Below are positions 1 through 64,000 of a DNA stretch of 64,000 nt, one piece after another. Within the stretch, counting starts at the first letter, position 1. Every line of letters begins with the position of its first letter. The DNA comes from Solimonas sp. (GTDB taxonomy: Bacteria; Pseudomonadota; Gammaproteobacteria; Nevskiales; Nevskiaceae). The notes under the pieces are model-generated. The model worked only from the letters and a program-made list of their open reading frames with translations. It was not told the origin of the DNA and made no database searches. Where the stretch lies: positions 4,644 to 68,643 of the forward strand of contig DATILC010000168.1 of the NCBI GenBank assembly GCA_035476855.1. Direction: 5' to 3'. The position numbers and the translations under genes are program-made.

Positions 1-93
1 GCCGGCTTCGCCGGCCGAAACGACGGCCGCAGCCGATCCCGAAAACACAGCGGCCGCAAACACCGCGGCACAGGTGATGACCTGCCGTTTCAT
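1..93 (-). CDS. Partial CDS (5' end only), probably a secreted protein
   Basis: ATG at 93 preceded by GGGAGGAGAG; reads MKRQVITCAAVFAAAVFSGSAAAVVSAGEAG (signal-peptide-like) and runs off the window edge. Confidence 0.6.
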   Translation of the reverse strand, partial: MKRQVITCAAVFAAAVFSGSAAAVVSAGEAG

Positions 94-396
94 GGGCTCT
101 CCTCCCAGATGATGTTAAAAACGTTACAGCGCCTAATGTTACACACGCCGCGGGACGGTGGACTGTCCGCAGTGACGTTCAGTGCTGTCAGAAACGTCAG
201 GACGGGCCAGTGCCGGATCCCGGCGGGTCTGCCATTTTTCTTTATCGGCTATTGCTTGCGTCCTCCCCTGGGGCAGGACCGGTCGCCCGATATTACTCCT
301 GCGGGAGCGCATGGGAAGAGTCGGAAAGGGACGAGCGTAGTGGCAGTTTGTGCCGGTGTCGCTGGGGGAAATGCTGGGGACAGCCAGAGAGGAACA

Positions 397-516
397 GCGG
401 TGACGCCATCCATGGCGGGACTTCTGCTCGCCCATCTACCCCCGGCCCGCGTTGGGCTTACCTCGGAGCGACATCGAGTCGCTCCTCGCCAGGGCCCAAC
501 GCTCCATGGCCGGGCG
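397..516. repeat. 120-bp structured repeat, copy A
   Basis: Ungapped 91/120 match to 53271-53390; nested stems 441-447/508-514, 449-457/494-502, 465-472/478-485; CCATGGC at 410 and 504. Confidence 0.85.
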
Positions 517-557
517 CGAGCCCCCGCAGGCAATGCCGTTTAGGCGTTGCGGCTGCA

Positions 558-614
558 GTGACGCCATCCATGGCCGGGCGCGTCCAGCCGCAAGCAATGC
601 CATTTAGGCATTGC

Positions 615-634
<20 letters not shown>
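558..634. repeat. Core-deleted tandem copy of the structured repeat plus a bulged hairpin overlapping the recQ 3' end
   Basis: 558-582 equals 400-416 joined to 511-518; stems 580-591/621-632 (12 bp) and 592-601/607-616 (10 bp). Confidence 0.8.
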
Positions 635-2474
<1,840 letters not shown>

Positions 2475-2545
2475 GGCGCAGGATGCTAGGCAAGCCGTGG
2501 GGACGCTTCAACGTGATGGGGTCATCACGTCGGGCCAAAAACTAT

Positions 2546-2634
2546 TTGCCACGGACTGACACGGATACACACGGAAAACGCTCAAAGCCGCGAGGTTTTT
2601 CAATCCGTGTTATCCGTGTAAATCCGTGGCTAAA
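2546..2634. repeat. Intergenic palindrome with three ACGGA/TCCGT units per arm
   Basis: TTTGCCACGGACTGACACGGATACACACGGA (2546-2575) is an imperfect inverted match to TCCGTGTTATCCGTGTAAATCCGTGGCTAAA (2604-2634). Confidence 0.75.
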
Positions 2635-2646
2635 AAGCTGTTGTCT

Positions 2647-4152
<1,506 letters not shown>

Positions 4153-4155
4153 GGC

Positions 4156-5251
4156 TCAGAGCCCCTGCTTGAGGCTGGCTTCAATAAAGGGATCGAGGTT
4201 GCCGTCGAGGACCTTCTGCGTGTCGGCGATTTCCACGCCGGTGCGCAGGTCCTTGATGCGCGACTGGTCGAGCACGTAGGAGCGGATCTGGCTGCCCCAC
4301 TCGATGTCGCTCTTGGAGTCCTCGACCTTCTGCTTCTCGGTGTTGCGCTTCTGCAGCTCGGCGTCGTACAGCTTGGCCGCCAGCATCTTCATCGCACGGT
4401 CGCGGTTGGCATGCTGCGAGCGCTGGGTCTGGCAGGCCACGACGATCCCGGAGGGAACGTGCTTGATGCGGATCGCCGACTCGGTCTTGTTGACGTGCTG
4501 GCCGCCGGCGCCGGAGGAGCGGAAGGTCGCCACTTCCAGGTCGGCCGGGTTGATGTCGATCTTGATGTTGTCGTCGACTTCCGGCGAGACGAACACGCCG
4601 GCGAACGAGGTATGGCGGCGGTTGCCCGAGTCGAACGGCGACTTGCGCACCAGGCGGTGCACGCCGGTTTCGGTGCGCAGCCAGCCGTAGGCATAGGGCC
4701 CCTCGATGAACAGACTCGCCGACTTGATGCCGGCGACTTCGCCATCGGAACGCTCCAGCAACTCGACCTTGAAGCCCTTGCCCTCGGCCCAGCGGCAGTA
4801 CATGCGCAGCAGGATCTCGCCCCAGTCCTGGGCCTCGGTGCCGCCGGCACCGGCCTGCAGTTCGACGTAGGCGTTGGCGGTGTCCATCTCGCCGCTGAAC
4901 ATGCGGCGGAACTCCATGTCGTCGGCCAGCTTGCCGAGCTTGATCACGTCGCGCTCGACCTCGGCGACAGTGGCGGCATCGTTCTCCGCCTCGGCCATCT
5001 CCAGCAGGTCGCCGGCGTCGTTGAGGCCGTTGCTGGCGCGATCGATTGACTCGATCACGTCCTGCAGGGCGGCGCGCTCACGCCCCAGGCTCTGGGCGTA
5101 CTCCGGCTTGGTCCAGACCTCCCCGCCCTCGAGCTCGCCGTTGACCTCGGCCAGCCGGTCCTTCTTGTTATCGTAGTCAAAGATAGCCCCGGAGCGCGTC
5201 GAAACGCACTCGCAGGGCTGTGATCTCACTCTTGATCTGCTGGATTTCCAT
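4156..5251 (-). CDS. prfB: Peptide chain release factor 2 with programmed +1 frameshift (~364 aa)
   Basis: 24-codon first frame [24 protein letters not shown] ends CTT-TGA-C at 5182-5176; the +1 frame continues DYDNKKDRL and contains SPF and GGQ motifs. Confidence 0.96.
5176..5191 (-). promoter_or_regulatory. RF2 autoregulatory frameshift cassette
   Basis: Minus strand CGG GGC TAT CTT TGA C: internal SD-like G run, slippery CUU, in-frame UGA. Confidence 0.93.
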
Positions 5252-5455
5252 CGCTTGGCCAGAAAATGCGCAGCGCCGATGGCGCCGGAAAGGCCGCGGA
5301 TTATAGCGGGAGCGTCACCGACTCGGTTGTCGGGCGCCGTCATCGCATGCTAGAAATCGCCGCGCACGCAGCTCCGCCTATCATCCCGGCGGAAGCCGCT
5401 GTTATATTTGGCGAAGAACACGGTCCCGCCAGGGAAAAAACACAGGGGAGTAAGC

Positions 5456-6961
5456 ATGAAACGTCGGTCCGGTCTTTTTGCATTGATGCTGGCGCTGGGC
5501 ATGGCCGCGCCGGCCCAGGCCCAGGACGAAGCCGCCGCCGCAAACGCTGCGCCGGTCGAAGAAACCGCTCCCGCCGAAGCGGCGCCGGCTGAGGCAGCCC
5601 CGGCTGACGCCGCTGCCACCGAGGCCCCGGCCGAGGAAGCTGCCGCGGCAGAAGCACCGCCGGCCGAGGAAGCCGCCCCCGTCGAGGAAGCTGCACCGGT
5701 CGAAGAGGCCGCTGCCGAAGCCCCGGCTGACGATTACGCCGCCGAAGACGACGGCTCGGGCGAAGAAGAGCAGGAAGCCGACGGCGTCGCTGCACTCAAG
5801 CACCGCTCCTGGTACGTCTCTCCGGTGTTCTCCTACATCATGGCCGACGATGACCGCGGCACCGACGACGGCTTCGGTGGCGCGATCTCCCTCGGCAAGA
5901 AGGTCACCGACGGCCTGGGCCTGGAACTGATCGGCGTCTATGGCCAGATGGATGCCGAATCCGGCAGCCAGACCGCCGAGATCAAGGGCGTCGGCCTTGG
6001 CGCGATGATCTCCTTCTTCAACGCCTGGCCGAACTTCTACACCCGCATGAACCTCATGTACGGTGCGGCCTCCGACCACCCGGGTCCGATCCCCGAGTAC
6101 AAGACCACCCTGTTCGACGTGGGCCTCGGCTACCTGTTCCCGCTCAGCAAGAAGGTGCTGCTGCGCGCCGAAGCCCTGTACCGCGTCGACGCCCATGGTC
6201 GCGACCTGGCCGGCACCACGCCGGACAAGAACCAGGACTTCTATGACGGCGTGTTCAACATCGGCGTCGTGATCCCGCTGGGCCACGAGAAGATGGCCGA
6301 GCCGGAACCGCCGGCCGTGGTCGAACCGGTCTGCCCGCCGGCTCCGGAAGGCGCTGCGGTGGACGACAAGGGCTGCATGCTCGATGCCGATGGCGACGGC
6401 GTGGCCGACAACCTCGACCAGTGCCCCGAGACCCCGGCTGGTGCCCAGGTCAACGACAAGGGCTGCCCGACCGACGCCGATGGCGATGGCGTGCCGGATG
6501 ACGTCGACGAGTGCCCGCGCACCCCGGCCGGCGCCAAGGTCCTGGCCAATGGCTGCGCCCTGACCGGCGACTGCCGCACGCCGCGTCCTGGCGAGCAGGT
6601 CGACGAGAACGGCTGCGCTGCCAACAAGTTCGTGCTGAAGGGCGTGAAGTTCGAGTTCGACTCGGATCGCCTGACCGAGGAAGCCAAGACCATCCTGGTC
6701 GACGTCGCCGGCACCCTGAAGGGCTACCCGGACATCAAGGTCGAGCTGGAAGGCCACACCGACAACGTCGGCACCGACGCCTACAACCTCGGCCTGTCCG
6801 AGCGTCGCGCCAACGCGGTCAAGACCTTCCTGTCCGGCCAGGACGTGGTCGCCGACCGCATGGCCCCGGTGGGCTACGGCGAGACCCAGCCGATCGACAC
6901 CAACGACACCGAAGCCGGCCGCGAGAACAATCGCCGCGTAGAGCTGAAGGTCGTGGAATAG
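5456..6961 (+). CDS. OmpA-family outer membrane protein (acidic N-terminal linker, beta-barrel, thrombospondin-3-like repeats, OmpA C domain)
   Basis: Signal peptide after GGGGAG RBS; DxDGDGVxDxxDxCP repeats; GHTDNVG...NLGLSERRA and NRRVE peptidoglycan-binding motifs. Confidence 0.9.
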   Translation: MKRRSGLFALMLALGMAAPAQAQDEAAAANAAPVEETAPAEAAPAEAAPADAAATEAPAEEAAAAEAPPAEEAAPVEEAAPVEEAAAEAPADDYAAEDDGSGEEEQEADGVAALKHRSWYVSPVFSYIMADDDRGTDDGFGGAISLGKKVTDGLGLELIGVYGQMDAESGSQTAEIKGVGLGAMISFFNAWPNFYTRMNLMYGAASDHPGPIPEYKTTLFDVGLGYLFPLSKKVLLRAEALYRVDAHGRDLAGTTPDKNQDFYDGVFNIGVVIPLGHEKMAEPEPPAVVEPVCPPAPEGAAVDDKGCMLDADGDGVADNLDQCPETPAGAQVNDKGCPTDADGDGVPDDVDECPRTPAGAKVLANGCALTGDCRTPRPGEQVDENGCAANKFVLKGVKFEFDSDRLTEEAKTILVDVAGTLKGYPDIKVELEGHTDNVGTDAYNLGLSERRANAVKTFLSGQDVVADRMAPVGYGETQPIDTNDTEAGRENNRRVELKVVE

Positions 6962-6980
6962 TGGTTTGAAGCTTTGAACG

Positions 6981-7010
6981 AACCCCGCCTACTCGGCGGG
7001 GTTTTTTCTT
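6981..7010 (+). terminator. Rho-independent terminator
   Basis: AACCCCGCC-TACTC-GGCGGGGTT followed by a T tract. Confidence 0.85.
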
Positions 7011-7026
7011 GGGCAGGGATTCTTGC

Positions 7027-7098
7027 GTGGGAGCGGATTTAGCCGCGATACGGAGGCCCACGGATCAACCGGCCCATCGCGGCTGAAGCCGCTCCCAC
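7027..7098. repeat. REP doublet (REPIN-like, GTGG/GTAG class)
   Basis: GTGGGAGCGGATTTAGCCGCGAT ... ATCGCGGCTGAAGCCGCTCCCAC inverted pair between convergent genes. Confidence 0.85.
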
Positions 7099-7106
7099 AA
7101 GGGGAC

Positions 7107-8288
7107 TCAGACCGCCTTCCCTGCCGCGACTCCCGACGCCCAAGCCCACTGGAAGTTGAAGCCCCCCAGCCACCCGGTCACATCCACCACCTCGCCCACG
7201 AAATACAGCCCCGGCACCCGCTTCGACTCCATCGTCGCCGACGACAACTCGTTCGTATCCACCCCGCCCAGCGTCACCTCGGCCGTGCGATAGCCCTCGG
7301 TCCCGGAAGCCGTGACCGGCCAGTCGGCCAACTGCGCCGCCAGCTCCTTCAGTTCCTGCGGCCGGTATTGGCGCATCAGCTTGCTGCCCAGCCACTCCTC
7401 GCAAAGCCGCTGCGCGAAACGCTTTGGCAGCGCCTCCCCCAGCACCGTGCGGAACTCGGCGGCCGGCCGTGCCTGCTGCTGCTCCTGCAGCCAGACCAGG
7501 GCCTCGCGGTCCGGCAACAGGTCCAGGCGCAGTTCGTCGCCGGGCTGCCAGTAGTTGGAGATCTGCAGGATCGAGGGGCCGCTGAGGCCGCGGTGGGTGA
7601 CCAGCAGCTGGTTGCGGAAGGCCTGGCCGTTGGCGCGGGCCTCGACCGGCAGCGACAGGCCGCTGAGGTCCTGGTATTGCTCCTGCGGACGGCCGCTCAG
7701 CGTCAGCGGCACCAGGCCGGCCCGGGTCGGCAGGACCTTGTGGCCGAACTGCCGCGCCAGCTGGTAGCCGAAGCCGCTGGCGCCCATGCTCGGGATCGAC
7801 AGGCCGCCGGTGGCCACGACCAGCTTCGCCGCGCTGAACGTGCCGCGCGCGGTATGCACCGCGAAGCCCGCGGCTGGCTGGTCCACCCGATCCACCGCGC
7901 AGTCCGCCTCGATCCGCACCTGCGCCGCCGTGCACTCGTCCAGCAGCATGCGGACAATCAGCTTCGACGAGTCGTCGCAGAACAGCTGGCCCAGCTCCTT
8001 CTCGTGGTAGGCGATGCCGTGTCGCTCGACCAGGGCGATGAAGTCGGCCGGGGTGTAGCGCGCCAGCGCCGACTTGCAGAAATGCGGGTTGGCGGAAAGG
8101 AAGTTCTGCGGGCCGGCATGGATATTCGTGAAATTGCAGCGCCCGCCGCCGGACATCAGGATCTTCTTGCCGACCTTGTTGGCATGCTCGATCACCAGCA
8201 CGCGACGGCCGCGCTGGCCGGCGGTCAGCGCGCACATCAGGCCGGCGGCGCCGGCACCGAGGACGATCAGGTCGTAGTCCGGGCTCAT
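7107..8288 (-). CDS. NAD(P)/FAD-dependent oxidoreductase, HI0933/YhiN family
   Basis: GAGAAG FAD motif, GKKILMSGGGRCNFTN, VTLGGV, GWLGGFNFQWAWASG. Confidence 0.93.
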   Translation of the reverse strand: MSPDYDLIVLGAGAAGLMCALTAGQRGRRVLVIEHANKVGKKILMSGGGRCNFTNIHAGPQNFLSANPHFCKSALARYTPADFIALVERHGIAYHEKELGQLFCDDSSKLIVRMLLDECTAAQVRIEADCAVDRVDQPAAGFAVHTARGTFSAAKLVVATGGLSIPSMGASGFGYQLARQFGHKVLPTRAGLVPLTLSGRPQEQYQDLSGLSLPVEARANGQAFRNQLLVTHRGLSGPSILQISNYWQPGDELRLDLLPDREALVWLQEQQQARPAAEFRTVLGEALPKRFAQRLCEEWLGSKLMRQYRPQELKELAAQLADWPVTASGTEGYRTAEVTLGGVDTNELSSATMESKRVPGLYFVGEVVDVTGWLGGFNFQWAWASGVAAGKAV

Positions 8289-8350
8289 AGGGCGCGCAGT
8301 TTCAGGGCAAGCGGCGCCGGGCGCCAGTCCCCGCCGTTAAACTGCGCCCC

Positions 8351-9049
8351 ATGCGACTCAACAAGTACATCAGCGAGACCGGCGTCTGCTCGCGCCGCGC
8401 GGCCGACAGCTGGATCGAGGCCGGCCGGGTGCAGGTCAACGGCCAGGTGGCCGTGCTGGGCACCCAGGTCAACGAGGGCGACGAGGTGCTGGTCGACGGC
8501 CAGCCGGTGGGCCGGCGCCAGCAACAGCATGTCTACATCGCGCTGAACAAGCCGCCGGGCATCACCTGCACCACCGAGCAGCACATCCGCGGCAACATCG
8601 TCGACTACATCCACCACAAGGAACGCATCTTCCCGATCGGTCGCCTCGACAAGGATTCCGACGGCCTGATCCTGCTGACCAGCAACGGCGACATCGTCAA
8701 TGAGATCCTGCGCTCCGAGAACAACCACGAGAAGGAATACGTGGTCACGGTCGACCAGTGGGTCACCGACGATTTCGTCCAGGGCATGGCCGGCGGCGTA
8801 CCGATCCTCGACACCCTGACCCAGCCCTGCCGGGTCTGGCGTACCGCGCCGCGGACCTTCCACATCGTCCTGACCCAGGGCCTCAACCGCCAGATCCGCC
8901 GCATGTGCGACCACTTCAGCTACGAAGTACGGCGCCTGCAGCGCATCCGCATCATCAACGTCGAACTCGGCGAACTGCGGCCCGGCCAGTGGCGCGACCT
9001 GACTCCGGCCGAGCTGCAGCAACTGCTGCCGCAGCGCGAACACTGGTAA
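8351..9049 (+). CDS. rluF: 23S rRNA pseudouridine synthase, RluF-like
   Basis: S4 domain RLNKYISETGVCSRRAAD, GRLDKDSDGL catalytic Asp motif, EKEY, QGLNRQIRRM. Confidence 0.85.
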   Translation: MRLNKYISETGVCSRRAADSWIEAGRVQVNGQVAVLGTQVNEGDEVLVDGQPVGRRQQQHVYIALNKPPGITCTTEQHIRGNIVDYIHHKERIFPIGRLDKDSDGLILLTSNGDIVNEILRSENNHEKEYVVTVDQWVTDDFVQGMAGGVPILDTLTQPCRVWRTAPRTFHIVLTQGLNRQIRRMCDHFSYEVRRLQRIRIINVELGELRPGQWRDLTPAELQQLLPQREHW

Positions 9050-9077
9050 GCCCTTCCCTCCCGAAACCAAACGCCCC

Positions 9078-9869
9078 ATGGAAAAGAACTCCCGCACCGC
9101 CCTGGTCACCGGCGCCTCCGCCGGCATCGGCGCCTGTTTCGCCCGCCACCTCGCAGCCGAGGGCTACGCGCTGGTGCTGGTGGCACGCCGTGCCGAGCGC
9201 CTGCAGGAGCTGGCGCAGGAGCTGCGTGCGACGCATGGCGTGCGTTGCGAGGTGATCACCGCCGACCTCAACGACGCCGGCGCACCGCGCGCCATCGTCG
9301 AGGCGGTGCAGCGCCGTGGCCTGTCGGTGGATTTCCTGGTCAACAATGCCGGCCTGTCCGGCAAGGACCGCTTCGCCGATACCCCCTGGGAAGCACTGGC
9401 CGGCGAGATCCAGCTGATGGTCACCGCCGTCACCGAGTTGGCGCACCGCGTGCTGCCGGGCATGCAGGAGCGCGGCTGGGGCCGCATCCTCAACCTGTCC
9501 TCGATCGCCGCCTTCGCACCGCCCGGGGCCAGCCTGCTTTACACCGGCATCAAAAGCTATGTGCTGAACATGTCGCAGGCGCTGGACATGGAACTGAAGC
9601 CGCAGGGCATCCACGTCACCGCGCTGTGCCCCGGCTTCACCCACAGCGAGTTCCACGACGTGATGGGCACGCGCGATGTCGCCAACAAGCTGCCGCGGCT
9701 GCTGTGGCAGGAGCCCGAGGCCGTGGTGCGCGAAGGTTATGAGGCGGTGATGAAGGGCCGGCCGGTCTGCGTGCCGGGCACCGTCAACAAGCTGCTCGCC
9801 GCCGGCATGCGGCCGATTCCCGAGTCGCTGCGCTACCAGATCGGCCGGATCGCTAACCCCTTCAAGTAA
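9078..9869 (+). CDS. Short-chain dehydrogenase/reductase
   Basis: TGASAGIG, NNAG, YTGIK (YxxxK). Confidence 0.9.
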   Translation: MEKNSRTALVTGASAGIGACFARHLAAEGYALVLVARRAERLQELAQELRATHGVRCEVITADLNDAGAPRAIVEAVQRRGLSVDFLVNNAGLSGKDRFADTPWEALAGEIQLMVTAVTELAHRVLPGMQERGWGRILNLSSIAAFAPPGASLLYTGIKSYVLNMSQALDMELKPQGIHVTALCPGFTHSEFHDVMGTRDVANKLPRLLWQEPEAVVREGYEAVMKGRPVCVPGTVNKLLAAGMRPIPESLRYQIGRIANPFK

Positions 9870-9948
9870 AACGCGGCGGGCGCACCGCTGCAGCAGGCCA
9901 TCGCCCGCGCGGAAAAGGACTGATCGCCCACTCCGGGCACAGGCCGGC

Positions 9949-9999
9949 TTGCAGTCATTCATACGCAAGCGTATAAATTTCCTACGTGAACGTAGGAAA
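9949..9999 (+). promoter_or_regulatory. Sigma70-like promoter with two overlapping palindromes (candidate TetR operators)
   Basis: TTGCAG(9949)-17 nt-TATAAA(9972); ATACGC-AA-GCGTAT 9961-9974; TTTCCTACGT-GA-ACGTAGGAAA 9978-9999. Confidence 0.65.
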
Positions 10000-10621
10000 A
10001 GCCAGGAACCATCGCAGTCGAGCCGCCCATCTGGGGCCGGAACGGCGGCGCCCGCAGATTCTCGATGCCGCGCTGAAGCTGGCAGCCGGACCGGGCCTGC
10101 ACACCGTGAACATGGAGTCCGTGGCGCAGGCCATCGGGGTTACCAAGCCCTCCGTCTACGCCTGCTTCAGTTCGCGCGAGGACCTGCTGGACGCCCTGCT
10201 GGCGCGCGAGGAGCAGCGCCTGTTTGCCGGCGTGATGGCGGCGCTGCCGGCAGAGCTGGACCTGCACGATCCGCAGCGGCTGATGACCGAGGGTTTCCGA
10301 GCGCTGTTCCGCGTGGTCGAGCAGCACGCCGATTCCTGGCGGCTGGTACTGGCCGCCGAGAACGATCCCGCCGCCGGCGAACGCCACCGCGAGGCGAGGC
10401 GCCTGGTGGCCCAGCGCGCCACCCTGCTCGGCGAAGCCTGGCTGCGCAGCCGCGGCGCCCGCGACATCGAGCGCCGCCTGCCGGTGCTGGTGCAGCTGTT
10501 CATGTCCAGCTGTGAGGGCATGGTGCGCGCCCTGCTTGCCGGCAGCGTGCCCGGCTGGAGCATCGACGACCTGGGCGCCTATGTCGGCCGCCTGCTGCTG
10601 TCTTCCTTCGAGGAAGCCTGA
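9986..10621 (+). CDS. TetR/AcrR family regulator
   Basis: N-terminal HTH: ILDAAL...VAQAIGVTKPSVYACFSSREDL; start codon uncertain. Confidence 0.88.
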   Translation: MNVGKARNHRSRAAHLGPERRRPQILDAALKLAAGPGLHTVNMESVAQAIGVTKPSVYACFSSREDLLDALLAREEQRLFAGVMAALPAELDLHDPQRLMTEGFRALFRVVEQHADSWRLVLAAENDPAAGERHREARRLVAQRATLLGEAWLRSRGARDIERRLPVLVQLFMSSCEGMVRALLAGSVPGWSIDDLGAYVGRLLLSSFEEA

Positions 10622-10665
10622 GGCTTGCCTTCACATCTGTCTGCATCGCAAAGAGGAACCGAGTA

Positions 10666-11619
10666 ATGACTTCAAGCCGCCCATCGATCCGCCCCGTGCC
10701 GAAGCGTCCGCGCGAGGACTGGGGCCTGTTCGGGCCCGACTCGCCGACCTGGAAGGTCTGGAGCAGCCCGACCGCGCTGCTCGCCTTCCAGCGCTCCATC
10801 GTCGTCGAATCCTTCGATCCCTTCCTGGCCGCGGCCGTGCATGACCAGAACGGCGTGCGCTACAACGCCACGCGCCGCTTCGACCGCACCATCCAGTACT
10901 TCCTGACCGTGGCCTGCGGCGATTCGCGCGCCGCCATCGAGGCCTCGGAAATCCTGATGCGCGTGCACGCCAAGGCCACCGGCACCGAGCCGATCAGCCA
11001 GCAGCCCTACAGCGCCAACGCACCGGAATCGCAGCTGTGGATCCACATCACCGGCTGGCAGTCGAACCTGCTGTGCTACGAGCGCTACGGCGGCGGCAAG
11101 CTCAGCGAGGCCGCAGAGAAGCAGTACTGGGCCGAGTGCGCGATCGCCGCCGAGTTGCAGACCTGCAAACCCTCCGACGTGCCGCGCTCGCGCGCCGAGG
11201 TACGCGAGTACTACGCGGCGATGCGTCCGCGGCTCTGCATCTCCGACCGCTCGCGCGCGCTGATCCGCTACTTCCTGCGCTCGCAGCGCAGCGTCGCCGG
11301 CACCGGCCTCTGGCTCGGCAGCCATGTGATGTCGACCGCAACCATCGCCACCATCCCGCGCTGGATGCGCCAGCTCGGCGACTTCGACCAGCCGGCCTGG
11401 CTCGACGCCGCCATCGTCGCCCCGGCACGCATGGCAGTGAAGCTCGCCGGGCAGCCGCTGGCGGCACGCACCACGCTGAGGATGATGGCGCCTTCGGCGC
11501 TGCCGGTGATGGAACAGGTGATCCGCGGCGAAAAACCACTGCGCGATGAGATCCTGAGCCCGGCCGAGGCGCGGCAGCGCTACGGGCGTACGGACCTCGC
11601 CGCAGCGCACGCAGCGTAG
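10666..11619 (+). CDS. MpaB/DUF2236 (ER-bound oxygenase/rubber-oxygenase-like) family protein
   Basis: WGLFGPDSPTWKVW, RFDRT, VHAKATG, QLWIH and candidate heme-ligand His; family recognised by eye. Confidence 0.75.
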   Translation: MTSSRPSIRPVPKRPREDWGLFGPDSPTWKVWSSPTALLAFQRSIVVESFDPFLAAAVHDQNGVRYNATRRFDRTIQYFLTVACGDSRAAIEASEILMRVHAKATGTEPISQQPYSANAPESQLWIHITGWQSNLLCYERYGGGKLSEAAEKQYWAECAIAAELQTCKPSDVPRSRAEVREYYAAMRPRLCISDRSRALIRYFLRSQRSVAGTGLWLGSHVMSTATIATIPRWMRQLGDFDQPAWLDAAIVAPARMAVKLAGQPLAARTTLRMMAPSALPVMEQVIRGEKPLRDEILSPAEARQRYGRTDLAAAHAA

Positions 11620-11686
11620 TCATCAAGCCAACGAAAAAGGCTCTTCTCCGATTCGCGAGGACTGAATCCACGCCGTCTGAACCTTG

Positions 11687-11712
11687 CTCCCTCTCCCCGC
11701 GGGGAGAGGGAG
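11687..11712. repeat. REP-like perfect palindrome
   Basis: CTCCCTCTCCCCGCGGGGAGAGGGAG between convergent genes. Confidence 0.7.
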
Positions 11713-11760
11713 AGATTTCATAGCCGGGCAGCGGCACCCGCAAACCGGAGAAGAACCACA

Positions 11761-11790
11761 AAAAAGGGCCGGGAAATCCCGGCCCTTCTT
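11761..11790 (-). terminator. Rho-independent terminator (possibly bidirectional)
   Basis: AAAAAGGGCCGGGA-AA-TCCCGGCCCTTCTT. Confidence 0.8.
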
Positions 11791-11809
11791 GTCGTTGCTG
11801 CTTGCGGCT

Positions 11810-13594
11810 TTAGAAGTTCTCGACGTCCATTTCCATCAGCGTGGCCGCACCGGCACGCGCCTGCTTGATCAGCGAGGAGCTCTCCGGGTAGAGCTTGGCG
11901 AAGTAGAAGCGCGCGGTGGTCAGCTTGGTCTTGTAGAAGGCGTCCTGGTCCTGCTTCTTGATGGCGACGCCGGCGGCGAAGCACCAGGCGAACGAGAACA
12001 CCAGGTGGCCGATGACGCGCAGGTAAGGCACGGCAGCGGCACCGACCTCGTCCGGGTTCTTCATCGCCTTCTGGCCGATCTCCATCGTCAGCTTCTGCAC
12101 TTCAGCCAGCAGCGCGGCCAGCGGATCGCAGAATTCCTTCATCGCCGGATTCTCGGCGTGGAACTTGATCAGGTCCTGGATCACCTTGCCGAACTTCATC
12201 AGCTTGGCGCCACCGTCGGCCAGCACCTTGCGGCCCAGCAGGTCCAGCGCCTGGATGGTGTTGGTGCCTTCGTAGATCATGTTGATGCGCGCATCGCGCA
12301 CATGCTGTTCCAGGCCCCACTCGGCGATGTAGCCGTGGCCGCCCAGCACCTGCATCGCCAGCGTGGTCGAGTCATAACCGTTGTCGGTGATGAAGCCCTT
12401 GATCACCGGGGTGAGCAGGGCAACCATGTCGGCGTTCTCCTTGCGGATCTTCTCGTCAGGGTGCTTGTGCTCCATGTCGATCGCCAGGCCTGCCCAGTAG
12501 CTGAACGCGCGCGCGGCTTCGACGTAGGCCTTCTGCGTCAGCAGCATGCGGCGCACGTCGGGGTGCACGATGATCGGATCGGCCGGCTTGTCCTTGGCCT
12601 TGGGGCCGGTCAGCGAGCGGCTCTGCACGCGATCCTTCGCGTAGGCCAGCGAGTTCTGGTAGGCCACTTCGGCCAGGCCGACGGACTGCATGCCGACGCC
12701 CAGGCGCGCGCTGTTCATCATCACGAACATGGCGTTGAGGCCCTTGTTGGCCTCGCCCACCAGCGTGCCGATGGCGCCGTCGAAATTCATCACGCAGGTG
12801 GCGTTGCCGTGGATGCCCATCTTGTGTTCGATCGAGCCGCACTTCACCGCATTGCGCTTGCCCGGCTTGCCGTCGGCGTCCGGAATGAACTTCGGCACGA
12901 TGAACAGCGAGATGCCCTTGGTACCCTGCGGCGCATCCGGCAGGCGCGCCAGCACCAGGTGGATGATGTTCTGCGACATGTCGTGCTCGCCGGCCGAGAT
13001 GAAGATCTTGGTGCCGGAGACCGCGTAGGTGCCGTCGCCGACGGGCTCGGCCTTGGACTTGAGGATGCCGAGGTCGGTGCCGGCGTGGGATTCGGTCAGG
13101 CACATCGTGCCAGTCCATTCGCCCGAGACCAGCTTCGGCAGGTACAGCTGCTTCTGCTCCGGCGTGCCGAAGGCATGCAGCGCGTTGTAGGCGCCATGCG
13201 ACAGGCCCGGGTACATGGTCCAGGCCTGGTTGGCGGAGTTCATCATCTCCATGAAGGCGCTGTGGATGACGTGCGGCAGGCCTTGGCCGCCGAAGTCCGG
13301 ATCCATGCCCAGCGCACCCCAGCCAGCCTCGACGAACTGCGCGTAGGCCTCCTTGAAGCCGGTCGGCGTCTTCACCACGCCGTCGCCCAGGTACTTGCAG
13401 CCCTCGCGGTCGCCGATCTGGTTCAGCGGGTACAGCACCTCGGCGCAGAATTTGCCGCCTTCCTCGAGGATGGTGTTGATCGTCTCGGCGTCGATGTCGG
13501 CGTGCGCCGGAAGCTTCTTCAGCGCGCTCGAGACATTGAGCATCTCGTGCAGCACGAACTGCATGTCACGCAGCGGCGGAGTGTACTGACCCAT
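11810..13594 (-). CDS. Acyl-CoA dehydrogenase (long, ~590 aa type)
   Basis: GTMCLTESHAGTDLG, GTKIFISAGEHD, IEHKMGIHGNATC, QVLGGHGY, IYEGTNTIQ. Confidence 0.95.
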   Translation of the reverse strand: MGQYTPPLRDMQFVLHEMLNVSSALKKLPAHADIDAETINTILEEGGKFCAEVLYPLNQIGDREGCKYLGDGVVKTPTGFKEAYAQFVEAGWGALGMDPDFGGQGLPHVIHSAFMEMMNSANQAWTMYPGLSHGAYNALHAFGTPEQKQLYLPKLVSGEWTGTMCLTESHAGTDLGILKSKAEPVGDGTYAVSGTKIFISAGEHDMSQNIIHLVLARLPDAPQGTKGISLFIVPKFIPDADGKPGKRNAVKCGSIEHKMGIHGNATCVMNFDGAIGTLVGEANKGLNAMFVMMNSARLGVGMQSVGLAEVAYQNSLAYAKDRVQSRSLTGPKAKDKPADPIIVHPDVRRMLLTQKAYVEAARAFSYWAGLAIDMEHKHPDEKIRKENADMVALLTPVIKGFITDNGYDSTTLAMQVLGGHGYIAEWGLEQHVRDARINMIYEGTNTIQALDLLGRKVLADGGAKLMKFGKVIQDLIKFHAENPAMKEFCDPLAALLAEVQKLTMEIGQKAMKNPDEVGAAAVPYLRVIGHLVFSFAWCFAAGVAIKKQDQDAFYKTKLTTARFYFAKLYPESSSLIKQARAGAATLMEMDVENF

Positions 13595-13750
13595 GGCGGT
13601 CTCCTGATGAGGGGAAAGGAAAGGAAAAATCAGTTGCCCATACTGTACCGTATGTATATCGGCAATCCTATTGCCTGGTCAGAATTTTCCTCCTCCAGAA
13701 AGACGAATGCCCGCTTTCGCGGGCATTCGTCAACTGGCCGGAGTGACAGC

Positions 13751-15730
13751 TCAGTAGCGCGGCTTCTTGTGCGGCCCCTTGTGCTCGGGACGGGCGCGAT
13801 GCACCGGACGATCACCCGCGGGGTTGCCGGCGCCCGCGGACTTGATGCCCAGCGTCGGCCGCGGAGCCGGACGGGTCGGCTTCTTCGCGGTGTACGGCAG
13901 CTCAACCGGCGCGTCACCGGGACGGCTGATGCGCAGCTGCTGGCCGCAGACCCAGGTCTTCTGCAGGTCGCGGAACACGTCCTTCGGCATGCCCTGCGGC
14001 AGGTCGACGAAGCTGTGGTCCTCGCGGATGTCGATGCGGCCGATGAACTCGCTCTCCAGCCCGGCCTCGTTGGCGATCGCGCCGACGATGTTGCCCGGCT
14101 GCACGCCGTGCACATGGCCGACCTCGATGCGGTAGGTCTCGGAAGGCTCGTCGTTGTTCTTCTCGCGCTGCGGACGCTCGGGACGTTCCGGACGCTCGAC
14201 GCGCTCGACGCGTTCAGCACGCTCCGGACGTTCCGGGCGCTCAGCACGCACGGGGCGCGCCGACGGTTCCGGGCGCTCGACGCGCGCGGGCCGCTCAGAA
14301 CGCTCGGGCCGTTCGCTGCGCTCGAAACGTGCCGGCCGCGATTCCTGGTGCATCTCGCGACGTTCGGCATGGCGCGTCACCGCAGTCGGCGCCGGCAGGG
14401 ACGCCGTCGGATTCAGCAGCAGCGGTGCATCACCCTGCACCACCCGCGCCAGCGCCGCGGCGATTTCCAGTGCCGGCACGTTCTGCTCGCGCTCCACCGC
14501 CTCGATCAGTTCGCGGAACACGTCCAGGTCGGTGGCGGACAGCGAGTCGACGATGCGCTGCTTGAAGCGCGCGATGCGCGTGTCGTTGACTGCCTGCGGG
14601 CTCGGCAGGTCCATGCGCTGAATGGTCTGGCGCGTGGCGCGCTCAATCGCCTGCAGCAGGTGACGCTCGCGCGGCGTGACGAACAGGATCGCATCGCCGC
14701 TGCGGCCGGCACGGCCGGTGCGGCCGATGCGGTGCACGTAGGACTCGGTATCGGTCGGGATGTCGTAGTTGACGACGTGGCTGACGCGCTCGACGTCGAG
14801 GCCGCGTGCGGCGACGTCGGTGGCGACGACGATGTCGACCGAGCCGTCCTTGAGCTTCTGCACGATGCGCTCGCGGTCACGCTGGGCGATGTCGCCGTTC
14901 AGCGCCATCGCGGAGAAGCCCCGTGCTGCCAGCTTGTCGGCCAGCTCGACGGTCTCGTTCTTGGTGCGCGCGAACACCAGCATGCCCTCGAAGCTCTCGA
15001 CCTCGAGGATGCGGGTCAGCGCGTCAAGCTTGTGCATGCCGCTGACCATCCAGTAACGCTGGCGGATGTTGGTCGCGGTGGTGGTCTTGGCCTTGATCGT
15101 GATCTCGGCCGGGGATTTCAGGTAGGTCTGCGCGATGCGGCGGATCTGCGGCGGCATCGTCGCCGAGAACAGCGCGACCTGGCGCGTCTCCGGGGTCTGC
15201 TGCAGGATCTTCTCGACGTCCTCGATGAAGCCCATGCGCAGCATCTCGTCGGCCTCGTCCAGCACCAGATAGCGCAGGGAGTCGAGCTTGAGCGTCGCCT
15301 TGTCGATGTGGTCGATCACGCGACCCGGCGTGCCGACGATCACCTGCGCACCGCGGCGCAGGCCGGCCAGCTGCGGGCCATAGCTCTGGCCGCCGTAGAT
15401 CGGCAGCACATGGAAGCCAGGGATATGCGCGGCGTACTTCTGGAACGCTTCGGCGACCTGGATTGCCAGTTCGCGCGTCGGCGCCAGCACCAGCACCTGC
15501 GGCTTCTTCAGGCTGGTGTCGATGCGCGACAGCGCCGGCAGCGCGAAGGCGGCGGTCTTGCCGGTACCGGTCTGGGCCTGGCCCAGCAGGTCACGGCCTT
15601 CGAGCAGCTGCGGGATGGTCTGCGCCTGGATCGGCGAGGGATTTTCGTAGCCCACATCGGCCAGGGCCTTGAGGACAGGCTCGGAAAGGCCGAGATCGGA
15701 AAAACGGACGGAAGATGACTCGTCGGACAT
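13751..15730 (-). CDS. deaD: DEAD-box RNA helicase DeaD/CsdA
   Basis: Q motif, AQTGTGKT, DEAD, SAT, HRIGRTGRAG, C-terminal DbpA RNA-binding domain; start moved to MSDESS. Confidence 0.93.
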   Translation of the reverse strand: MSDESSSVRFSDLGLSEPVLKALADVGYENPSPIQAQTIPQLLEGRDLLGQAQTGTGKTAAFALPALSRIDTSLKKPQVLVLAPTRELAIQVAEAFQKYAAHIPGFHVLPIYGGQSYGPQLAGLRRGAQVIVGTPGRVIDHIDKATLKLDSLRYLVLDEADEMLRMGFIEDVEKILQQTPETRQVALFSATMPPQIRRIAQTYLKSPAEITIKAKTTTATNIRQRYWMVSGMHKLDALTRILEVESFEGMLVFARTKNETVELADKLAARGFSAMALNGDIAQRDRERIVQKLKDGSVDIVVATDVAARGLDVERVSHVVNYDIPTDTESYVHRIGRTGRAGRSGDAILFVTPRERHLLQAIERATRQTIQRMDLPSPQAVNDTRIARFKQRIVDSLSATDLDVFRELIEAVEREQNVPALEIAAALARVVQGDAPLLLNPTASLPAPTAVTRHAERREMHQESRPARFERSERPERSERPARVERPEPSARPVRAERPERPERAERVERVERPERPERPQREKNNDEPSETYRIEVGHVHGVQPGNIVGAIANEAGLESEFIGRIDIREDHSFVDLPQGMPKDVFRDLQKTWVCGQQLRISRPGDAPVELPYTAKKPTRPAPRPTLGIKSAGAGNPAGDRPVHRARPEHKGPHKKPRY

Positions 15731-16166
15731 GGTTACCCCTAGTGCGTCAGAAAATGGCTCTGAACGGCGACCGACCGCAGCGCAGAGTGCGCTGACGGCA
15801 TGCAGGCCGGCGGCGCGGAAAAGTCTCGGCCTCAAGGGCGGATGGCTTTTCCTCTGGAAGGCGATCTATGCGCCTTCTACAAGCCGGGGTCCCAAGGGCT
15901 GCTCAACATTGACCGCAGCCAGAACAACGGCTGCGGGGCGCGCATCATACAGGAAACAATTGGCAAATGTTGCACAGCAGCAAAACCCGAGGCCAGTGGC
16001 ACCGGCAGAAGCCGGAACGCTGCCCGGGGAATCGACACCCTTGGTCTGAAGCAACGATCAGGATGCGGTCTGTTCGATCCGGCTTGCTGACCCCAGTCCC
16101 TTTCGGGTCGCTTCATGCCGGGCGGCGCCCTGAATCGCTGCTTGCCGGCATTCGCGCGCGACCAAC

Positions 16167-16194
16167 AAAAAAAACCCAGCCGAAGGCTGGGTTT
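16167..16194 (-). terminator. Terminator downstream of tRNA-Asn
   Basis: Minus strand AAACCCAGCC-TTCG-GCTGGGTTTTTTTT. Confidence 0.85.
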
Positions 16195-16221
16195 CGTGTG
16201 CAGATCAACTGCTTTTCTAAA

Positions 16222-16297
<76 letters not shown>

Positions 16298-16311
16298 ATG
16301 ACAGGGGGCGC

Positions 16312-16340
16312 ATTGTAGTGAGGCAGGATCGCGCTTGCAA
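16312..16340 (-). promoter_or_regulatory. Sigma70 promoter of tRNA-Asn
   Basis: TTGCAA-17 nt-TACAAT on the minus strand, 14 nt before the tRNA. Confidence 0.8.
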
Positions 16341-16361
16341 TCCCGCCTCGCGTTCAACAAT

Positions 16362-17549
16362 TCAAGCGGCGTTTACCAGCGCCTTCATGCGCTCGACGCT
16401 GCCCTTCAGCACCTTGTCGGAGGTGGCAAAAGACAGGCGCAGGTGGCCCGGCGCGCCAAAGGCGGAACCCGGCACGACCGCGACCAGCGCCTTCTCCAGC
16501 ATCAGGTTCGACAGCTCCAGGTCGGTCTTGCAACCGAGCTTGGCCATCATGCCCTCGACGTTGGGGAACGCGTAGAACGTGCCGTCGCCGGCCAGGCAGT
16601 GCACGCCCGGCACCGTGTTGAGGTCGGCCACCAGCGCGTCGTGACGCGACTTGAAGGCCTTGACCATCTCGGTGACGCAGGTCTGGTCGCCGCTCAGCGC
16701 GACCTCGGCCGCCACCTGGGCGATCGAGTTCGGGTTGGAGGTCGACTGGCTCTGGATATCGGCCATCGCGGTGATCAGCTTGGCCGGGCCGCAGGCCCAG
16801 CCGATGCGCCAGCCGGTCATCGAATAGGTCTTCGACACGGCGTGGATGACCACGGTGCGGTCATACAGGTCCGGGCAGACGTTGATGATGTTGGCGTAGG
16901 GCTCGGCGGTCCACAGGATCTTCTCGTACATATCGTCCGTGGCGATGACGATCTGCGGGTGCTTGCGCAGCACCGCGCCCAGCGCGGCCAGCTCGGCGTG
17001 GCTGTAGGCCATGCCCGAGGGGTTGGACGGCGAGTTCAGCCAGATCATCTTGGTGCGCGGCGAGATCGCCCGCTCCAGCTGCTCGGGCGTGATCTTGAAG
17101 CGCGCCTCGGCGGTGGTCTCGATGAACACCGGGGTGGCGTCGGCCAGCAGCACCATGTCCGGGTAGGACACCCAGTACGGCGCCGGCACGATGACCTCGT
17201 CCGTGGCGTTCAGCAGCGCCTGGCACAGGTTGTAGCAGGACTGCTTGCCGCCGTTGGACACCAGGATCTGGTTCGGCTTGTACTCCAGCGCGTTGTCGCG
17301 CTGCATCTTGTCGATGATCGCCTTCTTCAGGCTCGGGGTGCCGCCGACCGGGGTGTACTTGGTGAAACCGCGGTTCAGCGCCTCGACCGCCGCGTCCTTG
17401 ATGTGCTGCGGGGTATCGAAGTCCGGCTCACCGGCTCCGAGCGAGAGTACATCCTTGCCCTGCGCCTTCAGCTCGGCGGCCTTGGCAGTGACGGCCAGGG
17501 TCGGCGAAGGCTTGATGCGGCTGTTGCGAAGGGCGAGCGAGATTTCCAC
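16362..17549 (-). CDS. PLP-dependent aminotransferase class I/II (aspartate aminotransferase-like)
   Basis: GAGEPDFDTP, NSPSNPSG, DDMY, SKTYSMTGWRIG (PLP Lys); GTG start. Confidence 0.93.
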   Translation of the reverse strand: MEISLALRNSRIKPSPTLAVTAKAAELKAQGKDVLSLGAGEPDFDTPQHIKDAAVEALNRGFTKYTPVGGTPSLKKAIIDKMQRDNALEYKPNQILVSNGGKQSCYNLCQALLNATDEVIVPAPYWVSYPDMVLLADATPVFIETTAEARFKITPEQLERAISPRTKMIWLNSPSNPSGMAYSHAELAALGAVLRKHPQIVIATDDMYEKILWTAEPYANIINVCPDLYDRTVVIHAVSKTYSMTGWRIGWACGPAKLITAMADIQSQSTSNPNSIAQVAAEVALSGDQTCVTEMVKAFKSRHDALVADLNTVPGVHCLAGDGTFYAFPNVEGMMAKLGCKTDLELSNLMLEKALVAVVPGSAFGAPGHLRLSFATSDKVLKGSVERMKALVNAA

Positions 17550-17665
17550 GGTGAGTCCTCTGTGGGGCTAAAAAAAAGCGCGCGGCATGATACCGGACCC
17601 CGCCGGCCCCGCCTACTGCACCCGGAGGAAGGGTTGAACCCCGGGTCCCCGCCCCAAGTTATGCT

Positions 17666-19731
<2,066 letters not shown>

Positions 19732-19735
<4 letters not shown>

Positions 19736-20145
19736 ACGCCCCCTCCCTGCCCGAGCGCGTGATCGTGTTCGACGGCGCCTGCAACTTCTGCAACAGCTGG
19801 ACCCGCTTCATCATCCGGCGCGACCCGCAGGCCCGCTTCCGCTTCGCCGCGATGCAAAGCACCGCCGGCAGCCTGCTGATGACCCGCAACGGCATCGATC
19901 CACAGAACCCCGCCACCTTCCTGTATGTCGAGAACGGTCGCGGCTATACCGACACCGACGCGATCTTTCGCGTCATCGCCCAGCTCACCGGTCCCTGGCC
20001 GTTGCTGCGAGTCCTGCGCGTGGTCCCACCCTTCATCCGTGATCCTCTGTACCGGTTCCTGGCGCGCAACCGCTACCGCTGGTTCGGCCGCCACGGGACC
20101 TGCCAGGTACCCGAGGCCTCGATCGCGGAACGGTTTATTCGCTGA
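19732..20145 (+). CDS. DCC1-like thiol-disulfide oxidoreductase (DUF393)
   Basis: VFDGACNFC (DxxCxxC), [13 protein letters not shown] overlap with the uvrB stop. Confidence 0.88.
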
Positions 20146-20150
20146 ACCTG

Positions 20151-20179
20151 TTGCCTCCGGCCCGCAAACAGGGTATCTT
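20151..20179 (+). promoter_or_regulatory. Probable sigma70 promoter of tRNA-Val
   Basis: TTGCCT-17 nt-TATCTT. Confidence 0.6.
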
Positions 20180-20201
20180 TCGCGCCCTTCAACGTACCCG
20201 T

Positions 20202-20278
20202 AGGCGCGTAGCTCAGCTGGTTAGAGCACTACCTTGACATGGTAGGGGTCGTTGGTTCGAGTCCAATCGCGCCTACCA
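20202..20278 (+). tRNA. tRNA-Val (GAC)
   Basis: 77 nt; acceptor AGGCGCG/CGCGCCT, anticodon arm CTACC-TTGACAT-GGTAG, GGTTCGAGTCC, encoded CCA. Confidence 0.97.
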
Positions 20279-20292
20279 ATATGCTGTACAGG

Positions 20293-20319
20293 AACCCCCG
20301 ACCCGTTCGGGGGTTTTCT
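20293..20319 (+). terminator. Terminator after tRNA-Val
   Basis: AACCCCCGA...TCGGGGGTT followed by TTCT. Confidence 0.65.
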
Positions 20320-20343
20320 CGTTCTGGGGTCTGGGTTTCGGTA

Positions 20344-20388
20344 CGCCATCCATGGCGCGACCGCGGTCAATCAATCTACCCCCTGCCC
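20344..20388. repeat. Truncated third copy of the structured repeat (5' part)
   Basis: CGCCATCCATGGCG-N16-ATCTACCCCCTGCCC has the same spacing as 404-448 (14/14 and 14/15 matches). Confidence 0.65.
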
Positions 20389-20421
20389 GAGATTCACCAG
20401 CGGTGGCCCGGGCCGCTCCGG

Positions 20422-21171
<750 letters not shown>

Positions 21172-21286
21172 GGGGCGGCACCTTAGCAGCGACCCCGTGC
21201 AGGAGGGAATGGCGAAACGCCATGCATGGGGGGAAAGCGCCTCAAACCCACCCGAAAAGGGGGTCCAGAAGTTTCTGCTCCCGGCA

Positions 21287-21453
21287 AATTCTGTTGAAAA
21301 ACTCCGCAGCTGCCCGCGCGAGTAGCGGAATCTGGGAAAAGTGCTCGCGACAGTTCTTTCAATGCCTGCTCGACCTGCTTTTTCCCCTTTGAAGCGACCT
21401 ACGCGGGCGATTTTTCCATTGCACGATCGGCACTGGAGTTTTTCAACAGAATT
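21287..21453. mobile_element. 167-bp MITE-like element with 19-bp perfect terminal inverted repeats
   Basis: AATTCTGTTGAAAAACTCC (21287-21305) / GGAGTTTTTCAACAGAATT (21435-21453); no transposase inside. Confidence 0.7.
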
Positions 21454-21763
21454 GGCACATGGCAGCCGTTGGATAAGTGAAGCGATGGGACTCACCTTCT
21501 CCGCCGGCACGGCGACAACCCGGTCCGTCGGGGAGCGAACGGCGTGATGTCGGGATTCGCAGGCTCGCCTAAGCCGCCTACTTTTGGCCCCCCATTGCCG
21601 GAAGCAGTCGGTCGCCAAGACCCGCGAATGCCTCTGATCGACCCGTTGCTGTCGATCGTTATCGCCGCCATCTGGGTTCAGAACCCGGTCAGGCACCCCG
21701 ATTCTGCACGCCATGATGTGGCTACATTCCCGGCGATGCCACACCGGATATCGGTCACCCGGG

Positions 21764-24094
21764 CTATGGACGCCGGGAGTTGCTCCGGTCACGACAGCCC
21801 CGGAATCTCTGCAGCAGTGGCTCGTATGCCGCGTCCTCTACGGGACCGACGCTGACCCACTCGATCGCCATGGCATCCAGATTCATCTCATCAGCCCTGA
21901 CGCCCCGCCCCATGCTCTGCACCAGGCGTTGCAACTGATACTCGCGACGCAAGGCTTGATCCTCCGGCGGCGTCGGCATGTCCGTCAGCATTTCCGCCCG
22001 GATGCAGAGCATCCTCAGAGTCGCCTCATTCGCCGCGAGATCTTCGGAGCGCTCACCGGCGAGCCCCTGCTTGAGGGTGTCGAGCCCGCTCCTGGGCCAT
22101 CGCTGGACGGAGGCCATGCAGGTGTCGGCAGCCTCCTTCAGGGTGTCAAGCAGCGAAGTGTCCAGACCTCGTGAGGCGGCGAGCCGATAGGCGCGCACAT
22201 GGTTGGCGGCCTCGAACAGATCGCTCCAGCCACGCTCGGCATCGCGCGCATGTTGGCGCGCAACCGACTTCCTGTAGCGATCCAGGCCCTGGTCAAGCCT
22301 GTTGCGAAGTTCGCGCGACTCCGCACGCGGAAACTCGCCGAGCGCCTCGAAAGCACTGCGCAATTCCGCCAACGCTCCGGCGCTCGCCAGCAGCTCAGCC
22401 CCCTCGAGCGCGGCGATCGTCTCGATCTGCTCGCACAAGGCAATGGCCTGCGTCTTGTTGTTCTCGAGCCCGGCCGTGTAGGCGGCAGACTCCTGCTCGC
22501 GCTTCTGGAACACGGCATCGCAGTGCTGGCGGAATTGCCCCCAGAGGCGCTGATCCACCTCACGCGGCACCGGGCCCACGGTCTTCCACTTCTGCTGGAG
22601 CTCCTTGGCCGCGTCGATAGCCTTGCGACCATCGTCGCTCGCGAGCAACTGTCCAGCACGCTCGATCAGCGACTCCTTCTGCTGCACGTTGCGGGCGTAC
22701 TCGGCATCCAGCCGGCCCTGCAGGCTCTCGGTGAGAGCCGAGAACGCCTTCTGCTGCTGCTTGCCGGCGCGATGATCCACGGGCAGGCAGTTGCGCCACT
22801 CCTGTTTCGTCTCGCGCAGCGCCTTGATGACGGCCTGCCAGTCAGGCTGCTCCCAGTTCTGTGCCGCCTCAAATGCAGTCAACCCGGCGAGCAAGGCATC
22901 GCGACGCTGCAGATTCTCCTGATGGACGAGGGCCTGGGCCGCAAAGTACTCGCTGCACGGCTGATACGCCTTCTTTCCTGCTTCCTGGAAGCGTTGCCCA
23001 TCGGCTTCGGCATTCTCGCCAGCGTCCTTGCCCAGGCTGCGCCATTCCTCCTGCAGGCTCTTGATCCTGTCGGCGAGCGCCACGGGATCGAGCGCCACGC
23101 CGATCAGCGACTCCATTTCCTCCATCAGCTCGGCGCGCTTCGGCGCCACCGAGAAAGTCTTCCAGTCGTTCAGCTCGTCGAGCTGCTTGTCGAGCTGTTG
23201 TATCTGGCTGATCAGGTTGGCCGGCAGCGGCGGAGCTCCCGCCAGTTTTTCCTCGATGGCCCGTCGCACCCCGGCCGCGCGGGAGCTGCTGCCGTCCTTC
23301 AGTGCAGCACGTGCCTTCCGGATCAACTCGTCGATCTGGCGCACGGCCTGCTGCTCAGCCTGCCGTTCTTCAGCCGACGCTCGGTTCTGCTCCTCACGCA
23401 CCGCCGCTTGCTCAGCTGCAGCCGCGGCGGATGCCTGCGCCTGCTGTTCGCGCAGGCGCCGCGCCTCCGCGGCTGCGTCGGCGGCAGCCTGCTCACGTGC
23501 TGCCTGGGCCGCCACCTCGCGCAAGTGCTCGGCAACGATCTCCCGTGAGCGGTCGATCCATTGCTGGACCCTGCTGCAAAGCTCTGGATCCGCCTGCGCC
23601 GCCACTGCTTTCCACTCACCCTCGAACTGATCCAGTCTCGGACTGTAGGTGGCGTCGTACGAGCGTTGGCTGTGGCGCTCGAGGGCTGCCGAGGCCGCAA
23701 CGATCTCGGCGCGCAGCTGCTCGAGCTTGCGGGTCTGCTCCAGCAGGACGTCGCGCTTGGCCGTCAGGATCTTGTAGACACTCTTGTCATTGCCACCGCG
23801 GACATCGCGGATCAGCTGCCGCAGCACGTCCGGATCTTCGATCGCGGCGGCGGCCGCCTGGCGAACCTTGGTCGATGCCCCCCCAACGACCAGCCGGGCC
23901 ACCGCCTGGACGTCCCCGGCATTCATGGCCGACTGCAAGGCTTCCTCCTCGGCAGCAGCAGCCAGCGCGCGATCAGCGGCGCCCGGCTTGGGAAGAGCCT
24001 TCTCGGTCTTTTTGGACGGCACCGGTTGAGGCACTGACGCCGGAGACGGCGAAAGCGATGGCAGTTTGCGAAACAGGCGCGAGAATAACGACAT
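21764..24094 (-). CDS. DUF349-like repeat coiled-coil protein (~776 aa)
   Basis: Repeated helical units (LQEEWRSLG, KQEWRNC, LQQKWKTVGPVPREVDQRLWGQFRQHCDAVF); start taken at MSLFSRLF. Confidence 0.7.
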   Translation of the reverse strand: MSLFSRLFRKLPSLSPSPASVPQPVPSKKTEKALPKPGAADRALAAAAEEEALQSAMNAGDVQAVARLVVGGASTKVRQAAAAAIEDPDVLRQLIRDVRGGNDKSVYKILTAKRDVLLEQTRKLEQLRAEIVAASAALERHSQRSYDATYSPRLDQFEGEWKAVAAQADPELCSRVQQWIDRSREIVAEHLREVAAQAAREQAAADAAAEARRLREQQAQASAAAAAEQAAVREEQNRASAEERQAEQQAVRQIDELIRKARAALKDGSSSRAAGVRRAIEEKLAGAPPLPANLISQIQQLDKQLDELNDWKTFSVAPKRAELMEEMESLIGVALDPVALADRIKSLQEEWRSLGKDAGENAEADGQRFQEAGKKAYQPCSEYFAAQALVHQENLQRRDALLAGLTAFEAAQNWEQPDWQAVIKALRETKQEWRNCLPVDHRAGKQQQKAFSALTESLQGRLDAEYARNVQQKESLIERAGQLLASDDGRKAIDAAKELQQKWKTVGPVPREVDQRLWGQFRQHCDAVFQKREQESAAYTAGLENNKTQAIALCEQIETIAALEGAELLASAGALAELRSAFEALGEFPRAESRELRNRLDQGLDRYRKSVARQHARDAERGWSDLFEAANHVRAYRLAASRGLDTSLLDTLKEAADTCMASVQRWPRSGLDTLKQGLAGERSEDLAANEATLRMLCIRAEMLTDMPTPPEDQALRREYQLQRLVQSMGRGVRADEMNLDAMAIEWVSVGPVEDAAYEPLLQRFRGCRDRSNSRRP

Positions 24095-24310
24095 TGTTGA
24101 CCTGCACAGCACATGGGACGGCCGCACAGTCTACCTGCGCTGGAAGGCCCGTAGCATCTGCTTTTGCCTGCGCTTTGACGTCACCCGGATTTGAGGGCAC
24201 CAGTCGCCACAGGCCGGTTGGTGCCAGTAGCCTACGTTCTCGTTCGTTAATTCGCGGGATCACCCCCCCTCTTGTAAGCTTCCTACACTTGGGTAAGCGA
24301 TGGTGAAGCC

Positions 24311-26218
24311 GTGATTGAATTGCCAATAGAGTTCGAGTTGCCTGCGCCATGGACGGGGAAAAAGAACTTCAAAGCATCAGCCGTCGCGCCTGTCAATTTC
24401 CTTGTCGGCCCCAATGGGAGCGGAAAGTCGCGCTTCGCCAAGGAGCTTAAGAGTCGGCTCCCGACTAGGGGCAATGGTGCGAGATTGCTGAATACGGACA
24501 GACTCGAAGGGATGGAGAGCACCAAGGCTTTCCGAAATAGCTTCGGCGACCGTTTTGGAAATGGCTTCGACAAGACACACTTCGAAATTTTTAAGAATGC
24601 AGGCACCCAAGAAGGCTCGGGTCTCGACGCTTTCATACTTCTCGAGGAGCGGCTAGACCTAAGAATTCAGGTCGAAGCCACGCTGAGCAATCTCTTCAAT
24701 CGAAGGATCTCACTCGAGTGGGATTCGGGACGGCTGAAGGCGATGGCTGCAATTGGAACGAGTGGCGCGTCATACCGGCTCGATCGGGACGAGTGTCATG
24801 GCATCAAGGAGCTGCTGGTCTTACTCACGCACCTTTACAACAACGAGCATCCGTACCTCATCATCGACGAGCCGGAGCTCAACCTTCATCCTCAATACCA
24901 AGCCTTCTTGATGCAGGAGGTCAGGCGTCTAGCCGGGAACCCGGCCACCGACCCGAGCAAGAAGCTCATCTTCTTGATTACACACTCGCCCTTCATTCTC
25001 GACTTCGCCACTGTCGAAGATGTGAAGGCAGTCATCTCATTCGACCTGAAGCACGAAGTCCCAAGGCAGCTATTGGACCTCAGTGCAGAGGAGTCTGGTC
25101 GTCTTGCGCGGCTGGTTCCGCGATTGAACGTGCACCACAAACAGCTCTTCTTCTCGGACAATCCTGTCTTCGTCGAGGGAATCCTCGATGCCCAGATGGT
25201 TGCGACTGTGCAGTCCGCACGCGGAGTTTCGATGGCCGCAGCAGGAAGTTGCGTCATCGACGCCGGCGGCAACGAGGAAGTCAATCAGTATCTGGATTTG
25301 TGCTCCCACCTGGGGAAGAGAGCCTTCTTTCTGTACGACTTGGACAGCTTGTTCCGGGGCAATCTCAGGGCGCGTATTAGAGGCGATGCAGGCGTCAAGG
25401 CGGCGCTTACGGCGTCAGGGTTGGGGGCTGACTTTGGAACCTACTGTGGCGCCCTCGAGAGCAAACTCACCGTAATAGCGGATCAGCTATTAGGAATCGC
25501 TATACCTCCTGCAGCGTTGTCGGAGCTGATCGCATTTCTTACTTCTTTGGGCATACGGAAGGAGTGGACTCCCGACAAGCATCCGAAGGCACGCGTAGCA
25601 ATCCTCACCGCATTGAGCCGGTTCCGAGCGGATTTGGTCGCGGCAACGTCTGCGGGCGACGTCGATGATATCGAAGGGCGCTTAAGAAGGATTTGCGACG
25701 TTCTGCGCGGGCAGAATGTACTCCTCCTGCCGGGTGGGACCCTTGAGAGATACCTGCCGAGCTACACCGGAAATCCTTACAAAATTGATGACGAGGCGAA
25801 GTCGGCTGCCGTCGTCGCCGAGATCACCTGGCTCGCTGGGCAACATGAACAAGCTGCACTGAAAGCGCGCTATGGCGATCTGTATGAATCCATCGAGGCG
25901 CTGCCCTCAAAACCGCCGGTCGATATGGACAGCGTATTGATCGAGTATCTCAGCGCATTCATTCATGCCCTACAGGGTGCGGTAGTTGCTAATTCGGACT
26001 GGAAGCACGAAGAGCTCGGTAAGTATCTTGAGATCAAACAACCCGCCTCAGCGAAGGTCTTTTCCGTAGCATCTCTGGTCAGAAACGCACCCGATAAATT
26101 CCGCTGTGCCGTTGAGGTGATGCCTATGTTGGGCCAGGGGCTCCGACACGTCATTGTCACGGAGGCGACCAACGCGGGAATGCGCAACTTCTTGATCGGT
26201 ACCGGCAAGCCAGCGTAG
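24311..26218 (+). CDS. OLD-family-like ABC/AAA ATPase + TOPRIM protein
   Basis: GPNGSGKS Walker A, IIDEPELNLHP Walker B/D-loop, ITHS switch, VFVEG and YDLD TOPRIM acidic motifs; visibly lower GC than the flanks. Confidence 0.75.
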   Translation: MIELPIEFELPAPWTGKKNFKASAVAPVNFLVGPNGSGKSRFAKELKSRLPTRGNGARLLNTDRLEGMESTKAFRNSFGDRFGNGFDKTHFEIFKNAGTQEGSGLDAFILLEERLDLRIQVEATLSNLFNRRISLEWDSGRLKAMAAIGTSGASYRLDRDECHGIKELLVLLTHLYNNEHPYLIIDEPELNLHPQYQAFLMQEVRRLAGNPATDPSKKLIFLITHSPFILDFATVEDVKAVISFDLKHEVPRQLLDLSAEESGRLARLVPRLNVHHKQLFFSDNPVFVEGILDAQMVATVQSARGVSMAAAGSCVIDAGGNEEVNQYLDLCSHLGKRAFFLYDLDSLFRGNLRARIRGDAGVKAALTASGLGADFGTYCGALESKLTVIADQLLGIAIPPAALSELIAFLTSLGIRKEWTPDKHPKARVAILTALSRFRADLVAATSAGDVDDIEGRLRRICDVLRGQNVLLLPGGTLERYLPSYTGNPYKIDDEAKSAAVVAEITWLAGQHEQAALKARYGDLYESIEALPSKPPVDMDSVLIEYLSAFIHALQGAVVANSDWKHEELGKYLEIKQPASAKVFSVASLVRNAPDKFRCAVEVMPMLGQGLRHVIVTEATNAGMRNFLIGTGKPA

Positions 26219-26408
26219 TCAACGTCACGCGCAAAGCACGGCCGATACCGCGAGGTCGCCACAATGAATCCCTCTAGCGCGGGCACGCCACTACACCAGC
26301 TTGAATGACCTCTTCGGGCCACGAGAGCAAGATGTCACCACCGTCAGCTTTGGGCTGATAGCACTCGGCAATCAAATCCAGCGTTGGGGTACACGGACGC
26401 ACCCCATC

Positions 26409-27188
26409 CTACCGGCCGCCCTTCCGCACAGCGACAGCCGCCGCATGCTTCTGCATGCTTTGCACCGTCTCCTCGCTCTCGAAAATGGCGAGCCCGCGAT
26501 TGCGTTGTTCCGCCGTTTCGTCCAGCACGCGCTGGACATAGGGCGCGATCAGTTGGGCTTTGACATGCGCGTAGCCTGCCTGCGGCCTGGCGCCCAGGCT
26601 TGCGGCACGCGTGACCGCGGCCGCCAGCAGCTGGTCTGCATCCGCGTGGCTGGCGTGAAAGCTGCCATTGCGCAGGCCTGCACGCCAATCGAACAGTTCG
26701 GCGCTCTGGATCGCGTAGGCCAGGTCCCGTTGCAGCGCCCAGCGTCCGATTTCGACGGCGATGGACGGAAAGCCGGCACCAAACTGCAGTTCGTTGATGC
26801 CGTACTGGCCCGCCCCTTCGACGACATGGCGGAAATCGCAGGCCACGGCGACGAAGAAGCCGGCGGCAATCGCGTGGCCGGTGACCGCGGCCACAGTCGG
26901 CTTGGGGCAGCGCCAGACATCGAGGAAGCACTGCTGCATTGCGTCGGAGAAAGCCTGCGTCTGGCCAGCGTCCCTGGCGGCGAACAAGGCCTCGAAGTCC
27001 AGACCCGCGCTGAAGACGGCGCCGGCGCCACGGATGACGATGGCACGGACGGCACCGTCCGCTGCTGCCGCGTTCATCGCCTGCGACAAGGCCTGCATCA
27101 GTTCGACATTGAACGCATGCATGCGGGGACGATTGAGGGTGAGCAGGCGCACGCCGCCGGCAAGGTTCTCGGTCAGCAGCACGGACAT
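26409..27188 (-). CDS. Enoyl-CoA hydratase/isomerase (crotonase) family protein
   Basis: LTLNRP, FSAGLD, AAVTGHAIAAG, GINE; start at MSVLL. Confidence 0.88.
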   Translation of the reverse strand: MSVLLTENLAGGVRLLTLNRPRMHAFNVELMQALSQAMNAAAADGAVRAIVIRGAGAVFSAGLDFEALFAARDAGQTQAFSDAMQQCFLDVWRCPKPTVAAVTGHAIAAGFFVAVACDFRHVVEGAGQYGINELQFGAGFPSIAVEIGRWALQRDLAYAIQSAELFDWRAGLRNGSFHASHADADQLLAAAVTRAASLGARPQAGYAHVKAQLIAPYVQRVLDETAEQRNRGLAIFESEETVQSMQKHAAAVAVRKGGR

Positions 27189-27222
27189 GCAGGGCTCTCG
27201 ATCAGGCTTGTTTGACCAGGCT

Positions 27223-28386
27223 TCAGGCCGCGGACCGCTCGGCCAGCCAGTCCGCGCTCTGCGCCCACACCGCGCTTTGCGCCTTGCTGCCAAGGATCAC
27301 GCCCATGTGTCCGCCGGGCGCGACGTGGAACTCCTTGTCGGTGGAAGCAACGATCTCGACGAGCTTCTGCGCGATCGGCGGCGGCACCAGGATGTCCTTC
27401 TCGCCGGCGAACACCAGCAGCGACGAGCGGATCCGATCCAGCTCCGCGAGCCGGTCGCCGAGTTCGATCCTGCCGCTGGCCAGCTTGTTGTCGACGGCAA
27501 CCTTCACCAGCATGTCCTGGATCACCCCGGCCGGGTACATCAGCATGTGGTTGAGATAATCCGCCGTGGTGGAGTGCGACTCGACGAAGGCGCGGTCCGA
27601 CATGCCGGCGACCAGGTCCCAGTAGGTGGTGACGCTGCCGACCGGATCGGTCAGCTTGAACGCCAGCGTGGTGAACCAGGCCGGCATCTGCATCTTCAGC
27701 GGATCCAGCATGTCCATGCGCAGGTTGCTGTACCTGCGGATCAGTTGGGCCGGTCCGTTCAGTGCCTGGGCCGCACCGGCGACGATGCCGCCGCCGCGCA
27801 TGTCGATCGGGCTGGCGACGGTGACGATGTTGCGAACGTGCGGATCGTGATTGAGGCCCTGGTACAGCAGGCTCAGCAGGCCGCCCATGCACCAGCCCAT
27901 CAGGGCGACATCCTGGCTGCCGGAGTGCTTGCGGATTTTCGCCAGCGCGGTGCCGAGCATCACGTCGGCATAGTCGCGCAGGCGCAGATGGGCGTGTTCC
28001 CGCGTCGGCCGGCCCCAGTCGACCAGGTAGGTCTTGAAGCCGCGCGCCGCCATGTAGCGCACCAGGCTGCGCTGCGGCATCAGGTCGAAAGTCTCGGTGG
28101 TCACGCCCAGCGGCGGCACCAGCACCAGCGGCACGGCGTGCTGCTCGCGCTGGATCGGCATGCGGCTGCCATCCACCAGTTCGATGTCGTTCTCCTCCGG
28201 CAGGCCGTAGTAGCGCACCGCCATCGGGTCACCGTCGTGCACCAGCTCGAACCAGGTGCGGCCGGACTTGACCAGCTTGTCGCGGCGGAACATCCAGTCG
28301 AAGCCGTTGCCCAGAACCTGTGCCGCACGCTGGTTCAGCGCCAGCCCCTGCCCGCGCAGCTTGCCGATCAGTTCGTTGTTGCTCAT
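27223..28386 (-). CDS. PhaC class III-like alpha/beta hydrolase
   Basis: PLVLVPPL, YLVDWG, GWCMGG (Cys nucleophile), ASPID, AGEKDILVP, GGHMG. Confidence 0.8.
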   Translation of the reverse strand: MSNNELIGKLRGQGLALNQRAAQVLGNGFDWMFRRDKLVKSGRTWFELVHDGDPMAVRYYGLPEENDIELVDGSRMPIQREQHAVPLVLVPPLGVTTETFDLMPQRSLVRYMAARGFKTYLVDWGRPTREHAHLRLRDYADVMLGTALAKIRKHSGSQDVALMGWCMGGLLSLLYQGLNHDPHVRNIVTVASPIDMRGGGIVAGAAQALNGPAQLIRRYSNLRMDMLDPLKMQMPAWFTTLAFKLTDPVGSVTTYWDLVAGMSDRAFVESHSTTADYLNHMLMYPAGVIQDMLVKVAVDNKLASGRIELGDRLAELDRIRSSLLVFAGEKDILVPPPIAQKLVEIVASTDKEFHVAPGGHMGVILGSKAQSAVWAQSADWLAERSAA

Positions 28387-29768
28387 GGCAGGGCTCCGGC
28401 AGCCAGCGATTCTTCGAGGTCGTCCAGCGCCTGGCCGGTGTACACCGCCATGCGCTGCAGGCTCGGCAAGGTCTCGCGCGCACCGCAGTAGCCGATGTTC
28501 AGCGTATCGGCATAGTGCAGGCAGGTGATGCTCAGCGCCGTACCCTGGGTCAGCGGGAACATCGGGTACAGCGCCTCCAGCCGCGCGCCTTCGCAGTACA
28601 GCGGCTGTTCGGGGCCGGGCTGGTCGGCGATGACCAGGTTGCACATCGCCGGCGCCAGGCGGCCCATGCCGCTGAGCTGGCCCAGCAGATACGGTGCCGC
28701 AGTCGCCAGGGTGTACAGCGGCAGCAGCGTCTCCGGTACCGCGTCGAGGTGTTCGCGCGAAGCCTGGGTGGAGCGCTGGATCGCGGCGAGCCGCTTGTGC
28801 GGATCGGCAAACTGCGTGCCCAGGCTGACGTAGCCGATCGAGCCGTAGGGCGTCTCCGCATCCGGGTTGCCCTTGTGCAGGCCCGGCACGGCGGCGACGA
28901 AGGAGCGCTCCGGCAGCGCGTTGTACTCCTTGAAGAAGCGCCGCAGCGCGGTGCCGCAGAGATACAGCACCAGGTCATCCAGCTCTGCCCCGCAGGCGGC
29001 GGCGATGCGCTGCAGCCGTGCCCGCGGATATTGCTGGGTGGCGAAGCGCCGCTGCGCATCGATACGCACGTTCATCACCGAATGCGGCGCGCTGTACGGC
29101 GCACTCAGGTCGCCACCGGGCGTCGAGCCGCCGCGCAGCAGGCGCCACATGGCGCTGCCGAATGCCTGCGCCGAGGCGCCGGCCTCGCCGCGGCGGACGA
29201 AGCTGCGCAGGCTCTCCTGCAGCTGCGCGCCGGCCTGCCCGCGCTCGGACGGTGGCGCCGCCAGCGTCCACGGCGCCGGCGTGTTGCGGCGCTTCGGATC
29301 GGGCGACAGCCAGGCGGTCAGCATGCGCAGGAAGCCGGTGACGTCGGTCAGCGCGTGGTGCATCTTGACGTACAGCGCGAAGCGGCCGTCGTGCAGGCCC
29401 TCGATCAGATGACATTCCCAGGGCGGGCGGCTCAGGTCCAGGGGGTGGCTGTGCAGGCGCGACACCAGGATGCCCAGCTCGCGCTCGCCGCCGGGCGCCG
29501 GCAGCGCGGACTGGCGTACGTGAAAGTCCATGTCCGCCTGCGAATCTTCCTCCCAGCAGGGTGCTCGCAAGCGGCGGCGGTTGAGCGTCCGGTTCCACGG
29601 CGCGGCGGTGTCGGGCGCGGCGCGCAGGCTGTCGGCCAGGCGCACCACATGGTCGGCGCGCGCGCCCTTGGGCAGCTGGAAGATCAGCAGCGCGCCGAGG
29701 TGCATCGGCGTCGCCACCGAGTCCAGCATCAGCCAGCTGCGCTCCAACGGATTCAGGGGATGGCTCAT
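28383..29768 (-). CDS. Wax ester synthase/DGAT family O-acyltransferase
   Basis: PMHLG, PLDLSRPPWECHLIEGL, KMHHALTD, CNLVIADQPGP; stop overlaps the next ATG. Confidence 0.88.
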   Translation of the reverse strand: MSHPLNPLERSWLMLDSVATPMHLGALLIFQLPKGARADHVVRLADSLRAAPDTAAPWNRTLNRRRLRAPCWEEDSQADMDFHVRQSALPAPGGERELGILVSRLHSHPLDLSRPPWECHLIEGLHDGRFALYVKMHHALTDVTGFLRMLTAWLSPDPKRRNTPAPWTLAAPPSERGQAGAQLQESLRSFVRRGEAGASAQAFGSAMWRLLRGGSTPGGDLSAPYSAPHSVMNVRIDAQRRFATQQYPRARLQRIAAACGAELDDLVLYLCGTALRRFFKEYNALPERSFVAAVPGLHKGNPDAETPYGSIGYVSLGTQFADPHKRLAAIQRSTQASREHLDAVPETLLPLYTLATAAPYLLGQLSGMGRLAPAMCNLVIADQPGPEQPLYCEGARLEALYPMFPLTQGTALSITCLHYADTLNIGYCGARETLPSLQRMAVYTGQALDDLEESLAAGALP

Positions 29769-30148
29769 GCGGCTTTACTCATGGGGCAGACCTCTTGGCG
29801 GGCTCCGGCATTCTGCACCTCCGCGGGAATCATCGCCGCCCCCTGGGCCATGCCGGCAGCCGCAGCGGGTCGGGCCCGGCAGTCCGGATTCCGTCCGCTC
29901 AGATGCCATCGGATGAACCGACCTGCCCGCGGCATCGATCGTTAGGCGTGATCGATTTCGGTTAGCGCACCATTTCTGGCACCTCTGCGCCAGTCCTGAC
30001 CGACGCAATTCAGTCCGCAATCGCTCCTTCCTGCGATCCGGGGCCTCAGAACTTGCGCGTTCTGGGGGACAGCCGACGCCGGAAAAAGCCACCGGTCGAG
30101 ATTCCGGCAGCAAGCCGGAGAGCGGATCGATGACCCGCCCTCCGGTAT

Positions 30149-31399
30149 TCAGATGGCCACTGTCGGCGCCGTTGTCACTGCTGCCGGCTGCGCTGCGCGA
30201 ACCGCGCAGATCAGCGGCACCAGCAACAGGCCGAACACCAGTATTGCCACGCCGGCCAGCATCACGAAGGTCGGCTGCAGGCCCCAGCCATCCACGGCCG
30301 CACCCACCAGCGGCGCAGTCACCATGTAGGCGGCGCGAAAGCCCAGGTGTGCGAACGAGTTCGCCGTGGCCCGGTAGCGTCCCGGCACGCGCCGGTTGAA
30401 GGCATCCCGCAACACCACCAGCCCCAGGCCGCGGGCAGCGAAGAACAGCAGGCTCGCCACCAGTCCGCCGACCAGTCCCAGCCCGGCGAGGCCCAGGTAG
30501 CCCAGCACCGGCAGCAGGCCAATGACCGCCAGCAGCGCGGTCACGCCCCAGCGGCGCTCCAGGCTCAATGCCAGGCGTCCCGACAGCGACGCCACCAGGG
30601 CCAGCGCACCCCACAGGTAACCGAAGGCCTGCAGATCGATGCCCTGCGCCTGCCAGTGCGGCTGCAGCAGCCAGACCGCATAGAACGGGCCCAGGCTCCA
30701 GATGCACAAGGCCAGCAGCGTGTGCCGCAGCACACGGCTGCTGCCCAGCAGGTGCGTGACGATCTCGCGCAGGTTGCCGGCATGGCTGCTGCGCGAGAGC
30801 CGTTCGCCCGGCGGCTCGTGCAGGCCCAGTGCGAACAGCAGCGGCAGCATGCTCACGGCGGCCTGTACCCAGGCCACGGCGTCGAGCGAATACGCCAGCA
30901 GCACCAGGCTGCAGACGATGCCGGCCAGCGCCTCGCCCGAGGTGTGCAGCACGAACATGCGTCGCACGACCTTCTCCGGATGGCTGTCGTTGCCGGCCAG
31001 CGCCTGCTCGGTGTCGTAGAGCAGCGCGAGGTCTGCACCTGACACCAGGCTCACGCCCACGGCCAGCAGCAGCTCGCACAGCGACAACTGCAGGAACCCA
31101 TGCGAGAACACGAAGCCGGCATGCCCCACGGCCATGAACAGCGCGCCGAGCTGCAGCGCCCGCACGCGGCCGAAGACATCGGCGATGTAGCCCGACGGCA
31201 CTTCCATCAGCAACACGAATCCGGCGAACACGGCCTGCAGCAGCAGGACCTCGCTGACGTCCAGGCCTCGCTCGCCGAGGAAGGGCACGAGCACCGGAAT
31301 GATCACCAGGAACACCTGGAAGAAGCCCAGCCCGGCCACGCAGCTCACATTGCGCCGCAGGCGCCGGTGCAACAACTGCTGTTCATCATTTGCCACCAT
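30149..31399 (-). CDS. MFS transporter (efflux-type)
   Basis: About 12 hydrophobic segments; EVPSGYIADVFGR motif A; SGADLALLYD. Confidence 0.88.
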   Translation of the reverse strand: MVANDEQQLLHRRLRRNVSCVAGLGFFQVFLVIIPVLVPFLGERGLDVSEVLLLQAVFAGFVLLMEVPSGYIADVFGRVRALQLGALFMAVGHAGFVFSHGFLQLSLCELLLAVGVSLVSGADLALLYDTEQALAGNDSHPEKVVRRMFVLHTSGEALAGIVCSLVLLAYSLDAVAWVQAAVSMLPLLFALGLHEPPGERLSRSSHAGNLREIVTHLLGSSRVLRHTLLALCIWSLGPFYAVWLLQPHWQAQGIDLQAFGYLWGALALVASLSGRLALSLERRWGVTALLAVIGLLPVLGYLGLAGLGLVGGLVASLLFFAARGLGLVVLRDAFNRRVPGRYRATANSFAHLGFRAAYMVTAPLVGAAVDGWGLQPTFVMLAGVAILVFGLLLVPLICAVRAAQPAAVTTAPTVAI

Positions 31400-31425
31400 G
31401 ACACCGCTCTCAAAAACAACCGCAC

Positions 31426-31461
31426 AAAGAAAAACCCCGGAGGCTTGCGCGCTCCGGGGTT
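31426..31461 (-). terminator. Attenuator terminator in the MFS leader
   Basis: Minus strand AACCCCGGAG-CGCGCAAGC-CTCCGGGGTT then TTTCTTT, about 27 nt before the MFS ATG. Confidence 0.8.
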
Positions 31462-31491
31462 GGTTGGACTGCAGATCCGTGATCTAGAAAA

Positions 31492-31566
31492 TCATCGGAA
31501 AACCCCCGGAGTGGCGCGCACAAACGCAATAGAACCCAGCGCCTGCGTAAGCAGGGCCGGGGTCAT
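31492..31566 (-). CDS. Putative 24-aa leader peptide MTPALLTQALGSIAFVRATPGVFR
   Basis: Its 3' codons contain CTCCGGGGGTT, complementary to the terminator 5' arm; RBS is weak. Confidence 0.55.
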   Translation of the reverse strand: MTPALLTQALGSIAFVRATPGVFR

Positions 31567-31690
31567 ACCGCGATGGTGTTTGGCGCAACGGTTCACGGGG
31601 TGTACCTGATTTGAGGCGCGAATCCTGCGCCCGCTCTCCGGGGCTTGTCAACGCCGGCCGGTGCGGGGCGTCGTGCAGGACGACGCTGCA

Positions 31691-32434
31691 TCAGCGTGCA
31701 CCGTAGCCACCATCCACCGCCAGCATGTGCCCGTGCACAAAACTGGCCGATTCCGAGCAAAGCCAGACCACTGCCTTGGCAACCTCCTGCGCCGAACCAG
31801 CCCGGTTGATCGGTGCGCCAGCGATGAAGGCCCTGGGATCGGGGCTGCGCGCCAGTATCTGCAGGCCCATGCCTGCCTCGATCAGACCCGGACAGACTGC
31901 GTTGATCCGGACGTTGCGCTCGGCATAGGACATCGCCGCCGACTTGGTCAGGCCGCAGATGCCGTGCTTGGTCGCGGTGTAAGGCGTGTTGATCCCGCCA
32001 CCTACGCCGAAGATGGAGGAGTTGTTGACGATGCAGCCGCCGCCCTGCTCCAGCATGGCCAGGATTTCATACTTCATGCACAGGAATGTGCCGGTCAGAT
32101 TGGTGCTGAGCACGCGTGCCCAGTCATCTTCGCAAACCTCGGCCAGCGGAACGCGCTTTGCCGACACGCCTGCGTTGTTGAATGCGGCATCGATGCGGCC
32201 GAAACGCCTGCGCACATCGCCAATCATCTCGTGGACCTGCTCCCGGCAGGCAATATCGACGATATAGGCCTGCGCCTCGCCGCCAGCCTTGCGCACCTCC
32301 GTCGTGGTCTGCTCGGCGGCTTCGGCGTTGCTGTCGCAGACAGCGACGCGATAGCCCGCCCTGGCGAACTCCAGGCAGGCCGCCCGGCCGATTCCTCCGC
32401 CGCCGCCAGTGACCAGTGCCGCGAGCGCTGACAT
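31691..32434 (-). CDS. Short-chain dehydrogenase/reductase
   Basis: TGGGGGIG, NNAG, YTATK, NAVCPG. Confidence 0.9.
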   Translation of the reverse strand: MSALAALVTGGGGGIGRAACLEFARAGYRVAVCDSNAEAAEQTTTEVRKAGGEAQAYIVDIACREQVHEMIGDVRRRFGRIDAAFNNAGVSAKRVPLAEVCEDDWARVLSTNLTGTFLCMKYEILAMLEQGGGCIVNNSSIFGVGGGINTPYTATKHGICGLTKSAAMSYAERNVRINAVCPGLIEAGMGLQILARSPDPRAFIAGAPINRAGSAQEVAKAVVWLCSESASFVHGHMLAVDGGYGAR

Positions 32435-32515
32435 GCTGATTCTTCTCCCTGCTTGAACTGCCACAGCTGATTCCAGAGGCGCGAGTGGTGCGCCGGCCAG
32501 CCTGAAGCGGTGCGG

Positions 32516-34180
32516 TCAGCCGATGCGATCGAAACGCAGGTTTCGGACGCGATCCATGCTGATCCAGAACCCGGTGACCTTGCCGTCCTTGCGATCGACC
32601 ACGAGCGAGGCGAAGGTCGGCAGCGGCTGTGCCGGGATACTGTGGAAAGTGCCGCAACCGAGAACGTCGGCGGACAGCGGCTCCAGCTCCCAGCGCGCCA
32701 TGCCCACCTCCGGCAGGAAGTCGACGAACAGCTTGCCCTCCCTGAGCACGATCTCCAGCTCCGCCCCGAACCCGGCAAGGCGGTAACGCCCGGCCAGTGC
32801 GGGCGCCAGCTCCTCCACCGTCGGCGGTGTGTCCGGGAGGCGCTCGAAGCACTCCCGTTCGCCGGCGATATGCACCTCCAGCATGGCGGGCGGTGTGCTG
32901 CTGTCCGGCAGTGTGCGGATCTCGATCCGGCTCATGGGCCCGTCAGGCAGGGCCAGGCCGTCACCCGCCTTCTGCAGGAGGCCCGCTGGTGCGTTGTAGA
33001 TGGACAGCAGTAACTCCGGGGCTCCGGTCGGAGTCTGCCGGGTCGTGATCGACAGCGGCGTGCGGGACTGCCGGCTGTACCAGCGACCCAGGACCGACGG
33101 GAAGTCCGCAGCCGGGGCCGGCTTTGCCGGAGGCGTCAGGCCTTCGCCTTCGAGCACGGCATCGACCACCTTGAAGGCAAGCGCTGGCGCGGACGCGTCC
33201 ATGCGGTTGGCCATGATCACGATGTCCAGCTCATGTTCCGGCACCGTCAGCATCTGGCATTGCGAGCCGAACGTGGCGCCGGCATGGTGAATCGCCTCGA
33301 TGCCGCGATAGCTGTCGCGCGCGATGCCCAGGCAATAGCCGGCCTGCAGGCCGCTGCGATAGGTCTGGCACTCGAGCATCCGCGTCCAGGTTGCGTCGCT
33401 GCCCAGCTTCTTATGCGGCCCGCGCAGGTGCGCGACCCAGGCCAGCATGTCGTCGATCGTGGAAATCATGCCGCCCGAACCCAGCACTTCGTCGGTCGGA
33501 TAGATGCCGCGGCGCCAACGGCCGTCGGGCAGGGGCATGTGCAGCGTCGCCATGTTCGGCACGATGTCCATGTCGCTGCGCAGCAGTGCGGTGTCGTTCA
33601 TGCCCAGGGGTGCGAAAACACGCCGGGCCATGAACTCCTCCCAGCTCAGACCCGAGACGCGCTCCGTGACCAGGGTCAGCAGGAGATAGCCTGCGTTGCT
33701 GTAGGCCATGCGCGTACCCGGCGCGAAGTTGAGATCGGTGAAGCGCGCCAGGAGCTGCAGCCCTCCCCCTGCCGGCATGTGGCCATAGTTGCCGCGGTTC
33801 AGGAAAAAGGCCGCGAACATCGGATCGCGCAGGCCACCGGTGTGATGCATGAGTTGCAGCAGGGTGGGCTCGCCGGAGATGTTGGTCAGCTCCGGCAGGT
33901 AACTTCGCACCGGCTGGCTGATGTCGAGCTTGCCCTCTTCAGCCAGCAGCATGATGCCGAAACTGCAGAAGTGCTTGGTGGTGGAGCCGATGCGCATGCG
34001 AGTGGCCGGCGTATTGGCCGTGGCATGCTCGATGCTCGACAGCCCGAAGCCGCGGCGATAGATCACCTTGCCCCGATGCGACAGGCCCACGACGAGGCCC
34101 GGTGCGTCACCGCGGTTCCACGGCTTGAACAGCTCATCAAGCTTCTGGATCGTGGTGAGTGCAGCTGCAGTGGTGGTCAT
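32516..34180 (-). CDS. Beta-lactamase-family serine hydrolase 1 (D-aminopeptidase/MlrB-like)
   Basis: GSTTK (SxxK), YSN, HAG, LMHHTGGLRD; long C-terminal extension; no signal peptide. Confidence 0.85.
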   Translation of the reverse strand: MTTTAAALTTIQKLDELFKPWNRGDAPGLVVGLSHRGKVIYRRGFGLSSIEHATANTPATRMRIGSTTKHFCSFGIMLLAEEGKLDISQPVRSYLPELTNISGEPTLLQLMHHTGGLRDPMFAAFFLNRGNYGHMPAGGGLQLLARFTDLNFAPGTRMAYSNAGYLLLTLVTERVSGLSWEEFMARRVFAPLGMNDTALLRSDMDIVPNMATLHMPLPDGRWRRGIYPTDEVLGSGGMISTIDDMLAWVAHLRGPHKKLGSDATWTRMLECQTYRSGLQAGYCLGIARDSYRGIEAIHHAGATFGSQCQMLTVPEHELDIVIMANRMDASAPALAFKVVDAVLEGEGLTPPAKPAPAADFPSVLGRWYSRQSRTPLSITTRQTPTGAPELLLSIYNAPAGLLQKAGDGLALPDGPMSRIEIRTLPDSSTPPAMLEVHIAGERECFERLPDTPPTVEELAPALAGRYRLAGFGAELEIVLREGKLFVDFLPEVGMARWELEPLSADVLGCGTFHSIPAQPLPTFASLVVDRKDGKVTGFWISMDRVRNLRFDRIG

Positions 34181-34437
34181 CGGCGAACGGTTCTCTTGGC
34201 GGCGCGCATGGCTGTCAGTGCGATCGAGTGTGCGTTGCCGCCGGATTTGCGGGCATCCATGAAAACACCGGATTCAGCCGGAGGCGGCTCGACGGGATGC
34301 GCCCCGCCCCATCCGTGGAACGACCGGCAGCTACCCGCCAGCACCTGATGCGGGAGAGTCAAACCCGGTGATTTTGCTGATAGGCGGTGCTGGACCTTGT
34401 TGGTCTACTACGTTCACGAATCCCACGGGCTCATTCC

Positions 34438-35484
34438 ATGAACGTCTCCTCCGTCACCCATTCCAACAACACCACCGTGGTGACGCTGCGCAGTCCCTAC
34501 CTGCTGTTCCTCGGCGAGGCCGACATCGACCAGCGCGCCAAGACCGCCTTCGGCTTGCGCGACTGGGCGCCCGGACGCTGCCTCGGCCAACTGCGGCTGC
34601 CGGCCTGCAATGTCACGCTCGGCCTGCCCGACATGACGCCGGCGGAAGCCGCGGCCAAGGGCGGCGGCTCGCTGGTCGTCGGAGTTGCCCCCAAGGGCGG
34701 GCGCATCGCCGAAAACTGGATTCCGGTGCTGCGCGCAGCGGTTGATGCCGGCCTCGACGTCGTCAGCGGCATGCACGATTCGCTGTCCGACGTTCCCGGC
34801 CTTGCAGCGCTCGCGCAAGCCAGGGGCGTGCGCCTGGTCGACGTGCGCAACCCGCCCCCCGGCCTGCCCACCGGCACCGGCCGCAAGCGCAGCGGCAAGC
34901 GTCTGCTCACGGTCGGCACCGACTGTGCGCTTGGCAAGAAGTACACCGCGCTGGCCATCGCAAACGCGATGCGCGAGCGCGGCTTCAGCGCGGATTTCCG
35001 CGCCACCGGCCAGACCGGCATCATGATTTCCGGCTCCGGGCTGCCGATGGATGCGGTGGTTGCCGACTTCAGCGCGGGTGCTGCCGAGGTGCTCTCGCCG
35101 GACGCCGCAGCTGACCACTGGGACATCGTCGAAGGCCAGGGCTCGCTGTTCCATCCCGCCTACGGCGGCGTCACGCTGGGCCTGCTGCACGGCTCGCAGC
35201 CGGATGCCATCGTGCTTTGCCACGACCCCGCGATCACGCGTATCAAGTCCTTGCCGGACTTCCCCACGCCGAGCCTCGAGGTCGCGGCGCAGGCCTACCT
35301 GCAGGCCGGCGCGCTCACCAATCCCGGCATCCGGCTGGTAGGCGTGAGCCTGATCACCCAGAAAATGGACGAAGCCACCCGCCGGCGCACGCTCGCCGAT
35401 GCCGAGCAACGCCTCGGCGTGCCGGCCTTCGATCCGCTCAGGACGCCGCTGCAGCCCCTGATCGATCGCATGCTCGCGGCATGA
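34438..35484 (+). CDS. dgcN: DUF1611 protein, DgcN-like D-glutamate N-acetyltransferase (copy 1)
   Basis: TVGTDCALGKKYT, FRATGQTGIMI, EGQGSL, HGSQPD; ATGA-coupled to the epimerase gene. Confidence 0.8.
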   Translation: MNVSSVTHSNNTTVVTLRSPYLLFLGEADIDQRAKTAFGLRDWAPGRCLGQLRLPACNVTLGLPDMTPAEAAAKGGGSLVVGVAPKGGRIAENWIPVLRAAVDAGLDVVSGMHDSLSDVPGLAALAQARGVRLVDVRNPPPGLPTGTGRKRSGKRLLTVGTDCALGKKYTALAIANAMRERGFSADFRATGQTGIMISGSGLPMDAVVADFSAGAAEVLSPDAAADHWDIVEGQGSLFHPAYGGVTLGLLHGSQPDAIVLCHDPAITRIKSLPDFPTPSLEVAAQAYLQAGALTNPGIRLVGVSLITQKMDEATRRRTLADAEQRLGVPAFDPLRTPLQPLIDRMLAA

Positions 35485-36464
35485 AGGAGAAGCTCAAGAT
35501 ACGGCGGCGCAGCTGGCGGCTGAAGGAGCCCTTCGTCATCGCGCGCGGAACGCGCACGGTGGCAACCAGCGTCGCTGTCGAACTGCAGGCCGGCGGCCAT
35601 GTCGGGCGTGGCGAGGCAGCGGGTGTTGCCTATCGCGGCGAGACGCCGGAATCGATGACGGCGCAGATCGAACAGGTTCGCCGGGCCGTGGAGTCCGGGG
35701 TCACGCAACGCGAGTTGCTGCAGCTGCTTCCCCCCGGCGGTGCACGCAATGCGGTCGATGCCGCGCTCTGGGACCTGCAGGCGAAGCAGACCGGCGTGCG
35801 CGCCTGGACGCGCGCGGGCTTGCCGCACGGCGGCCCGGTACAGAGCGCGGTCACCATCGGCATCCGCAGTCCTGAGGCATTCGACACGGCGGCGCGCAGC
35901 CTGGCCGATCATCCCTGGCTCAAGATCAAGGTCGATCGCAACGATCCGGTCGCCGCCGTCGCCGCCGTGCGGCGCGGGGCGCCGCATGCTCGCCTGATCG
36001 TCGACGCCAACCAGTCCTGGAAGCTCGAGGATCTCGCGAGATTTGCTCCGGCCTTGCTGAAGTACAAGGTGGACCTGCTGGAGCAGCCGCTTGCAGCTGA
36101 TGGTGATGAGGAGCTGTCAAAGGGCTGCAGCCCGATTCCGCTCTGCGCCGACGAGTCGATCAACACCATCGAGGACCTGCCGCGTCTGGTCGGGCGCTAC
36201 GACTACATCAACATCAAGCTCGACAAGGCCGGCGGCCTCACCGCCGCGCTGGAACTCGCGGATGCCGCGCAGCGCTCGGGCTTGCGTCTGATGAGCGGCT
36301 GCATGATCGGGGCCTCGCTGGCGATGGCGCCGGCGATGTTGCTCGGACAACTCTGCGAGATCAATGATCTCGATGGCGCCTTCCTGCTCGCCGAGGACTG
36401 GCCGGACGGCATCGTCTACGAGCGCGGCAACATGCTGCCGCCATGGCCGGCGTTCTGGGGCTGA
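35481..36464 (+). CDS. dgcA: Enolase-superfamily dipeptide epimerase / DgcA-like racemase (copy 1)
   Basis: KIK, DANQ, EQP, DES, NIKLDKAGG, DLDG motifs. Confidence 0.8.
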   Translation: MKEKLKIRRRSWRLKEPFVIARGTRTVATSVAVELQAGGHVGRGEAAGVAYRGETPESMTAQIEQVRRAVESGVTQRELLQLLPPGGARNAVDAALWDLQAKQTGVRAWTRAGLPHGGPVQSAVTIGIRSPEAFDTAARSLADHPWLKIKVDRNDPVAAVAAVRRGAPHARLIVDANQSWKLEDLARFAPALLKYKVDLLEQPLAADGDEELSKGCSPIPLCADESINTIEDLPRLVGRYDYINIKLDKAGGLTAALELADAAQRSGLRLMSGCMIGASLAMAPAMLLGQLCEINDLDGAFLLAEDWPDGIVYERGNMLPPWPAFWG

Positions 36465-36641
36465 TCCGGATGTTCGTCAAAGCGGCCCGGCCACCGGGAT
36501 CTGACTCAAGTAATCTGCGCCTTTACGGCTATCCGCCACGGCGCGGTTCAGGTGATATCACCGACTCAATTCATCCGGGCATCCATGAATAATCAGGTGA
36601 CCGAACTGCAACGCGCAGTCCATATCCCCGAGGGGCTGTTC

Positions 36642-39137
36642 ATGATCAAACTCTGCTCTCGATGCCTCTGGGTCCTGCTCTGGTTGACGTCGCTGGAGCT
36701 CCGGGCCCAGTCCGAGCAGCCACCGCCGGTTGCTGAGGCTGCGCCAGTCGCCGAACCTGCCGGCACGACAGCTGAGGATGAAGACACGCTGCAGTCGCTG
36801 CTGGACGACTTCGACAGCACGCCGCAGGAGGAGGGCGCAGCGCCGGAACCCGCGGATGCTGCCGGCGATACGCCTGCCGAGGCGCCGGTGCAGCAGGACG
36901 TTGCCGCTCCGGCCGCTGCCGAAGAACTTCCCGTCATCCGGCTGCAGGAGAAGCAGGCAGCTGCCCCCGTCCTCAAGGAAGCCGCACCCAGATCGCCCCA
37001 GCTCGAGGAAATCGTGGTGACCGCCACCAAGCGTTCCCAGGTCGCGCGCGACATTCCCAGCAGCATGTCGGTGCAGAGCGGCGAAAAGCTGGAGCAGCTC
37101 GGCATCCGCAAGGTCAAGGACATCTTCACGCTGATCCCCGGCGTCAACCTGCAGGACGAGATCGCCGGCCAGCAGCGCAAGATCTCGGTGCGCGGCGTGG
37201 GGCCGGACACCGGCACCAACCAGACGGTCGGCACGGTGCTGGGCGATGTGCCGATCTCCGATCCCTATGGCGCCACCACCATCGTCGATCCCAACCCCTG
37301 GGACATGCGCACGGTCGAGGTACTCAAGGGACCGCAGGGCTCGCTGTTCGGCGCCACCTCGCTGGCGGGACTGATCCGCTACGTCCCCAACGCGCCCGAG
37401 CTGGAGGTCTGGAAGGGCAAGGCCTTCTACGACTACACCACGGTGGATCGCGGCGGCTCGGCGCCTGCCTTCGGCGGCGCGCTCAATGTGCCGGTGGGCG
37501 ACAGCGTCGCCTTGCGGCTCGCCGGCATCTACCAGAACTCGCCGGGGGTGATCGACAGCGACAACCCCTCGCGCCGGGAAGAGGATGTCGACTCGGCCCA
37601 CAGCTGGAGCGGTCGCGCGATGGCGCTATGGCAGCCAAGCGAAGAGCTCAGCATCAACGCCATGTATTTGAAGGATCGTCGTGTTTCGGACGACATCAAC
37701 ATCGTCACCTTCCCGGAGCCCAGCTATTCGCGCGAGGACGCGCCGCAGGCCTCGCCCTCGGCCAACGGCTTCACCCTGGCCACGCTGGACATCCGCTACG
37801 CCTTCGACTGGGCCACGCTGGCCTCGATCAGCGGCTATCAGGAGAAGAACAGCTACAACGACATCGATACCAGCTATCTGGCGCAACCGATTGCGCAGGC
37901 CGGGGTGAGCTTCCTGCATGCCCAGCGCCAGGTGGATACGCATGGCCTGATGCAGGAGCTGCGGCTGACCTCGCCGGACGACGGCGACCTGACCTGGCTC
38001 GGCGGCGTCTACTTCAGCAGCTTCAGCCAGGCCATCGTGTCGGACCTGTACCTGGAGGGCACCAGCATCCTGGGGCCGCTCGCAGCGCTGCTGCCTCCGC
38101 CGCTGAGCGGGCTCATCTCGGAGAACGGCGTCTCCCTTGCCCGCGCCGGCTACGATCCGCTGGAGGCCAATGAGCTGGCGATCTATGGCGAGGCGAACTA
38201 TGACTTCAGCGACAGCTTGCGCCTGACGCTGGGCAGCCGCCTGTACAAGACGACCGTGGAAGGCACCTTCAAGTCCAGCGGCGCTTCCAGTGGCAACAAC
38301 GGCAAGAACACGGGCACGACCGAAAAGGGCTGGAGCCCCAAGATCGCGATCACCTGGCGCCCCTGGGACGACATCATGTTCTACGGCAACATCTCGCGCG
38401 GCTTCCAGTTCGGCGGCTTCAACCTGCCGACCATTTCGACCGGACAGACCCCGCTGACCTTCGAGTCCAGCAGCCTGTGGAACTATGAAATCGGCGCGCG
38501 CACCGACTGGTTCGATCGCACGCTGCGTCTCGACATCACCGCCTTCTTCCTGGACTGGACCAATCCGCAGGTCAGGCAGGTGGGCCCGGGCGGCCTGAGC
38601 GCCTACGTCGACAACGTCGGCGCCACGCACAACATCGGCGTGGAGGGAACCCTCAGCTGGGCCACGCCGATCGAAGGCCTGATCATCGAACAGACCGGCT
38701 CCTACATCGAGGCGCGCACCAGCGAGCCGTTCCAGGATGTCTCAGGCGAGGAAATCCCCGAAGGCACCCTGATGCCCAGCGCGCCGCGGGTGCAGGCGGT
38801 GACCACGCTCAGCTACAGCCGCCCCTTCGGCCCTTGGCTGACCCAGGCCTCGCTGATCAATTCCTTCCAGGACACGGCGTTCACCAGCATCGACCACAGC
38901 ACCGAGGTCGGCGGCTACAACCTGCTCGGCTTCACCTTCAACCTCACACGCAACGACCTGAGCTGGACTCCGTCGATCACCCTGTCGGTCAACAACATCA
39001 TGAACGAGCAAAAGCTGGCAGCCGGATTCGGCCCCGCGGGCGGCGACGTGGGCCCGCTGGGCCGCATCGTCGCCGATTCCTCCTACGTCTATACCCAGCC
39101 TCGCTCCATCATCCTGCGCGGCGCCATCGAGTTCTGA
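36642..39137 (+). CDS. TonB-dependent receptor 1
   Basis: Signal peptide, EEIVVTATKR TonB box, VEVLKGPQGSLFG plug motif, C-terminal Phe. Confidence 0.93.
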   Translation: MIKLCSRCLWVLLWLTSLELRAQSEQPPPVAEAAPVAEPAGTTAEDEDTLQSLLDDFDSTPQEEGAAPEPADAAGDTPAEAPVQQDVAAPAAAEELPVIRLQEKQAAAPVLKEAAPRSPQLEEIVVTATKRSQVARDIPSSMSVQSGEKLEQLGIRKVKDIFTLIPGVNLQDEIAGQQRKISVRGVGPDTGTNQTVGTVLGDVPISDPYGATTIVDPNPWDMRTVEVLKGPQGSLFGATSLAGLIRYVPNAPELEVWKGKAFYDYTTVDRGGSAPAFGGALNVPVGDSVALRLAGIYQNSPGVIDSDNPSRREEDVDSAHSWSGRAMALWQPSEELSINAMYLKDRRVSDDINIVTFPEPSYSREDAPQASPSANGFTLATLDIRYAFDWATLASISGYQEKNSYNDIDTSYLAQPIAQAGVSFLHAQRQVDTHGLMQELRLTSPDDGDLTWLGGVYFSSFSQAIVSDLYLEGTSILGPLAALLPPPLSGLISENGVSLARAGYDPLEANELAIYGEANYDFSDSLRLTLGSRLYKTTVEGTFKSSGASSGNNGKNTGTTEKGWSPKIAITWRPWDDIMFYGNISRGFQFGGFNLPTISTGQTPLTFESSSLWNYEIGARTDWFDRTLRLDITAFFLDWTNPQVRQVGPGGLSAYVDNVGATHNIGVEGTLSWATPIEGLIIEQTGSYIEARTSEPFQDVSGEEIPEGTLMPSAPRVQAVTTLSYSRPFGPWLTQASLINSFQDTAFTSIDHSTEVGGYNLLGFTFNLTRNDLSWTPSITLSVNNIMNEQKLAAGFGPAGGDVGPLGRIVADSSYVYTQPRSIILRGAIEF

Positions 39138-39139
39138 GC

Positions 39140-40036
39140 ATGGACAACACCCACGAAGCGCCGATGATCGAAGATCGTCACCTCACGGTGGACAAGCACC
39201 TGCTGCACATCCACAGCGGCGGCGTGACCAGCAAGCTTCCGACCATCGTCCTGGAAGCGGGATGCGGCTGCACCCTGCAAACCTGGCATACGATCGAACA
39301 GGCGCTGGGTGCGCAGACGCGCGTTCTCGCTTACGAGCGCGCCGGTGTCGGCAGCAGCGACTGCAAGGTCGACAGCACGAGCGCCGCAGCTGTCGCGCAG
39401 CGCCTGGCGTCGCTGCTGCAGGCCACGCAGACCCCCACGCCGGTGATCCTGGTCGGCCATTCCCTCGGCGGACTGTATTCCCGCTACTTCGCCGCGACCC
39501 GGCCGGAGCAGGTTGCCGGCCTGGTACTGCTCGACGCCTCGCCGGAAGACCTGCCCACCCCCCGCAGCTACTCCTGGAAACCCCGGATCCTGATGTGGCT
39601 GCTGCACGGCCTCGCGAGACTGCGCGTGATCCAGCCACTGGCCGCTCTCCTGAGCAAGCCGGGCACCGATCTCGCAGCACTGAAGCACCATCTGAACACC
39701 ATAGGCCGGTTCCGGCATGTGAAGACTGCCTTGATGGAGATCGGTGCGAAGGCGGACATCCAGGCTGAAGTCGCCAGGCTCTCACTGGCAGCACAGTTGC
39801 CGGTCCTCGCCGTGAGCGCCGGAGCCATGCCACCCGGCGCGCCCCAGGAGCAACACGACGCGGTTCAACGCAGCCATGACAAGCTGGCCGCTGCCGGGGC
39901 GCCGCCCTACAGCCGCCACTTCCGCGTCGAAGGCGCCACCCACATGTCGCTGCTGACGGATCCGCAGTACGCCGCGGTGGTGGCGAAGCAGGTGCTGGAT
40001 TTCGCAAGGCAGATCCAGCAAAAGACTGGCGCCTGA
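39140..40036 (+). CDS. Alpha/beta hydrolase 1
   Basis: YERAGVGSS, GHSLGG nucleophile elbow, C-terminal His (ATHMSL). Confidence 0.88.
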   Translation: MDNTHEAPMIEDRHLTVDKHLLHIHSGGVTSKLPTIVLEAGCGCTLQTWHTIEQALGAQTRVLAYERAGVGSSDCKVDSTSAAAVAQRLASLLQATQTPTPVILVGHSLGGLYSRYFAATRPEQVAGLVLLDASPEDLPTPRSYSWKPRILMWLLHGLARLRVIQPLAALLSKPGTDLAALKHHLNTIGRFRHVKTALMEIGAKADIQAEVARLSLAAQLPVLAVSAGAMPPGAPQEQHDAVQRSHDKLAAAGAPPYSRHFRVEGATHMSLLTDPQYAAVVAKQVLDFARQIQQKTGA

Positions 40037-40092
40037 GGCGCAAGTCGACCGGGATCGTTACGGGACTTTCGGCTTCGGGCCCGAGGCCGTGA

Positions 40093-41223
40093 TCAGCTCA
40101 GCGCCCGGACCAGTTCGGTTCGGGAGCTGATGTCGAGCTTGCGGTAGATCGAGTTCAGCTGGAACTCGATGGTGCGGCGCGAGCGTGACAAATGCTCGGC
40201 GATCATGTGGTTGCGCAGTCCCTTGGCGACCAGCAATGCCACGCGCCGCTCGGTCGGCGTCAGACGCTGGAGCGCAAGCAGGGCTGCCTGGGAGGCCTCA
40301 GGCGATGCCTCACCGCCCACCGGCTCGTCGAGGAAGGTCACCACGTAGCTCGGACTCATCTGCAGCCCCGAGAACTGCCAGTTGCGGTCGATCTTCACCG
40401 AAAGCCTTGGGAGCGAAGGATGCGGACACCGTACCGAAGCAGGCTGACCTTCATTGGCGACAGGCTTGCCGGCGGACGCGCGCTCAGCGCACTCGAACAT
40501 CTCGCCCACCGCCTCGGGCAGGCGGAAGCAGGCATCCGAACCCACCGAGCTGCGCAGGCCGCGATTCCATCGCCCGCACTGCTTCTCCGCCTCGTTGTTC
40601 GCAAACAGCGATTCGCCGGCCGCATTCACGAACATCACGGTCAACGGCACCTGCCGCAGGAAGTGCTCGTAGCTCAAACGCCGGCTGCGCTCGCCTTCCA
40701 CCGCACGCAGGCGGCGCAGCGCAGCCTCGATCATGGGATGCAACTGCTCAAGGAACGCATGTTCCTCGGCGGTGACATGCGACTGATCCGGGGGACGGCG
40801 AATGCTGAGCACCGCCTCGGGAAGCGAATCGTGCCAGAACGCCAGGTGGATGAACTCGTTCCATTCCGGATCGGGTTCCTGGTCAAGACGCCGGCGGTGC
40901 GCATCCGGATCTTCGGACACGATCTGGGAATAGGTGTACAGCTTGATCTGCGGATGTCGCGCCAGATACGGGCCCGAAATAGTCAGGCTGGTGGCCGGGA
41001 CGTAGTCTGGATTTCGCGGCAGCACCACATGGTGGCGTGCATCCGTCGGTTCGTAGTTGACGATGTTGAACATCAGGCTGCACGAGCGGTGCGGCAGCTT
41101 GCTTTCAATCAGCTTCAGGCAAGCCTTCCAGGTGCTCTCGAGATCGAGCGAACTCTGCAAGTCCACCACCAGGGCCCGGCAGGGGTCGGCAGGGGCTCCA
41201 CGCTGTGGAATCAAGGCGCTCAT
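40093..41223 (-). CDS. LuxR-family regulator 1 with unassigned N-terminal sensor domain
   Basis: C-terminal HTH LTPTERRVALLVAKGLRNHMIAEHLSRSRRTIEFQLNSIYRKL. Confidence 0.88.
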   Translation of the reverse strand: MSALIPQRGAPADPCRALVVDLQSSLDLESTWKACLKLIESKLPHRSCSLMFNIVNYEPTDARHHVVLPRNPDYVPATSLTISGPYLARHPQIKLYTYSQIVSEDPDAHRRRLDQEPDPEWNEFIHLAFWHDSLPEAVLSIRRPPDQSHVTAEEHAFLEQLHPMIEAALRRLRAVEGERSRRLSYEHFLRQVPLTVMFVNAAGESLFANNEAEKQCGRWNRGLRSSVGSDACFRLPEAVGEMFECAERASAGKPVANEGQPASVRCPHPSLPRLSVKIDRNWQFSGLQMSPSYVVTFLDEPVGGEASPEASQAALLALQRLTPTERRVALLVAKGLRNHMIAEHLSRSRRTIEFQLNSIYRKLDISSRTELVRALS

Positions 41224-41347
41224 TTGATCTCAGGATAGCAATCCCCCGACCCTCGGGCCATCAGGTGAAAACACCTGTTTTCCACTCCCTCAACTCAGCT
41301 GGACAGCGCCACCCGCAGCGATCGGCCCTGCCCCGCATCAGGGCCCT

Positions 41348-42826
41348 TCAGCCCGGCGCCAGGCGCTCAGCCAGCGCGTCGATCAGGCGCACGCCGTAGC
41401 CCGTCGACCCCTTCGGGATGCCGATGATCGGCCGGCTCACCATGGCCACGCCGGCCATGTCCAGATGCGCCCAGGGCGTGCCGACCGCGAACCGCTCCAG
41501 GAACTTGGCGCCGGCGATCGCGGAGCCCGTGCCCGCGCCCCGCAGGCCGGGGTGCCCGGTATTGCGAACATCCGCGATGTCGGACTCGACGATGTAGTCG
41601 TGTCGCTTGGTCAGCGGCATGCGCCACAGCCCCTCCCCGCTGGCCGCGCTGGCGGCCTGCAGGTCGGCAGCCAGGGACTCGTCCGCCGTGAACAGGCCGG
41701 CATACTCCTCGATCAGGGCCGTGAGGATCGCGCCGGTGAGCGTGGCGAGGTCGACCAGCTTCTGCGGCCGGTACTCGCGGATCAGGTAGCTGATGGCATC
41801 GGCAAGGACCACGCGACCCTCGGCATCGGTGTTGTCGACCTCGATGGTGAGGCCGGACAGCGAGGTGATGACATCGCCGGGGCGATAGCCCTTGCCGTCG
41901 ATGACGTTCTCGCACAGCGGAATCACGGCCACGACATTGAGCGGCGCCTTGCGCTGCGCCAGCACGCGCATCGCGCCGACCACCGCGGCGGCACCGGCCA
42001 TGTCGAGCTTCATGTTGGCAATGTGCGCCGTGCTCTTCAGGTTGAGGCCACCGCCATCGAAGGTCAGGCCCTTGCCGACCAGGCCCAGGTCGACATCCTT
42101 CGCGCGCCGGCCGTTCCACTGGCAGACCAGCATGCAGGGCGGATGCTCGCTGCTGCGGCCGACGGCCAGCAGGCCGTTGGCGCCAAGCTTCTCCAGCGCC
42201 TTCTGGTCGAGCACCCGCAAGCTCACGCCGGATGTCACCAGCTCCTTGGCGGCATCGGCAAAGGCCTGCGGCGTCATCAGGTTGGGCGGAGCATCGACCA
42301 GCGCGCGGGCCCAGTTCACCGCATCGCCGAGCTGGCGCGCTCGCTCCGTGCCTTTCCAATGCTGCACGGGAAGCTGCAGTGCCTTGACCTCGAAGTGTCC
42401 CTTGGGCGGCTGCGAGCGGAAGGCCGTGCAGCGATAGGAAGCCAGCGTCGCGCCCAGCGCGATCTGGTTGCTGGCGGTCTGCACATCGATGCCCTGCGGC
42501 AGTGGTGCGGCGGCCAGGGCTGCGCTGTCGATGCGCAGCGCGCGCAGCGCATCGATGGCAGCGGCACCGGCGGATTCCCAGAAACGGGCTTCCTGATCGT
42601 GATCCGTGGGCTTGCCACAGCCCACCACGACGATGCGTCGCGTGCCTTCCGTGATGTCGGCCCGATCGCCGACGACACCGCGGAAGCTAGCCGGAAGCTT
42701 CGGCAGCTTCAGGTCGGCATGCAGCGGCGCGAGATCACCGCTGACCAGCAGCACTTCAACCGCGGCGGCCTTCTTGGCGCGCGGTGCCAGCGGACCGGCC
42801 TTGGCATCGCTCAGGATTTTCGACAT
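41348..42826 (-). CDS. Leucyl aminopeptidase (M17)
   Basis: GKGLTFDGGG, KLDMAGAA, NTDAEGR metal/catalytic motifs, WAHLDMAG. Confidence 0.93.
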   Translation of the reverse strand: MSKILSDAKAGPLAPRAKKAAAVEVLLVSGDLAPLHADLKLPKLPASFRGVVGDRADITEGTRRIVVVGCGKPTDHDQEARFWESAGAAAIDALRALRIDSAALAAAPLPQGIDVQTASNQIALGATLASYRCTAFRSQPPKGHFEVKALQLPVQHWKGTERARQLGDAVNWARALVDAPPNLMTPQAFADAAKELVTSGVSLRVLDQKALEKLGANGLLAVGRSSEHPPCMLVCQWNGRRAKDVDLGLVGKGLTFDGGGLNLKSTAHIANMKLDMAGAAAVVGAMRVLAQRKAPLNVVAVIPLCENVIDGKGYRPGDVITSLSGLTIEVDNTDAEGRVVLADAISYLIREYRPQKLVDLATLTGAILTALIEEYAGLFTADESLAADLQAASAASGEGLWRMPLTKRHDYIVESDIADVRNTGHPGLRGAGTGSAIAGAKFLERFAVGTPWAHLDMAGVAMVSRPIIGIPKGSTGYGVRLIDALAERLAPG

Positions 42827-42903
42827 GACGGATTCTCTCGGGATGGATGATGGCGTTCCTGCCAGCAGCATGACCCCGGCCCGATCGGCCGTCATCGGTA
42901 GTT

Positions 42904-44046
42904 TTACGGGCTCGCGTGCAAACGCGCGGGAGACAGTGCCACCGCCTCCAGCCCGTAGTCGGCCAGGTCGGACGGAACCGGCCGGCCCAGCAACCGGGCG
43001 GCGGCGAAGCGCGACAGCGCCGGTGCCGTCTGGATGCCGTAGCCACCCTGCCCGGCCAGCCAGAAGAACCCAGGCGCGTCCGGCGCATGACCCGCGACCG
43101 GCGTGCGGTCGGCGACGAAGCTGCGCAGGCCGGCCCAGCGACTGTGCATGCGGCGGATGTCGAGCGTGGTGGCACGCTCGATATGGTCCACGGCGATCGC
43201 CAGGTCCATCTCCTCGGGCTGCGCGTCGCAGGGCTCGCTGGGCGTCTCGTCACCCGGCGAGAGCATCAGGCGCCCGGCATCGGGCTTGAAGTAGAACTGC
43301 TCGTCGATGTCGATCGTCAGCGGCCAGTGCTCCAGGCCCGCATAGCCCGGCACGTCGACCAGCGCGGCGGTGCGGCGCAGCGGCTGCAGCCCGATGCCGG
43401 CGACACCGGCGAGATCACCGACGCGATCGGCCCAGGCACCTGCGGCGTTGACCAGCAGCGGCGCCTCGAACACGCCGGCCGCGCTGTGCACACGCCAGCC
43501 CGCGCCATTGCGCTCGATGCGCTCGACCCGCGCCTGGCACTGCAGGCGGCCGCCATTGCGGCGCAGCTGCGCCAGGTATCCCTGGTGCAGCGCATGCACC
43601 TCGATATCGCAGGCACCATGATCCAGCAGCGCGGCCGCTACATACTCGCGCCGCAGCAGCGGCACGCGCGCGCAGGTCTCATCCGGCGTCAGGCGCCGGC
43701 TGGTCGCATGCAGGTCCGGTTCGTCGGCAAGGGCCTCGAGGTTGTCGCGCTGGTCCTCGCGCGCGACGAACAGGAAGCCGCGCGGCCGCAGCAGCGGCGT
43801 ATCGCAGAAACCCGGCGGCGGCTGGTCGAAGAAGGGACGGCTGGCACGCGACAGGATGCGCACCACCGGGCCGCCATAGGTCTCCGCGAACACCGCGGCG
43901 GAGCGGCCGGTGGTGTGATAACCGGGCTGCGACTCCTGCTCCAGCAGGAGCACGCGCAGGCCGGCGCCGAGCTCGGCGGCGATGCCGGCGCCGGCGATGC
44001 CGGCACCGATGACGATGACGTCGAATGAGGGTGTCTGGTCTGACAT
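42904..44046 (-). CDS. FAD-dependent D-amino-acid dehydrogenase, DauA-like
   Basis: GAGIAG, QPGYHTTGRSAA, WAGLRSFVADR, GQGGYGIQTAPA resemble Pseudomonas D-arginine dehydrogenase. Confidence 0.8.
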   Translation of the reverse strand: MSDQTPSFDVIVIGAGIAGAGIAAELGAGLRVLLLEQESQPGYHTTGRSAAVFAETYGGPVVRILSRASRPFFDQPPPGFCDTPLLRPRGFLFVAREDQRDNLEALADEPDLHATSRRLTPDETCARVPLLRREYVAAALLDHGACDIEVHALHQGYLAQLRRNGGRLQCQARVERIERNGAGWRVHSAAGVFEAPLLVNAAGAWADRVGDLAGVAGIGLQPLRRTAALVDVPGYAGLEHWPLTIDIDEQFYFKPDAGRLMLSPGDETPSEPCDAQPEEMDLAIAVDHIERATTLDIRRMHSRWAGLRSFVADRTPVAGHAPDAPGFFWLAGQGGYGIQTAPALSRFAAARLLGRPVPSDLADYGLEAVALSPARLHASP

Positions 44047-44155
44047 GCACGGATGCTAGGGCAGCCCCGGACCAGGCCACATCGGTGGTTTTACCAGTTC
44101 GCTGCGGCTCGTACACAACGGATAGTGTTTCTCCGGTGAGCCCGTACTATTACCT

Positions 44156-45607
44156 ATGGACCTCCCGCGAGGCGCGGCGCAAGACTGTGGACAGCCCCGG
44201 ACATCTGGAAGACCCTGCTTGAACCCCTTGCCCGCCACTGCGACACCGTTGATCTCGCGTGGCCTGCTGTTCGTCTTCGCGCTGCCCGGCATCCTGCAAG
44301 GCTTCATGCACGCACCCGCGCAGTCGATCCTGCAGGGCATCTACGCGAAGGAATCGGGACTGGCGCTGGTCGCCCTGGGCGGAGCGGTGCTGCTGGTGCG
44401 CGTCTGCGACATCGCCACCGATCTCCTGATCGGCTACTTCTCCGATCGCGGCGCCGAGCGCGGCATCAGCCGCAAGTGGTGGATGTCGGCAGGCACCGCC
44501 GTCACCGTCGTCGCGCTGTGGTTCCTGTTCCGCCCCCCGCCGCAGGTCAGCATCGCCTACTACGGCGGCTGGTTCCTGATGGCGAACATTGGCTGGTCGC
44601 TCTGCGAGATTCCCTACCGCTCCTGGAGCCTGGAGTTCTCGCCGGAGGCGAAGCAGCGCACGCGCATCACCACCTGGATCGCCATGGCGACCATGGTGGG
44701 TTCGGTGCTGTTCTATGTCGTGGGACCGGCGGGCAAGGGCCTGGGACTGCTGAAGACCGGCGAACTCAACATGGAAACGCTGGGGCTCACTGCAATACTC
44801 GTGGTCCTGCTGCTGCCGCTGCTGAACGCCTACACACTGTGGAAAGTGCCGGATGGCCAGTCCCGTGCCGCATCCGGCCATCGGCCGCCGCCCGAGAGCG
44901 CCCGCCTGCTGCTCGCATCGGTGCTGGGCAATGTGCCGCTGATGCGCCTGATCCTGGTGTTCTCGGTCTGCAATCTCATGACCGGGCTCTCGGGGAGCGT
45001 AAGCCTGCTGTACATGACCAACTACCTGGGCCTTGGCGCCGAGGCAAACCTCGTGCTGGCCCTCGCGCTGCCCATCAGCATGCTGGGGCTGCCACTGTGG
45101 GGCTGGCTGGCTCAGCGCTATCCCCTGCAGCGGGTCTGGGCAATCGGCCTCGGCATGGCCGGCCTGTCCTACACGGGCATGGGCCTGCTGCCACCCAACC
45201 CGGGCACCCTGCTCTATGGCCTGGTCGCAACTTTCACCGTCTTCTTCGCGCTGTCCACGCTGATCGCCGCGCCGGTGATCCTCGGCGACATCATTGACTA
45301 CGGCAAGGAGAAATACGGCGTCGACCGCGCCGGACTCTACGTGTCTTTCCAGACGCAGGTCATCAAGGCCGTCAACGCACTCGCGGCCGGCGGCGGCCTG
45401 ATCTTCCTCGGCTGGATGGGATTCGATGCCAGCAAGGCCGGGGCCGAGCTCACTGCGCAAGCGGTGTTCTCGCTCAAGCTGACCGCGGCCTGGGCTCCTG
45501 CGCTGGGAATGATCAGCGCCGGCCTGCTGCTGTGGTTCCTGCCGATCAGTGCCGAATCGCGCCGCCTCGCGGCCGCCCCGAAATCCTCCGGAATGGATGT
45601 CACGTGA
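44156..45607 (+). CDS. MFS transporter, glycoside-pentoside-hexuronide (GPH/MFS_2) type; true start probably near 44219
   Basis: CDIATDLLIGYFSDR, EIPYRSW, GDIIDYG...AGLY motifs; 12 TM; stop overlaps the next GTG. Confidence 0.85.
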   Translation: MDLPRGAAQDCGQPRTSGRPCLNPLPATATPLISRGLLFVFALPGILQGFMHAPAQSILQGIYAKESGLALVALGGAVLLVRVCDIATDLLIGYFSDRGAERGISRKWWMSAGTAVTVVALWFLFRPPPQVSIAYYGGWFLMANIGWSLCEIPYRSWSLEFSPEAKQRTRITTWIAMATMVGSVLFYVVGPAGKGLGLLKTGELNMETLGLTAILVVLLLPLLNAYTLWKVPDGQSRAASGHRPPPESARLLLASVLGNVPLMRLILVFSVCNLMTGLSGSVSLLYMTNYLGLGAEANLVLALALPISMLGLPLWGWLAQRYPLQRVWAIGLGMAGLSYTGMGLLPPNPGTLLYGLVATFTVFFALSTLIAAPVILGDIIDYGKEKYGVDRAGLYVSFQTQVIKAVNALAAGGGLIFLGWMGFDASKAGAELTAQAVFSLKLTAAWAPALGMISAGLLLWFLPISAESRRLAAAPKSSGMDVT

Positions 45608-47064
45608 AAATCTTCAGCGCCTTTCTCGCTACCGAAACCAACACTTCGGGCGTGGTGCCCACCGGCAGCGTCGACTTTGAGAACTGCGGGTTCTTCCGCG
45701 GCGATGCCAGCCTCCGCCATCCCACCGGCTTCGGCGCCTCGCATGTGCTGCTCAAGCGCCTGGCCGCCGAAGACGGACACACGATCGTCGAGAGCCTGAC
45801 TGCCCATGCCCAGCCTTCCGGCATCACGCAGCGGTCTGTCTACGAGCAGTATCGCGACTGGATACTTGAAGACCTGAAAGCGGCGATGCCGGTGCAGGGC
45901 GTGATCCTGATCATGCACGGTGCCATGGTTGCCGAGGGCTACGACGATTGCGAAGGCGACACGATCGGCAAGGTTCGCGAGCTGGTCGGCCCCGGTGTGC
46001 CCATCGGCGTGGAACTCGACCTGCACTGCCATTTCAGCGAGCAGATGCACAGCCAGGCCGATGTGATCATCGCCTACAAGGAATACCCGCATACCGACAC
46101 GATGGAGCGGCTGGAAGAACTCTATCGCCTGGTCGTGCGGCAGGCCGGGGGCCGGATCAGGCCGGTGACGGCCGTGCACGACCTGCGCATGATGGGCATC
46201 TGGCACACCACGAAGGAACCCATGATCTCCTTCGTGCAGCGCATGAAGTCCCATGAAGGTCGCAATGGCATCCTGTCGGTGTCGCTGGGCCATGGCTTTC
46301 CCTGGGGCGATACCCCGGACACCGGCGCGAAGCTCTGGGTGGTCGCCGACGGCGATCTGGCCGGCGCGCAGGCGCTGGCCGACCAGCTGGGGCGCGAACT
46401 CTGGGCGCTGCGGCAGCAGATCTGGCAGCCGCCCCTGACCATCAAGGAAACGATCGAGGCAGTCCGGCGCACGGCGGCAGGCCCCGTCGTGCTGGCCGAT
46501 GTCGCGGACAACCCGGGTGGTGGCGCCATGAGCGACAGCACCTTCATCCTGCGCGCCCTGCTGGATGCCGGCATCCACGATGCCGCACTCGGCATCTACT
46601 GGGACCAGGGAGCCGTCAGCCTGTGCCAGAGCGCCGGCGTCGGCGCGCGACTCAATCTGCGCATCGGCGGCAAATGCGGCCCGCTCTCCGGAGACCCGGT
46701 CGACCTGCCGGTCACGGTCAAGGCCATCGTGCCCGATCACTTCAACCACGGACTCGGCTTCCGCTGGCCCTTCGGCACCGGGGTCTGGGTGCAGACCGAC
46801 CAGGGCATGGATATCGCCCTGTGCAGTTCGCGCGGCCAGGTCCTGTCCCGCGAGGCCTTCGAGAATCTCGGCATCCCGCTCGCGGGCAGGAGGGTCATCG
46901 TGGTCAAGTCCACGCAGCATTTCCACGCCGCGTTCGCGCCGATCGCGAAGCAGGTTCTCTACGTCGGCGCCCCCGGCGCGCTCACGCAGAACTTCGCCGA
47001 GATGAGCTTCAGCAAGCGCGACAACAACTTCTGGCCGCGCGTTGCCGATCCCTACGGCGGTTGA
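45604..47064 (+). CDS. M81 metallopeptidase, MlrC-like
   Basis: TETN, HGAM, LDLH, YKEYPHTD metal-ligand pattern, ADVADNPGGG, VVKSTQHF. Confidence 0.88.
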   Translation: MKIFSAFLATETNTSGVVPTGSVDFENCGFFRGDASLRHPTGFGASHVLLKRLAAEDGHTIVESLTAHAQPSGITQRSVYEQYRDWILEDLKAAMPVQGVILIMHGAMVAEGYDDCEGDTIGKVRELVGPGVPIGVELDLHCHFSEQMHSQADVIIAYKEYPHTDTMERLEELYRLVVRQAGGRIRPVTAVHDLRMMGIWHTTKEPMISFVQRMKSHEGRNGILSVSLGHGFPWGDTPDTGAKLWVVADGDLAGAQALADQLGRELWALRQQIWQPPLTIKETIEAVRRTAAGPVVLADVADNPGGGAMSDSTFILRALLDAGIHDAALGIYWDQGAVSLCQSAGVGARLNLRIGGKCGPLSGDPVDLPVTVKAIVPDHFNHGLGFRWPFGTGVWVQTDQGMDIALCSSRGQVLSREAFENLGIPLAGRRVIVVKSTQHFHAAFAPIAKQVLYVGAPGALTQNFAEMSFSKRDNNFWPRVADPYGG

Positions 47065-47068
47065 GACA

Positions 47069-47334
47069 AGGGCCTGTTAACGCTATGAACGCCGCCGCGA
47101 CGGAGACCGTTTTGGTGCAGGGCTATGTCCCGGCACGCGCCGTGTACTCGAAGTACATCAGCGGGGCGGGACGACGCCGTGCGCCAAAACGGTCCCGCCC
47201 TCCGGGTGCCACCATATTTTCCGCCATGCTGTGTTACTCGTCGGTTACTTGGAACCACCAAGCTCCCTCCTCGCGTCGTGCCTGGCGGAAAATCTGGTGG
47301 CATCGCAGCGACGTTCATAGCGTTAACAGGCCCT
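47069..47334. mobile_element. 266-bp MITE with 23-bp perfect terminal inverted repeats and two internal hairpins
   Basis: AGGGCCTGTTAACGCTATGAACG / CGTTCATAGCGTTAACAGGCCCT; internal IRs 47106-47119/47180-47193 and 47208-47226/47283-47301. Confidence 0.85.
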
Positions 47335-47335
47335 A

Positions 47336-48547
47336 ATGCTGCCCCTGGACTTCGACAGCATCCTGGCCGCGCGGCGGCGCCTGCAGGGGCAGATCAGCCA
47401 CACGCCGCTGACGCGATCGCGCGTGCTGTCGGACATGACCCAGGCCAATGTCTGGCTGAAGTTCGAGAACTTCCAGTTCACCGCCAGCTTCAAGGAGCGC
47501 GGCGCCCTCAACAAGCTGCTCTCCCTGGACGCAGAACAACGCCAGGCCGGCGTGGTGGCGATGTCGGCCGGCAACCACGCGCAAGGTGTCGCCTACCATG
47601 CAACGCGGCTCGGCATCCGCAGCCTGATCGTGATGCCGCGCGGCACACCCTTCGTCAAGGTGCGCAATACGCAGCAACTCGGCGCCGAGGTGATCCTCTG
47701 GGGCGACTCGCTGGCCGAGGCCGCGAGCCACATGGAGGAGGAGTACGTCGGCCGGCACGGCATGACGCTGGTGCATCCCTACGACGATCCGGAAATCATC
47801 GCCGGCCAGGGCACCGTGGCACTCGAGATGCTGGAGGCCGAGCGTAGCCTCGACACCATCGTCGTCCCGGTCGGCGGCGGCGGACTGATTGGTGGCGTCG
47901 CGCTCGCTGCACAGGGCTGGCCGGGCGTGCGGGTGGTCGGCGTGGAGTCGGCGCTCTACCCCTGCGCGCAGGCCGCCCTCAAGGGCGATCCCTCGATGGT
48001 GACCGGAGGCCAGACCATTGCCGAGGGCATCGCGGTGCGCAGCATCGGCCGCCTGCCGCTGGAGATCCTGCGTGCGCTGAACCCCCTGCTGCTCAGCGTG
48101 GACGAGCCCGCCATCGAGCGCGCCATCGCGCTGCTCGCGAGCATCGAGAAGGTGATCGTCGAAGGCGCCGGCGCCGCCGGTCTCGCCGCACTGCTGGGCC
48201 ACGGCGCGGAGTTCCACGGGCGCAACATCGGCATCGTCCTCAGCGGCGGCAACATCGATACGCGCCTGCTGGCTTCCGTCCTGATGCGCCAGTTGGTGCA
48301 GGAATCGCGGCTGGTGGCCCTGTCGATCGAGGTGGAAGACCGGCCCGGATTTCTGTCGCGGGTGGCCGGCTGCATCGGCGAAGCCGGCGGCAACATCGTC
48401 CAGGTCGAGCATGATCGTCTGCACGGCGGCATCCATGCGAAAAGTGCCTCGCTGCAGGTACAGCTCGAGGCCCAGGACGAGGCCCATGTTGCGAGGATCG
48501 TCCAGGCCCTCGAAACCGCGGGTTTCACGGCCCGGGCGATCCGGTAG
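47336..48547 (+). CDS. Threonine/serine ammonia-lyase with a C-terminal ACT domain
   Basis: SFKERGA (PLP Lys), SAGNHAQG, VGGGGLIGG, LSGGNID, EDRPG ACT motif. Confidence 0.92.
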   Translation: MLPLDFDSILAARRRLQGQISHTPLTRSRVLSDMTQANVWLKFENFQFTASFKERGALNKLLSLDAEQRQAGVVAMSAGNHAQGVAYHATRLGIRSLIVMPRGTPFVKVRNTQQLGAEVILWGDSLAEAASHMEEEYVGRHGMTLVHPYDDPEIIAGQGTVALEMLEAERSLDTIVVPVGGGGLIGGVALAAQGWPGVRVVGVESALYPCAQAALKGDPSMVTGGQTIAEGIAVRSIGRLPLEILRALNPLLLSVDEPAIERAIALLASIEKVIVEGAGAAGLAALLGHGAEFHGRNIGIVLSGGNIDTRLLASVLMRQLVQESRLVALSIEVEDRPGFLSRVAGCIGEAGGNIVQVEHDRLHGGIHAKSASLQVQLEAQDEAHVARIVQALETAGFTARAIR

Positions 48548-48644
48548 CAAGAGGTCCCCCGGTATTTCCAGTGTTTTCACGAGTCGCCGCCGGTCGCGGC
48601 GGCTGCTTTACTGACAACTTCGCAGCTCCACCCAGAGATCTTTC

Positions 48645-49715
48645 ATGGGCACCCCGAATTCCACCGTAGACCCCGCCGCTGCAGGCGCCGCCCAGCCGCT
48701 GGCCACCACCATCAGCCTGCGACAGCCCTACCTGCTGTTCCTCGGCGACGCCAGCCACTCCTCGCGCGCCAAGACCGCGCTGGGCATCCGCGACTGGGCG
48801 CCGGAAACCTGCGCCGCGCAGCTGCGCCTGCCCGGCTGCGCCGTGGACCTCGGCCTGCCGGACCTGACGCCGGCGCAGTCCGCGCAGCAGGGGATCGGCT
48901 CGCTGCTGATCGGCATCGCGCCGATCGGCGGCCAGTTCAGCGAAGGCTGGCTGCCGACGCTGTTCGCCGCCGTCGAAGCCGGCCTCGACATCGTCAGCGG
49001 CCTGCACGCCAAGCTCGGCGATGTGCCCGGCCTGGCCGCGGCGGCCAAGGCCCGCGGCGTGCGCCTGATCGACGTGCGCTGCCCGCCGCCGGGCCTGCCG
49101 GTCGGCTCCGGCCGCAAGCGCGGCGGCAAGCGTCTGCTCACCGTCGGCACCGACTGCGCCCTTGGCAAGAAGTACACGGCACTGGCACTGGCCAAGGCGC
49201 TGCGCGCCCAGGGCGTGGCAGCGGATTTCCGCGCCACCGGGCAGACCGGCATCATGATCGCCGGCACCGGCCTGCCGCTGGATGCGGTCATTTCCGATTT
49301 CACCGCCGGTGCCGCCGAGTGCCTGTCGCCGGATGCGGCGGCAGATCACTGGGACATCGTCGAGGGCCAGGGCTCGCTGTATCACCCGGCCTATGCCGGC
49401 GTGACGCTGGGCCTGGTGCACGGCTCGCAGCCGGACGCGATGGTGCTCTGCCACGAGCCGGGCCGTGACCATATCTGGGGCTATCCCGACTACCCCACAC
49501 CCTCGCTGAAGACCGCCATCGAGGACTACGAACGCGCGGCGCGGCTGACCAATCCGAAGGCGCGCGTCGTCGGCATCGCCTTCAACACCTCGATGCTCGA
49601 CGACGCGGCGCGCACGAAGCTGCTGGCGGAGACCGAGCGCGAGCTGGGCCTGCCCTGCTTCGATCCGATCAAGAGCCCGCTCGACGCCGTGGTCCGCAGT
49701 ATCCTCGCCCTCTGA
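48645..49715 (+). CDS. dgcN: DUF1611 protein, DgcN-like (copy 2)
   Basis: Same motifs as 34438-35484 (PYLLFLGD, GKKYT, EGQGSL). Confidence 0.8.
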   Translation: MGTPNSTVDPAAAGAAQPLATTISLRQPYLLFLGDASHSSRAKTALGIRDWAPETCAAQLRLPGCAVDLGLPDLTPAQSAQQGIGSLLIGIAPIGGQFSEGWLPTLFAAVEAGLDIVSGLHAKLGDVPGLAAAAKARGVRLIDVRCPPPGLPVGSGRKRGGKRLLTVGTDCALGKKYTALALAKALRAQGVAADFRATGQTGIMIAGTGLPLDAVISDFTAGAAECLSPDAAADHWDIVEGQGSLYHPAYAGVTLGLVHGSQPDAMVLCHEPGRDHIWGYPDYPTPSLKTAIEDYERAARLTNPKARVVGIAFNTSMLDDAARTKLLAETERELGLPCFDPIKSPLDAVVRSILAL

Positions 49716-49722
49716 AACCATC

Positions 49723-50709
49723 ATGACCCGCAAGCTCAGCGTACATACCGAAACCTGGCCGGCCGTAGCGCCCTTCCGCATCACCGGGCGCAGCGTGAAC
49801 GAATTCGACACCCTCGTTGCCGCGATCGGCGAAGGCAACCGGGCGGGCCAAGGCGAAGGCATGGCCATCCACTACCTCGGCGAGACCGAGGAGTCGATGC
49901 TGGCGCAGATCGAATCGGCGCGCGCCGCGATCGAGGCTGGCGCCGACCGCGAGGCGCTGCGCTCGCTGCTGCCGCCCGGCAGCGCCCGCAATACGCTGGA
50001 TGCCGCACTCTGGGATCTCGAGTCCCGCCTCAGCGGCAAGTCCGCATGGAAGCTTGCCGGCGTCGAAGCCCGCACCGTGGAAACGGTCTGCACCATCGGC
50101 ATCGAGGCCGAGCCTGAGGCCATGGGCGAAAAGGCGGCGCGGGTGAAGCATCCGCTGCTGAAGATCAAGCTCGACGGCGACCGTCCGGTGGAACGCGTGG
50201 AGGCCATCCGCCGCCGCCGCCCCGATGCCCGCCTGGTGGTCGACGCCAACCAGGGGTGGAGCTTCGAACAGCTGCGCGAGATCGCCGGGCCGATGCAGCG
50301 CCTCGGCGTGCTCTTCATCGAGCAGCCGCTGCGCCGTGGCCAGGACGAGGCCCTGGAAGGCTACAAGGCGCCGCTGCCGCTCGCCGCCGACGAGTCCTGC
50401 CAGCATCTGGGAGAACTGGAGCAGGCCACGCGCCGCTACCAGATGATCAACATCAAGCTCGACAAGTGCGGCGGCCTGACCGAGGGCCTGCTGCTGGCAC
50501 GCGCGGCGCGGGAGCGCGGCCTCGGCCTGATGGTCGGCTGCATGGGCGGCAGCTCGCTGGCGATGGCGCCGGCGCATGTGCTGGCCCAGCTCTGCGACTA
50601 CGTCGATATCGACGGACCCCTGCTGCTGAAGAACGACCGCATCGGCGGCTTCAACTATGCAGCCGGCCAGGTCAGCCTGCCGGCCACCGGCTTCTGCTGG
50701 GGCAGCTGA
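49723..50709 (+). CDS. dgcA: Dipeptide epimerase / DgcA-like racemase (copy 2)
   Basis: KIK, DANQG, EQP, DES, NIKLDKCGG, DIDG. Confidence 0.8.
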   Translation: MTRKLSVHTETWPAVAPFRITGRSVNEFDTLVAAIGEGNRAGQGEGMAIHYLGETEESMLAQIESARAAIEAGADREALRSLLPPGSARNTLDAALWDLESRLSGKSAWKLAGVEARTVETVCTIGIEAEPEAMGEKAARVKHPLLKIKLDGDRPVERVEAIRRRRPDARLVVDANQGWSFEQLREIAGPMQRLGVLFIEQPLRRGQDEALEGYKAPLPLAADESCQHLGELEQATRRYQMINIKLDKCGGLTEGLLLARAARERGLGLMVGCMGGSSLAMAPAHVLAQLCDYVDIDGPLLLKNDRIGGFNYAAGQVSLPATGFCWGS

Positions 50710-50725
50710 GAGCGCAGGAGCGACG

Positions 50726-52363
50726 ATGGAACTGACCACCGACTACCGCCAGAAGCTCGACGCGCTGCTGCAGCCCTGGAACCGCAGCGATGCCCCGGGC
50801 CTCATCATCGGCGTGGCCCATCGCGGCCGCGCGATCTACCGCCGCGGCTTCGGCCTGGCCAGCGTCCAGCAGGGGCAGGCCAACACGCCGCTGACGCGCA
50901 TGCGCATCGGCTCCACCAGCAAGCACTTCGCCTGTCTGTCGGCCCTGCTGCTGGCAGAGGACGGACAGCTGGACATCGACGCAGCGCTGCGCCGCTATCT
51001 CCCGGAGCTGGACGGCATCAGCGGCGAGCCGACCCTGCGCGAGTGCATGCAGCACGTCAGCGGTCTGCGCGACCCCAATGACCTGCTGCTGCTCATGGTC
51101 AACAAGAGCTGGAACAACATCCCGGCGCCCGGCCACCTGCTGCAGCTGGGCCGCCGCCTGGACAGCCTCAACTTCCCGCGTGGCGAGCGGATGATCTACA
51201 ACAACCAGGGCTACCACCTGCTGACGCGCGTGATCGAGCGCATCAGCGGCATGGCCTATGGCGACTTCCTGCGCGAACGCATCCTCAGCCCCATGCGCAT
51301 GCACGACACCGCGCTGCTGCCCAGCGACTACACGCTGCTGCCGGGCCTGGCCGACCTGCATCTGAAGGACGGTGATGGCTGGCGCCGCGGCCTGTTCCCC
51401 AGCGAGGAACTGCTGGGCGAAGGCGGCATGGTCTCCACCATCGACGACATGCTGACCTGGCTCGTACATCTGCGCAGCCCCGACAAGACCGTCGGCAATG
51501 CATCGAGCTGGGAGCAGATGCTGCGCAAGCCGCGCTACAGCAGCGGCGCCGAGGGCGACTATTGCCTGGGCCTGGTGCGCGAATGCTGGCGCGGCATCGA
51601 GATCGTCCACCACGCCGGCGGAGTCATCGGCGGCAACAGCCAGATGCTCACCGTGCCTGCGCATGAACTCGACGTGATCGTGCTGTGCAATCGCAACGAC
51701 GCTTCCTCGCCGGTGCTGGCCAACCGCATCGTCGAGACGCTGCTGGGCGAGGCGCTGGAACCCGTCGCTGCTCCGGCAGCGCGGCCGGATCTGCTCGGCC
51801 GCTGGTATGCGCCGGACTCACGTCGCCTGATCGGCCTGCTGGAAACACCCACGCTCGGCGAGGCAACACCCGCGCTGGCGCTGAGCGTCCACGGCCAGGC
51901 GCTGGGCCTGGTCACGGAACGCGACGGGCAATGGGTCATGAGCTGCTCGGCGCATGGGCGCATCGCCGTCACCCTGCCGACCGAAGAGCAGCCAGACTCC
52001 CTGCAGGGCAGCGACAATGGCCATGCCGAAATCTGGCAGCGCCTGCCCGACAGCGGCCCCGCCGTTGAAGCACTGGCGGAAGACCTCGTCGGCCGTTACC
52101 GTGAGACCGAACTCGGCGTGGAGGTCGCGATCGTGCTGATCGACGGTGCACTTCACATTGACCTGCTGCCGGTCTCCGGCCACAGCCGCCTGCGGCTGAC
52201 GCCGTACACAATGGACGTCTGCGGCTTTGTCCACGAGTCCAATGCCTTTGCCACCTACCCGCTCGTCGGCAGCCTCGCCATCGAGCGTCGCGAGGATCGT
52301 GTCACGGGCCTGTGGCTCAACAGCGCGCGCACCCGCAATCTCCGGCTGGAGCGCCATGCCTGA
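50726..52363 (+). CDS. Beta-lactamase-family serine hydrolase 2 (D-aminopeptidase/MlrB-like)
   Basis: GSTSK, YNN, HAGG; paralog of 32516-34180. Confidence 0.85.
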   Translation: MELTTDYRQKLDALLQPWNRSDAPGLIIGVAHRGRAIYRRGFGLASVQQGQANTPLTRMRIGSTSKHFACLSALLLAEDGQLDIDAALRRYLPELDGISGEPTLRECMQHVSGLRDPNDLLLLMVNKSWNNIPAPGHLLQLGRRLDSLNFPRGERMIYNNQGYHLLTRVIERISGMAYGDFLRERILSPMRMHDTALLPSDYTLLPGLADLHLKDGDGWRRGLFPSEELLGEGGMVSTIDDMLTWLVHLRSPDKTVGNASSWEQMLRKPRYSSGAEGDYCLGLVRECWRGIEIVHHAGGVIGGNSQMLTVPAHELDVIVLCNRNDASSPVLANRIVETLLGEALEPVAAPAARPDLLGRWYAPDSRRLIGLLETPTLGEATPALALSVHGQALGLVTERDGQWVMSCSAHGRIAVTLPTEEQPDSLQGSDNGHAEIWQRLPDSGPAVEALAEDLVGRYRETELGVEVAIVLIDGALHIDLLPVSGHSRLRLTPYTMDVCGFVHESNAFATYPLVGSLAIERREDRVTGLWLNSARTRNLRLERHA

Positions 52364-53234
52364 AGGCCCCGATGACTTCGACGCACTGTTCCGGGCCGCC
52401 GGAGTCGATGGCTGGCTGCATGCGCTGGACCTGAGCAGCGGCCGCGAGATCGACCATGGCGCCGATCAGCCGGTGGTGGCCGCCTCGGTGTTCAAGATCC
52501 CGGTGCTGGTCGAACTGTGCCGGCAGGCCGACGCTGGGCAGATCGATCTCGCCGAAGCTGTCCATGTCCCTGCCGAAGACCGCGCCGCGGGCTCCACCGG
52601 CCTGTCGATGGGCCTGGATGCCGCTACGCACAGCTGGCGCGACCTGGCCCTGTCGATGATCGTGGTCAGCGACAACGCCACCACCGATGTCTTGTGCGCA
52701 CGGCTGGGCCTCGACCGCATCAACGCGGCGATGGCTGCGCTAGGCCTGCCGGGGACGCAGCTCGAAGGTGATTGCCGGTACCTGTTCGCACAGATGGCCG
52801 CAGATGCCGGCTGTACGGGCCTGGCCGACTTCCCGCCGAAACCTGATCCGGAACTGCTGGGCCGCCTGCGCGTACTTCAACCCTTGCTCACCAACCGCAC
52901 GACGCCACGCGAAGCCACGCGCCTGCTGGTCGCGATCTGGCGCGACCAGGCCGCCTCGACGGAGAGCTGCGCGTTGATGCGCCGCATCCTCGGCGCGCAG
53001 GTCTGGCCGCATCGCCTCGCGTCCGGCTTCCCCGAGGACGAGATTCGCACGGCCGGCAAGACCGGCACCCTGATCATCGTGCGCAACGAGGCGGGTGTCG
53101 TCAGCTACCCCGACGGCAGCCACTACGCCGTATCGGTCTTCACCCGCAGCCACGAAGTACGCGCGAAGCACCCCGCGCAGGACCGCGCGATCGGCCAGGC
53201 AGCGCGCCTCGCCGTGGACCTGCTGCGGGGCTGA
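52356..53234 (+). CDS. Class A beta-lactamase-fold serine hydrolase lacking Glu166
   Basis: SVFK, SDN and KTG motifs; omega-loop segment TQLEGDCRYLF in place of TRLDRWEPELN. Confidence 0.8.
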   Translation: MPEGPDDFDALFRAAGVDGWLHALDLSSGREIDHGADQPVVAASVFKIPVLVELCRQADAGQIDLAEAVHVPAEDRAAGSTGLSMGLDAATHSWRDLALSMIVVSDNATTDVLCARLGLDRINAAMAALGLPGTQLEGDCRYLFAQMAADAGCTGLADFPPKPDPELLGRLRVLQPLLTNRTTPREATRLLVAIWRDQAASTESCALMRRILGAQVWPHRLASGFPEDEIRTAGKTGTLIIVRNEAGVVSYPDGSHYAVSVFTRSHEVRAKHPAQDRAIGQAARLAVDLLRG

Positions 53235-53270
53235 TCGGCCAGGCCCATCAACAGGCCCTTGCATGTTGCT

Positions 53271-53430
53271 GTGGTGATGCCATCCATGGCGAGACGGCCG
53301 TTCGCCCATTGAACCCCGGCCCATGCTTGGCTTACTTCGGCATGACATTGAGTCATGCCTCAGCCGGGCCAAGCATTCCATGGCCGGGCGTTCGGGCGCC
53401 TCGCGGCCCTTGGCCGCGAAGCAGGCGCCC
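53271..53430. repeat. Structured repeat, copy B, plus trailing bulged hairpin
   Basis: 53271-53390 aligns ungapped to 397-516; trailing stems 53394-53400/53424-53430 and 53401-53408/53412-53419. Confidence 0.85.
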
Positions 53431-53467
53431 TCACCCAGTATTTCCGCAGATAGCCGGTGGTCCGCCG

Positions 53468-55165
53468 ATGGGAGACGATCTGGACATCACGATCCGGATG
53501 CCCCCCATGACCGATGTGCCTACCCCCAGCCTCGCCCAGCAGCTCGACGAACTGTTCAAGCCCTGGAACCGCAGCGACGCCCCCGGCTTCGTCGTCGGTG
53601 TGCGTCACAAGGGCAGCCTGATCCATCGCCGCGGCTTCGGCCTGGCCAGCATCGAACATGCCGCGGCGAACACGCCGCAGACGCGCATGCGCATCGGCTC
53701 CACCAGCAAGCAGTTCACCTGCCTGGCGGTCCTGCTGCTGGAAGAGGAAGGCAAGCTCGACATCGACCAGCCGGTGGGAGATTACCTGCCGGAACTGGCC
53801 GGCAAGGCCAGCGGCGAGCCGACACTGCGCCAGCTGATGCACCACACCGGCGGTATCCGCGATCCGTTCTTTGCGGCCATCGTGCACAACCGCGGCGCCT
53901 GGGGCCACATGCCGGCCGGCGGCAGCCTGCAATTGATGCTGCGCCATGACGGACGCAACTTCGCGCCCGGCACCGACATGATCTACACCAACGCCGGCTA
54001 CACGCTGCTGTCGCTGGTGGTCGGCCGCGTCAGCGGCCTGAACTTCGCCGATTTCCTCTACGAGCGCATCTGCGCGCCGCTGGGGATGCTGGACACCCGC
54101 CTGCTCTCCAGCGACATGGAGATCCTGCCCAACATGGCGACGCTGCACCTGCCGCAGGCCGACGGCGGCTGGCGTCGCGGCATTTATCCCACCGATGACC
54201 TGCTGGGCTCCGGCGGCATCATCTCCACGGTCGACGACATGCTGACCTGGACCGCGCACCTGCTCAGCCCGCAGAAGCGCGTCGGCAGCGCGGCCAGCTG
54301 GCAGAAGATGCTGCAGCCCTTGCGCCTCGCCAATGGCACCGAGGGCAGCTATTGCCTGGGCCTGACGCGCCAGACCTTCCGCGGGCTCGACACCATCCAC
54401 CATGCCGGCGCCACGCTGGGCGCGCAGTGCCAGATGCTGATCGCGCCTGCCGAGGAACTCGAGATCGTCGTCATGGCCAACCGCATGGACGGTTCCGCCC
54501 CGCTGATGGCGCAGAAGATCGTGGAACTGGTGCTCGGCAACCGCCTGCCGCCGCCGACCCCGCCGCCCGCGGCCGATGACCATCCCGGCCTGCTGGGCCG
54601 CTGGTACTCCAGCAGCGCGCGAACGCTGATCGACATCAGCCGCATCAAGGCACTGCCCGACGCACCGGAAGGCATGATGCTCTCCGCCCACGGCTCTCCC
54701 GTCGGCCTGCTTACCGGGCGCGATGGCCGGCTCGGCATCAACAACTCGCCGACCAGCCCGATCGACCTGCTGGCGCCCCCAGCCGGTGAAACCCCCGCCT
54801 CGCTCGACTTCCGCCTGGCCGGCGAGACGCGGAGCTTCGAGCGCCTGCCACAAAAGGGACCGGCCGCCGCCGATCTCGCCGCCGCTTTCTGCGGCCGCTA
54901 CCGCAGCGTCGACTTCGGCCCCGAGATCGAGGTCCTGCTGCAGGACGACAAGCTCTACATCGACTACCAGCCGGCCTGCGGCAAGGCCCTGTGGGAGCTG
55001 CTGCCGCTGAGCGAGGACGTCGTCGCCTGCGGTGCCTTCCACAGCGTCCCCGCGCTGCCGCTGCCGAACAACGCCGTGCTGACGCTGGAGCGCCGTGACA
55101 CCAGGGTCGTCGCCTTCACCCAGGATGCCGACCGCGTGCGCGGCCTGCGCTTCGAGCGCTGCTGA
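53468..55165 (+). CDS. Beta-lactamase-family serine hydrolase 3 (D-aminopeptidase/MlrB-like)
   Basis: GSTSK, YTN, HAGA; close paralog of 32516-34180; start 53468 or 53507. Confidence 0.85.
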   Translation: MGDDLDITIRMPPMTDVPTPSLAQQLDELFKPWNRSDAPGFVVGVRHKGSLIHRRGFGLASIEHAAANTPQTRMRIGSTSKQFTCLAVLLLEEEGKLDIDQPVGDYLPELAGKASGEPTLRQLMHHTGGIRDPFFAAIVHNRGAWGHMPAGGSLQLMLRHDGRNFAPGTDMIYTNAGYTLLSLVVGRVSGLNFADFLYERICAPLGMLDTRLLSSDMEILPNMATLHLPQADGGWRRGIYPTDDLLGSGGIISTVDDMLTWTAHLLSPQKRVGSAASWQKMLQPLRLANGTEGSYCLGLTRQTFRGLDTIHHAGATLGAQCQMLIAPAEELEIVVMANRMDGSAPLMAQKIVELVLGNRLPPPTPPPAADDHPGLLGRWYSSSARTLIDISRIKALPDAPEGMMLSAHGSPVGLLTGRDGRLGINNSPTSPIDLLAPPAGETPASLDFRLAGETRSFERLPQKGPAAADLAAAFCGRYRSVDFGPEIEVLLQDDKLYIDYQPACGKALWELLPLSEDVVACGAFHSVPALPLPNNAVLTLERRDTRVVAFTQDADRVRGLRFERC

Positions 55166-55175
55166 GGAACTGCCC

Positions 55176-57662
55176 ATGAAAACCACCTCCACACGCGCAC
55201 GCCACCTGGGCGCCGCCGCCCTGCTCGGTCTCAGCAGCGCCGCCGGCGCACAGACCCAGGACAGCGGCGACGCCCAGGACTTCGACCTGGACTCGCTGCT
55301 GGCCGAAGAGCCAGCCGCCGAAGCGCCGCCGCCGGCGGCGGCAACCGAATCACCTCCGCAGCCGCAGCAGCAGGCATCACAGCAGCCGGAAGAGCAGGCG
55401 CAGCAGGAGACAGCGGCCCAGGTGGCTGAGCCGGCCGAACCCGCTGAGGCAATCGAGACAGTCGAGACCATCCCGGTGCAGCCGCTGCATCCGGAGAAGG
55501 AACCCGCGCCGCTGGCGGAAGCGCCACATCGCCCGCAGATCGAGGAGATCATCGTCACCGCGACCAAGCGCGAGCAGTCGGTGCGCGAGATCCCGCTCAG
55601 CATCGCTGCGCTGACCGGCGAGAAGCTGGAGGAACTCGGCGCGCACAAGCTCAAGGATTTCATCCAGCTGGTGCCGGGCATGAACACGCAGGACGAGATC
55701 GCCGGCATTCCGCGCAAGCTGAGCGTGCGCGGCGTCGGCCCGGACACCAACACCAACCAGACCGTCGGCGTGGTCTTCGGCGACATGCCGCTGACCGATC
55801 CCTACGGCTCCTTCACCATCGCCGACCCCGATCCCTGGGACCTGGCGACGGTGGAAGTGCTCAAGGGCCCGCAGGGCACGCTGTTCGGCGCGACCTCGCT
55901 CGGCGGCCTGATCCGCTACGTCCCCAACAAGCCGAAGTTCGACACATGGGAAGGCCGCGGATCGGTCGACTGGGTCAGCGTCAGCGGCGGCGAGTCCGCG
56001 CTGTCCTACGCTGGCATGCTCAACGTCCCGGTCGGCGAGAGCTTCGCGCTGCGCGTCGCTGGTTCGCTGCAGCACCAGCCAGGCGTGATCGACATCGATA
56101 CCCCGGGCCGCGTGGAAGACAACGTCGACGACCAGGACAACTTCGCCGGGCGCGCCATCGCGCTGTGGCAGCCGCTGGACGAACTCAGCCTCAACCTCAG
56201 CTACATGCGCTCGCAGCGCAAGGGCGACGAGCTGGGCTATACCACCAATGACCAGCACCGCCCGCGCGACGAGGCGCCGGCGCCGTCACCCTACGAGAAC
56301 GGCTTCACCGCCACCACGCTGGACGCGCGCTACGACTTCGACTGGGCCCAGCTCGTGTCGGTCAGTGGCTACCAGACAAAGCTCGCCTACGCCGACGCCG
56401 ATACCTCCTACCTGGTGCGGCCGGCGGCGATGGCCGGCATCCGCAGCGTTCATGCCGAGCGCCTGGTCGAAACCACCGGCCTGCTGCAGGAACTGCGGCT
56501 GGTATCCACCGGCGACGGTCCATGGACCTGGCTCGGCGGTGTCTTCTACAGCGGCTACGAGGCCGAAATCACCGGAAAGCTGCAGATCTTCCCCGGCTTC
56601 GAAGCCCTGGGCTCGCTGCTGCAGCAACTGCCGCCAGGCTTCCTTGGCCTGCCGATCGATGGTGACAGCATCACCGGCACCGAGACCGGCTTCCATCCGC
56701 TGGAGGCAGAGGAAAGCGCCTTGTTCGGCGAGGTCTCGCGCATGTTCGGCAGCGACTGGACGCTGACCCTCGGCGGCCGCTACTACAGGACCAGCGTCTC
56801 CGGCACGCCTCCCGCCAACCAGCGTGGCGGCGGCTCAGCCGACGCTGACAGCACGCTGGAACAGAAGAGCAATGGCTTCAGCCCCAAGATCGCGCTGAGC
56901 TGGAAGCCCAGCGACGACCTGATGCTCTACGGCAATATCTCGCGCGGATTCCAGTTCGGCGGCTTCAACCTGAGCGTGGTGGGACCGGTGCCACTCACCT
57001 ACGAATCCAGCACGCTGTGGAACCACGAGATCGGCCTGCGCAGCGACTGGTTCGAGCGCACGCTGCGCTTCGACCTCACTGCGTTCTACCTGGACTGGAC
57101 CCGGCCGCAGGTCCGCCAGGTCGGCGTCTTCCCCACCGACTCGTACATCGCCAATGTTGGTAGCGCGAGCAGCACCGGCGTGGAGACCACCATCCGTTGG
57201 CTGCCACCGCTGGAGGGCCTCTCGCTGGAAGTGTCGGCCTCCTACATCAAGGCCGTCACCACCGAGGAGTTCGAATCCTCCAGCTCCGGCACCATTCCGG
57301 AAGGCACGGAGATGCCCAGCTCGCCGAAGCTGCAGGCCACGGCGACGATCAGCTACGCTCATGCCTTCGGCAACTGGCAGACGATGTCCTCGCTGATCGG
57401 TACGCACCAGGGCAAGGCCTTCAACAACATCGAACATGCGGTCGAGGTCGGTGGCTACGAGCTGCTGCACTTCAACCTCGGCATCAGCCGTCCGGACCTG
57501 TCGTTCAGGCCGTCGCTGAGCATTGGCGTCAACAACATCTTCGACACCGCTGCGATCTCGGCGGCACTGGGCGGCGCCGAAGCCGAGGAGCTTCTGGTCG
57601 GCCGTCCGCTGGTCTACACCACGCCGCGTACGCTGCGCATCAACCTGTCGGCGAGTTTCTGA
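55176..57662 (+). CDS. TonB-dependent receptor 2
   Basis: Signal peptide, EEIIVTATKR, VEVLKGPQGTLFG, C-terminal Phe; paralog of 36642-39137. Confidence 0.93.
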   Translation: MKTTSTRARHLGAAALLGLSSAAGAQTQDSGDAQDFDLDSLLAEEPAAEAPPPAAATESPPQPQQQASQQPEEQAQQETAAQVAEPAEPAEAIETVETIPVQPLHPEKEPAPLAEAPHRPQIEEIIVTATKREQSVREIPLSIAALTGEKLEELGAHKLKDFIQLVPGMNTQDEIAGIPRKLSVRGVGPDTNTNQTVGVVFGDMPLTDPYGSFTIADPDPWDLATVEVLKGPQGTLFGATSLGGLIRYVPNKPKFDTWEGRGSVDWVSVSGGESALSYAGMLNVPVGESFALRVAGSLQHQPGVIDIDTPGRVEDNVDDQDNFAGRAIALWQPLDELSLNLSYMRSQRKGDELGYTTNDQHRPRDEAPAPSPYENGFTATTLDARYDFDWAQLVSVSGYQTKLAYADADTSYLVRPAAMAGIRSVHAERLVETTGLLQELRLVSTGDGPWTWLGGVFYSGYEAEITGKLQIFPGFEALGSLLQQLPPGFLGLPIDGDSITGTETGFHPLEAEESALFGEVSRMFGSDWTLTLGGRYYRTSVSGTPPANQRGGGSADADSTLEQKSNGFSPKIALSWKPSDDLMLYGNISRGFQFGGFNLSVVGPVPLTYESSTLWNHEIGLRSDWFERTLRFDLTAFYLDWTRPQVRQVGVFPTDSYIANVGSASSTGVETTIRWLPPLEGLSLEVSASYIKAVTTEEFESSSSGTIPEGTEMPSSPKLQATATISYAHAFGNWQTMSSLIGTHQGKAFNNIEHAVEVGGYELLHFNLGISRPDLSFRPSLSIGVNNIFDTAAISAALGGAEAEELLVGRPLVYTTPRTLRINLSASF

Positions 57663-57670
57663 AGACTGCG

Positions 57671-58522
57671 ATGAGCACCGGCACCTCTTTGTTTCACCGC
57701 ATGGTCGGCCAGCCCGGCGAACTGCCGGACATCGTGCTCGAGTCCGGCGGCCTCGGCAGCTCCGACGACTGGCGGCATGTCGAAGGCCTGCTCGCGCGCC
57801 ATACCCGCGTGCTGGCCTACGACCGCGCCGGCATGGGGCAAAGCCCGGCGGACGAGGCTGGCTACAGCGCGAGTGCCGTGACCGCGCGCCTGACCGCCCT
57901 GCTCGATCGGTTGCAATGGAAGCGCCCGGTGCTGCTGGTCGGCTATTCGCTGGGCGGTCTCTACGCGCGGCAATTCGCGGCCAGCCAGCCACAGCGCGTC
58001 GCCGGCCTGATATTGCTCGACGCCACACCGACAGCCCATGTGTTCCCGGCAGTGGCAATGCGCCGGGCGCAGCGCGTGATCTGGCTGCTGCACTGGGTTG
58101 CACGCCTGGCCCCGGCCGGCCTGCTCCAGCGGCTGTTCGGCTCCAAAACGGACACCGCACGATCCCAACGGCAACTGGCGCAGCTCCGCACGCCGGACTA
58201 CCTGCCGCGCATGCGTGCCGAGCTGACTGCCATGACCGGCGTGCAAGCTGAAGTGGGCCGCATCGCGGCAAGGCCGCAGCATCCGGTGATGGCGATTCTC
58301 GCCGGCACCCGGCCCGCGCAGATGACGGATGCCGACTTCGCCCACATGCAGACCCTGCACCGCGAACTGGCGAGCGTCTCGCCGGCGCCGCTGAGCCAGC
58401 TCACCGTCGTCGACGCCGCCAACCACGGCAGCCTGCTCAGCGATCCCGCCAACGCCGCCCAGGTCGCCGACCACATTCTCGCCTTCGCGCGCAGCCTGCC
58501 GCACACACCGGAAAAACCATGA
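57671..58522 (+). CDS. Alpha/beta hydrolase 2
   Basis: YDRAGMGQS, GYSLGG, ANHGSL; paralog of 39140-40036. Confidence 0.88.
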   Translation: MSTGTSLFHRMVGQPGELPDIVLESGGLGSSDDWRHVEGLLARHTRVLAYDRAGMGQSPADEAGYSASAVTARLTALLDRLQWKRPVLLVGYSLGGLYARQFAASQPQRVAGLILLDATPTAHVFPAVAMRRAQRVIWLLHWVARLAPAGLLQRLFGSKTDTARSQRQLAQLRTPDYLPRMRAELTAMTGVQAEVGRIAARPQHPVMAILAGTRPAQMTDADFAHMQTLHRELASVSPAPLSQLTVVDAANHGSLLSDPANAAQVADHILAFARSLPHTPEKP

Positions 58523-58905
58523 GCATCGAAGTCATCGGCAAGAGCCCCACCCTGCCCAACGGCATGACCATTCCGCTGTCGCCGGCCATCCGCGCGGGCC
58601 AGCTGATCTTCGTCTCGGGCCAGCTGGGCCTGGACGGCAACCGCGCACTGGTCGGCCCCGACATCGAGGCGCAGACACACCAGGTGATGGCGAACCTGCG
58701 CGCGGTCCTGCAGCAGGCTGGCGCGGACCTCGACCGCGTCGTGAAAGCCACTGTCTGGCTCACCGACAAGACGGACTTCGCCGCCTTCAACGCGATCTAC
58801 CGCGAATACTTCCCGCAGCACCCGCCGGCACGCTCGACGGTGGTCAGCGAGTTGCTGATCCCGGGCGCACGCCTCGAGATCGACGTCATCGCCAGCCTCG
58901 ACTGA
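58519..58905 (+). CDS. RidA/YjgF family enamine/imine deaminase
   Basis: IFVSGQLG, FNAIYREYF, PARST (catalytic Arg), LEID; ATGA-coupled. Confidence 0.9.
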   Translation: MSIEVIGKSPTLPNGMTIPLSPAIRAGQLIFVSGQLGLDGNRALVGPDIEAQTHQVMANLRAVLQQAGADLDRVVKATVWLTDKTDFAAFNAIYREYFPQHPPARSTVVSELLIPGARLEIDVIASLD

Positions 58906-58908
58906 ATC

Positions 58909-59949
58909 TCAGCCCAGCAGCCGCGACAGCTGCACGCGGTTGCCGATACCGAGCTTGCGGAACACGTTGTGCAGCTGGAACTCGACCGTGCGCGGAGAGC
59001 GGCACAGGCGCTCGGCGATCTGCTCGTTGCGCAGGCCCTCGACCACCAGGCGCGCGACGCGCTGCTCCGAAGGCGAGAGCTGCTTCAGCACAGCCAGCGC
59101 CTGCTGTGACAGCTCGCCGGCCCGGCCCTGGGTCTGCGCATCCATGAGCCGCAGGACGTAGCCACCGGGCGTCGCCGACAGCTTCGCGGAGAGTTCCGGC
59201 AGTTCCGGGTGCTGAAGATTCAGCGCCGCATCGCCCCCCTGGAAAGCGATGCGCAGCGCCGCCGGCAGGCCAGCCTGCTCCTGTCCGCGCCGCAGGGCGC
59301 GATTCCAGCGACTGAACTCGACCTCGCCGTGCGCGCTCTGGTACAGCAGCGTGCCGCGCCGGTCGAAGAACACCAGCGCCTCGGGCGAATTCTGCAGGTA
59401 GCCCTGCAACAAGGTGCTCAGGCTGCGCTCCTGCGCGAGCGTGCGCAGCCGCGTGAGGCCGGCATCGATCATCGGGTGCATGTATTCGAGGAAGGCCTTC
59501 TCCTCCTGCGGGATGCTCTCGGGGCCGAACACCGCCAGCACACTGTGCGGATCCGTCTTGCGCCAGAACGCCAGCGCGACGAAGTCGGTCCATTCCGGGT
59601 CCGGCTCCTGCGCCAGGCGGCGCTGCGGTGCGTCCGGATCCTCGGCGGCGATCTGCCCATAGGTGCAGGACTCGATGCGCGGATGGCGCGCCAGGTAGGG
59701 CGCGGTCACGGAGAGGCTCTTCGACGGCACATAGTCCGGCTTGCGCGGCGCCACCAGGTGATATCGCAGCTGCGTGGGCTCGAAGTCGACGATGTCCGAA
59801 AACAGCGCGCAGGAGCGTTCCGGCATTTCCCGGCGCATCAGGTTCAGGCTGGCACGCCAGAAGCCGTCCATGTCCACCGCGCTCTGCAGCGCGACGATCT
59901 GGGCACGCGAGGAGCGAGAGGCGTGGACCGCAGGAGAGCTGGCAAGCAT
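58909..59949 (-). CDS. LuxR-family regulator 2, paralog of 40093-41223
   Basis: HTH LSPSEQRVARLVVEGLRNEQIAERLCRSPRTVEFQLHNVFRKL; shared N-terminal motifs. Confidence 0.88.
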   Translation of the reverse strand: MLASSPAVHASRSSRAQIVALQSAVDMDGFWRASLNLMRREMPERSCALFSDIVDFEPTQLRYHLVAPRKPDYVPSKSLSVTAPYLARHPRIESCTYGQIAAEDPDAPQRRLAQEPDPEWTDFVALAFWRKTDPHSVLAVFGPESIPQEEKAFLEYMHPMIDAGLTRLRTLAQERSLSTLLQGYLQNSPEALVFFDRRGTLLYQSAHGEVEFSRWNRALRRGQEQAGLPAALRIAFQGGDAALNLQHPELPELSAKLSATPGGYVLRLMDAQTQGRAGELSQQALAVLKQLSPSEQRVARLVVEGLRNEQIAERLCRSPRTVEFQLHNVFRKLGIGNRVQLSRLLG

Positions 59950-59968
59950 GTTTCGACTCCAAGTTTAA

Positions 59969-59999
59969 TTACAACGTATTTTAATGTGTGTTAAAATAC
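59969..59999 (+). promoter_or_regulatory. Sigma70-like promoter and perfect palindrome between divergent luxR and tetR
   Basis: TTACAA(59969)-17 nt-TAAAAT(59992); GTATTTTAA-N6-TTAAAATAC at 59976-59999. Confidence 0.7.
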
Positions 60000-60044
60000 T
60001 CCGCACAATCTAGAACAAGCGGTCGCGGCACGCAAGGGGACGGG

Positions 60045-60749
60045 ATGAAGGAAGCGCAAACCCGGACGCGCCGGCGCAAGGGAAAAAGCGTCGGCGGGCG
60101 TCCGCGCAAGCTGAGCCATGAGGCGATCCTGGCGGCGGCCGAGCAGCTGATCCGCCGGGAGGGCACGGACGCCCTCACCCTGCGCTCCCTGGGTGCCGCA
60201 CTCGACGTGCAGGCCCCCACCCTCTACACCTACTTCAGCAACCTGGAGGAGATCGAGGAAGCCGCCCTGCATCGCATCTACGGCTCATTCCCCGTGCCGG
60301 ACCTGGCGCGGCCGGAACCCCTCGCGGAGCAATTGCTGGACATGTTCCTCGCCCTGCGGGAACTGCATACCCGCAGCCCCGGTGCATTGATGGGCGTTCC
60401 CGGATCGGCCGCCTGGCACTGGGAAATCCGCCTGGTCAACCAGCTGTTGAAGACCTTCTCGGAAATCGGTGTCGACGATTTCGGCACGATCGTCGCCTAT
60501 CGCGCCATGCTGGGGCTCACGGCCATCGATGCCAAGGCCGAACGAACGGCTGAGCACGACGAAGAGGAAGCCATGCTGGCAAAGCTTCCGGCGTCCGAAG
60601 CCGGCTATATCCAGCGTCTCTTCGGGAATCTTCCGGACTGGGTGCGGCGCCCCAGCGAAGACCGCTTCCGCCAGACGTTCACCGCGCTGGTGGAAAAGCT
60701 ACTTCCGCAGGTAATCAAGCACGACGCGAAGCGCAGGCCGCGCCGCTAG
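60045..60749 (+). CDS. TetR/AcrR family regulator
   Basis: LSHEAILAAA...LTLRSLGAALDVQAPTLYTYF HTH. Confidence 0.9.
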   Translation: MKEAQTRTRRRKGKSVGGRPRKLSHEAILAAAEQLIRREGTDALTLRSLGAALDVQAPTLYTYFSNLEEIEEAALHRIYGSFPVPDLARPEPLAEQLLDMFLALRELHTRSPGALMGVPGSAAWHWEIRLVNQLLKTFSEIGVDDFGTIVAYRAMLGLTAIDAKAERTAEHDEEEAMLAKLPASEAGYIQRLFGNLPDWVRRPSEDRFRQTFTALVEKLLPQVIKHDAKRRPRR

Positions 60750-60768
60750 GGAAGTTCTGATTAAGTTG

Positions 60769-60851
60769 CCGTTCGCCCTGAGCTTGTCGAAGGGTGGGCG
60801 GCAACTCGTTGACCGGCGGTGAGGAAAGTCCACCCGTGCTTCGACAGGCTC
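60769..60851. repeat. Degenerate REP-like element (CTGAGCTTGTCGAAG type)
   Basis: GAGCTTGTCGAAG (60780-60792) / CTTCGACAGGCTC (60839-60851), 12/13 inverted match, between convergent genes. Confidence 0.6.
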
Positions 60852-60921
60852 GCCTGGAGGCGCCTACTTCTGGCAGCACGAACGGACTTTTTCAGAGCTT
60901 CCCTAGGCCCCAGGGCTTCGC

Positions 60922-61227
60922 TCAGGCCGCCAGCGGTATGCGACGGGCCGCCATGGCACAGGCGCAGATCCGGCAGATGGCGGTCGATTCGATGAGCAAC
61001 TGCTCGCGCGCCTTGCGGAGTGCTTCCTCGCGGCCGCCGGCGCCGAGCTTGTGATAGGAATTCGCCAGGTGCCACTTCACGGTTCCAGACGAAATTCCCA
61101 GCGATTGCGCGATACCCTTTTTCGACAGGCCTCGTCCGGCCAGCTCGAGAACCTCCAGTTCCCGTTCCGTCAGGACATTGCTCGTATTGCTTCGATTGCG
61201 ATCCGGAAACTGCTGCTGGGTATTCAT
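60922..61227 (-). CDS. Small HTH-only LuxR-type protein with C-terminal CxxCxC
   Basis: LTERELEVLELAGRGLSKKGIAQSLGISSGTVKWHLANSYHKLG then CRICAC; 101 aa. Confidence 0.75.
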   Translation of the reverse strand: MNTQQQFPDRNRSNTSNVLTERELEVLELAGRGLSKKGIAQSLGISSGTVKWHLANSYHKLGAGGREEALRKAREQLLIESTAICRICACAMAARRIPLAA

Positions 61228-61520
61228 GCTCTTCTCCCCCGGATGCTCTCCGTGGATGTCTGCCGCGAGCAGCATGCCCGCCGATGCCGATGCAGGCATC
61301 CGTAGTTCCACCGGTCCGCCGAAGAAAATGCCGCGTGGGTGCCACGGCGAGGGCGCTCCACAGAAATCCGGAAAATCTTCCCGCAAGGGTGGCAGCGCCT
61401 GGAACACCTTCCCGATGCACCCGCGAATCGGACGCCAGAAAAGAATAATTTCTCTCCTTGCGGGGCCTAAGCTGTTCTCGTACCGACAGCGGTCGGGAAC
61501 ATCAGGCGAGAACCATCATC

Positions 61521-62564
61521 ATGTTCAACAGCAAAGCGTACGACGGCCACGAAGGCGTGACCTTCTTCTCGGATACAGCCAGCGGCCTGAAGGGCATCGT
61601 GGCGATCCATTCCACGACGCTGGGTCCCGCCGCTGGCGGCTGCCGCGCCTGGACCTACGAAAGCGAAGAGGCTGCACTCCACGACGTCCTGCGCCTCTCG
61701 CGCGGCATGAGCTACAAGAACGCCGTCGCGGGCCTGCCGCTGGGCGGCGGCAAGGCCGTCATCATCCGCGAGCCCGGCAAGCCGGTGACGGCAGCGCAGT
61801 TCGAGGCCTTCGGCCGCGTCGTCGAGCGCCTGCATGGCGCATATGTCACGGCAGAGGACGTGGGCGTCACCGTGGCCGACATGGCCTGCGTCGCGCGCGC
61901 GACGTCCTACGTCAGCGGCCTGTCGAGCCACGGCGACACCGCGGGTGGTGATCCTTCGCCCAAGACGGCCTATGGCGTGTATTGCGGCATCCTCGCCGCG
62001 GTGCAGGCGCGCCTCGAGCTGTCGGATCTCCGCGGCCTGCGTGTTGCCGTGCAAGGCCTGGGCAGCGTCGGCCGCCATCTCTGCGAGAACCTGCACAAGG
62101 CCGGAGTCCGCCTGATCGTCGCCGACATCAACACCGCGGCCTGCGATCGCGCCCGCGAGCAGTTCGGCGCACAGGTGGTGAGCCCCGAGGAGATTCTCTT
62201 CCAGGACGTGGAGGTGCTGTCCCCCTGCGCGCTGGGCGGCATCGTCAATGCCCAGTCGGTCCCGCGCATCCGCGCTCCGATCATCGCCGGCGGCGCCAAC
62301 AACCAGCTCGCGACTGCGGAAGACGGGCTGGCCCTGCACGCCCGCGGCATCCTCTACGCGCCGGACTACGTGATCAACGCCGGCGGCATCATCTGCGCCG
62401 CTTCCGAGTACCTGAAGAGCGCCAGCGAGCAGGAAGTCTGGCAGCGCGTTGCGGGCATCGAGCAAACCCTCGCCGCGATCTTCGCGGAGTCGAAGGCCTC
62501 CGATACCCCGCCGCACGTGATCGCCGACGCGCTTGCGCTGGCACGCATGGGCGGTCGTCACTGA
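61521..62564 (+). CDS. Leu/Phe/Val dehydrogenase
   Basis: GGCR, LSRGMSYKNA, GGGKAV, TAEDVG, QGLGSVG, GGANNQL, PDYVINAGG. Confidence 0.93.
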   Translation: MFNSKAYDGHEGVTFFSDTASGLKGIVAIHSTTLGPAAGGCRAWTYESEEAALHDVLRLSRGMSYKNAVAGLPLGGGKAVIIREPGKPVTAAQFEAFGRVVERLHGAYVTAEDVGVTVADMACVARATSYVSGLSSHGDTAGGDPSPKTAYGVYCGILAAVQARLELSDLRGLRVAVQGLGSVGRHLCENLHKAGVRLIVADINTAACDRAREQFGAQVVSPEEILFQDVEVLSPCALGGIVNAQSVPRIRAPIIAGGANNQLATAEDGLALHARGILYAPDYVINAGGIICAASEYLKSASEQEVWQRVAGIEQTLAAIFAESKASDTPPHVIADALALARMGGRH

Positions 62565-62603
62565 ACAGGTCGCAGGACGGCTCCTTCCGGAGCCGTCCTG
62601 CGG

Positions 62604-63080
62604 TCAGCCCCCGAGATGGCGCAGCGGCAGCTGCGTGCGATGGACCGCCTGCTCGAAGGAGATCATCGAGCTGATTTCCTGGACCTCGAGGCGCGACAGC
62701 TTGGTCCAGACCACGTCGCGGTATTCCTCGATGCTGGTGGCGACGATCTTCAGCAGGAAATCCACCTGGCCGAGGACGGTATGGCACTCCAGCACCTGCG
62801 GGATCGCCTTGACCGACTCGATGAATTTCGGCAGCGCATTGGTGCCGTGACGGGACATCTTCACCAGCGCGAAGACGATGACGTTGCAGCCAACCTTCTT
62901 CGGGTTGAGCACCGCCACGCGCTGCTCGATCACGCCCTCTTCGAGGAAGGTCTGCACTCGCCGCCAGACCACGGACTTGGATGAACCGACGCGGTCCGCG
63001 ATGTCGACCACCGGCAGGGTCACGTCCTCCTGCAGCTCCTCGAGAATACGCATGTCGAGGCTATCCAGGGTTGTGGTCAT
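62604..63080 (-). CDS. Lrp/AsnC family regulator
   Basis: LDSLDMRILEELQ HTH, V.ECH.V.G..DFLLKI RAM domain. Confidence 0.9.
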   Translation of the reverse strand: MTTTLDSLDMRILEELQEDVTLPVVDIADRVGSSKSVVWRRVQTFLEEGVIEQRVAVLNPKKVGCNVIVFALVKMSRHGTNALPKFIESVKAIPQVLECHTVLGQVDFLLKIVATSIEEYRDVVWTKLSRLEVQEISSMISFEQAVHRTQLPLRHLGG

Positions 63081-63178
63081 GAATACCCTCCATCGTCTGT
63101 TTATCGGACCAATTTACCACTGCCAAGAGACTAACCGGATCATTGACTCCACACTTGTCAACTTTCAGGTACAAACCC

Positions 63179-64000
63179 CTAGGCGTGGATGGCGCGGCCC
63201 AGCGTGGCGAGCGCCGCCTCGGGCAGGGTCTCCGACATCGTCGGATGGACGTGGATGGTGCCCGCGAGATCCTCGAGCCGCGCACCCATCTCCAGGGCCA
63301 GGGCGAACTCGCCTGACAGCTCCGAGGCATGCGCGCCCACCGCATGCAGGCCCAGCACCAGATGGTTGTCCGCACGCGCAGTGACGCGCACGAAACCACC
63401 GTCGGTTCCGGCTTCCATGGTGAGCGAGCGGCCGTTGGCGGCGAACGGGAAGCTGGCGACCTTGATGTCGATGCCGGCGGCCTTCGCCTCATCGGGCGAC
63501 AGGCCGGCGCCGACGATCTCCGGCTCGGTGAAGCAGACCGCAGCGATGGCGACCGGGTCGAAGCTGCGCCGATGACCGGCGATGATCTCGGCCACCATCT
63601 CGCCCTGCGCGGAAGCCTTGTGCGCCAGCATCGGCTCGCCGACGAGATCGCCGATCGCCCAGACGTTGCGCATCGAGGTACGACACTGGTTGTCGACCTT
63701 GATCCAGCGGCCGTTCATGTCAACCGCCATGTTCTCAAGACCCCAGCCCGCGGTACCTGGCACACGGCCCACAGTGACCAGCACGCGGTCGCAGGGCAGT
63801 TCCAGCGGCCCGCTGCCGTTGGCAACTGAAAGGACCGGGCCATCCGGACCGTCTGCGAGTCCCTGCGCCTTGGCGTTCACATGGACGACGATGCCGTGCT
63901 TCTTCAGCCACTGCTCGACCGGCCGCGTCAGCTGCGCGTCATGGAGCGGCAGGATGCGCGGGCCGGCTTCGACGAAAGTGACGTGGCTGCCCATGCGCGC
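63179..64000 (-). CDS. Dihydrolipoamide dehydrogenase, 3' part (branched-chain keto-acid E3-like)
   Basis: AIGDLVGEPMLAHKA, FPFAANGR, IHVHPTMSE (His-Glu pair); continues past the window. Confidence 0.92.
   Translation of the reverse strand, partial: ARMGSHVTFVEAGPRILPLHDAQLTRPVEQWLKKHGIVVHVNAKAQGLADGPDGPVLSVANGSGPLELPCDRVLVTVGRVPGTAGWGLENMAVDMNGRWIKVDNQCRTSMRNVWAIGDLVGEPMLAHKASAQGEMVAEIIAGHRRSFDPVAIAAVCFTEPEIVGAGLSPDEAKAAGIDIKVASFPFAANGRSLTMEAGTDGGFVRVTARADNHLVLGLHAVGAHASELSGEFALALEMGARLEDLAGTIHVHPTMSETLPEAALATLGRAIHA

What the first reader, a model, noticed from the sequence alone, without database searches (positions are those of the whole stretch)
400..634. Exact empty-site version of the repeat next to the filled one, supplying the recQ 3' end
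Seen: copy A has CCATGGC at 410 and 504, 94 bp apart (also 94 bp apart in copy B, 53284 and 53378). Deleting between them gives GTGACGCCATCCATGGCCGGGCGCG, exactly the sequence at 558-582, and the following 32 nt (583-614) match 519-550 at most positions. The short copy forms a hairpin whose right arm (621-632) is the last codons of recQ, with the stop at 615-617. Inference: the 94-bp core may insert or excise at CCATGGC like a cassette, and the element may have remodelled the RecQ C-terminus.
Basis: partly seen in the sequence, partly recalled or inferred. Interest (0 to 1): 0.62.

Follow-up and report, generated by a model that had tools for sequence, protein, structure and literature searches.

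The report
Compact copy of mosaic hairpin repeat
The "empty site" is a shortened member of an undescribed family of about 80 hairpin-rich intergenic repeats in a soil Solimonas genome, most likely made by a deletion between two short direct repeats, and its last hairpin supplies the final few codons of recQ, as other family members do at other gene ends.

Summary
Bases 400-416 plus 511-518 equal 558-582 exactly, and recQ's last four sense codons lie in the right arm of a perfect hairpin.

Both copies belong to a dispersed modular family of about 80 copies in this Solimonas genome. It also occurs in other Nevskiaceae and in Lysobacteraceae, with no Rfam or literature match. A unit has three modules:
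- **M1:** a GCCATCCATGGC hairpin.
- **M2:** a second such hairpin, in a short form or a long form with a nested roughly 54-nt hairpin.
- **M3:** a two-stage hairpin of variable sequence.

Real empty sites in related genomes lack all three modules, so 555-634 is not an empty site. It is a compact M1/M2 fusion plus M3.

Such fusions are rare but recur: seven in five of six Solimonas genomes. At one orthologous locus, two species carry the full form and a third lacks exactly the segment between the two hairpins. Deletion therefore happens; no evidence shows insertion of a 94-bp cassette.

Copy A lacks its M3 right arm, which fits a 158-bp tandem duplication followed by a deletion in the distal unit.

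About 22 of 72 elements overlap a convergent gene's stop codon. Gene tails differ between filled and empty orthologues, which supports minor remodelling of the RecQ tail beyond the HRDC domain.

The parts
399..421 (+). Copy A, module M1: GGTGACGCCATCCATGGCGGGAC, a small hairpin CGCCAT-CC-ATGGCG at 404-417
   Evidence: The same motif heads 75 elements genome-wide.
422..442 (+). Copy A, spacer between the two CCATCCATGG-type hairpins
   Evidence: Spacer length classes put M2's right arm about 31-33 nt after M1 in the short form and 79-83 nt in the long form. A 'mini' class of 14-15 nt also exists.
443..516 (+). Copy A, module M2 in its long form: outer stem CCGGCCC/GGCCGGG enclosing a nested hairpin (449-502) and ending in TCCATGGCCGGGCG
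   Evidence: Fold. There are 22 long and 53 short M2 forms in the genome.
517..550 (+). Copy A, truncated M3: left arm GCGAGCCCCCGC plus inner hairpin GGCAATGCC-GTTTA-GGCGTTGC. The right arm is missing
   Evidence: Canonical M3 units have a complementary right arm. Truncated M3 units of this kind recur in tandem arrays of S. fluminis.
551..557 (+). Junction between the two tandem units; the unit period is 158 nt (397 to 555)
   Evidence: D2 spacing 158. Compare the period-159 arrays in G002:C5.
558..580 (+). Compact copy S: fusion of the M1 left half with the M2 right half (GTGACGCCATCCATGG|CCGGGCG). It keeps one 5-bp GCCAT/ATGGC hairpin
   Evidence: The same fusion occurs at six other loci in the genus.
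581..634 (+). Compact copy S, complete M3: outer stem 580-591/621-632, 4-nt bulge, inner stem 592-601/607-616, loop ATTTA. The canonical bulge CCAAAGC is changed to CTTAAGC, which creates the recQ stop
   Evidence: Canonical bulge seen. C309 has the analogous CCTAAGC stop.
615..2474 (-). recQ (619 aa; DEAD, Helicase_C, RecQ_Zn_bind, RQC, HRDC). The last residues W614-A619 and the stop lie inside M3
   Evidence: Tail comparison with congeners.
53273..53436 (+). Copy B: a complete long-form element (M1 53273-53295, M2 long 53317-53390, M3 53391-53436 ending in TCACCC), downstream of a + strand gene
20340..20389 (+). Solo M1 plus spacer (GGTACGCCATCCATGGCGCGAC...CCCCCTGCCCG) without M2 or M3: a truncated family member

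Best explanation
Bases 397-634 hold a two-unit head-to-tail array of a dispersed, non-coding, modular hairpin repeat. I call the modules M1, M2 and M3.

Unit A (397-550) is M1, spacer, long M2 and an M3 that has lost its right arm. Unit S (555-634) is a compact derivative in which the left half of M1 is fused to the right half of M2, followed by a complete M3.

The most likely history has three steps, all inferred:
1. A single long-form element sat against the recQ stop codon.
2. A 158-nt tandem duplication occurred, running from just upstream of M1 to the inner hairpin of M3.
3. The distal unit then lost the hairpin-forming segment between the direct repeats (A)TCCATGGC, by replication slippage or recombination.

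What is shown: such fusions arise from full elements by exactly this deletion at an orthologous locus; the family's real empty sites contain none of the modules; and overlap of the M3 right arm with a convergent gene's last codons and stop is a general family property.

The recQ consequence is small. About six element-associated residues (WASSRA) replace the four-residue tail seen in most congeners, after the HRDC domain. The stop was created by two substitutions in the M3 bulge.

By analogy with REP elements, M3 probably acts as a 3'-end stabilising or translation-coupled regulatory hairpin rather than a canonical terminator, since no T-run follows it.
For: - **Family and modules:** (75 M1+M2 units, 53 short and 22 long, 72 with M3). 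M2 short stems are paired at 502/530 positions with 40 double changes, and there are 63 distinct M3 outer stems among 72.
- **Whole-element gain or loss:** 13 orthologous comparisons show empty sites with no module present.
- **Deletion origin of the fusion:** at the coaD-like locus G000 and G002 are full, G004 is the fusion with the same M3 and flanks, and three genomes are empty.
- **Recurrence:** seven fusions in five of six genomes.
- **Tandem duplication:** unit A lacks exactly the M3 right arm that unit S retains. A and S share the rarer GTGACGCC M1 flank and the GCAATGCC-type inner hairpin. Arrays of period 159 with similarly truncated M3 occur in S. fluminis.
- **Gene-end overlap:** 22 of 72 M3 units contain a convergent gene's stop, and in 11 the stop is the TCA of the terminal TCACCC or its variants TCAGCCC and TCACTCC.
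- **Changed tails:** filled and empty orthologues have different gene tails. The RecQ tail differs from five congeners that lack the element.
- **Not an assembly artefact:** two independent Logan assemblies carry the locus without a single difference.
Against: - No close relative carries an element at recQ, so the order of events at this locus cannot be polarised.
- A and S differ at 5 of 12 positions in the M3 outer left arm. A recent duplication would not show this; it requires either age plus co-evolution of S's arm with the recQ tail, or independent origins.
- At two loci (G001:C23 and G000:C380) a fusion-type element sits where all congeners examined are empty, so compact copies may also arrive as such.
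- Slippage and enzyme-catalysed deletion give the same product and cannot be told apart from sequence.
- My gene calls are a crude ORF plus GC3 heuristic.
Confidence: 0.6

Rival explanations
1. Independent arrival. Unit S never had the inter-hairpin segment at this locus. It was inserted at the recQ stop as an already compact subfamily member, and unit A was inserted later just upstream, or the reverse order.
For: Fusion-type elements occur at sites that are empty in every congener examined (G000:C380 against five congeners; G001:C23 against G005, G004 and G002). S is no closer to A (85% over 48 nt) than to the copy on C255 (87% over 63 nt). The outer M3 arms of A and S differ at 5 of 12 positions.
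Against: Unit A lacks precisely the right arm that a separately inserted complete element would bring. A and S share two minority sequence types. The 158-nt period matches the tandem arrays seen elsewhere.
Confidence: 0.22
2. Site-specific cassette. A strand-specific nuclease or recombinase recognises the two GCCATCCATGGC hairpins, which lie in direct orientation like the left and right ends of IS200/IS605 elements. It excises or inserts the 45- or 94-nt segment between them.
For: The two hairpins are strongly conserved in sequence across two orders while everything else varies. They are head-to-tail. The same precise fusion recurs at seven loci. At the tRNA locus, the two genomes with the fusion (G005, G001) share a downstream sequence that differs from the canonical M3 of the genome with the full form (G003), so the direction of change there is open. 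A second repeat family carries the same CCATCCATGG hairpin.
Against: No candidate enzyme was found. The only two Y1-transposase genes are flanked by unrelated repeats. No orphan cassette, circle or polymorphism was seen in the available assemblies. Fusions are rare, about 2 in 80 in this genome. Long and short M2 do not differ by one clean excision (L178 array).
Confidence: 0.1
3. Assembly artefact: the tandem filled-plus-short arrangement is a mis-join of repeat copies in a fragmented metagenome-style assembly.
For: The genome is in 422 contigs and repeats of this family often lie near contig ends.
Against: Logan contigs from two different soil samples cover 100-1400 (X1) and 286-1315 (X2) with no difference. 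The arrangement lies 5 kb inside a 68.8-kb contig.
Confidence: 0.03

Closest known systems
REP / BIME elements of Enterobacteria and Pseudomonas, including REPIN-RAYT systems (PMC2817692, PMC3116915)
   Same: Short GC-rich imperfect palindromes in tens to hundreds of copies, confined to intergenic regions and mostly at gene 3' ends. They combine with other motifs into mosaic units, and stems are kept by compensatory changes. Likely roles are mRNA 3'-end protection or translation-coupled regulation.
   Different: The two conserved hairpins are head-to-tail, whereas REP dimers are head-to-head or tail-to-tail. There is no conserved GTAG or CGTC tag. The genome's RAYT is flanked by a different REP (GTGGGAGCGGCTTCAGCCGCGA). 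The unit is 115-210 nt with three modules.
CGTC-tagged REPs (PMC3733652)
   Same: A palindromic repeat family with no dedicated transposase found, some units inside or overlapping genes, and a wide phylogenetic spread.
   Different: CGTC REPs have 8-9 bp stems, 4-5 nt loops and a terminal CGTC motif, and sit mainly in Alphaproteobacteria. Here the loop is CC, the stem is 5-10 bp, and GACG before M1 is only one of several variants.
BOX elements of Streptococcus pneumoniae and Correia/NEMIS elements of Neisseria (own knowledge; reviewed in PMC3184786)
   Same: Modular non-autonomous repeats with a variable middle module (boxA-boxB(n)-boxC). Length variants arise by internal deletion (Correia 106 versus 156 bp). 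Elements abut or overlap gene ends and alter transcript processing.
   Different: No sequence relation. Correia elements have clear terminal inverted repeats and a TA duplication; here there is no detectable target duplication and only a 5-nt GGTGA...TCACC symmetry.
Deletion between short direct repeats that flank a hairpin, and quasipalindrome template switching (own knowledge of E. coli mutagenesis literature: Albertini, Glickman and Ripley, Lovett)
   Same: The fusion is exactly the product expected from slippage between 8-12 nt direct repeats bracketing a strongly folding segment. The perfect but locus-specific M3 arms are what template switching within a palindrome would produce.
   Different: Those are general mutational mechanisms, not element families. 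Their action here is inferred, not shown.
MIRU of mycobacteria (own knowledge)
   Same: Intergenic repeats in tandem arrays within operons whose ends overlap the stop and start codons of neighbouring genes. One insertion here sits between overlapping genes with a 20-nt duplication that preserves both (pair 40).
   Different: MIRUs are direct repeats with little secondary structure and carry small ORFs.

Membership tests
REP / REPIN-RAYT | A RAYT (Y1 transposase, PF01797) gene flanked by the same repeats | tested here: not met
   There are two PF01797 hits (C216, C119). The C216 RAYT is flanked by GTGGGAGCGGCTTCAGCCGCGA repeats and the C119 gene by AT-rich repeats. Neither has CCATCCATGG hairpins.
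REP / REPIN-RAYT | Palindromes paired in inverted orientation (HH/TT dimers, REPIN) with a conserved unpaired GTAG or CGTC tag | tested here: not met
   M1 and M2 both read CCATCCATGG on the same strand. The 5' flank of M1 varies among GACGCC, GGCGCC, GATGCC and GTTGCC. Definition taken from PMC3733652.
REP / BIME (broad sense) | High-copy extragenic imperfect palindromes combined into mosaic units at gene 3' ends | tested here: met
   There are 75 units. Flanking genes are convergent (26), tandem (31) or divergent (only 4).
MITE | Terminal inverted repeats and a fixed-length target-site duplication | tested here: not met
   The longest direct matches between the two flanks of 72 elements have the same distribution as shuffled pairings. 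Only GGTGA...TCACC is symmetric.
MITE | Presence/absence polymorphism of the whole unit at orthologous sites | tested here: met
   13 filled-versus-empty pairs between Solimonas/Nevskiaceae loci and G000, plus further loci.
IS200/IS605-derived palindrome-associated elements | Subterminal hairpins in direct orientation, no target duplication, and a partner TnpA whose element ends carry the same hairpins | tested here: inconclusive
   Direct orientation and absence of a duplication are met. No partner was found among the PF01797 hits of this genome. Other transposase families and other genomes were not searched.
   At the coaD-like locus parsimony favours full to fusion. The tRNA and L193 loci are ambiguous. 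Only contigs, not reads, were available for this organism.
Intrinsic (Rho-independent) terminator | GC-rich hairpin followed by a T-run on the transcribed strand | tested here: not met
   In the recQ sense, M3 is followed by GCGCCCGGCCATGG. Canonical terminators with T-runs exist beside several elements (pairs 3, 7, 15).
Any Rfam family | A covariance-model match | tested here: not met
   The best E-values were 0.07-1, all far below gathering scores, for 1-1500 and 52800-53900.

The most novel reading that the evidence does not exclude
The family is a self-propagating 'hairpin builder'. A conserved head (two GCCATCCATGG hairpins recognised by an unknown strand-specific protein) lands at a stop codon. 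The M3 hairpin is then made, or continually re-made, by snap-back template switching that copies the adjacent gene's last codons in inverted orientation. Each copy thereby acquires a custom hairpin over the stop codon and rewrites the protein's tail. The same protein could catalyse precise loss of the segment between the two hairpins, giving the compact form seen at 555-634.
Probability: 0.15. Interest if true: 0.8.

Novelty: new member of a known kind. Interest (0 to 1): 0.45.

Why it matters
- **Annotation:** it defines a previously unannotated repeat family shared by Nevskiaceae and Lysobacteraceae. This explains many odd intergenic hairpins, contig breaks and variable protein C-termini in these genomes, and it should be masked or modelled in annotation.
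- **Gene ends:** small repeats routinely overwrite the last few codons and the stop of neighbouring genes. This matters for gene-end calling and for comparing orthologue lengths.
- **A testable system:** the locus-specific but perfectly paired M3 arms, some made of conserved coding sequence, offer a natural system for testing whether palindromes grow by templated copying. The rare fusions give a read-out of deletion between hairpin-flanking direct repeats.
- **recQ:** the consequence is probably negligible.

Tried and rejected
- **Rfam:** searches of both copies gave nothing near threshold.
- **Literature:** full-text searches for the core motif and for repeat families in Lysobacter, Luteimonas, Solimonas and Nevskia found only primers and unrelated papers.
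- **Earlier scan notes:** look-ups by sequence and by words found nothing outside this window.
- **RAYT as partner:** rejected, because its flanks are a different REP.
- **Read-level test for excision:** not possible. Only Logan contigs exist for the two soil runs that hold the locus. The 'joints' reported at 85% likeness come from paralogous copies. Exact-protein look-up found only the same contig.
- **Target-site duplication:** none family-wide.
- **Integron attC idea:** dropped. Elements are dispersed singly next to ordinary genes and lack GTTRRRY cores.
- **Long-to-short M2 as one deletion:** the S. fluminis array shows that the two forms differ by more than a single clean deletion, so gene conversion between copies is more likely.
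- **Census script:** a first version allowing three mismatches was swamped by false positives and was replaced.
- **RecQ search in genome contigs:** it returned mostly cyanobacterial genes and no close relatives, so congeners were reached through the genome search instead.

Full report
**1. The observation**

The sequence is as described.
- CCATGGC lies at 410, 504 and 568 in the first kilobase, and at 53284 and 53378 in the second copy. Both pairs are 94 nt apart.
- Joining 400-416 to 511-518 reproduces 558-582 exactly (25/25).
- The next 32 nt (583-614) match 519-550 at 25 positions.
- Bases 580-591 and 621-632 are perfectly complementary (12/12), as are 592-601 and 607-616 (10/10).
- Bases 555-634 fold at -48.6 kcal/mol, z = -6.3.
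- recQ is the minus-strand ORF 615-2474 (619 aa) with its TAA stop at 615-617. Codons 615-618 (A-S-S-R) lie in the right arm.

**2. What the pieces are**

BLAST of the copies against the whole assembly shows a dispersed family. The assembly is 4.7 Mb in 422 contigs, and the window is C168:4644-68643.

Reading about 30 loci side by side gives a modular plan:
- **M1** is (G)GTGaCGCCATCCATGGCGrGAC, a small hairpin with a CC loop. A spacer of about 27 nt follows it, ending in CCCC.
- **M2** comes in two forms. The short form is the palindrome GCCCGGCCAT-CC-ATGGCCGGGC. The long form has the centre replaced by a roughly 54-nt nested hairpin, ending in TCCATGGCCGGGCG.
- **M3** is a two-stage hairpin: an outer stem of about 12 bp, a roughly 5-nt bulge on the right side, an inner stem of about 9-10 bp, and a 5-6 nt loop ATTyA(A). 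It usually ends in TCACCC.

A fuzzy census gives the following:
- 75 M1+M2 units: 53 short and 22 long.
- 72 of these are followed by a predicted M3.
- About 7 more have a 14-15 nt 'mini' spacer.

M1 and M2 are conserved in sequence. M2 short stems are paired at 502 of 530 positions, with 40 double (compensatory) changes. M3 outer stems are almost all different (63 distinct among 72), while the inner loops fall into a few types.

In these terms:
- Copy A is M1 (399-421), spacer, long M2 (443-516) and an M3 with only its left arm and inner hairpin (517-550).
- The 'empty-site' copy S is the left half of M1 fused to the right half of M2 (558-580), followed by a complete M3 (581-634).
- Copy B (53273-53436) is a complete long-form element.

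**3. Organism, distribution, known families**

An exact M1...M2 pattern occurs as follows:
- 11 times in this genome and 5-11 times in each of five congeners.
- 0-2 times in other genera of the family.
- Not at all in 16 genomes of other families in the order.

In the named genome collection the pattern hits these taxa:
- Nevskiaceae: Solimonas (S. fluminis, S. marina, SE-A11, MAGs), Stagnimonas, Sinimarinibacterium, Nevskia and Stenotrophobium.
- Lysobacteraceae: Luteimonas, Lysobacter, Pseudoxanthomonas and Proluteimonas.

Known families were checked:
- Rfam has no match.
- Full-text searches found no description.
- The genome's RAYT is flanked by a different, classical REP.
- Reviews of REP families define features that this family does not have: a GTAG or CGTC tag, and head-to-head dimers.

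**4. Where the elements sit**

I used a simple ORF plus GC3 gene call. Flanking gene arrangements are:

| Arrangement of flanking genes | Elements |
|---|---|
| Convergent | 26 |
| Tandem, element in sense | 17 |
| Tandem, element antisense | 14 |
| Divergent | 4 |

M1 typically starts 2-60 nt after an upstream stop codon.

On the other side, the stop codon of a convergent gene lies inside the predicted M3 in 21 elements, or 22 with recQ. In 11 cases the stop is the TCA of the terminal TCACCC or its variants TCAGCCC and TCACTCC, so the protein ends in Gly-stop or Glu-stop. In recQ, C309, C154 and C255 the frame runs deeper, to a stop in the bulge or loop.

recQ is therefore an ordinary case for this family. 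Its stop comes from CCAAAGC changed to CTTAAGC in the bulge, with a matching G-to-A change in the left arm. C309 has the analogous CCTAAGC.

**5. What an empty site really looks like**

Elements found in other Solimonas and Nevskiaceae loci were projected onto this genome through their flanks. In 13 usable pairs, the site without the element has no M1, M2 or M3. The reverse comparisons agree. The unit that is gained or lost is therefore the whole element, and 555-634 is not an empty site.

No target duplication is detectable across 72 copies. One insertion between two overlapping genes carries a 20-nt (18/20) direct duplication that preserves both the start and the stop (pair 40).

**6. The compact (fusion) form elsewhere**

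A pattern specific for the M1-left/M2-right junction, checked in context, finds seven true fusions in five of six Solimonas genomes:
- G000: the window copy and C380:5011.
- G004: two.
- G005: two.
- G001: one.

In this genome, two fusions stand against about 80 full elements.

Orthologous comparisons:

| Locus | State in each genome | Reading |
|---|---|---|
| coaD-like 3' end | G000 and G002: full M1-spacer-M2short-M3. G004: the fusion, with the same unusual M3 and the same flanks, missing exactly the 45-46 nt between the two GCCATCCATGGC repeats. G005, G003, G001: no element. | With the full form in two lineages, deletion in G004 is the parsimonious reading. |
| tRNA-adjacent | G003: full form. 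G005 and G001: fusion. G002: empty. | Direction of change is ambiguous. |
| L193 | G005: fusion plus M3. G002: full element plus two M3s. Others: a REPIN or nothing. | Ambiguous. |
| G001:C23 and G000:C380 | A fusion-type element sits where the congeners examined are empty. | Compact copies may also arrive as such. |

Loss of the inter-hairpin segment is therefore demonstrated once. Insertion of it is not demonstrated.

**7. History of the recQ locus**

None of the five congeners (RecQ 82-84% identical) has the element after recQ.

Unit A lacks precisely the M3 right arm, and unit S has it. That is what a tandem duplication of [M1 ... inner hairpin of M3] would give.

Further support for a duplication:
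- The period is 158 nt.
- S. fluminis has arrays of period 159 with similarly truncated M3 units.
- A and S share the minority GTGACGCC flank and the GCAATGCC-type inner hairpin.

A later deletion between the 8-nt repeats TCCATGGC in the distal unit gives S.

Against a recent event, the outer left arms differ (GCGAGCCCCCGC versus GCGTCCAGCCGC). Read in the recQ frame these are A-S-P-R and A-S-S-R. This would fit A keeping an older image of the recQ tail while S's arm kept pace with it, but that is inference.

Logan contigs from two soil samples carry the locus unchanged. That rules out a mis-assembly but cannot show rare variants. The exact-protein look-up found only the same contig.

**8. The RecQ C-terminus**

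| Genome | RecQ tail |
|---|---|
| G000 | ...ALIREWASSRA* |
| G001 | ...ALIREHAKT* |
| G003 | ...ALIREHAKA* |
| G002 | ...ALIREHVKP* |
| G005 | ...ALIREHVRG* |
| G004 | ...ALIREWQPDKR* |

In G004 the stop lies in the loop of a plain 14-bp hairpin. The HRDC model ends at residue 611, so only a non-domain tail is affected.

Family-wide, tails differ between filled and empty orthologues from the element boundary onward:
- ...LLKS* becomes ...LLKG*.
- WADRLPKA* becomes WARRM*.
- ...PA* becomes ...PGSPG*.
- ...LRAK* becomes ...LRGDTPRFGNA*.
- WAEPVS* becomes WAIHGA*.

The C309 gene has the same frame through M3 as recQ: W-A-x-x-x-A-stop.

**9. An unexpected property of M3**

At the C309 locus, four species share an orthologous element with the same bulge-derived stop. 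Their outer stems differ yet are perfectly paired: GCGATTCACGGC, GCGATTCAAGGC and GCGATGCCCAGC, each with its own complement.

At the ABC-ATPase locus (C345) and the coaD-like locus, the right arm is conserved native coding sequence, and the left arm is its inverted copy. Each species matches its own codons: G000 GCGCGCTGG for G-A-L, and G002 GCGAATCGG for G-R-I. Element-free orthologues have the coding sequence but no inverted copy.

At least part of M3 is therefore made or kept complementary locally. Snap-back template switching at the inner hairpin is a known mutational route that would do this, but it is not shown here.

**10. Verdict**

- The 'empty site' is a compact derivative of a new REP/BIME-like mosaic repeat family. 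It is most likely a deletion product within a small tandem array.
- The cassette model is not excluded but has no positive support beyond recurrence of the fusion.
- The recQ effect is real but minor, and typical of the family.

Noticed in passing
G000 contigs C345:15279-15443 and C183:31841-31997, with orthologues in G002, G003 and G004 (loci L208-L211, L270-L274): The M3 right arm is conserved native coding sequence (ABC ATPase ...KG(A/R)(L/I)VE...; coaD-like ...RDGKK*). The left arm is its species-specific inverted copy. Element-free orthologues lack the inverted copy. This suggests hairpin growth by templated copying of the gene tail.
   Followed up: partly
G000 C309:1704-1872 and orthologues in G002, G003, G005 (L265-L269): Four species keep an orthologous element whose CTAAGC bulge supplies the stop codon. 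The outer stems differ at up to 5 of 7 positions on both arms and stay perfectly paired, while the encoded tail changes (IHG, IQG, MPS).
   Followed up: partly
L178 (S. fluminis NZ_PSNW01000001.1) and G002:C5:8458-8955: Tandem arrays of the element with period 159. In L178, near-identical units differ only in having long or short M2, and the array starts with a fusion-like unit. Internal M3 units are truncated at the hairpin, as in window copy A.
   Followed up: partly
L170 (Nevskiaceae MAG SSEB01000012.1) versus G000 C12:33847-33987: An element inserted between two abutting genes (...ATG/TCA...) is flanked by a 20-nt direct duplication (GAACGTGTTGCCTGACATGG / GAATGTGTGGCCTGACATGG). The duplication keeps both the start and the stop. 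No such duplication is seen family-wide.
   Followed up: partly
G000 C39:302, C157:11912, C339:204; many copies in G004 and G001: A second, roughly 300-nt structured repeat family contains a perfect GATTCGCCAT-CC-ATGGCGAATC hairpin plus a GTTACTTTTCTTGTC...GACAAGAAAAGTGAC hairpin. The CCATCCATGG hairpin motif is therefore shared by two otherwise unrelated repeat families.
   Followed up: no
G000 C216:22324-22659; also C224:12082-12331 and G003:C36: A RAYT gene is flanked by classical REPs (GTGGGAGCGGCTTCAGCCGCGA). REP pairs (REPINs) of this type occupy, in G000 and G003, the same intergenic site that holds M-family elements in G002 and G005.
   Followed up: partly
window 20340-20389: A solo M1 plus spacer without M2 or M3: a truncated family member between genes.
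   Followed up: no
In G005 that relative is inserted inside the gene that follows recQ.
   Followed up: no
window 94-400 (minus strand) versus L083-L086: The gene after recQ differs between this genome and four of five congeners, which have a signal-peptide protein MRSASKLLAA.... A short motif upstream of that gene (GGAGGAGTAAGATCGAAGG) has a look-alike at about 290-330 in the window. This suggests a rearrangement or gene loss next to the repeat array.
   Followed up: no
window 615-2474 (recQ): In the named genome collection, the best RecQ matches outside the family were cyanobacterial (53-60% identity). Xanthomonas, Stenotrophomonas and Rhodanobacter gave 47-50%.
   Followed up: no

What the first reader, a model, noticed from the sequence alone, without database searches (positions are those of the whole stretch)
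24311..26218. Stand-alone OLD-type ATPase-TOPRIM gene with an unassigned C-terminal third: candidate anti-phage system
Seen: Walker A/B, H-switch and TOPRIM VEG/DxD motifs in the first ~350 aa, then ~280 aa I cannot assign; GC is clearly lower than the flanks (about 53% in one 60-nt sample counted). No UvrD helicase, retron RT or other partner is adjacent. Established: OLD proteins act in P2 Old exclusion, Gabija (GajA) and some retron systems. Inference: a single-gene defence nuclease with a possible sensor domain.
Basis: partly seen in the sequence, partly recalled or inferred. Interest (0 to 1): 0.62.

Follow-up and report, generated by a model that had tools for sequence, protein, structure and literature searches.

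The report
Stand-alone OLD-type ATPase-TOPRIM nuclease gene
A soil bacterium picked up a single foreign gene for an OLD-family ATPase-nuclease; proteins of this type usually defend against phages, and this one belongs to an unstudied subfamily with an extra tail domain that has no recognisable fold.

Summary
ORF 24311-26218 (+, 635 aa) encodes an ABC-type ATPase followed by an OLD-like TOPRIM domain. Its GC is 55.6% against 66% for the window, and no helicase, reverse transcriptase or ncRNA lies beside it.

The "unassigned 280 aa" splits in two. Residues 346-483 still belong to TOPRIM: a ~120-aa helical insert, then strand 4 with the invariant metal-B Glu479. Only residues 484-635 are truly unassigned. 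They fold confidently (pLDDT 88.8) but match nothing in Pfam, PDB or BFVD.

The gene is a ~2.05-kb single-gene insertion. It is absent from all 40 relatives searched, and assemblies from two soil samples confirm it.

It belongs to a ~620-630-aa family scattered over more than ten phyla and some plasmids. No neighbour gene recurs in more than 3 of 36 loci. Some copies sit in DISARM-like, restriction-modification, prophage or toxin-antitoxin settings.

All ATPase and two-metal TOPRIM residues are invariant in 83 divergent members.

By context it is Class 1 OLD. By architecture and sequence it is not a canonical Class 1, 2, 3 or 4 protein.

Most likely it is a self-sufficient anti-phage or anti-mobile-element nuclease. 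That role, its substrate (DNA or tRNA) and its trigger are inferred, not shown.

The parts
24245..24310 (+). 5' end of the foreign segment. The left junction lies at about 24232-24250, followed by a short untranslated leader.
   Evidence: Homology to the closest congener (G004) ends at 24231 and to four other congeners at 24111-24149. Clear homology to the nearest homologous cassette (L017-L020) starts at 24291, with patchy similarity from about 24250.
24311..26218 (+). Gene for the OLD-family ATPase-TOPRIM protein: 635 aa, GTG start, TAG stop.
   Evidence: GC 55.6%, GC3 65%. One contig in run X1 spans 23000-27600 with no differences.
24311..25120 (+). ABC-type ATPase domain (aa 1-270) with a short helical insert at aa 62-130.
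   Evidence: Pfam AAA_21 and AAA_15. AF2 secondary structure. K39, D186, E187 and H225 are conserved in 95-100% of 83 divergent family members.
24407..24430 (+). Walker A motif GPNGSGKS (aa 33-40).
24854..24877 (+). Walker B / D-loop YLIIDEPE (aa 182-189; D186, E187).
24980..24994 (+). H-loop THSPF (aa 224-228; H225).
25148..25345 (+). TOPRIM core strands 1-3 (aa 280-345). Carries E289 and D293 (E-x3-D) and D343-x-D345.
   Evidence: Pfam PF20469. HMMER alignment to Ts OLD 6p74. Equivalence to Ts E377/D381/D431/D433 from PMC7049728. All four are invariant in 83 members.
25346..25711 (+). Helical insert inside TOPRIM (aa 346-467), between strand 3 and strand 4.
   Evidence: AF2 helices 344-466 at pLDDT about 66-94. 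No Pfam hit. 47% mean identity among close homologues, against 77% for the TOPRIM core.
25712..25759 (+). TOPRIM strand 4 and the metal-B motif GGTLERY (aa 468-483; T477, E479).
   Evidence: AF2 strand 470-472. G476 and E479 are invariant in 83 members. Corresponds by motif to Ts S478-x-E480.
25760..26215 (+). C-terminal alpha/beta module of unknown fold (aa 484-635): five helices, then a four-stranded sheet. Contains K497 (98% conserved), a candidate transition-state residue.
   Evidence: Isolated model has pLDDT 88.8. No match in PDB (best E 0.41), BFVD (best E 0.07), Pfam or a PDB profile search. K497 conservation.
26219..26322 (+). 3' non-coding tail that travels with the gene; right end of the shared cassette.
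   Evidence: 81% nucleotide identity to L017-L020 runs from 24291 to 26319 and then stops. It has no significant secondary structure (z = 0.51).

Best explanation
The gene encodes a self-sufficient OLD-family enzyme. An ABC-type ATPase acts as the sensor or switch, fused to a two-metal TOPRIM nuclease as the effector.

The gene arrived by horizontal transfer as a ~2.05-kb single-gene cassette. It most likely protects its host, or the mobile element that carries it, against phages or other invading DNA.

Proposed mechanism (inferred): the protein sits in an auto-inhibited oligomer. A phage-derived cue (a protein, an aberrant DNA structure or a replication intermediate) is read by the ATPase together with the fast-evolving TOPRIM insert and C-terminal module. 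ATP binding or hydrolysis then re-arranges the protein and exposes the active site, formed by E289, D293, D343, D345, E479 and K497. The nuclease then nicks or cuts phage or host DNA, or cleaves tRNA as P2 OLD does. Either outcome stops phage replication.

Shown here: domain composition, an intact and strictly conserved catalytic set, foreign origin, and stand-alone organisation.

Inferred only: the defence role, the substrate, the trigger, and the role of the C-terminal module.
For: Domain and family:
- Pfam AAA_21, AAA_15 and OLD-like_TOPRIM all score above their cut-offs.
- The best PADLOC hits are GajA, Old, ATPase-Toprim_I-B and AriA.
- The best PDB match by sequence is Ts OLD 6p74.
- The best PDB matches by fold are Ts OLD, GajA and the retron Eco8 effector, all at probability 1.00.

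Catalytic set:
- The residues equivalent to Ts OLD E377, D381, D431, D433 and E480 (PMC7049728) are E289, D293, D343, D345 and E479.
- With D186, E187 and H225 they are 100% conserved in 83 representatives that share only 26-49% identity. K39 is 95% and K497 98% conserved.

Foreign origin:
- GC 55.6% and GC3 65%, against host GC3 of 72-94%.
- Absent from 5 congeners and 35 further relatives.
- The junctions are defined and are present in assemblies of two samples.

Stand-alone organisation:
- In 36-37 loci from more than ten phyla, no neighbour family occurs in more than 3 loci.

Defence or mobile-element context of homologues:
- Between a SNF2 helicase and a DUF1156 methylase, a DISARM-like arrangement.
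- Next to a DpnII-type restriction enzyme and a CHAT-TPR protein.
- Beside an IS3 element, umuDC and DarT.
- Between the recombinase and the repressor module of a prophage-like region.
- On small Acinetobacter plasmids among toxin-antitoxin pairs, and on Synechocystis pSYSM.

Precedent:
- Stand-alone OLD proteins P2 OLD, Vc OLD and YbjD give anti-phage phenotypes (PMC12445682, PMC12392090, PMC13261556).
Against: - There is no experimental evidence for this family.
- No curated defence model covers the whole protein. The best PADLOC hit is 60 bits over residues 169-330. NCBIfam retron_eff_Eco8 scores 41.8 against a cut-off of 250.
- Many homologues sit among ordinary metabolic genes rather than in defence islands.
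- No close homologue was found in 50,697 phage records.
- One OLD class, the archaeal Cran1, has a housekeeping role (PMC12796447).
- In E. coli YbjD the TOPRIM domain was dispensable for the phenotype (PMC13261556), so domain presence does not fix the mechanism.
- No promoter-like site was found upstream, and expression is untested.
Confidence: 0.65

Rival explanations
1. It is a mobile-element weapon or addiction module rather than a host immune gene. The nuclease would serve plasmids, prophages or islands in competition with other elements, or in post-segregational killing. The chromosomal copy here would be a stranded passenger.
For: Homologues lie on small mobilizable plasmids among toxin-antitoxin pairs, on pSYSM, at a prophage-like recombinase/repressor junction and next to an IS3 element. 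The founding OLD gene belongs to prophage P2.
Against: In this window there is no integrase, transposase or plasmid gene within about 10 kb. Most of the 36 loci are chromosomal with ordinary neighbours. This reading overlaps mechanistically with the defence reading and is hard to separate from it.
Confidence: 0.15
2. It is one component of a multi-gene system whose partner is encoded elsewhere in the genome, or is a host factor. Alone it would be inert.
For: OLD Classes 2 to 4 all need partners: GajB, RT plus ncRNA, or AriA/AriB. In 3 loci the homologue is embedded in a DISARM-like operon.
Against: No neighbour recurs in more than 3 of 36 loci. The cassette shared with the nearest homologue is the ORF plus about 100 nt. 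Such wide horizontal spread of a lone gene argues that it works by itself.
Confidence: 0.08
3. It has a housekeeping DNA-metabolism role in repair, replication or chromosome handling, as proposed for archaeal Cran1.
For: Cran1 is an OLD-family nickase needed for cell-cycle progression (PMC12796447). The ATPase resembles Rad50/SMC-type ATPases.
Against: The gene is absent from all 5 congeners and 35 other relatives. Its composition is foreign, its distribution across phyla is patchy, and no synteny is conserved.
Confidence: 0.05
4. It is a non-functional, decaying passenger gene.
For: No promoter-like site was found upstream. Expression data are lacking; only DNA runs hold the sequence.
Against: The frame is full length with no stops, the protein aligns end to end with its homologues, and every invariant catalytic residue of the family is retained. 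It is 84% identical to the nearest homologue over 100% of its length.
Confidence: 0.03

Closest known systems
Class 1 OLD nucleases (P2 OLD, Thermus scotoductus OLD 6P74, Vibrio cholerae Vc OLD, E. coli YbjD/OldB)
   Same: [quoted passage not shown] Ts OLD is the best PDB hit by sequence (E 1.5e-4) and by fold (E 1.9e-9).
   Different: Identity to P2 OLD is only 22% over residues 183-347. The ATPase insert is short: Walker B sits at residue 186, against 273-296 in Ts and P2 OLD. A ~120-aa helical insert lies inside TOPRIM, whereas Class 1 is described as lacking such an insert (PMC12796447, PMC7049728). There is an extra ~150-aa C-terminal alpha/beta module with no counterpart. The PADLOC Old model matches only residues 181-353.
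Class 2 OLD / Gabija GajA
   Same: It gives the best PADLOC hit (GajA PDLC00096, 60 bits). GajA structures rank 2nd and 3rd in the fold search. [quoted passage not shown] Here K497 lies on the first helix after strand 4.
   Different: No gajB (UvrD-like helicase) lies adjacent in the window or in any of 36 homologous loci. The HMM match is partial. The C-terminal module found no GajA or BpOLD match in Foldseek.
Class 3 OLD (retron Eco8 effector) and Class 4 (PARIS AriA/AriB)
   Same: Both share the ATPase-TOPRIM logic. The Eco8 effector ranks 4th and 5th in the fold search, and there are weak HMM hits.
   Different: There is no reverse transcriptase and no msr/msd RNA nearby. NF038234 scores 41.8 against a cut-off of 250. 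The protein is fused rather than split as in PARIS, and the AriAB fusion model scores only about 31 bits.
Uncharacterised bacterial OLD clades (U1-U11 of Yang et al. 2025, PMC12796447)
   Same: That paper reports at least 11 well-supported OLD clades with no characterised member, five of them bacterial and horizontally scattered. This family fits that description.
   Different: Membership in a particular U clade could not be checked. The accessions of named homologues were not found in the paper's supplements.

Membership tests
OLD family nucleases (ABC ATPase + TOPRIM) | N-terminal ABC-type ATPase with Walker A, Walker B and H-loop | tested here: met
   Pfam AAA_21 at 50.7 bits and AAA_15 at 43.3 bits, both above cut-off. 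Motifs at residues 33-40, 184-189 and 224-228. K39, D186, E187 and H225 are conserved in 95-100% of 83 representatives.
OLD family nucleases (ABC ATPase + TOPRIM) | C-terminal TOPRIM with a conserved Glu and a DxD motif (metal A) | tested here: met
   PF20469 scores 38.5 bits against 23.2. E289 and D343-x-D345 align to the Ts OLD and P2 OLD motifs and are invariant.
OLD family nucleases (ABC ATPase + TOPRIM) | Metal-B ligands (E-x3-D and S/T-x-E) and a basic transition-state residue | tested here: inconclusive
   D293 and E479 are invariant. T477 is variable (35%). K497 is 98% conserved and R480 is variable. The assignment rests on motif position relative to PMC7049728, not on a structural superposition.
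OLD family nucleases (ABC ATPase + TOPRIM) | Overall fold similar to solved OLD proteins | tested here: met
   Foldseek top hits are 6p74, 8sm3 and 9lpa at probability 1.00. TM-scores are low (0.28-0.35) because domain arrangement and the inserts differ.
OLD family nucleases (ABC ATPase + TOPRIM) | ATPase activity and metal-dependent nuclease activity | not testable with these tools
   Needs purified protein.
Class 1 OLD | Stand-alone gene in variable neighbourhoods | tested here: met
   The window neighbours are unrelated and on the opposite strand. Across 36-37 homologous loci no neighbour family recurs in more than 3.
Class 1 OLD | Class 1 architecture: large dimerisation insert in the ATPase; TOPRIM without helical insert or extra C-terminal domain; about 520-590 aa | tested here: not met
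   The AF2 model shows a ~120-aa helical insert between TOPRIM strands 3 and 4 and a further ~150-aa C-terminal module. The ATPase insert is only about 70 aa. The Class 1 description comes from PMC7049728 and PMC12796447.
Class 1 OLD | Sequence membership (PADLOC Old model; similarity to P2 OLD) | tested here: inconclusive
   PDLC02358 scores 52.8 bits but covers only residues 181-353 of 635. P2 OLD is 22% identical at E 3e-4, and hhalign gives probability 74%.
Gabija (Class 2 OLD, GajA + GajB) | Adjacent UvrD/PcrA-like helicase gene gajB | tested here: not met
   None lies within about 5 kb, and none recurs among 129 neighbour ORFs of the homologues.
Retron type I-B effector (Class 3 OLD) | Adjacent reverse transcriptase and msr/msd ncRNA; NF038234 above its cut-off | tested here: not met
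   No RT domain was found and no ncRNA. NF038234 scores 41.8 bits against 250.
PARIS (Class 4 OLD, AriA + AriB) | Separate ATPase and TOPRIM genes, or an AriAB fusion that matches the AriAB model | tested here: not met
   It is a single fused ORF. AriA models match only residues 161-231, and the AriAB model has E 2.3e-8 over residues 179-291.
Anti-phage defence system (functional class) | Protection against phage upon expression | not testable with these tools
   The evidence is contextual only.

The most novel reading that the evidence does not exclude
This ~620-630-aa family would be a distinct, uncharacterised class of single-protein OLD immunity. In it, the fast-evolving helical TOPRIM insert and the orphan C-terminal alpha/beta module together form a built-in sensor or gate. 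That gate would replace the partner proteins of Gabija, retrons and PARIS: it would recognise a phage cue directly and unlock the TOPRIM site.
Probability: 0.3. Interest if true: 0.6.

Novelty: new variant of a known kind. Interest (0 to 1): 0.4.

Why it matters
Stand-alone OLD proteins are the least understood branch of a very common immune protein family. Only P2 OLD, Vc OLD and YbjD have been tested, and they differ in both substrate and trigger.

This subfamily is compact, widespread across phyla and apparently self-sufficient. It also carries an extra domain of unknown fold. That makes it a tractable single-gene model for asking how an ABC ATPase senses infection and gates a TOPRIM nuclease.

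If it turns out to be ordinary, the value is still an annotation: more than 900 proteins now labelled "AAA family ATPase" can be read as OLD-type nucleases with defined catalytic residues.

Tried and rejected
- **tRNA-Val island.** tRNA-Val lies at 20202-20278, but the SLT and DUF349 genes between it and the OLD gene are native and syntenic in congeners. There is no integrase.
- **Flanking repeats.** No direct or inverted repeats mark the insertion; only chance-level 10-18-nt matches were found.
- **Integron cassette.** The conserved 3' 100 nt shows no attC-like hairpin (DNA fold z = 0.51), and the R''/R' boxes are not complementary.
- **Empty site in relatives.** All five congeners lose synteny right after the DUF349 start. 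Each carries different native genes there, and the right-hand genes are scattered elsewhere. A left junction could be defined, but no clean empty site.
- **Retron, Gabija, PARIS.** Partner genes and ncRNA are absent.
- **Assigning the C-terminal 150 aa.** Pfam at E up to 10, a PDB profile search, Foldseek against PDB and against BFVD all gave nothing significant.
- **Phage homologues.** Only one weak partial hit.
- **Published OLD trees.** The accessions were not in the Cran1 supplements, and no supplements are held for the Vc OLD paper.
- **Promoter scan.** None found.
- **Earlier scan notes.** Nothing bears on this gene.
Full report
**1. What is there**

The ORF at 24311-26218 (+) is real: GTG start, 635 aa, TAG stop. 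Pfam finds the C-terminal half of an ABC-type ATPase and an OLD-like TOPRIM domain:
- AAA_21 at 50.7 bits and AAA_15 at 43.3 bits.
- PF20469 at 38.5 bits against a cut-off of 23.2, covering residues 280-345.

- Walker A GPNGSGKS at 33-40.
- Walker B IIDEPE at 184-189.
- H-loop THSPF at 224-228.
- FVEGILD at 287-293.
- YDLDS at 342-346.

The gene has GC 55.6% and GC3 65%. The six flanking genes have GC 63-71% and GC3 72-94%, and the window as a whole is 66.5%.

The neighbours are as follows:
- UvrB at 17666-19735 (+).
- tRNA-Val at 20202-20278.
- An SLT transglycosylase (-).
- A DUF349 protein at 21764-24127 (-), divergent from the OLD gene.
- An enoyl-CoA hydratase at 26409-27293 (-), convergent with it.
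- An alpha/beta hydrolase and a WS/DGAT acyltransferase.

There is no UvrD-like helicase, no reverse transcriptase and no integrase. Rfam finds only the tRNA in 20000-30000. The gene is monocistronic by orientation.

**2. It is a recent single-gene acquisition**

The protein has no counterpart in 5 species of the same genus or in 35 further relatives.

DNA homology to the closest congener runs through the DUF349 gene and its upstream region and stops at window 24231. In four other congeners it stops at 24111-24149.

The nearest homologue is P0003, 84% identical in protein. Its loci lie in other soil and metagenome assemblies and share 81% nucleotide identity with the window only over 24291-26319. 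That is the ORF, about 20 nt upstream and about 100 nt downstream. The transferred unit is therefore about 2.05 kb and holds one gene.

No flanking repeats, attC-like hairpin or recombinase accompany it.

To the right, gene order differs in every congener. The gene thus sits at a synteny break, and no clean empty site can be shown.

The insertion is not an assembly artefact. One Logan contig of run X1 covers 23000-27600 with no differences. In a second soil sample (X2), separate contigs cross both junctions at similar depth.

**3. Anatomy of the protein**

A 47-sequence alignment of homologues at 56-84% identity is conserved end to end. It gave an AlphaFold2 model with mean pLDDT 84.9 and pTM 0.77.

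*ATPase domain.* Residues 1-270 form the ABC ATPase. A short, less confident helical insert lies at 62-130, at the position where Ts OLD carries its dimerisation domain (PMC7049728).

*TOPRIM domain.*
- Residues 284-342 give TOPRIM strands 1-3 with their helices.
- A block of helices follows at 344-466, and then a fourth strand at 470-472.
- The motif GGTLERY (475-481) sits after that fourth strand.

*Catalytic residues.* Schiltz et al. defined the Ts OLD active site as E377/D431/D433 (metal A), D381/S478/E480 (metal B) and R487. By alignment and motif position, the equivalents here are E289, D343, D345, D293, T477 and E479.

I aligned 83 full-length cluster representatives that are only 26-49% identical to the query. 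Conservation was as follows:
- 100% conserved: D186, E187, H225, E289, D293, D343, D345, G476 and E479.
- K39 is 95% conserved.
- K497 is 98% conserved. It lies on the first helix after strand 4 and is my candidate for the basic transition-state residue. This is an inference.

*C-terminal module.* Only residues 484-635 remain unassigned: five helices followed by a four-stranded sheet.
- Folded alone from 26 homologous fragments, this piece is confident (pLDDT 88.8).
- It matches nothing: Foldseek against PDB has best E 0.41 and against BFVD best E 0.07.
- Pfam gives no match at E up to 10, and a PDB profile search gives none either.

*Rates of change.*
- Among close homologues, the TOPRIM insert and the C-terminal module are 43-47% identical. 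The ATPase and TOPRIM cores are 67-77% identical.
- Across the wide family the figures are 16-21% against 38%.
- No residue after E504 is conserved at 85% or more.

**4. Relation to known OLD classes**

The full-length model's best PDB matches are all at probability 1.00:
- Ts OLD (6p74, E 1.9e-9).
- Gabija GajA (8sm3, 8u7i).
- The retron Eco8 effector (9lpa, 9lp9).

By sequence the family is about equally far from every class.
- GajA scores 60 bits, Old 53, retron ATPase-Toprim_I-B 53 and AriA 52. All cover only about residues 165-350.
- NCBIfam retron_eff_Eco8 scores 41.8 against a cut-off of 250.
- P2 OLD, fetched from NC_001895, is 22% identical over residues 183-347 (E 3e-4; hhalign probability 74%).

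The classes are defined mainly by context (PMC10568477, PMC12392090). Class 1 is stand-alone, Class 2 has gajB, Class 3 has RT and ncRNA, and Class 4 has the ATPase and TOPRIM split as AriA/AriB.

By context this gene is Class 1. By architecture it is not the canonical Class 1. Ts OLD lacks a TOPRIM insert and a C-terminal domain, and Yang et al. describe Class 1 as the exception that lacks the TOPRIM helical insert. Those authors also report 11 uncharacterised OLD clades. This family plausibly belongs to one of them, but I could not verify that.

**5. Family distribution and neighbourhoods**

- The word-indexed search found 947 homologues. The best 120 are 56-100% identical and nearly all 617-659 aa (three shorter or cut).
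- The exhaustive search of 50%-identity representatives found 1376 hits at E up to 1e-3 and 172 at E up to 1e-30. The full-length hits are mostly about 600-650 aa.
- Named carriers include Ramlibacter, Pandoraea, Stutzerimonas, Vreelandella/Halomonas and Rhodoferax, plus Nitrospirota and Deltaproteobacteria MAGs.
- A scan of one genome per species returned about 35 full-length copies. They came from Burkholderiales, Cyanobacteria, Chloroflexota, Acidobacteriota, Gemmatimonadota, Alphaproteobacteria, Myxococcota, Bacteroidota, Campylobacterota, Verrucomicrobiota and Firmicutes.
- More distant members (26-28% identity, full length) are cargo on Synechocystis pSYSM and on small mobilizable Acinetobacter plasmids among toxin-antitoxin pairs.

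I clustered all ORFs within 4 kb of the gene in 37 loci. I then scanned the two nearest ORFs on each side in 36 loci (129 proteins) against PADLOC and Pfam. No family recurs in more than 3 loci. The gene has no conserved partner.

Several neighbourhoods are immune or mobile:
- A SNF2 helicase with NOV_C upstream and a DUF1156 methylase downstream, DISARM-like, in Gemmatimonadota and Dehalococcoidia.
- A DpnII-type restriction enzyme and a CHAT-TPR protein.
- An IS3 element, umuDC and DarT.
- A serine recombinase and an M78/HTH repressor pair at a prophage-like edge.
- RES toxins, an ApaLI-type enzyme, methylases, and a HEPN/Toprim_N protein.

Others are plain metabolic islets, as in this window.

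**6. Interpretation**

*Shown:*
- It is an intact OLD-family ATPase-TOPRIM protein.
- It is under strong purifying selection on both active sites.
- It was horizontally acquired as a lone gene.
- It is a member of a widely scattered family with no obligatory partner.

*Inferred:* it acts as a self-contained anti-phage or anti-mobile-element nuclease. Published stand-alone OLDs give the range of possibilities.
- P2 OLD is an auto-inhibited tetramer. Aberrant DNA or phage origin hairpins destabilise it, and it then cleaves tRNA anticodon stems (PMC12445682; bioRxiv 10.64898/2026.07.10.737580).
- Vc OLD nicks DNA and blocks phage replication independently of RecBCD (PMC12392090).
- YbjD needs its ATPase but not its TOPRIM domain (PMC13261556).

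I cannot tell which substrate applies here. The variable TOPRIM insert and the orphan C-terminal module are the obvious candidates for trigger recognition or auto-inhibition, but nothing here tests that.

*Rivals:*
- A mobile-element competition or addiction role, which overlaps with the defence reading.
- Dependence on an unlinked partner.
- A Cran1-like housekeeping role, which the gene's absence from relatives and its foreign composition contradict.
- Decay, which the intact conserved sequence contradicts.

**7. Verdict**

The finding is a new variant of a known kind: a stand-alone OLD nuclease of an uncharacterised subfamily with a TOPRIM insert and a C-terminal domain of unknown fold. Interest is moderate. 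OLD diversity is already recognised, but this is a clean single-gene system with defined residues to mutate.

Noticed in passing
L035:17-11093, L038:2244-11090 (also L037): In Gemmatimonadota and Dehalococcoidia MAGs, the OLD homologue sits between an HTH-SNF2 helicase with NOV_C (about 1200 aa) and a DUF1156 adenine methylase (about 1060 aa) that starts 33 nt after its stop. This is a DISARM-like operon with an OLD gene embedded in it.
   Followed up: partly
L029:4670-5911: In a Burkholderiales MAG, the gene directly upstream of the OLD homologue encodes a HEPN/Toprim_N (PF18871) protein. This is another defence-associated family, so two TOPRIM-type systems lie side by side.
   Followed up: no
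window 24128-24250 and 26320-26410; congener loci L012-L016: The point just upstream of the DUF349 gene start is a synteny break in all five congeners. Each species has different native, high-GC3 genes there. The window's right-hand genes (enoyl-CoA hydratase, hydrolase, WS/DGAT) map to scattered places in the relatives.
   Followed up: partly
L012:10120-10305 (G004), with matches on many G000 contigs: A stretch of about 50-180 nt downstream of the DUF349 gene in congener G004 matches dozens of places in the window's own genome at 81-96% identity. It looks like a REP/MITE-like dispersed repeat family.
   Followed up: no
L021:7545-7895: In Stutzerimonas frequens, a 116-aa ORF with no Pfam match lies about 100 nt upstream of the OLD homologue on the same strand. 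It is absent from the window and from the other loci.
   Followed up: partly
window 17468-19648 (-), 26761-28491 (+), 28320-29945 (+): Long ORFs of 540-730 aa lie antisense to real genes (uvrB, hydrolase, WS/DGAT). They have no Pfam hits and are typical spurious open frames of high-GC DNA.
   Followed up: partly
L018:7495-7929, L019:8567-9001: The nearest homologue's locus carries a DarT (DNA ADP-ribosyltransferase toxin) gene and umuDC within 3 kb, next to an IS3 element. The setting looks like a small mobile defence or toxin islet.
   Followed up: no

Follow-up and report, generated by a model that had tools for sequence, protein, structure and literature searches.

A candidate modular locus for uptake and catabolism of D-amino-acid-containing peptides in a soil Solimonas-like bacterium

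Which function unites the 20 genes lying at positions 32516-59949 (about 27 kb) of a 64,000-nucleotide stretch of DNA (the window) from a soil Solimonas-like bacterium? The stretch comes from a soil metagenome and its sequence is present in DNA runs only. Genes were called using a GC3-based procedure, and domains were assigned by Pfam and NCBIfam profile scans. Every item of the gene set listed in the original prediction, which proposed an uptake and catabolism system for peptides containing D-amino acids, was recovered at the coordinates given there, and all 20 genes were consistent with a scheme of peptide uptake, breakdown and salvage. The locus is probably a modular catabolic system for D-amino-acid-containing peptides whose size or unusual structure puts them beyond the reach of ordinary peptide permeases and L-specific peptidases.

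Gene content and layout

The features of the locus are as follows.

32516..34180, minus strand: S12 serine hydrolase 1 (554 aa), D-aminopeptidase/MlrB-like, no signal peptide (PF00144, E 8e-59)
34438..35484, plus strand: DgcN-like D-Glu N-acetyltransferase, copy 1 (DUF1611; PF07755 and PF17396; alternative start 34387)
35481..36464, plus strand: DgcA-like N-acetyl-D-Glu racemase, copy 1 (enolase superfamily)
36642..39137, plus strand: TonB-dependent receptor 1 (TBDR1), signal peptide (Plug and TonB_dep_Rec)
39140..40036, plus strand: alpha/beta hydrolase 1, esterase/lactonase-like, no signal peptide (Abhydrolase_1/6), 2 bp past TBDR1
40093..41223, minus strand: LuxR/GerE regulator 1 (376 aa), GerE HTH at residues 320-373, N-terminal sensor region without annotation
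41348..42895, minus strand: M17 leucyl aminopeptidase (PF00883, E 4e-110; alternative start 42826)
42904..44046, minus strand: DauA-like FAD-dependent D-amino-acid dehydrogenase (PF01266, DAO family)
44156..45607, plus strand: MFS_2 (GPH-type) inner-membrane transporter (PF13347, E 2e-52; TIGR00792, 101.7 bits, under cutoff)
45604..47064, plus strand: M81 metallopeptidase, MlrC homologue (PF07364 and PF07171)
47065..47335, no strand: MITE-like insertion inside the operon, perfect 22-bp terminal inverted repeats
47336..48547, plus strand: threonine ammonia-lyase with ACT domain (NCBIfam NF005600, 550.6 bits, over the cutoff of 496)
48645..49715, plus strand: DgcN-like, copy 2 (NCBIfam DgcN, 460.4 bits, cutoff 480)
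49723..50709, plus strand: DgcA-like, copy 2 (NCBIfam DgcA, 386.5 bits, cutoff 400)
50726..52363, plus strand: S12 serine hydrolase 2 (545 aa), D-aminopeptidase/MlrB-like (PF00144)
52356..53234, plus strand: class-A-fold (PBP-A/BlaB-like) serine hydrolase, apparently cytoplasmic (PF13354, E 6e-57)
53507..55165, plus strand: S12 serine hydrolase 3 (552 aa; alternative starts 53468 and 53498)
55176..57662, plus strand: TonB-dependent receptor 2 (TBDR2), signal peptide (Plug and barrel)
57671..58522, plus strand: alpha/beta hydrolase 2, no signal peptide (Abhydrolase_1/6)
58519..58905, plus strand: RidA imine/enamine deaminase (TIGR00004, 111.5 bits, over the cutoff of 106.25)
58909..59949, minus strand: LuxR/GerE regulator 2 (346 aa), two PAS/GAF-like sensor modules and HTH

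The limits originally drawn around the cluster are sensible, because the flanking genes have unrelated functions (UvrB, DeaD, acyl-CoA dehydrogenase, WS/DGAT and an OLD-type nuclease on the left; TetR, a Leu-type dehydrogenase, AsnC and Lpd on the right). Stop-to-start overlaps, also noted in the original prediction, were found at four pairs: DgcN1/DgcA1 (ATGA at 35481), MFS_2/M81 (GTGA at 45604), S12 hydrolase 2/class-A-fold gene (8 bp, 52356 versus 52363) and alpha/beta hydrolase 2/RidA (ATGA at 58519). Each TonB receptor gene was indeed followed by an alpha/beta hydrolase gene, at a spacing of 2-8 bp. The remaining same-strand junctions were mostly 2-16 bp, with three wider spacers of 177, 97 and 272 bp, and no terminator-like site was found on the plus strand between 46000 and 58905. 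These overlaps and short gaps tie the transport, hydrolysis and salvage genes together.

The region is made of two paralogous modules around a core, an organisation absent from the original prediction. Pairwise identity was 51% between the two receptors, 66% between the DgcN copies and 45% between the DgcA copies; the two LuxR regulators, both GerE proteins and proposed earlier to be related, were 44% identical. In Solimonas relatives, the gap at the position of the MITE-like insertion was just 30-38 bp.

Signal peptides were detected on the two receptors only. TBDR1 starts with MIKLCSRCLWVLLWLTSLELRAQS and contains an acidic Pro/Ala/Glu-rich linker of about 100 aa, and the N-terminus of TBDR2 is MKTTSTRARHLGAAALLGLSSAAGAQT. 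The N-termini of the S12, M81, alpha/beta-hydrolase and class-A-fold proteins carry no such signal. Every hydrolase of the cluster appears cytoplasmic, which fits the predicted topology of outer-membrane import and cytoplasmic cleavage.

Proposed route and the enzymes behind it

Judging by their domains and signal peptides, the two paralogous receptors would import the substrate intact through the outer membrane. The MFS_2 transporter, given its place in the gene order and its translational coupling to the M81 gene, would move it to the cytoplasm; counting against this reading, members of the MFS_2 family are known chiefly as glycoside rather than peptide transporters. The cytoplasmic alpha/beta hydrolases may open an ester/lactone or acyl linkage, and the MlrC-like M81 zinc peptidase may cleave an unusual bond, for example beside D-Glu or a beta-amino acid. 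D-residues would be removed by the three D-aminopeptidase/MlrB-like S12 enzymes and the PBP-A-like class-A-fold enzyme, and L-residues by the M17 aminopeptidase. Acidic D-amino acids would enter the two DgcN/DgcA pairs, to be N-acetylated and then racemised to the N-acetyl-L form. Neutral and basic D-amino acids would be converted by the DauA-like dehydrogenase to imino acids and by RidA to 2-oxo acids, and Thr/Ser would be processed by threonine ammonia-lyase and RidA. Intact uptake, cytoplasmic hydrolysis and D-residue salvage, with specificities, step order, regulation and substrate that we infer, make up the reading of the locus that we consider best and rather likely.

The salvage enzymes matched characterised families to varying degrees. 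The DauA-like protein aligned over its full length (residues 8-376) with Pseudomonas aeruginosa DauA (PDB 3nyc/6p9d; E 7.5e-104). To our knowledge, D-Glu and D-Asp are not oxidised by the P. aeruginosa enzyme, which leaves a gap that DgcN/DgcA would fill in a division of labour. DgcA copy 1 exceeded the NCBIfam cutoff (414.7 bits, cutoff 400), and DgcN copy 1 scored 449.5 bits (cutoff 480); that three of the four DgcN/DgcA proteins fall slightly under their equivalog cutoffs counts against the proposed route. The M17 protein scored 433 bits against NCBIfam LAP (cutoff 471).

All three PF00144 proteins (about 545-555 aa) contain S-T-[TS]-K and Y-x-N motifs (S66-T-T-K and Y160-S-N in hydrolase 1, which is 57% identical to g16), and the start codon of hydrolase 2 is preceded by a GGAG ribosome-binding site. 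Hydrolases 1 and 2 aligned over their full length with the NCBIfam D-aminopeptidase model (156 and 151 bits, respectively; cutoff 443). Foldseek comparison of an AF2 model of hydrolase 3 (pLDDT 92.6) returned the D-aminopeptidase 1ei5 as best match (TM 0.77/0.82, 539 columns, all three domains), with further matches to Pab87, Lip3 DL-peptidase, SurE, ClbP, LACTB, R61 DD-peptidase, dHy1 and alkaline D-peptidase. Judged from this model, the structural neighbours are mostly enzymes recognising D-residues, and the three hydrolases of about 550 aa are predicted to adopt the three-domain fold common to Ochrobactrum D-aminopeptidase and MlrB. The six MlrB/DAP active-site residues correspond to SxxK, YxN, Asp and HxG (PMC11070527); their counterparts were invariant across 46 S12 homologues, in which S65, K68, Y160, N162, D243/D244, H299 and G301 (hydrolase 3 numbering) did not vary. 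From the fold and the structural neighbours, which bear on the point indirectly, the S12 hydrolases may be D-stereospecific. Against the proposed route stand an identity to D-aminopeptidase and MlrB of only 22-31% (29% between hydrolase 1 and genuine MlrB) and the fact that the bond cleaved by MlrB lies between D-Ala and an L-residue, which is not aminopeptidase action. S12 enzymes also comprise esterases and beta-lactamases, which likewise counts against the proposed route.

The class-A-fold protein retains SVFK (SxxK), SDN and KTG motifs, but its omega-loop region, compared for Glu166, could not be aligned with that of TEM-1. Its top PDB matches were 4ewf, BlaB (2wuq) and Tll2115 (2j7v), the last of which we take to be the DD-peptidase PBP-A; these nearest solved relatives are non-beta-lactamase class-A-fold proteins.

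The M81 protein matched microcystinase C (PDB 7ylq) over its full length (E 3e-80) and was 34-35% identical to MlrC from genuine mlr loci. The five MlrC zinc-site residues (E56, H150, D184, H186 and H208; PMC12474180) are all kept, as E11, H105, D139, H141 and H163, and were invariant among 24 homologues. The S12 and M81 proteins are a pair homologous to MlrB and MlrC, a likeness absent from the original prediction. Likewise missing from it was a compact version of the cluster in strain DSM 16998 of Roseateles (Paucibacter) toxinivorans, which degrades microcystin and is mlr-negative. Matches of alpha/beta hydrolase 2 in the PDB were weak (esterases, perhydrolases and 3-oxoadipate enol-lactonase).

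Conservation of the modules and their regulators

The expectation that the genes would be conserved together was borne out, as the same partners were found from M81 and S12 anchors across Nevskiales and Burkholderiales: TonB receptor, alpha/beta hydrolase, DgcN/DgcA and DauA-like oxidase. Around M81, receptor, alpha/beta hydrolase, S12, DgcN/DgcA and MFS_2 genes were present in 5 of 7 Nevskiales-like loci, and Burkholderiales loci contained S12 (21/29) and receptor genes (19/29); S12 was found in only 3 of 41 alphaproteobacterial loci. There, the orthologous M81 gene occurs together with Opp-type peptide ABC transporter genes or with genes for penicillin amidase, M20 and amidase, which makes a peptide/amide substrate a general trait of the M81 family. 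The 77 S12-anchored loci contained M81 and receptor genes in at least 52 cases each, DgcA in at least 39, DAO in at least 26, and LuxR and alpha/beta hydrolase in at least 18 each, all lower bounds because many contigs were short. The module was collinear in four Solimonas genomes, at 67-90% amino-acid identity.

M81 was fused to an alpha/beta hydrolase in four Burkholderiales (R. toxinivorans, Paucibacter sp., Roseateles sp. and Variovorax sp.), which had not been anticipated; alpha/beta hydrolase 1 was a homologue of the C-terminal fusion partner of M81 in L004, L014, L017 and L019 (E 1e-23 to 1e-26). In Steroidobacter and Peristeroidobacter, a gene of the regulator 2 family adjoins a fusion of S12 with Amidohydro_3, which we take to be a Pfam family including D-aminoacylases; a receptor gene lies beside this fusion in Peristeroidobacter only. 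From these shared neighbourhoods, the cluster is judged to be no chance grouping. The M17, threonine ammonia-lyase and class-A-fold genes were mostly restricted to Solimonas or Nevskiales; as narrowly spread accessories, they tell little about core function. Full-text literature searches retrieved neither a characterised identical cluster nor a paper on the cluster, in line with the claim that the combination is not a described pathway.

The two lineage-specific one-component LuxR-type regulators, with PAS/GAF-like sensors, would probably induce the modules on sensing the substrate or something formed in its breakdown. The regulator 2 family has just 88 members, all in Nevskiales and Steroidobacterales. 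An AF2 model of regulator 2 (pLDDT 86.9) matched VqmA, phytochrome GAF-PHY, DhaR-N and SdiA, all with low TM scores. The candidate operator motif is weak, one copy adjoins a hairpin, and the motif was not recovered in the closest relatives at one mismatch or fewer, which weighs against the proposed reading.

Alternative substrates and functions

Peptidoglycan is the most abundant soil source of peptides with D-Glu and D-Ala, and the locus could instead scavenge stem peptides (L-Ala-gamma-D-Glu-mDAP-D-Ala-D-Ala) shed by other bacteria, an alternative we regard as unlikely. In this scheme, D-Ala would be taken off by the S12 and PBP-A-like enzymes and oxidised by the DauA-like one, and cleavage at D-Glu would fall to M81 and recycling of D-Glu to DgcN/DgcA. 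Among the salvage genes, those for D-Glu show the most consistent linkage, and Tll2115 and R61 DD-peptidase are among the relatives of the class-A-fold and S12 proteins. However, no amidase (AmpD/AmiD), NagZ, MurQ, AnmK, LdcA or MpaA-type gene lies within or beside the cluster, tri- to pentapeptides of 400-550 Da normally use porins and Opp/Mpp ABC systems, threonine ammonia-lyase would have nothing to do in such a scheme, and the esterase-type alpha/beta hydrolase, tightly linked and sometimes fused, has no obvious task on an all-amide stem peptide. We favour nonribosomal (depsi)peptides, such as cyclic lipopeptides and cyanopeptides, over cell-wall peptides as the substrate class.

It is very unlikely that the locus imports a D-residue-containing ferric peptide xenosiderophore, which the esterase and peptidases would destroy to free iron. 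Imported siderophores are substrates of esterases such as Fes, IroE and PfeE, and the R. toxinivorans receptor, which has an STN domain, is encoded after an ECF sigma/FecR pair, a classic siderophore-signalling layout. The siderophore receptor model TIGR01783 was the best subfamily match of both receptors, yet at 129 and 161 bits they remained below its cutoff of 223.5. No Fur-box-like site was found near either receptor gene, the best matches in the window lying elsewhere with at least 6/19 mismatches, and the cluster has no periplasmic binding protein, ABC importer, FhuF/PepSY reductase or biosynthesis gene; the DauA-like dehydrogenase, threonine ammonia-lyase, RidA and DgcN/DgcA belong to nitrogen/carbon catabolism and are needless for iron release.

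That the region forms no single system, just a series of unrelated operons for amino acids and peptides that happen to adjoin one another where genes of amino-acid catabolism are gathered, is scarcely plausible. The narrow spread of the three accessory genes, the adjoining branched-chain 2-oxo-acid dehydrogenase genes and a module order that varies among genomes (the left module is elsewhere in MAG_258 and Solimonas BWSM_106) would agree with it, but receptor, S12, M81, DgcA and DAO genes co-occur reciprocally in two proteobacterial classes, M81 and S12 occur in the fusions described above, the MFS_2/M81 and alpha/beta hydrolase/RidA couplings span functional categories, and a dedicated, narrowly distributed regulator family accompanies the modules.

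A beta-lactam resistance or sensing island, suggested because four beta-lactamase-fold proteins are encoded (PF00144 three times, PF13354 once, with weak class C and class A beta-lactamase model matches), deserves next to no credence, as all four lack a signal peptide, scores lie far under every beta-lactamase family cutoff (e.g. 58 versus 415, and 89 versus 200 for the class-A-fold protein and bla_class_A), the full-length architecture is that of D-aminopeptidase and the neighbouring genes are catabolic.

Organisation and conservation of the cluster

The high GC content of the window (about 66-70%) filled raw ORF lists with spurious frames. Genes were called by third-position GC, and start codons were then refined by hand. 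Pfam and NCBIfam searches recovered every domain that the original prediction had named between positions 32516 and 59949, in a total of 20 genes. The cluster encodes three PF00144 serine hydrolases of about 545-555 aa each (S12), two pairs of DUF1611/DgcN-like and enolase-type/DgcA-like proteins, and two TonB-dependent receptors (TBDR1 and TBDR2), the gene for each being followed after 2-8 bp by an alpha/beta hydrolase gene (abH1 and abH2). The other genes encode two GerE/LuxR regulators, an M17 peptidase, an M81 metallopeptidase, a DAO-family flavoprotein (DauA-like), an MFS_2 transporter, a threonine ammonia-lyase (ThrDH), a PF13354 class-A-fold protein and RidA. The predicted stop-to-start overlaps were seen at four gene pairs. 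Genes flanking the cluster have unrelated functions. The cluster is made of two paralogous modules on either side of a core.

Layout of the cluster
Left module: S12 (minus strand); DgcN1-DgcA1-TBDR1-abH1; LuxR1 (minus strand)
Core: M17 and DauA-like (minus strand), divergent from MFS_2-M81-ThrDH, which continues into the right module
Right module: DgcN2-DgcA2-S12-classA-S12-TBDR2-abH2-RidA; LuxR2 (minus strand)

Identity between paralogues within the cluster was 47-57% for S12, 66% for DgcN, 45% for DgcA, 51% for the receptors, 36% for abH and 44% for LuxR. Signal peptides were found only on the two receptors and all hydrolases start without one, which argues that an imported substrate would be degraded in the cytoplasm. 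Promoter and terminator scans returned no more sites than shuffled sequence. Sequencing runs containing the sequence were DNA runs, mostly soil metagenomes, and its source is itself a soil metagenome.

The genes proposed to form one system were also conserved together: the same partner genes were recovered with M81 as an anchor and, reciprocally, with S12. The segment from M17 through TBDR2 was collinear (67-88% identity) in two genomes named Solimonas sp. and in an unclassified Pseudomonadota MAG, all three being Solimonas relatives. In the cultured Solimonas sp. K1W22B-7 (CP031704.1), the segment from the DauA-like gene through LuxR2-TetR was collinear as well, and the two proteins compared from the right-hand part showed 86-88% identity. 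Alignment of M81 orthologues gave 80 loci. TBDR, abH, S12, DgcN/A and MFS_2 genes were present in 5/7 Nevskiales-like genomes; Burkholderiales loci contained S12 (21/29, immediately upstream of M81 in 15) and TBDR (19/29). Alphaproteobacterial loci contained S12 in only 3/41 cases and TBDR in 4/41, and the neighbours of M81 were Opp-type ABC peptide transporters, or penicillin amidase, M20 and amidase genes. Among 77 S12-anchored loci, M81 and TBDR were each found in at least 52, DgcA in at least 39, DAO in at least 26, LuxR and abH each in at least 18, and the class-A-fold gene in at least 6; these counts are lower bounds because many contigs were short.

Two types of gene fusion were found in related loci. 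Four Burkholderiales loci (Roseateles toxinivorans, Paucibacter sp. PLA-PC-4, Roseateles sp. SMAGNO57 and Variovorax sp. GB4P3) encode an M81 protein extended at its C-terminus by a homologue of the alpha/beta hydrolases of the window. In Steroidobacter flavus and Peristeroidobacter soli, a LuxR homologue (40-41% identity) adjoins an S12::Amidohydro_3 fusion and lies upstream of it; only in Peristeroidobacter is a TonB receptor gene found between the two.

Gene fusions in related loci
L004 9595-11970 (Roseateles toxinivorans), L014, L017, L019: M81::abH, with a C-terminal alpha/beta hydrolase of about 300 aa
L108 11089-14004, L109 11272-16794: PF00144::Amidohydro_3, fusion of 946-971 aa

Cobalamin genes lie on the other side of the regulator and fusion in L108 and L109, and M81 bears a different 292-aa extension in an alphaproteobacterial MAG (L032). 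An IS element encoding an rve integrase-type transposase was found between RidA and the LuxR regulator in K1W22B-7 (L107 15544-16548), and three loci (L110, L111 and L118) carry a second LuxR and TonB-receptor module after the TetR gene; these observations indicate that modules are shuffled between close relatives.

Several features of the window itself were noted. A 271-bp MITE-like element (47065-47335) with perfect 22-bp terminal inverted repeats (47070-47091 and 47312-47333) lies between the M81 and ThrDH genes, at a site spanning merely 30-38 bp in Solimonas relatives; no further copy was found within the window. A short-chain dehydrogenase gene (31691-32464), on the same strand as the first S12 gene and 52 bp downstream, may share its transcript; other loci showed no conserved linkage. 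The right flank (59988-64000) encodes TetR, a Leu/Phe/Val-type dehydrogenase (61458-62564), an AsnC/Lrp regulator and dihydrolipoamide dehydrogenase, and in K1W22B-7 Lpd-E2-E1beta directly follow TetR. Together, these gene orders place a branched-chain 2-oxo-acid dehydrogenase cluster next to the peptide locus. The TetR-Lpd order of K1W22B-7 indicates that the Leu/Phe/Val-type dehydrogenase and AsnC genes are extras of the window's lineage. A 635-aa OLD/GajA-like ATPase-TOPRIM ORF lies alone in a low-GC island (24311-26218; GC 0.56 versus about 0.66 around it). PADLOC analysis of this ORF and its neighbours matched GajA, Old and AriA only in part (best E 4e-17) and identified no gene for a GajB-like partner.

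Predicted peptide hydrolases and comparison with the mlr pathway

The three S12 proteins aligned end-to-end with the NCBIfam D-aminopeptidase model (156, 151 and 167 bits), and none reached its equivalog cutoff of 443. An AlphaFold (AF2) model of the third S12, built on 46 homologues (pLDDT 92.6), had as its best Foldseek match the Ochrobactrum D-aminopeptidase 1ei5, over all three domains (TM 0.77/0.82, 539 columns). The architecture of this enzyme (DAP), a penicillin-binding fold and two beta domains, was therefore present in the model. The next matches were Pab87, Lip3 DL-peptidase, SurE, ClbP, LACTB, R61 DD-peptidase, dHy1 and alkaline D-peptidase; most of these structural neighbours recognise D-residues. 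S65, K68, Y160, N162, D243/D244, H299 and G301 were invariant in the 46 homologues, and the SxxK, YxN and HxG catalytic motifs were present in all three paralogues. The window enzymes thus resemble Ochrobactrum anthropi DAP (MEROPS S12) in architecture, motifs, cytoplasmic location and approximate length. They differ in being only 22% identical to it, in their sub-cutoff scores and in forming three paralogues 47-57% alike, and their D-specific activity is predicted.

The class-A-fold protein has SxxK, SDN and KTG motifs. It failed both to score as a member of the class A beta-lactamase family (89.4 bits, cutoff 200) and to show a secretion signal from its likeliest start at 52356. Its local alignment with TEM-1 stopped before the omega loop, and a manual register would place Cys183 at position 166. 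Its nearest solved relatives are the non-beta-lactamase proteins Tll2115/PBP-A, BlaB and 4ewf.

The window M81 matched the sequence of the MlrC crystal structure 7ylq (E 3e-80). The zinc-site residues of MlrC, E56, H150, D184, H186 and H208 (PMC12474180), correspond to E11, H105, D139, H141 and H163 with a constant offset of 45, and all five were invariant in 24 homologues. Genuine mlr loci were retrieved by searching with the MlrC sequence from the 7ylq match. The window M81 was 34-35% identical over its full length to MlrC of the Novosphingobium and Sphingosinicella mlr loci, and the S12 proteins were 28-31% identical to MlrB of genuine mlr loci. M81 scored 294.9 bits against the NCBIfam MlrC exception model and did not reach its cutoff of 999; on this sequence comparison, it is a homologue of MlrC and not an orthologue. 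MlrB acts second in the microcystin pathway; it has 541 aa, was modelled on 1ei5 and has S77, K80, Y171, N173, D245 and H307 as key residues (PMC11070527). The counterparts of these residues in the S12 family (S65, K68, Y160, N162, D243/D244 and H299) were all invariant. The recurrent adjacency of S12 and M81 is thus that of an MlrB-MlrC-like pair.

The cluster and the MlrA-MlrB-MlrC-MlrD pathway of Sphingomonadaceae share a hydrolase of about 540 aa with an S12 D-aminopeptidase fold, an M81 zinc peptidase and a transporter. In mlr this enzyme pairing dismantles a nonribosomal peptide containing D-residues, and the window S12 proteins keep the active-site residues of MlrB with nearly identical spacing. 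However, the ring-opening CPBP/Abi protease MlrA was absent from the 20 cluster and 8 flanking genes, as well as from the R. toxinivorans locus. The PTR2/POT transporter MlrD is also missing, uptake being assigned to TonB receptors and MFS_2 instead. MlrB is periplasmic and has a signal peptide, whereas the window S12 proteins are cytoplasmic and lack one. The cluster also adds esterase-type alpha/beta hydrolases, fused to M81 in some genomes, and has D-amino-acid salvage genes (DgcN/A, DauA-like and RidA) built in. With no MlrA or MlrD, cytoplasmic S12 enzymes and an MlrC model score of 295 against 999, the cluster is clearly not the mlr pathway. Two genuine mlr loci, from Novosphingobium sp. 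MD-1 (L087) and Sphingosinicella microcystinivorans (L088), each encode a TonB-dependent receptor (about 12870-14850) some 3.5 kb downstream of mlrC; it is about 25% identical to the window receptors. Sphingomonads encode many such receptors, and this proximity may be coincidental.

Proposed D-amino-acid salvage and candidate substrates

Conversion of D-Glu to N-acetyl-L-Glu has been attributed to DgcN-DgcA (Yu et al. 2023, ISME J 17:537, as cited in PMC12363236), classified as EC 2.3.1.312 and 5.1.1.25 (PMC11747546). Both window DgcN copies were full-length and scored just below the equivalog cutoff of 480 (449.5 and 460.4 bits). The first DgcA copy passed its cutoff of 400 (414.7 bits), the second fell just below it (386.5 bits), and both scored clearly higher than against the L-Ala-D/L-Glu epimerase model (270 and 255 bits). 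The genes of each pair are adjacent and co-oriented (pair 1 overlapping by 4 bp, pair 2 separated by 7 bp), and the pairs are adjacent in related loci too. The likeness to the DgcN-DgcA pathway therefore lies in two adjacent DUF1611 and enolase-superfamily pairs scoring at or just under equivalog cutoffs. Unlike the known pathway, which acts on free D-Glu, they sit in a transport-and-peptidase locus and occur as two diverged copies (DgcN 66%, DgcA 45% identity). This divergence suggests two acidic D-amino-acid specificities.

DauA, from the D-arginine catabolic system DauA/DauB of Pseudomonas aeruginosa, is closely related to the window flavoprotein over the full length (E 7.5e-104). The flavoprotein differs in having no DauB-type partner in the cluster, and its gene is divergent from the MFS-M81 operon; in relatives, it accompanies TBDR-abH-S12-M81. 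DauA is not known to act on D-Glu or D-Asp, so that the DgcN/DgcA and DauA-like salvage routes would be complementary.

These genes could be assembled into a four-stage scheme, in which the enzyme specificities are predictions based on 22-35% identity with homologues that have been characterised. The receptors would import the intact substrate and the MFS transporter would carry it into the cytoplasm, where the abH, M81, S12, class-A-fold and M17 enzymes would open and trim it. Acidic D-residues would be salvaged by DgcN/DgcA, other D-residues by the DauA-like dehydrogenase and RidA, and Thr/Ser by ThrDH and RidA.

Peptides with D-residues, such as peptidoglycan fragments, cyclic lipopeptide antibiotics or biosurfactants and cyanotoxins, resist cleavage by common proteases and make up a long-lasting store of organic nitrogen. 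Five observations lead us to favour nonribosomal (depsi)peptides as the substrate. M81 has an esterase/lactonase-type hydrolase as a close neighbour or fusion partner; TonB receptors are suited to molecules of more than about 600 Da; S12 occurs in several paralogues; the Steroidobacterales S12::Amidohydro_3 fusion points to N-acyl-D-amino acids; and a compact version of the cluster occurs in R. toxinivorans DSM 16998. That strain, which we take to be the type strain 2C20, has the gene order ECF sigma-FecR-TBDR-MFS-S12-[M81::abH]-DgcA-DgcN-Asp/Glu racemase, and a second such locus (L135). R. toxinivorans 2C20 is mlr-negative, yet degrades microcystins, anabaenopeptins and aerucyclamides by a route that was not identified (PMC8068134).

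A more specific reading, which we consider unlikely when taken as a whole, is that the locus family is an mlr-independent degradation route of Beta- and Gammaproteobacteria for microcystins, nodularin and other cyclic nonribosomal peptides, as well as Pseudomonas and Bacillus cyclic lipopeptides. The intact cyclic peptide would enter by a dedicated TonB receptor and the MFS transporter, abH and M81 would open the ring in the cytoplasm, and D-aminopeptidase/MlrB-like enzymes would trim the product; D-Glu and another acidic D-residue, e.g. D-(methyl)Asp, would be recovered through the two DgcN/DgcA pairs. If so, the compact cluster would explain microcystin degradation by R. toxinivorans, with anabaenopeptins and aerucyclamides as further candidate substrates.

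Peptidoglycan stem peptides are the main alternative to nonribosomal (depsi)peptides. Neither the cluster nor its flanks contain amidase or amino-sugar genes, and the breakdown of such peptides would not call for the esterase.

Cutting at D-residues of lipopeptides from neighbouring bacteria is known from the Lip3/Lip7 DL-peptidases (PMC12903863) and from TriF/BogQ, which share the penicillin-binding-protein fold with the window S12; Lip3 (9sn1) was the fourth-ranked structural match of the third S12. Lip3 and Lip7 are secreted through signal peptides and reshape lipopeptides (PMC12903863), and TriF/BogQ are described as resistance peptidases (Li et al. 2018, as cited in PMC12516957). In contrast, the window enzymes are cytoplasmic and belong to an import-and-catabolism locus with D-amino-acid salvage.

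Every component of the cluster comes from a known family, and its logic resembles that of mlr and other peptide-catabolic loci. As the original prediction had supposed, the combination appears undescribed: the literature on the components and on mlr-independent and lipopeptide degradation yielded no description of this cluster and no identical cluster already characterised. Soil bacteria degrade cyclic lipopeptides, a process that decides the success of biocontrol, and the enzymes and genes involved are largely unidentified, especially in Gram-negatives (PMC13188892, PMC12516957, PMC11203913). A conserved locus that combines a dedicated outer-membrane importer with MlrB/MlrC-type hydrolases and D-residue salvage provides a concrete genetic candidate for this question and for that of mlr-free microcystin degradation. 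Two strains in culture carry it, Solimonas sp. K1W22B-7 and R. toxinivorans DSM 16998. The locus would further be a source of novel D-selective peptidases and esterases of use in biocatalysis and in cyanotoxin bioremediation.

Receptors, regulators and a candidate operator

A siderophore role is unlikely: the receptors scored below the cutoff of the TonB-dependent siderophore receptor model TIGR01783 (129.2 and 160.6 bits, cutoff 223.5), no convincing Fur box was found upstream of or near either of them, and much of the gene content is catabolic. A SusC/SusD-type polysaccharide utilisation locus was rejected, since the receptors scored 26-32 bits against the SusC-type model TIGR04056 (cutoff 368) and Pfam and NCBIfam identified no SusD-like gene in the cluster. 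In both receptors, an acidic low-complexity stretch of about 100 aa, rich in Pro, Ala, Glu and Gln, links the signal peptide to the plug (approximately 36708-37000 and 55257-55560), with a D-x-L-x-S-L-L motif common to both.

The LuxR regulators belong to a family of 88 proteins, all from Nevskiales or Steroidobacterales. The structural model contains two PAS/GAF-like modules and a long connecting helix, followed by the HTH. Sequence search of the PDB matched only the HTH domain, and fold search gave only PAS/GAF-type matches with low TM. The modelled architecture fits a ligand-sensing one-component regulator.

The 10-mer GTGAAAACAC occurred four times in the 64 kb at up to one mismatch, always within the cluster and three times in intergenic sequence. 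The chance expectation was 1.18, and four occurrences were reached in 1/100 shuffles.

Sites resembling GTGAAAACAC in the window
34259: intergenic
41265: intergenic
48571: intergenic
33612: inside the first S12 gene

At the same stringency, the 10-mer was absent from the closest relatives (L001-L003). Related sequences (CATC-n-GTG-AAAnCAC) were found upstream of DgcN or in divergent promoters in four loci (L008, L009, L010 and L012). As a weak lead from sequence, GTGAAAACAC may be a putative operator for the LuxR-type regulators. Its copy at 48571 abuts a GC hairpin.

Follow-up and report, generated by a model that had tools for sequence, protein, structure and literature searches.

Several described systems resemble the locus analysed here, which occupies about 32.5-60 kb of a 64,000-nucleotide stretch of DNA (the window) from a Solimonas-like member of the Nevskiales, a freshwater or soil gammaproteobacterium. 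The D-aminopeptidase (DAP) of Ochrobactrum (Brucella) anthropi (1EI5; NF009622; MEROPS S12) is cytoplasmic and about 520-550 aa long, as is predicted for a trio of hydrolases in the window. Both have a beta-lactamase-fold catalytic domain followed by two beta-rich domains and share the motifs SxxK, YxN and HxG. In contrast, identity to DAP is 27%, the trio reaches 151-167 bits where the cut-off is 443, and true DAP lies on a long separate branch; DAP also stands alone in the Shinella locus that was examined, whereas three paralogues are found in a transport-and-catabolism locus here. In E. coli, murein tripeptides are broken down by MpaA, the L-Ala-D/L-Glu epimerase YcjG and PepD, a route with cytoplasmic L-Ala-D-Glu peptides, an enolase-superfamily epimerase and M14 and M20 peptidases, without TonB-dependent uptake. 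The window locus, in contrast, uses S12, M81 and M17 enzymes, and its match to the epimerase model is below the cut-off of 343.

The mlr cluster of sphingomonads (mlrC-mlrA-mlrD-mlrB plus mlrE and mlrF) similarly encodes MlrB, an S12 hydrolase of ~540 aa, together with MlrC, a cytoplasmic zinc peptidase of family M81, and an importer of the MFS type. Zinc ligands are conserved, and one genuine mlr locus has a TonB receptor at a distance of 3 kb from mlrC. According to the available text of PMC4810221, MlrB cuts Ala-X and MlrC cuts Adda-Glu, which removes the N-terminal Adda, and the hexapeptide that begins with Glu is not cut by MlrC; PMC4520899 describes MlrF as a D-aminoacylase (1,461 bp). 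The window locus differs in that MlrA and a POT-type MlrD are missing and that MlrF (amidohydrolase) and MlrE (dipeptidase) have no counterpart. MlrB is periplasmic and alignable over its catalytic domain only, MlrC is phylogenetically apart from the window M81, and the mlr cluster lacks DgcN/DgcA and DauA.

The DgcN-DgcA pathway for D-Glu (EC 2.3.1.312 / 5.1.1.25) is named in the available portions of PMC10845958 and PMC11747546. Two adjacent DgcN/DgcA-type pairs are present in the window, where they sit among peptidases and TonB receptors. As far as PMC12903863 is accessible, Lip3/Lip7, BogQ, TriF and ClbP share the S12 fold, the Ser/Lys/Tyr catalytic core and cleavage after D-residues, but are secreted or membrane-bound, serve in defence or maturation, and have other or no C-terminal domains.

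Gene content of the locus

The locus comprises two paralogous modules of TonB-dependent receptor, alpha/beta-hydrolase, LuxR-type regulator, DgcN/DgcA and DAP-like hydrolases. Additional genes encode a DauA-like D-amino-acid dehydrogenase, an M17 aminopeptidase, an MFS transporter, a threonine ammonia-lyase and RidA. Coordinates in the window, strand and best-matching models are as follows.

32516..34180, -, DAP-like S12 serine hydrolase 1 (DAP1), 554 aa, no leader peptide; PF00144 E 8e-59; NF009622 156 bits end to end
34438..35484, +, DgcN-like D-glutamate N-acetyltransferase, copy 1; NF041892 449.5 bits (cut-off 480); PF07755/PF17396; PDB 7XRJ 352 bits
35481..36464, +, DgcA-like N-acetyl-D-Glu racemase, copy 1, start overlapping the DgcN stop; NF042940 414.7 bits (cut-off 400)
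36642..39137, +, TonB-dependent receptor 1, signal-like N-terminus and long acidic, Pro/Ala-rich linker; Plug and beta-barrel domains
39140..40036, +, alpha/beta-hydrolase 1 (ABH1), cytoplasmic; PF00561/PF12697; 40% identical to ABH2
40093..41223, -, LuxR-type (GerE HTH) regulator 1, uncharacterised N-terminal part of ~300 aa; PF00196 at residues 320-373 only
41348..42826, -, M17 leucyl aminopeptidase; PF00883 E 4e-110; NF002077 433 bits (cut-off 471)
42904..44046, -, DauA-like FAD-dependent D-amino-acid dehydrogenase; PF01266; PDB 3NYC/6P9D (D-arginine dehydrogenase DauA) 351 bits, E 7.5e-104
44156..45607, +, MFS_2 (GPH-like) inner-membrane transporter, stop overlapping the M81 start; PF13347 E 2e-52; TIGR00792 101.7 bits (cut-off 231)
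45604..47064, +, M81 zinc metallopeptidase, 486 aa, cytoplasmic; PF07364 E 5e-82; PF07171 (MlrC_C) E 1e-47
47336..48547, +, threonine ammonia-lyase with ACT domain; NF005600 550.6 bits (cut-off 496)
48645..49715, +, DgcN-like, copy 2; NF041892 460.4 bits (cut-off 480); 66% identical to copy 1
49723..50709, +, DgcA-like, copy 2; NF042940 386.5 bits (cut-off 400); 45% identical to copy 1
50726..52363, +, DAP-like S12 serine hydrolase 2 (DAP2), 545 aa; PF00144 E 2.5e-50; NF009622 151 bits full length; 47% to DAP1
52356..53234, +, class-A-beta-lactamase-like serine hydrolase, 292 aa, no leader; PF13354 E 4e-57; bla_class_A 90 bits (cut-off 200)
53507..55165, +, DAP-like S12 serine hydrolase 3, 552 aa; PF00144 E 4e-62; NF009622 167 bits full length; 57% to DAP1
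55176..57662, +, TonB-dependent receptor 2, signal-like N-terminus; Plug and beta-barrel domains
57662..58522, +, alpha/beta-hydrolase 2 (ABH2); PF00561 E 5e-20
58519..58905, +, RidA-family enamine/imine deaminase; PF01042; TIGR00004 111.5 bits (cut-off 106)
58909..59949, -, LuxR-type regulator 2, paralogue of regulator 1 (44% identical); PF00196

Operon structure is indicated by start/stop overlaps of DgcN1/DgcA1, MFS/M81, DAP2/class-A-like and ABH2/RidA. The start codon of DgcA copy 1 was chosen among alternatives, and the starts of the DAP-like proteins were corrected by alignment (554, 545 and 552 aa; longest ORFs 554, 568 and 618 aa). DgcN and DgcA models are the full-length top hits of the respective proteins, with three of the four scores just under the NCBIfam cut-offs. 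A previous sequence-only reading of this DNA had named DgcNA; its presence is confirmed, with two pairs rather than one. All full-length DAP-like genes found in the genome, three in number, lie inside 23 kb together with its single M81 gene, and the pairing recurs elsewhere; the clustering is therefore not due to chance.

Serine hydrolases and their neighbourhood in other genomes

The DAP-like proteins share 47-57% pairwise identity from end to end, and the C-terminal ~200 aa are no exception. SxxK (S66/K69), YxN (Y160/N162) and HxG (H299/G301) are invariant among 28 aligned family members. As read from the sequences, none of the three has a hydrophobic N-terminal leader of the kind present in genuine MlrB and in both TonB receptors, and the proteins are therefore likely to be cytoplasmic. 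The earlier description of three cytoplasmic SxxK paralogues with conserved C-terminal extensions thus stands.

All three proteins score far below the cut-off of the D-aminopeptidase model NF009622, although the match spans profile positions 18-518 of 518. A BLASTP alignment with a genuine DAP, which itself reaches 684 bits on NF009622, spans residues 40-553. Pfam DAP_B matched one of the three C-terminal parts (E 0.033). An AF2 model of DAP1 (pLDDT 88.6) was submitted to Foldseek, with 1EI5 as top match (E 2e-30, TM 0.74/0.78, 570 columns) and, among the matches listed, as sole hit with TM >0.7 on both normalisations. As modelled, the trio has the three-domain build of the Ochrobactrum D-aminopeptidase.

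With PF00144 matched three times and PF13354 once, the four beta-lactamase-fold genes might suggest beta-lactam resistance or penicillin-binding functions. This is highly improbable: none of the four proteins carries a leader peptide, class C models reach 36-69 bits (cut-offs 415-900), the class A score is likewise far from its threshold, and the gene context is catabolic. In the class-A-like hydrolase, the motifs SVFK, SDN and KTG were read in the alignment.

A family search across 185,579 species genomes yielded 404 hits, and neighbourhoods were sampled at 60 loci of at least 15 kb from the best 80 of these matches to the DAP-like hydrolase. Within 10 kb of the DAP-like gene, an M81 gene was found at 45/60 loci, a TonB receptor at 49/60, a DgcA-like gene at 35/60, a DauA-like gene at 21/60 and DgcN at 12/60; these counts are not independent, since they derive from the best 80 of 404 hits with many related species and some loci on a shared contig. 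By taxon, M81 accompanies the DAP-like gene in 19 of the 24 genus labels, 7 of the 10 families and 5 of the 8 orders of the same 60 loci. The genes are tightly arranged: Roseateles toxinivorans, for instance, has the order DAP-MFS-DAP-M81-DgcA-like-TBDR, and Burkholderia and Ralstonia have ExbD-MFS-DgcA-like-DAP / M81 / TBDR-DAP. A DgcN gene is usually missing within 10 kb of the DgcA-like gene in Burkholderiales. The MFS transporters of the cassette are GPH-like or D-galactonate-transporter-like and not known peptide or muropeptide permeases. On plasmids, M81 occurs with an M55 peptidase and a D,D-dipeptide ABC permease, or with a DauA-like protein (54% identical) and an amidohydrolase.

Recycling of the cell's own murein peptides, analogous to MpaA/YcjG/PepD, would fit the predicted cytoplasmic location of all hydrolases and the match of the DgcA-like proteins to the L-Ala-D/L-Glu epimerase model (255-270 bits). 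It is nevertheless hardly probable compared with feeding on outside peptides. The operons include two dedicated TonB receptors, which have regulators of their own, the modules are duplicated, and the sampled loci commonly hold a TonB receptor, with ExbD alongside in Burkholderia and Ralstonia; about 400 stretches among all genomes searched is also a patchy distribution for housekeeping.

Viscosin-type lipopeptides contain D-Glu, D-allo-Thr and D-Ser. Imported non-ribosomal peptides with D-residues, for example cyclic lipopeptides of the Pseudomonas type or peptide xenosiderophores, could be catabolised or processed here, with alpha/beta-hydrolases opening ester rings and the S12 enzymes acting as DL-peptidases. 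Each TonB receptor gene is followed by an alpha/beta-hydrolase gene, and threonine ammonia-lyase would suit Thr/Ser-rich lipopeptides. The best family model of the two receptors (51% identical to each other) is a siderophore-receptor subfamily, and next to the Roseateles cassette lies an ECF sigma/FecR pair, as is usual for cell-surface signalling. The second-best solved match of the DAP-like proteins, by sequence and fold, is Lip3 (9SN1; TM 0.56/0.48), described in the accessible part of PMC12903863 as a DL-peptidase cleaving lipopeptides. This explanation is unlikely, however. Lip3/Lip7 are secreted and, in the same available text, have a KGG motif III and another C-terminal domain, whereas the window proteins have HAG and DAP-type domains. 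The receptor scores are below cut-off, and in a weak test with a Fur-box consensus, no site in the intergenic regions of the locus agreed at 12 or more of 19 bases. Among the 60 loci from the best 80 of 404 hits, alpha/beta-hydrolases (13/60) and threonine ammonia-lyase (3/60) are confined to Nevskiales-type loci and are therefore not core parts.

The M81 peptidase and the relation to the mlr system

As stated in the sequence-only reading, there is one M81 peptidase; it is the sole copy found in the genome. All four zinc ligands of MlrC are conserved in the window protein (E11, D139, H141, H163), as are H133 and D332. The reported MlrC general base E70 is replaced by T41, at a position that varies across the M81 family, and reported substrate-binding positions are changed (W59F, F67R, E70T, F96H, Q468H, S485A, R492M).

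Microcystins contain D-Glu and D-Ala. A pathway related or ancestral to Mlr, for linearised microcystin, nodularin or similar cyanopeptides with the ring opened elsewhere or not needed, would be consistent with this composition and with the linkage of the MlrB and MlrC superfamilies, here and in 45/60 related loci from the best 80 of 404 hits. Among solved structures, the M81 protein also matches MlrC best (PDB 7YLQ, 273 bits, versus 121 bits for 3IUU). In the available text of PMC11070527, MlrB too has ~540 aa and DAP is its best modelling template, and R. toxinivorans, whose strain DSM 16998 (Roseateles, Paucibacter) carries the cassette, is reported as a microcystin degrader without mlr genes in the accessible part of PMC8068134. 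Such a pathway is rather improbable all the same. The window M81 is 35% identical to genuine MlrC and reaches 294.9 bits on NF041767 (MlrC; cut-off 999). MlrC is placed, on a long branch, outside the 52-row clade holding it in an unrooted tree, and a clade forcing both together is rejected (p-AU 0.016). The altered substrate-binding positions and the spread of the cassette in soil Burkholderiales not known as degraders point in the same direction.

Genuine MlrB, with its signal peptide, aligns with the DAP-like proteins at 29% over 350 residues (hhalign columns 23-361 only), and in an unrooted S12 tree MlrB and true DAP are found on long separate branches, apart from the tight family with the window proteins. 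The label 'mlrB/mlrF-like' given previously is wrong for the SxxK hydrolases because MlrF scores as an amidohydrolase-family protein in the genuine mlr locus.

The lack of MlrA noted in the window extends to the assembly (4.7 Mb, 422 contigs, 93.8% complete), where neither Pfam PF02517 nor a genuine MlrA query gave a match. With this completeness and contig number, absence of MlrA from the genome is likely rather than proven. Neither MlrA nor a POT-type MlrD was found, which also argues against microcystin as substrate. Judged by these sequence comparisons, the locus is related to the mlr system at a distance and does not belong to it.

A candidate route for D-amino-acid peptides

The locus probably serves TonB-dependent uptake and breakdown of D-amino-acid peptides, those with D-Glu above all, and peptidoglycan stem peptides would be the likeliest substrate. 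Of the earlier interpretation, D-peptide catabolism with DgcN/DgcA acting on D-Glu is retained, and the DauA-like protein, RidA, M17, two TonB receptors and the MFS transporter add context; the specific Mlr kinship is not.

All steps of the proposed route are derived from family membership and gene context. The locus would be substrate-inducible and scavenge small peptides with D-amino acids, D-glutamate foremost. The two paralogous receptors would carry the peptide over the outer membrane, and the MFS transporter, whose gene is coupled in translation to that of M81, would take it into the cytoplasm. There it may be dismantled by enzymes of complementary stereochemistry: by analogy with MlrC at Adda-Glu, M81 would cleave the bond before a D-residue, the three DAP-type hydrolases would cleave after it, as DAP and MlrB do, and M17 would take off L-residues. 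DgcN would acetylate free D-Glu, and racemisation by DgcA would then give N-acetyl-L-Glu. The DauA-like dehydrogenase would oxidise other D-amino acids to imines for RidA to remove, and Thr/Ser would enter via threonine ammonia-lyase. The two LuxR-type regulators may govern the two modules.

The likeliest natural substrates would be stem peptides shed by other bacteria (L-Ala-gamma-D-Glu-mDAP-D-Ala). Stem peptide and microcystin tetrapeptide have the same X-D-isoGlu-Y-D-Ala layout. AmpG-, NagZ-, AmpD-, LdcA-, Mpl- or MpaA-type genes were not seen in the window. No direct tie connects the locus to peptidoglycan, which counts against stem peptides; these also do not account for the alpha/beta-hydrolases, the class-A-like hydrolase and threonine ammonia-lyase. 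The sub-cut-off DgcN/DgcA scores, the usual lack of a nearby DgcN in Burkholderiales, the type of the MFS transporters, the siderophore-type receptor match (below cut-off) and T41 in place of E70 speak against the proposed reading.

A literature search found no published description of the locus or of its recurring core enzyme pairing. This pairing is found in many bacteria.

Organization of the locus

The locus extends from ~32.5 to 60 kb and consists of two paralogous modules, which makes it larger than the sequence-only reading had found; the remainder of the window is housekeeping. Genes were called from third-position GC (G+C content of the window ~66%), and starts were set from alignment and upstream context. 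The three paralogous SxxK hydrolases noted from the sequence are indeed present (DAP1 to DAP3 in coordinate order; DAP, D-aminopeptidase of the Ochrobactrum type). They are 545-554 aa long, and share 47-57% mutual identity along their full length; the 4.7-Mb assembly has no other full-length DAP-like gene. Similarly, the M81 peptidase was recovered, with 275.9 bits on PF07364 and 163.1 bits on PF07171, both above the gathering score; it is the only M81 gene in the assembly.

PF00144 and M81 genes of the locus and order of the modules (strand in brackets)
32516-34180 (-): PF00144 hydrolase DAP1, 554 aa
45604-47064 (+): M81 peptidase
50726-52363 (+): PF00144 hydrolase DAP2, 545 aa
53507-55165 (+): PF00144 hydrolase DAP3, 552 aa
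Module A: DAP1 (-); DgcN1-DgcA1-TonB receptor 1-alpha/beta-hydrolase 1 (+); LuxR-type regulator 1 (-)
Between the modules: M17 aminopeptidase (-), FAD oxidoreductase (-), MFS_2 transporter-M81 (+), threonine ammonia-lyase (+)
Module B: DgcN2-DgcA2-DAP2-class-A-like hydrolase-DAP3-TonB receptor 2-alpha/beta-hydrolase 2-RidA (+); LuxR-type regulator 2 (-)

The identity between module paralogues is 66% for DgcN, 45% for DgcA, 51% for the receptors, 40% for the alpha/beta-hydrolases and 44% for the regulators. Start/stop overlaps at four gene pairs (DgcN1/DgcA1, MFS/M81, DAP2/class-A-like and alpha/beta-hydrolase 2/RidA) point to operons. The DgcN copies (449.5 and 460.4 bits; NCBIfam equivalog cut-off 480) and the DgcA copies (414.7 and 386.5 bits; cut-off 400) are full-length top matches. 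The FAD oxidoreductase aligns with PDB 3NYC (DauA) over residues 8-376 against 10-379 (351 bits, E 7.5e-104) and, judged by this match, is a close relative of DauA, a catabolic D-arginine (broad D-amino-acid) dehydrogenase. The nearest relatives of DAP1 are found in Solimonas, Stenotrophobium, Fontimonas, Nevskia and Hydrocarboniphaga, the best being 86% identical (Solimonas sp. K1W22B-7), and accordingly the organism is a gammaproteobacterium of the Nevskiales.

Between DAP2 and DAP3 (52356-53234, +) lies, with a start/stop overlap, a gene for a class-A-beta-lactamase-like protein (292 aa; motifs SVFK, SDN and KTG) that lacks a leader peptide. Among solved structures, 4EWF matches it best (83 bits). 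Both TonB receptors carry a ~100-residue acidic Pro/Ala/Glu-rich stretch after the signal-like N-terminus (36642-37050 and 55176-55560, +). It precedes the plug domain, the usual place of the STN domain in signalling receptors. The two regulators (40093-41223 and 58909-59949, both -) show a GerE/LuxR helix-turn-helix at the extreme C-terminus only; their N-terminal ~290-320 aa matched no Pfam family and may be the ligand sensor. The window contains four copies of the motif GTGAAAACAC (at most one mismatch), compared with 1.18 expected; four copies are reached in 1 of 100 shuffles. Three copies are intergenic, upstream of DgcN1 (34259-34268), LuxR-type regulator 1 (41265-41274, part of a near-palindrome) and DgcN2 (48571-48580), and the fourth lies within DAP1 (33612-33621). 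The motif could be an operator of the paralogous regulators.

Outside the locus, the sole low-GC stretch of the window (24311-26218, +; 0.56 vs ~0.66) encodes a 635-aa OLD-like protein with an AAA_15/AAA_21 ATPase and an OLD-type TOPRIM domain. A tRNA gene is located ~4 kb away (20202-20275), and the stretch may be a small defence island. An SLT-domain lytic transglycosylase gene 11 kb upstream of the locus (20422-21792, -) is probably unrelated housekeeping.

Relationship to D-aminopeptidase and the Mlr enzymes

A genuine mlr cluster was sought by scanning metagenome contigs with an mlrA primer (sequence taken from PMC6563193). One of ten loci proved to be a real cluster (contig L087; gene order mlrF-mlrE / mlrB / mlrD-mlrA / mlrC), and the other nine, in which no M81 or S12 homologue was found, were dropped. 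A genuine D-aminopeptidase for comparison was taken from a Shinella plasmid. The reported absence of mlrA extends to the assembly (4.7 Mb, 93.8% complete), which was matched neither by Pfam PF02517 nor by a genuine MlrA query. The label mlrF-like for the SxxK hydrolases is wrong, as MlrF is reported to be a D-aminoacylase (PMC4520899). It is an amidohydrolase-superfamily protein of ~487 aa, the mlrF product of L087 scores on the amidohydrolase family NF006560, and the locus showed no MlrF-type amidohydrolase gene. The transporters differ as well: MlrD is of the POT/PTR2 type and matches TIGR00924 in L087, whereas the transporter of the window is MFS_2/GPH-like. Beyond mlrC of L087, an acyl-CoA ligase and a TonB-dependent receptor are encoded at a distance of 1.7-3.3 kb (13359-17223), and a TonB receptor may serve the genuine mlr cluster as well.

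The SxxK, YxN and HxG motifs are invariant across 28 members of the hydrolase family (S66/K69, Y160/N162 and H299 in this family; S77/K80, Y171/N173 and H307 in MlrB). These catalytic motifs are common to the whole S12 superfamily and not diagnostic of MlrB. Genuine MlrB aligns with the SxxK hydrolases in the N-terminal catalytic domain only (BLASTP, 29% over 350 residues), the MlrB profile comparison (hhalign) covers only columns 23-361, and the top identity of MlrB to any member of the window's S12 family is 28%. Furthermore, MlrB has a signal peptide and is periplasmic, whereas DAP1-3 have no hydrophobic N-terminal leader, a feature present on both TonB receptors and on MlrB of L087. The likeness to MlrB seen from the sequence is confined to the catalytic domain. 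A beta-lactamase identity was rejected: leader peptides are missing, and the models of class A and class C give very low scores; on the first of these grounds, beta-lactam resistance also fits poorly as the role of the locus.

The kinship to DAP includes the C-terminal extensions. The SxxK hydrolases align with the genuine DAP over residues 40-553 (BLASTP, 27% identity), and the DAP equivalog NF009622 is matched end-to-end by DAP1-3 with 156.1, 151.3 and 166.8 bits, below the cut-off of 443; the Shinella-plasmid enzyme reaches 684.4 bits. The AlphaFold (AF2) model of DAP1 (pLDDT 88.6, pTM 0.87), all-beta from residues 365 to 553, has the three-domain build of DAP, a catalytic domain and two beta domains. 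Its best fold match is the Ochrobactrum enzyme 1EI5 (E 2e-30, TM 0.74/0.78, 570 columns), followed by the Lip3 DL-peptidase 9SN1. The C-terminal kinship is visible solely via NCBIfam, BLASTP and fold search; Pfam DAP_B gave one weak match to the extensions (E 0.033) and none in the other two hydrolases.

In a quick S12 tree (81 rows with outgroups, the outgroup not being monophyletic), the window's proteins are located in tight Nevskiales clades within a family of many members. Long branches lead to MlrB (2.8 changes per column), true DAP (3.8) and a Phyllobacterium protein (1.9), and these group with one outgroup. The phylogeny proposed by the sequence-only reading separates MlrB and DAP widely from the window's family; sister relations cannot be read from it.

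The M81 peptidase scores 294.9 bits on the MlrC model NF041767 (curated cut-off 999), compared with 1176.9 bits for MlrC of L087, to which genuine enzyme it is 35% identical. Its best solved match is MlrC 7YLQ (273 bits); 3IUU gives 121 bits. The zinc ligands of MlrC, E39, D167, H169 and H191 (PMC9982164, PMC4810221), are kept as E11, D139, H141 and H163 and, together with H133 and D332, are conserved in the window's protein and in 61/61 other aligned M81 proteins. In contrast, the reported general base E70 and the reported substrate-binding residues W59, F67, F96, Q468, S485 and R492 of MlrC (PMC9982164) are all substituted: W59F (F31 in the window's protein), F67R (R38), E70T (T41, in a region of low-confidence alignment), F96H (H68), Q468H (H439), S485A (A456) and R492M (M467). 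In a quick tree of 62 rows, MlrC is located outside a 52-row clade containing the window's M81 (SH-aLRT 98). Forcing MlrC into the window's 22-row clade, a group named after the tree had been inspected, costs 39 log-likelihood units, and the joint clade is rejected (p-AU 0.016; the MlrC branch is long). The zinc site is kept, but score, substrate residues and tree do not support a specific kinship to MlrC.

Occurrence of the cassette in other genomes

In a scan of one genome per species, 404 stretches encode relatives of the hydrolase, the best 80 of which, corresponding to 75 distinct loci, were taken with 10-kb flanks. To identify partner genes, the proteins of the window served as tblastn queries (E <=1e-10, query coverage of at least 50%).

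Cassette partners at the 60 loci of at least 15 kb from the best 80 of 404 stretches (loci not independent: several share a genome or contig, and many are from sister species)
TonB receptor: 49/60
M81: 45/60
DgcA-like: 35/60
DauA-like: 21/60
MFS_2: 16/60
alpha/beta-hydrolase: 13/60
RidA: 13/60
DgcN: 12/60
LuxR-type regulator: 12/60
class-A-like hydrolase: 4/60 (all of Nevskiales or Salinisphaerales type)
threonine ammonia-lyase: 3/60
M17: 1/60

Among these loci, M81 occurs under 19 of 24 genus labels and is represented in 7 of 10 families and 5 of 8 orders. The genes are tightly arranged. Solimonas includes carriers with the module order of the window (for example loci L018 and L022). Roseateles toxinivorans has DAP-MFS_1-DAP-M81-DgcA-like-receptor, adjoined by a DauA-like gene and an ECF sigma/FecR pair. 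Burkholderia, Paraburkholderia, Ralstonia and Pandoraea encode ExbD-MFS_1-DgcA-like-DAP, with M81 and a histidine kinase on the opposite strand, and then receptor-DAP. On the DgcA model, the racemases of Burkholderiales reach 365-421 bits, compared with 231-293 bits on the L-Ala-D/L-Glu epimerase model; those encoded without a DgcN partner may be dipeptide epimerases. R. toxinivorans is a reported microcystin degrader without mlr genes (PMC8068134), and its cassette speaks for a cyanopeptide (Mlr-like) role of the locus; however, the cassette is equally present in many soil Burkholderiales, and this role appears unlikely.

No published description of the cassette was found in full-text literature searches, which the original DgcN/DgcA paper lay outside. 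Every part belongs to a known family; what appears new is the ensemble of DAP-like hydrolase, M81, N-acyl-D-Glu racemase and TonB receptor. The cassette of the window is a duplicated version, extended by DgcN and DauA.

Plasmid records contain M81 much more often than the cassette (646 vs 33 with a full-length DAP-like gene); DAP1 matches 841 plasmid records, 33 of them over at least 80% of its length. None of the 40 matches listed, of the 646 M81 records, is called MlrC. Other M81 neighborhoods likewise point to D-amino acids: an Ensifer plasmid (locus L097) encodes M81 with an M55 peptidase, a 'D,D-dipeptide ABC transporter permease' and an FAD oxidoreductase, and plasmids of Octadecabacter (L096) and Roseomonas (L095) encode it with a DauA-like gene (54% identical), an amidohydrolase and CobW. 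The adjacent amidohydrolase recalls mlrF beside the mlr cluster. TRAP or ABC transport genes are also found in this M81-amidohydrolase-CobW setting.

Predicted route, candidate substrates and implications

In microcystin, the Ala and Glu residues at the MlrB and MlrC cleavage sites are D-Ala and D-isoGlu. In published assays, MlrB is reported to cut the Ala-X bond of linearised microcystin and MlrC to cut Adda-Glu, freeing N-terminal Adda and leaving the Glu-headed hexapeptide product uncut (PMC4810221). From these sites and residues, an S12 enzyme would cut after a D-residue and an M81 enzyme before one. A small peptide would be imported by the TonB receptors and the MFS transporter, and M81 would expose an N-terminal D-residue. 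The DAP-type hydrolases would remove D-residues or cut after them, and M17 would take off L-residues. D-Glu would be converted to N-acetyl-L-Glu by DgcN/DgcA, a pathway named in PMC10845958 and PMC11747546, and other D-amino acids would be deaminated by the DauA-like dehydrogenase and RidA. The D-peptide route with DgcN/DgcA acting on D-Glu, as proposed by the sequence-only reading, is favored by the two DgcN/DgcA pairs, the DauA-like enzyme and RidA. We infer every step from family membership and gene context, and D-stereospecific activity is predicted.

The peptidoglycan stem tetrapeptide L-Ala-gamma-D-Glu-mDAP-D-Ala has the X-D-isoGlu-Y-D-Ala layout of the MlrC substrate. Stem peptides are ranked first as candidate substrate, as no other D-Glu peptide is so abundant in nature. 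Several observations count against this ranking: no muropeptide-specific gene is present in the locus, known peptide permeases are not represented among the cassette transporters, and stem peptides do not account for threonine ammonia-lyase, the class-A-like hydrolase or the alpha/beta-hydrolases. No AmpG-like muropeptide permease was found among the cassette MFS proteins, whose best models are D-galactonate-transporter or GPH, below cut-off. Recycling of the cell's own murein fits poorly with dedicated receptors. Lipopeptide or peptide-siderophore substrates are suggested by the Lip3 match (Lip3 being described in PMC12903863), by the esterase-type hydrolases at the locus and by the ECF/FecR pair beside the Roseateles cassette; against a siderophore, no match to a Fur-box consensus was found in the intergenic regions of the locus, a weak test.

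Peptides with D-amino acids, derived from cell walls and from non-ribosomal products, form a large, slowly degraded pool of organic nitrogen, and to our knowledge their uptake and dismantling by Gram-negative bacteria are poorly mapped. With breakdown of D-Glu-containing peptides as the preferred reading, the locus offers a concrete, testable parts list for D-peptide use. The suggested division of labour, with M81 acting before a D-residue and DAP-type S12 hydrolases after one, would, if true, be the first physiological role for a large clade of M81 peptidases and for an S12 family annotated just as 'serine hydrolase'. In this context, the mlr enzymes are divergent representatives of families that probably serve D-peptide catabolism as their usual task, and the cassette is a candidate gene set in mlr-negative microcystin degraders. 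It is an unlikely but far-reaching possibility that the cassette is a widespread, general system for feeding on D-amino-acid peptides, that mlrB and mlrC were recruited from the same stock, and that it provides the missing mlr-independent finishing route for microcystins, nodularins and other cyanopeptides, for example in R. toxinivorans.
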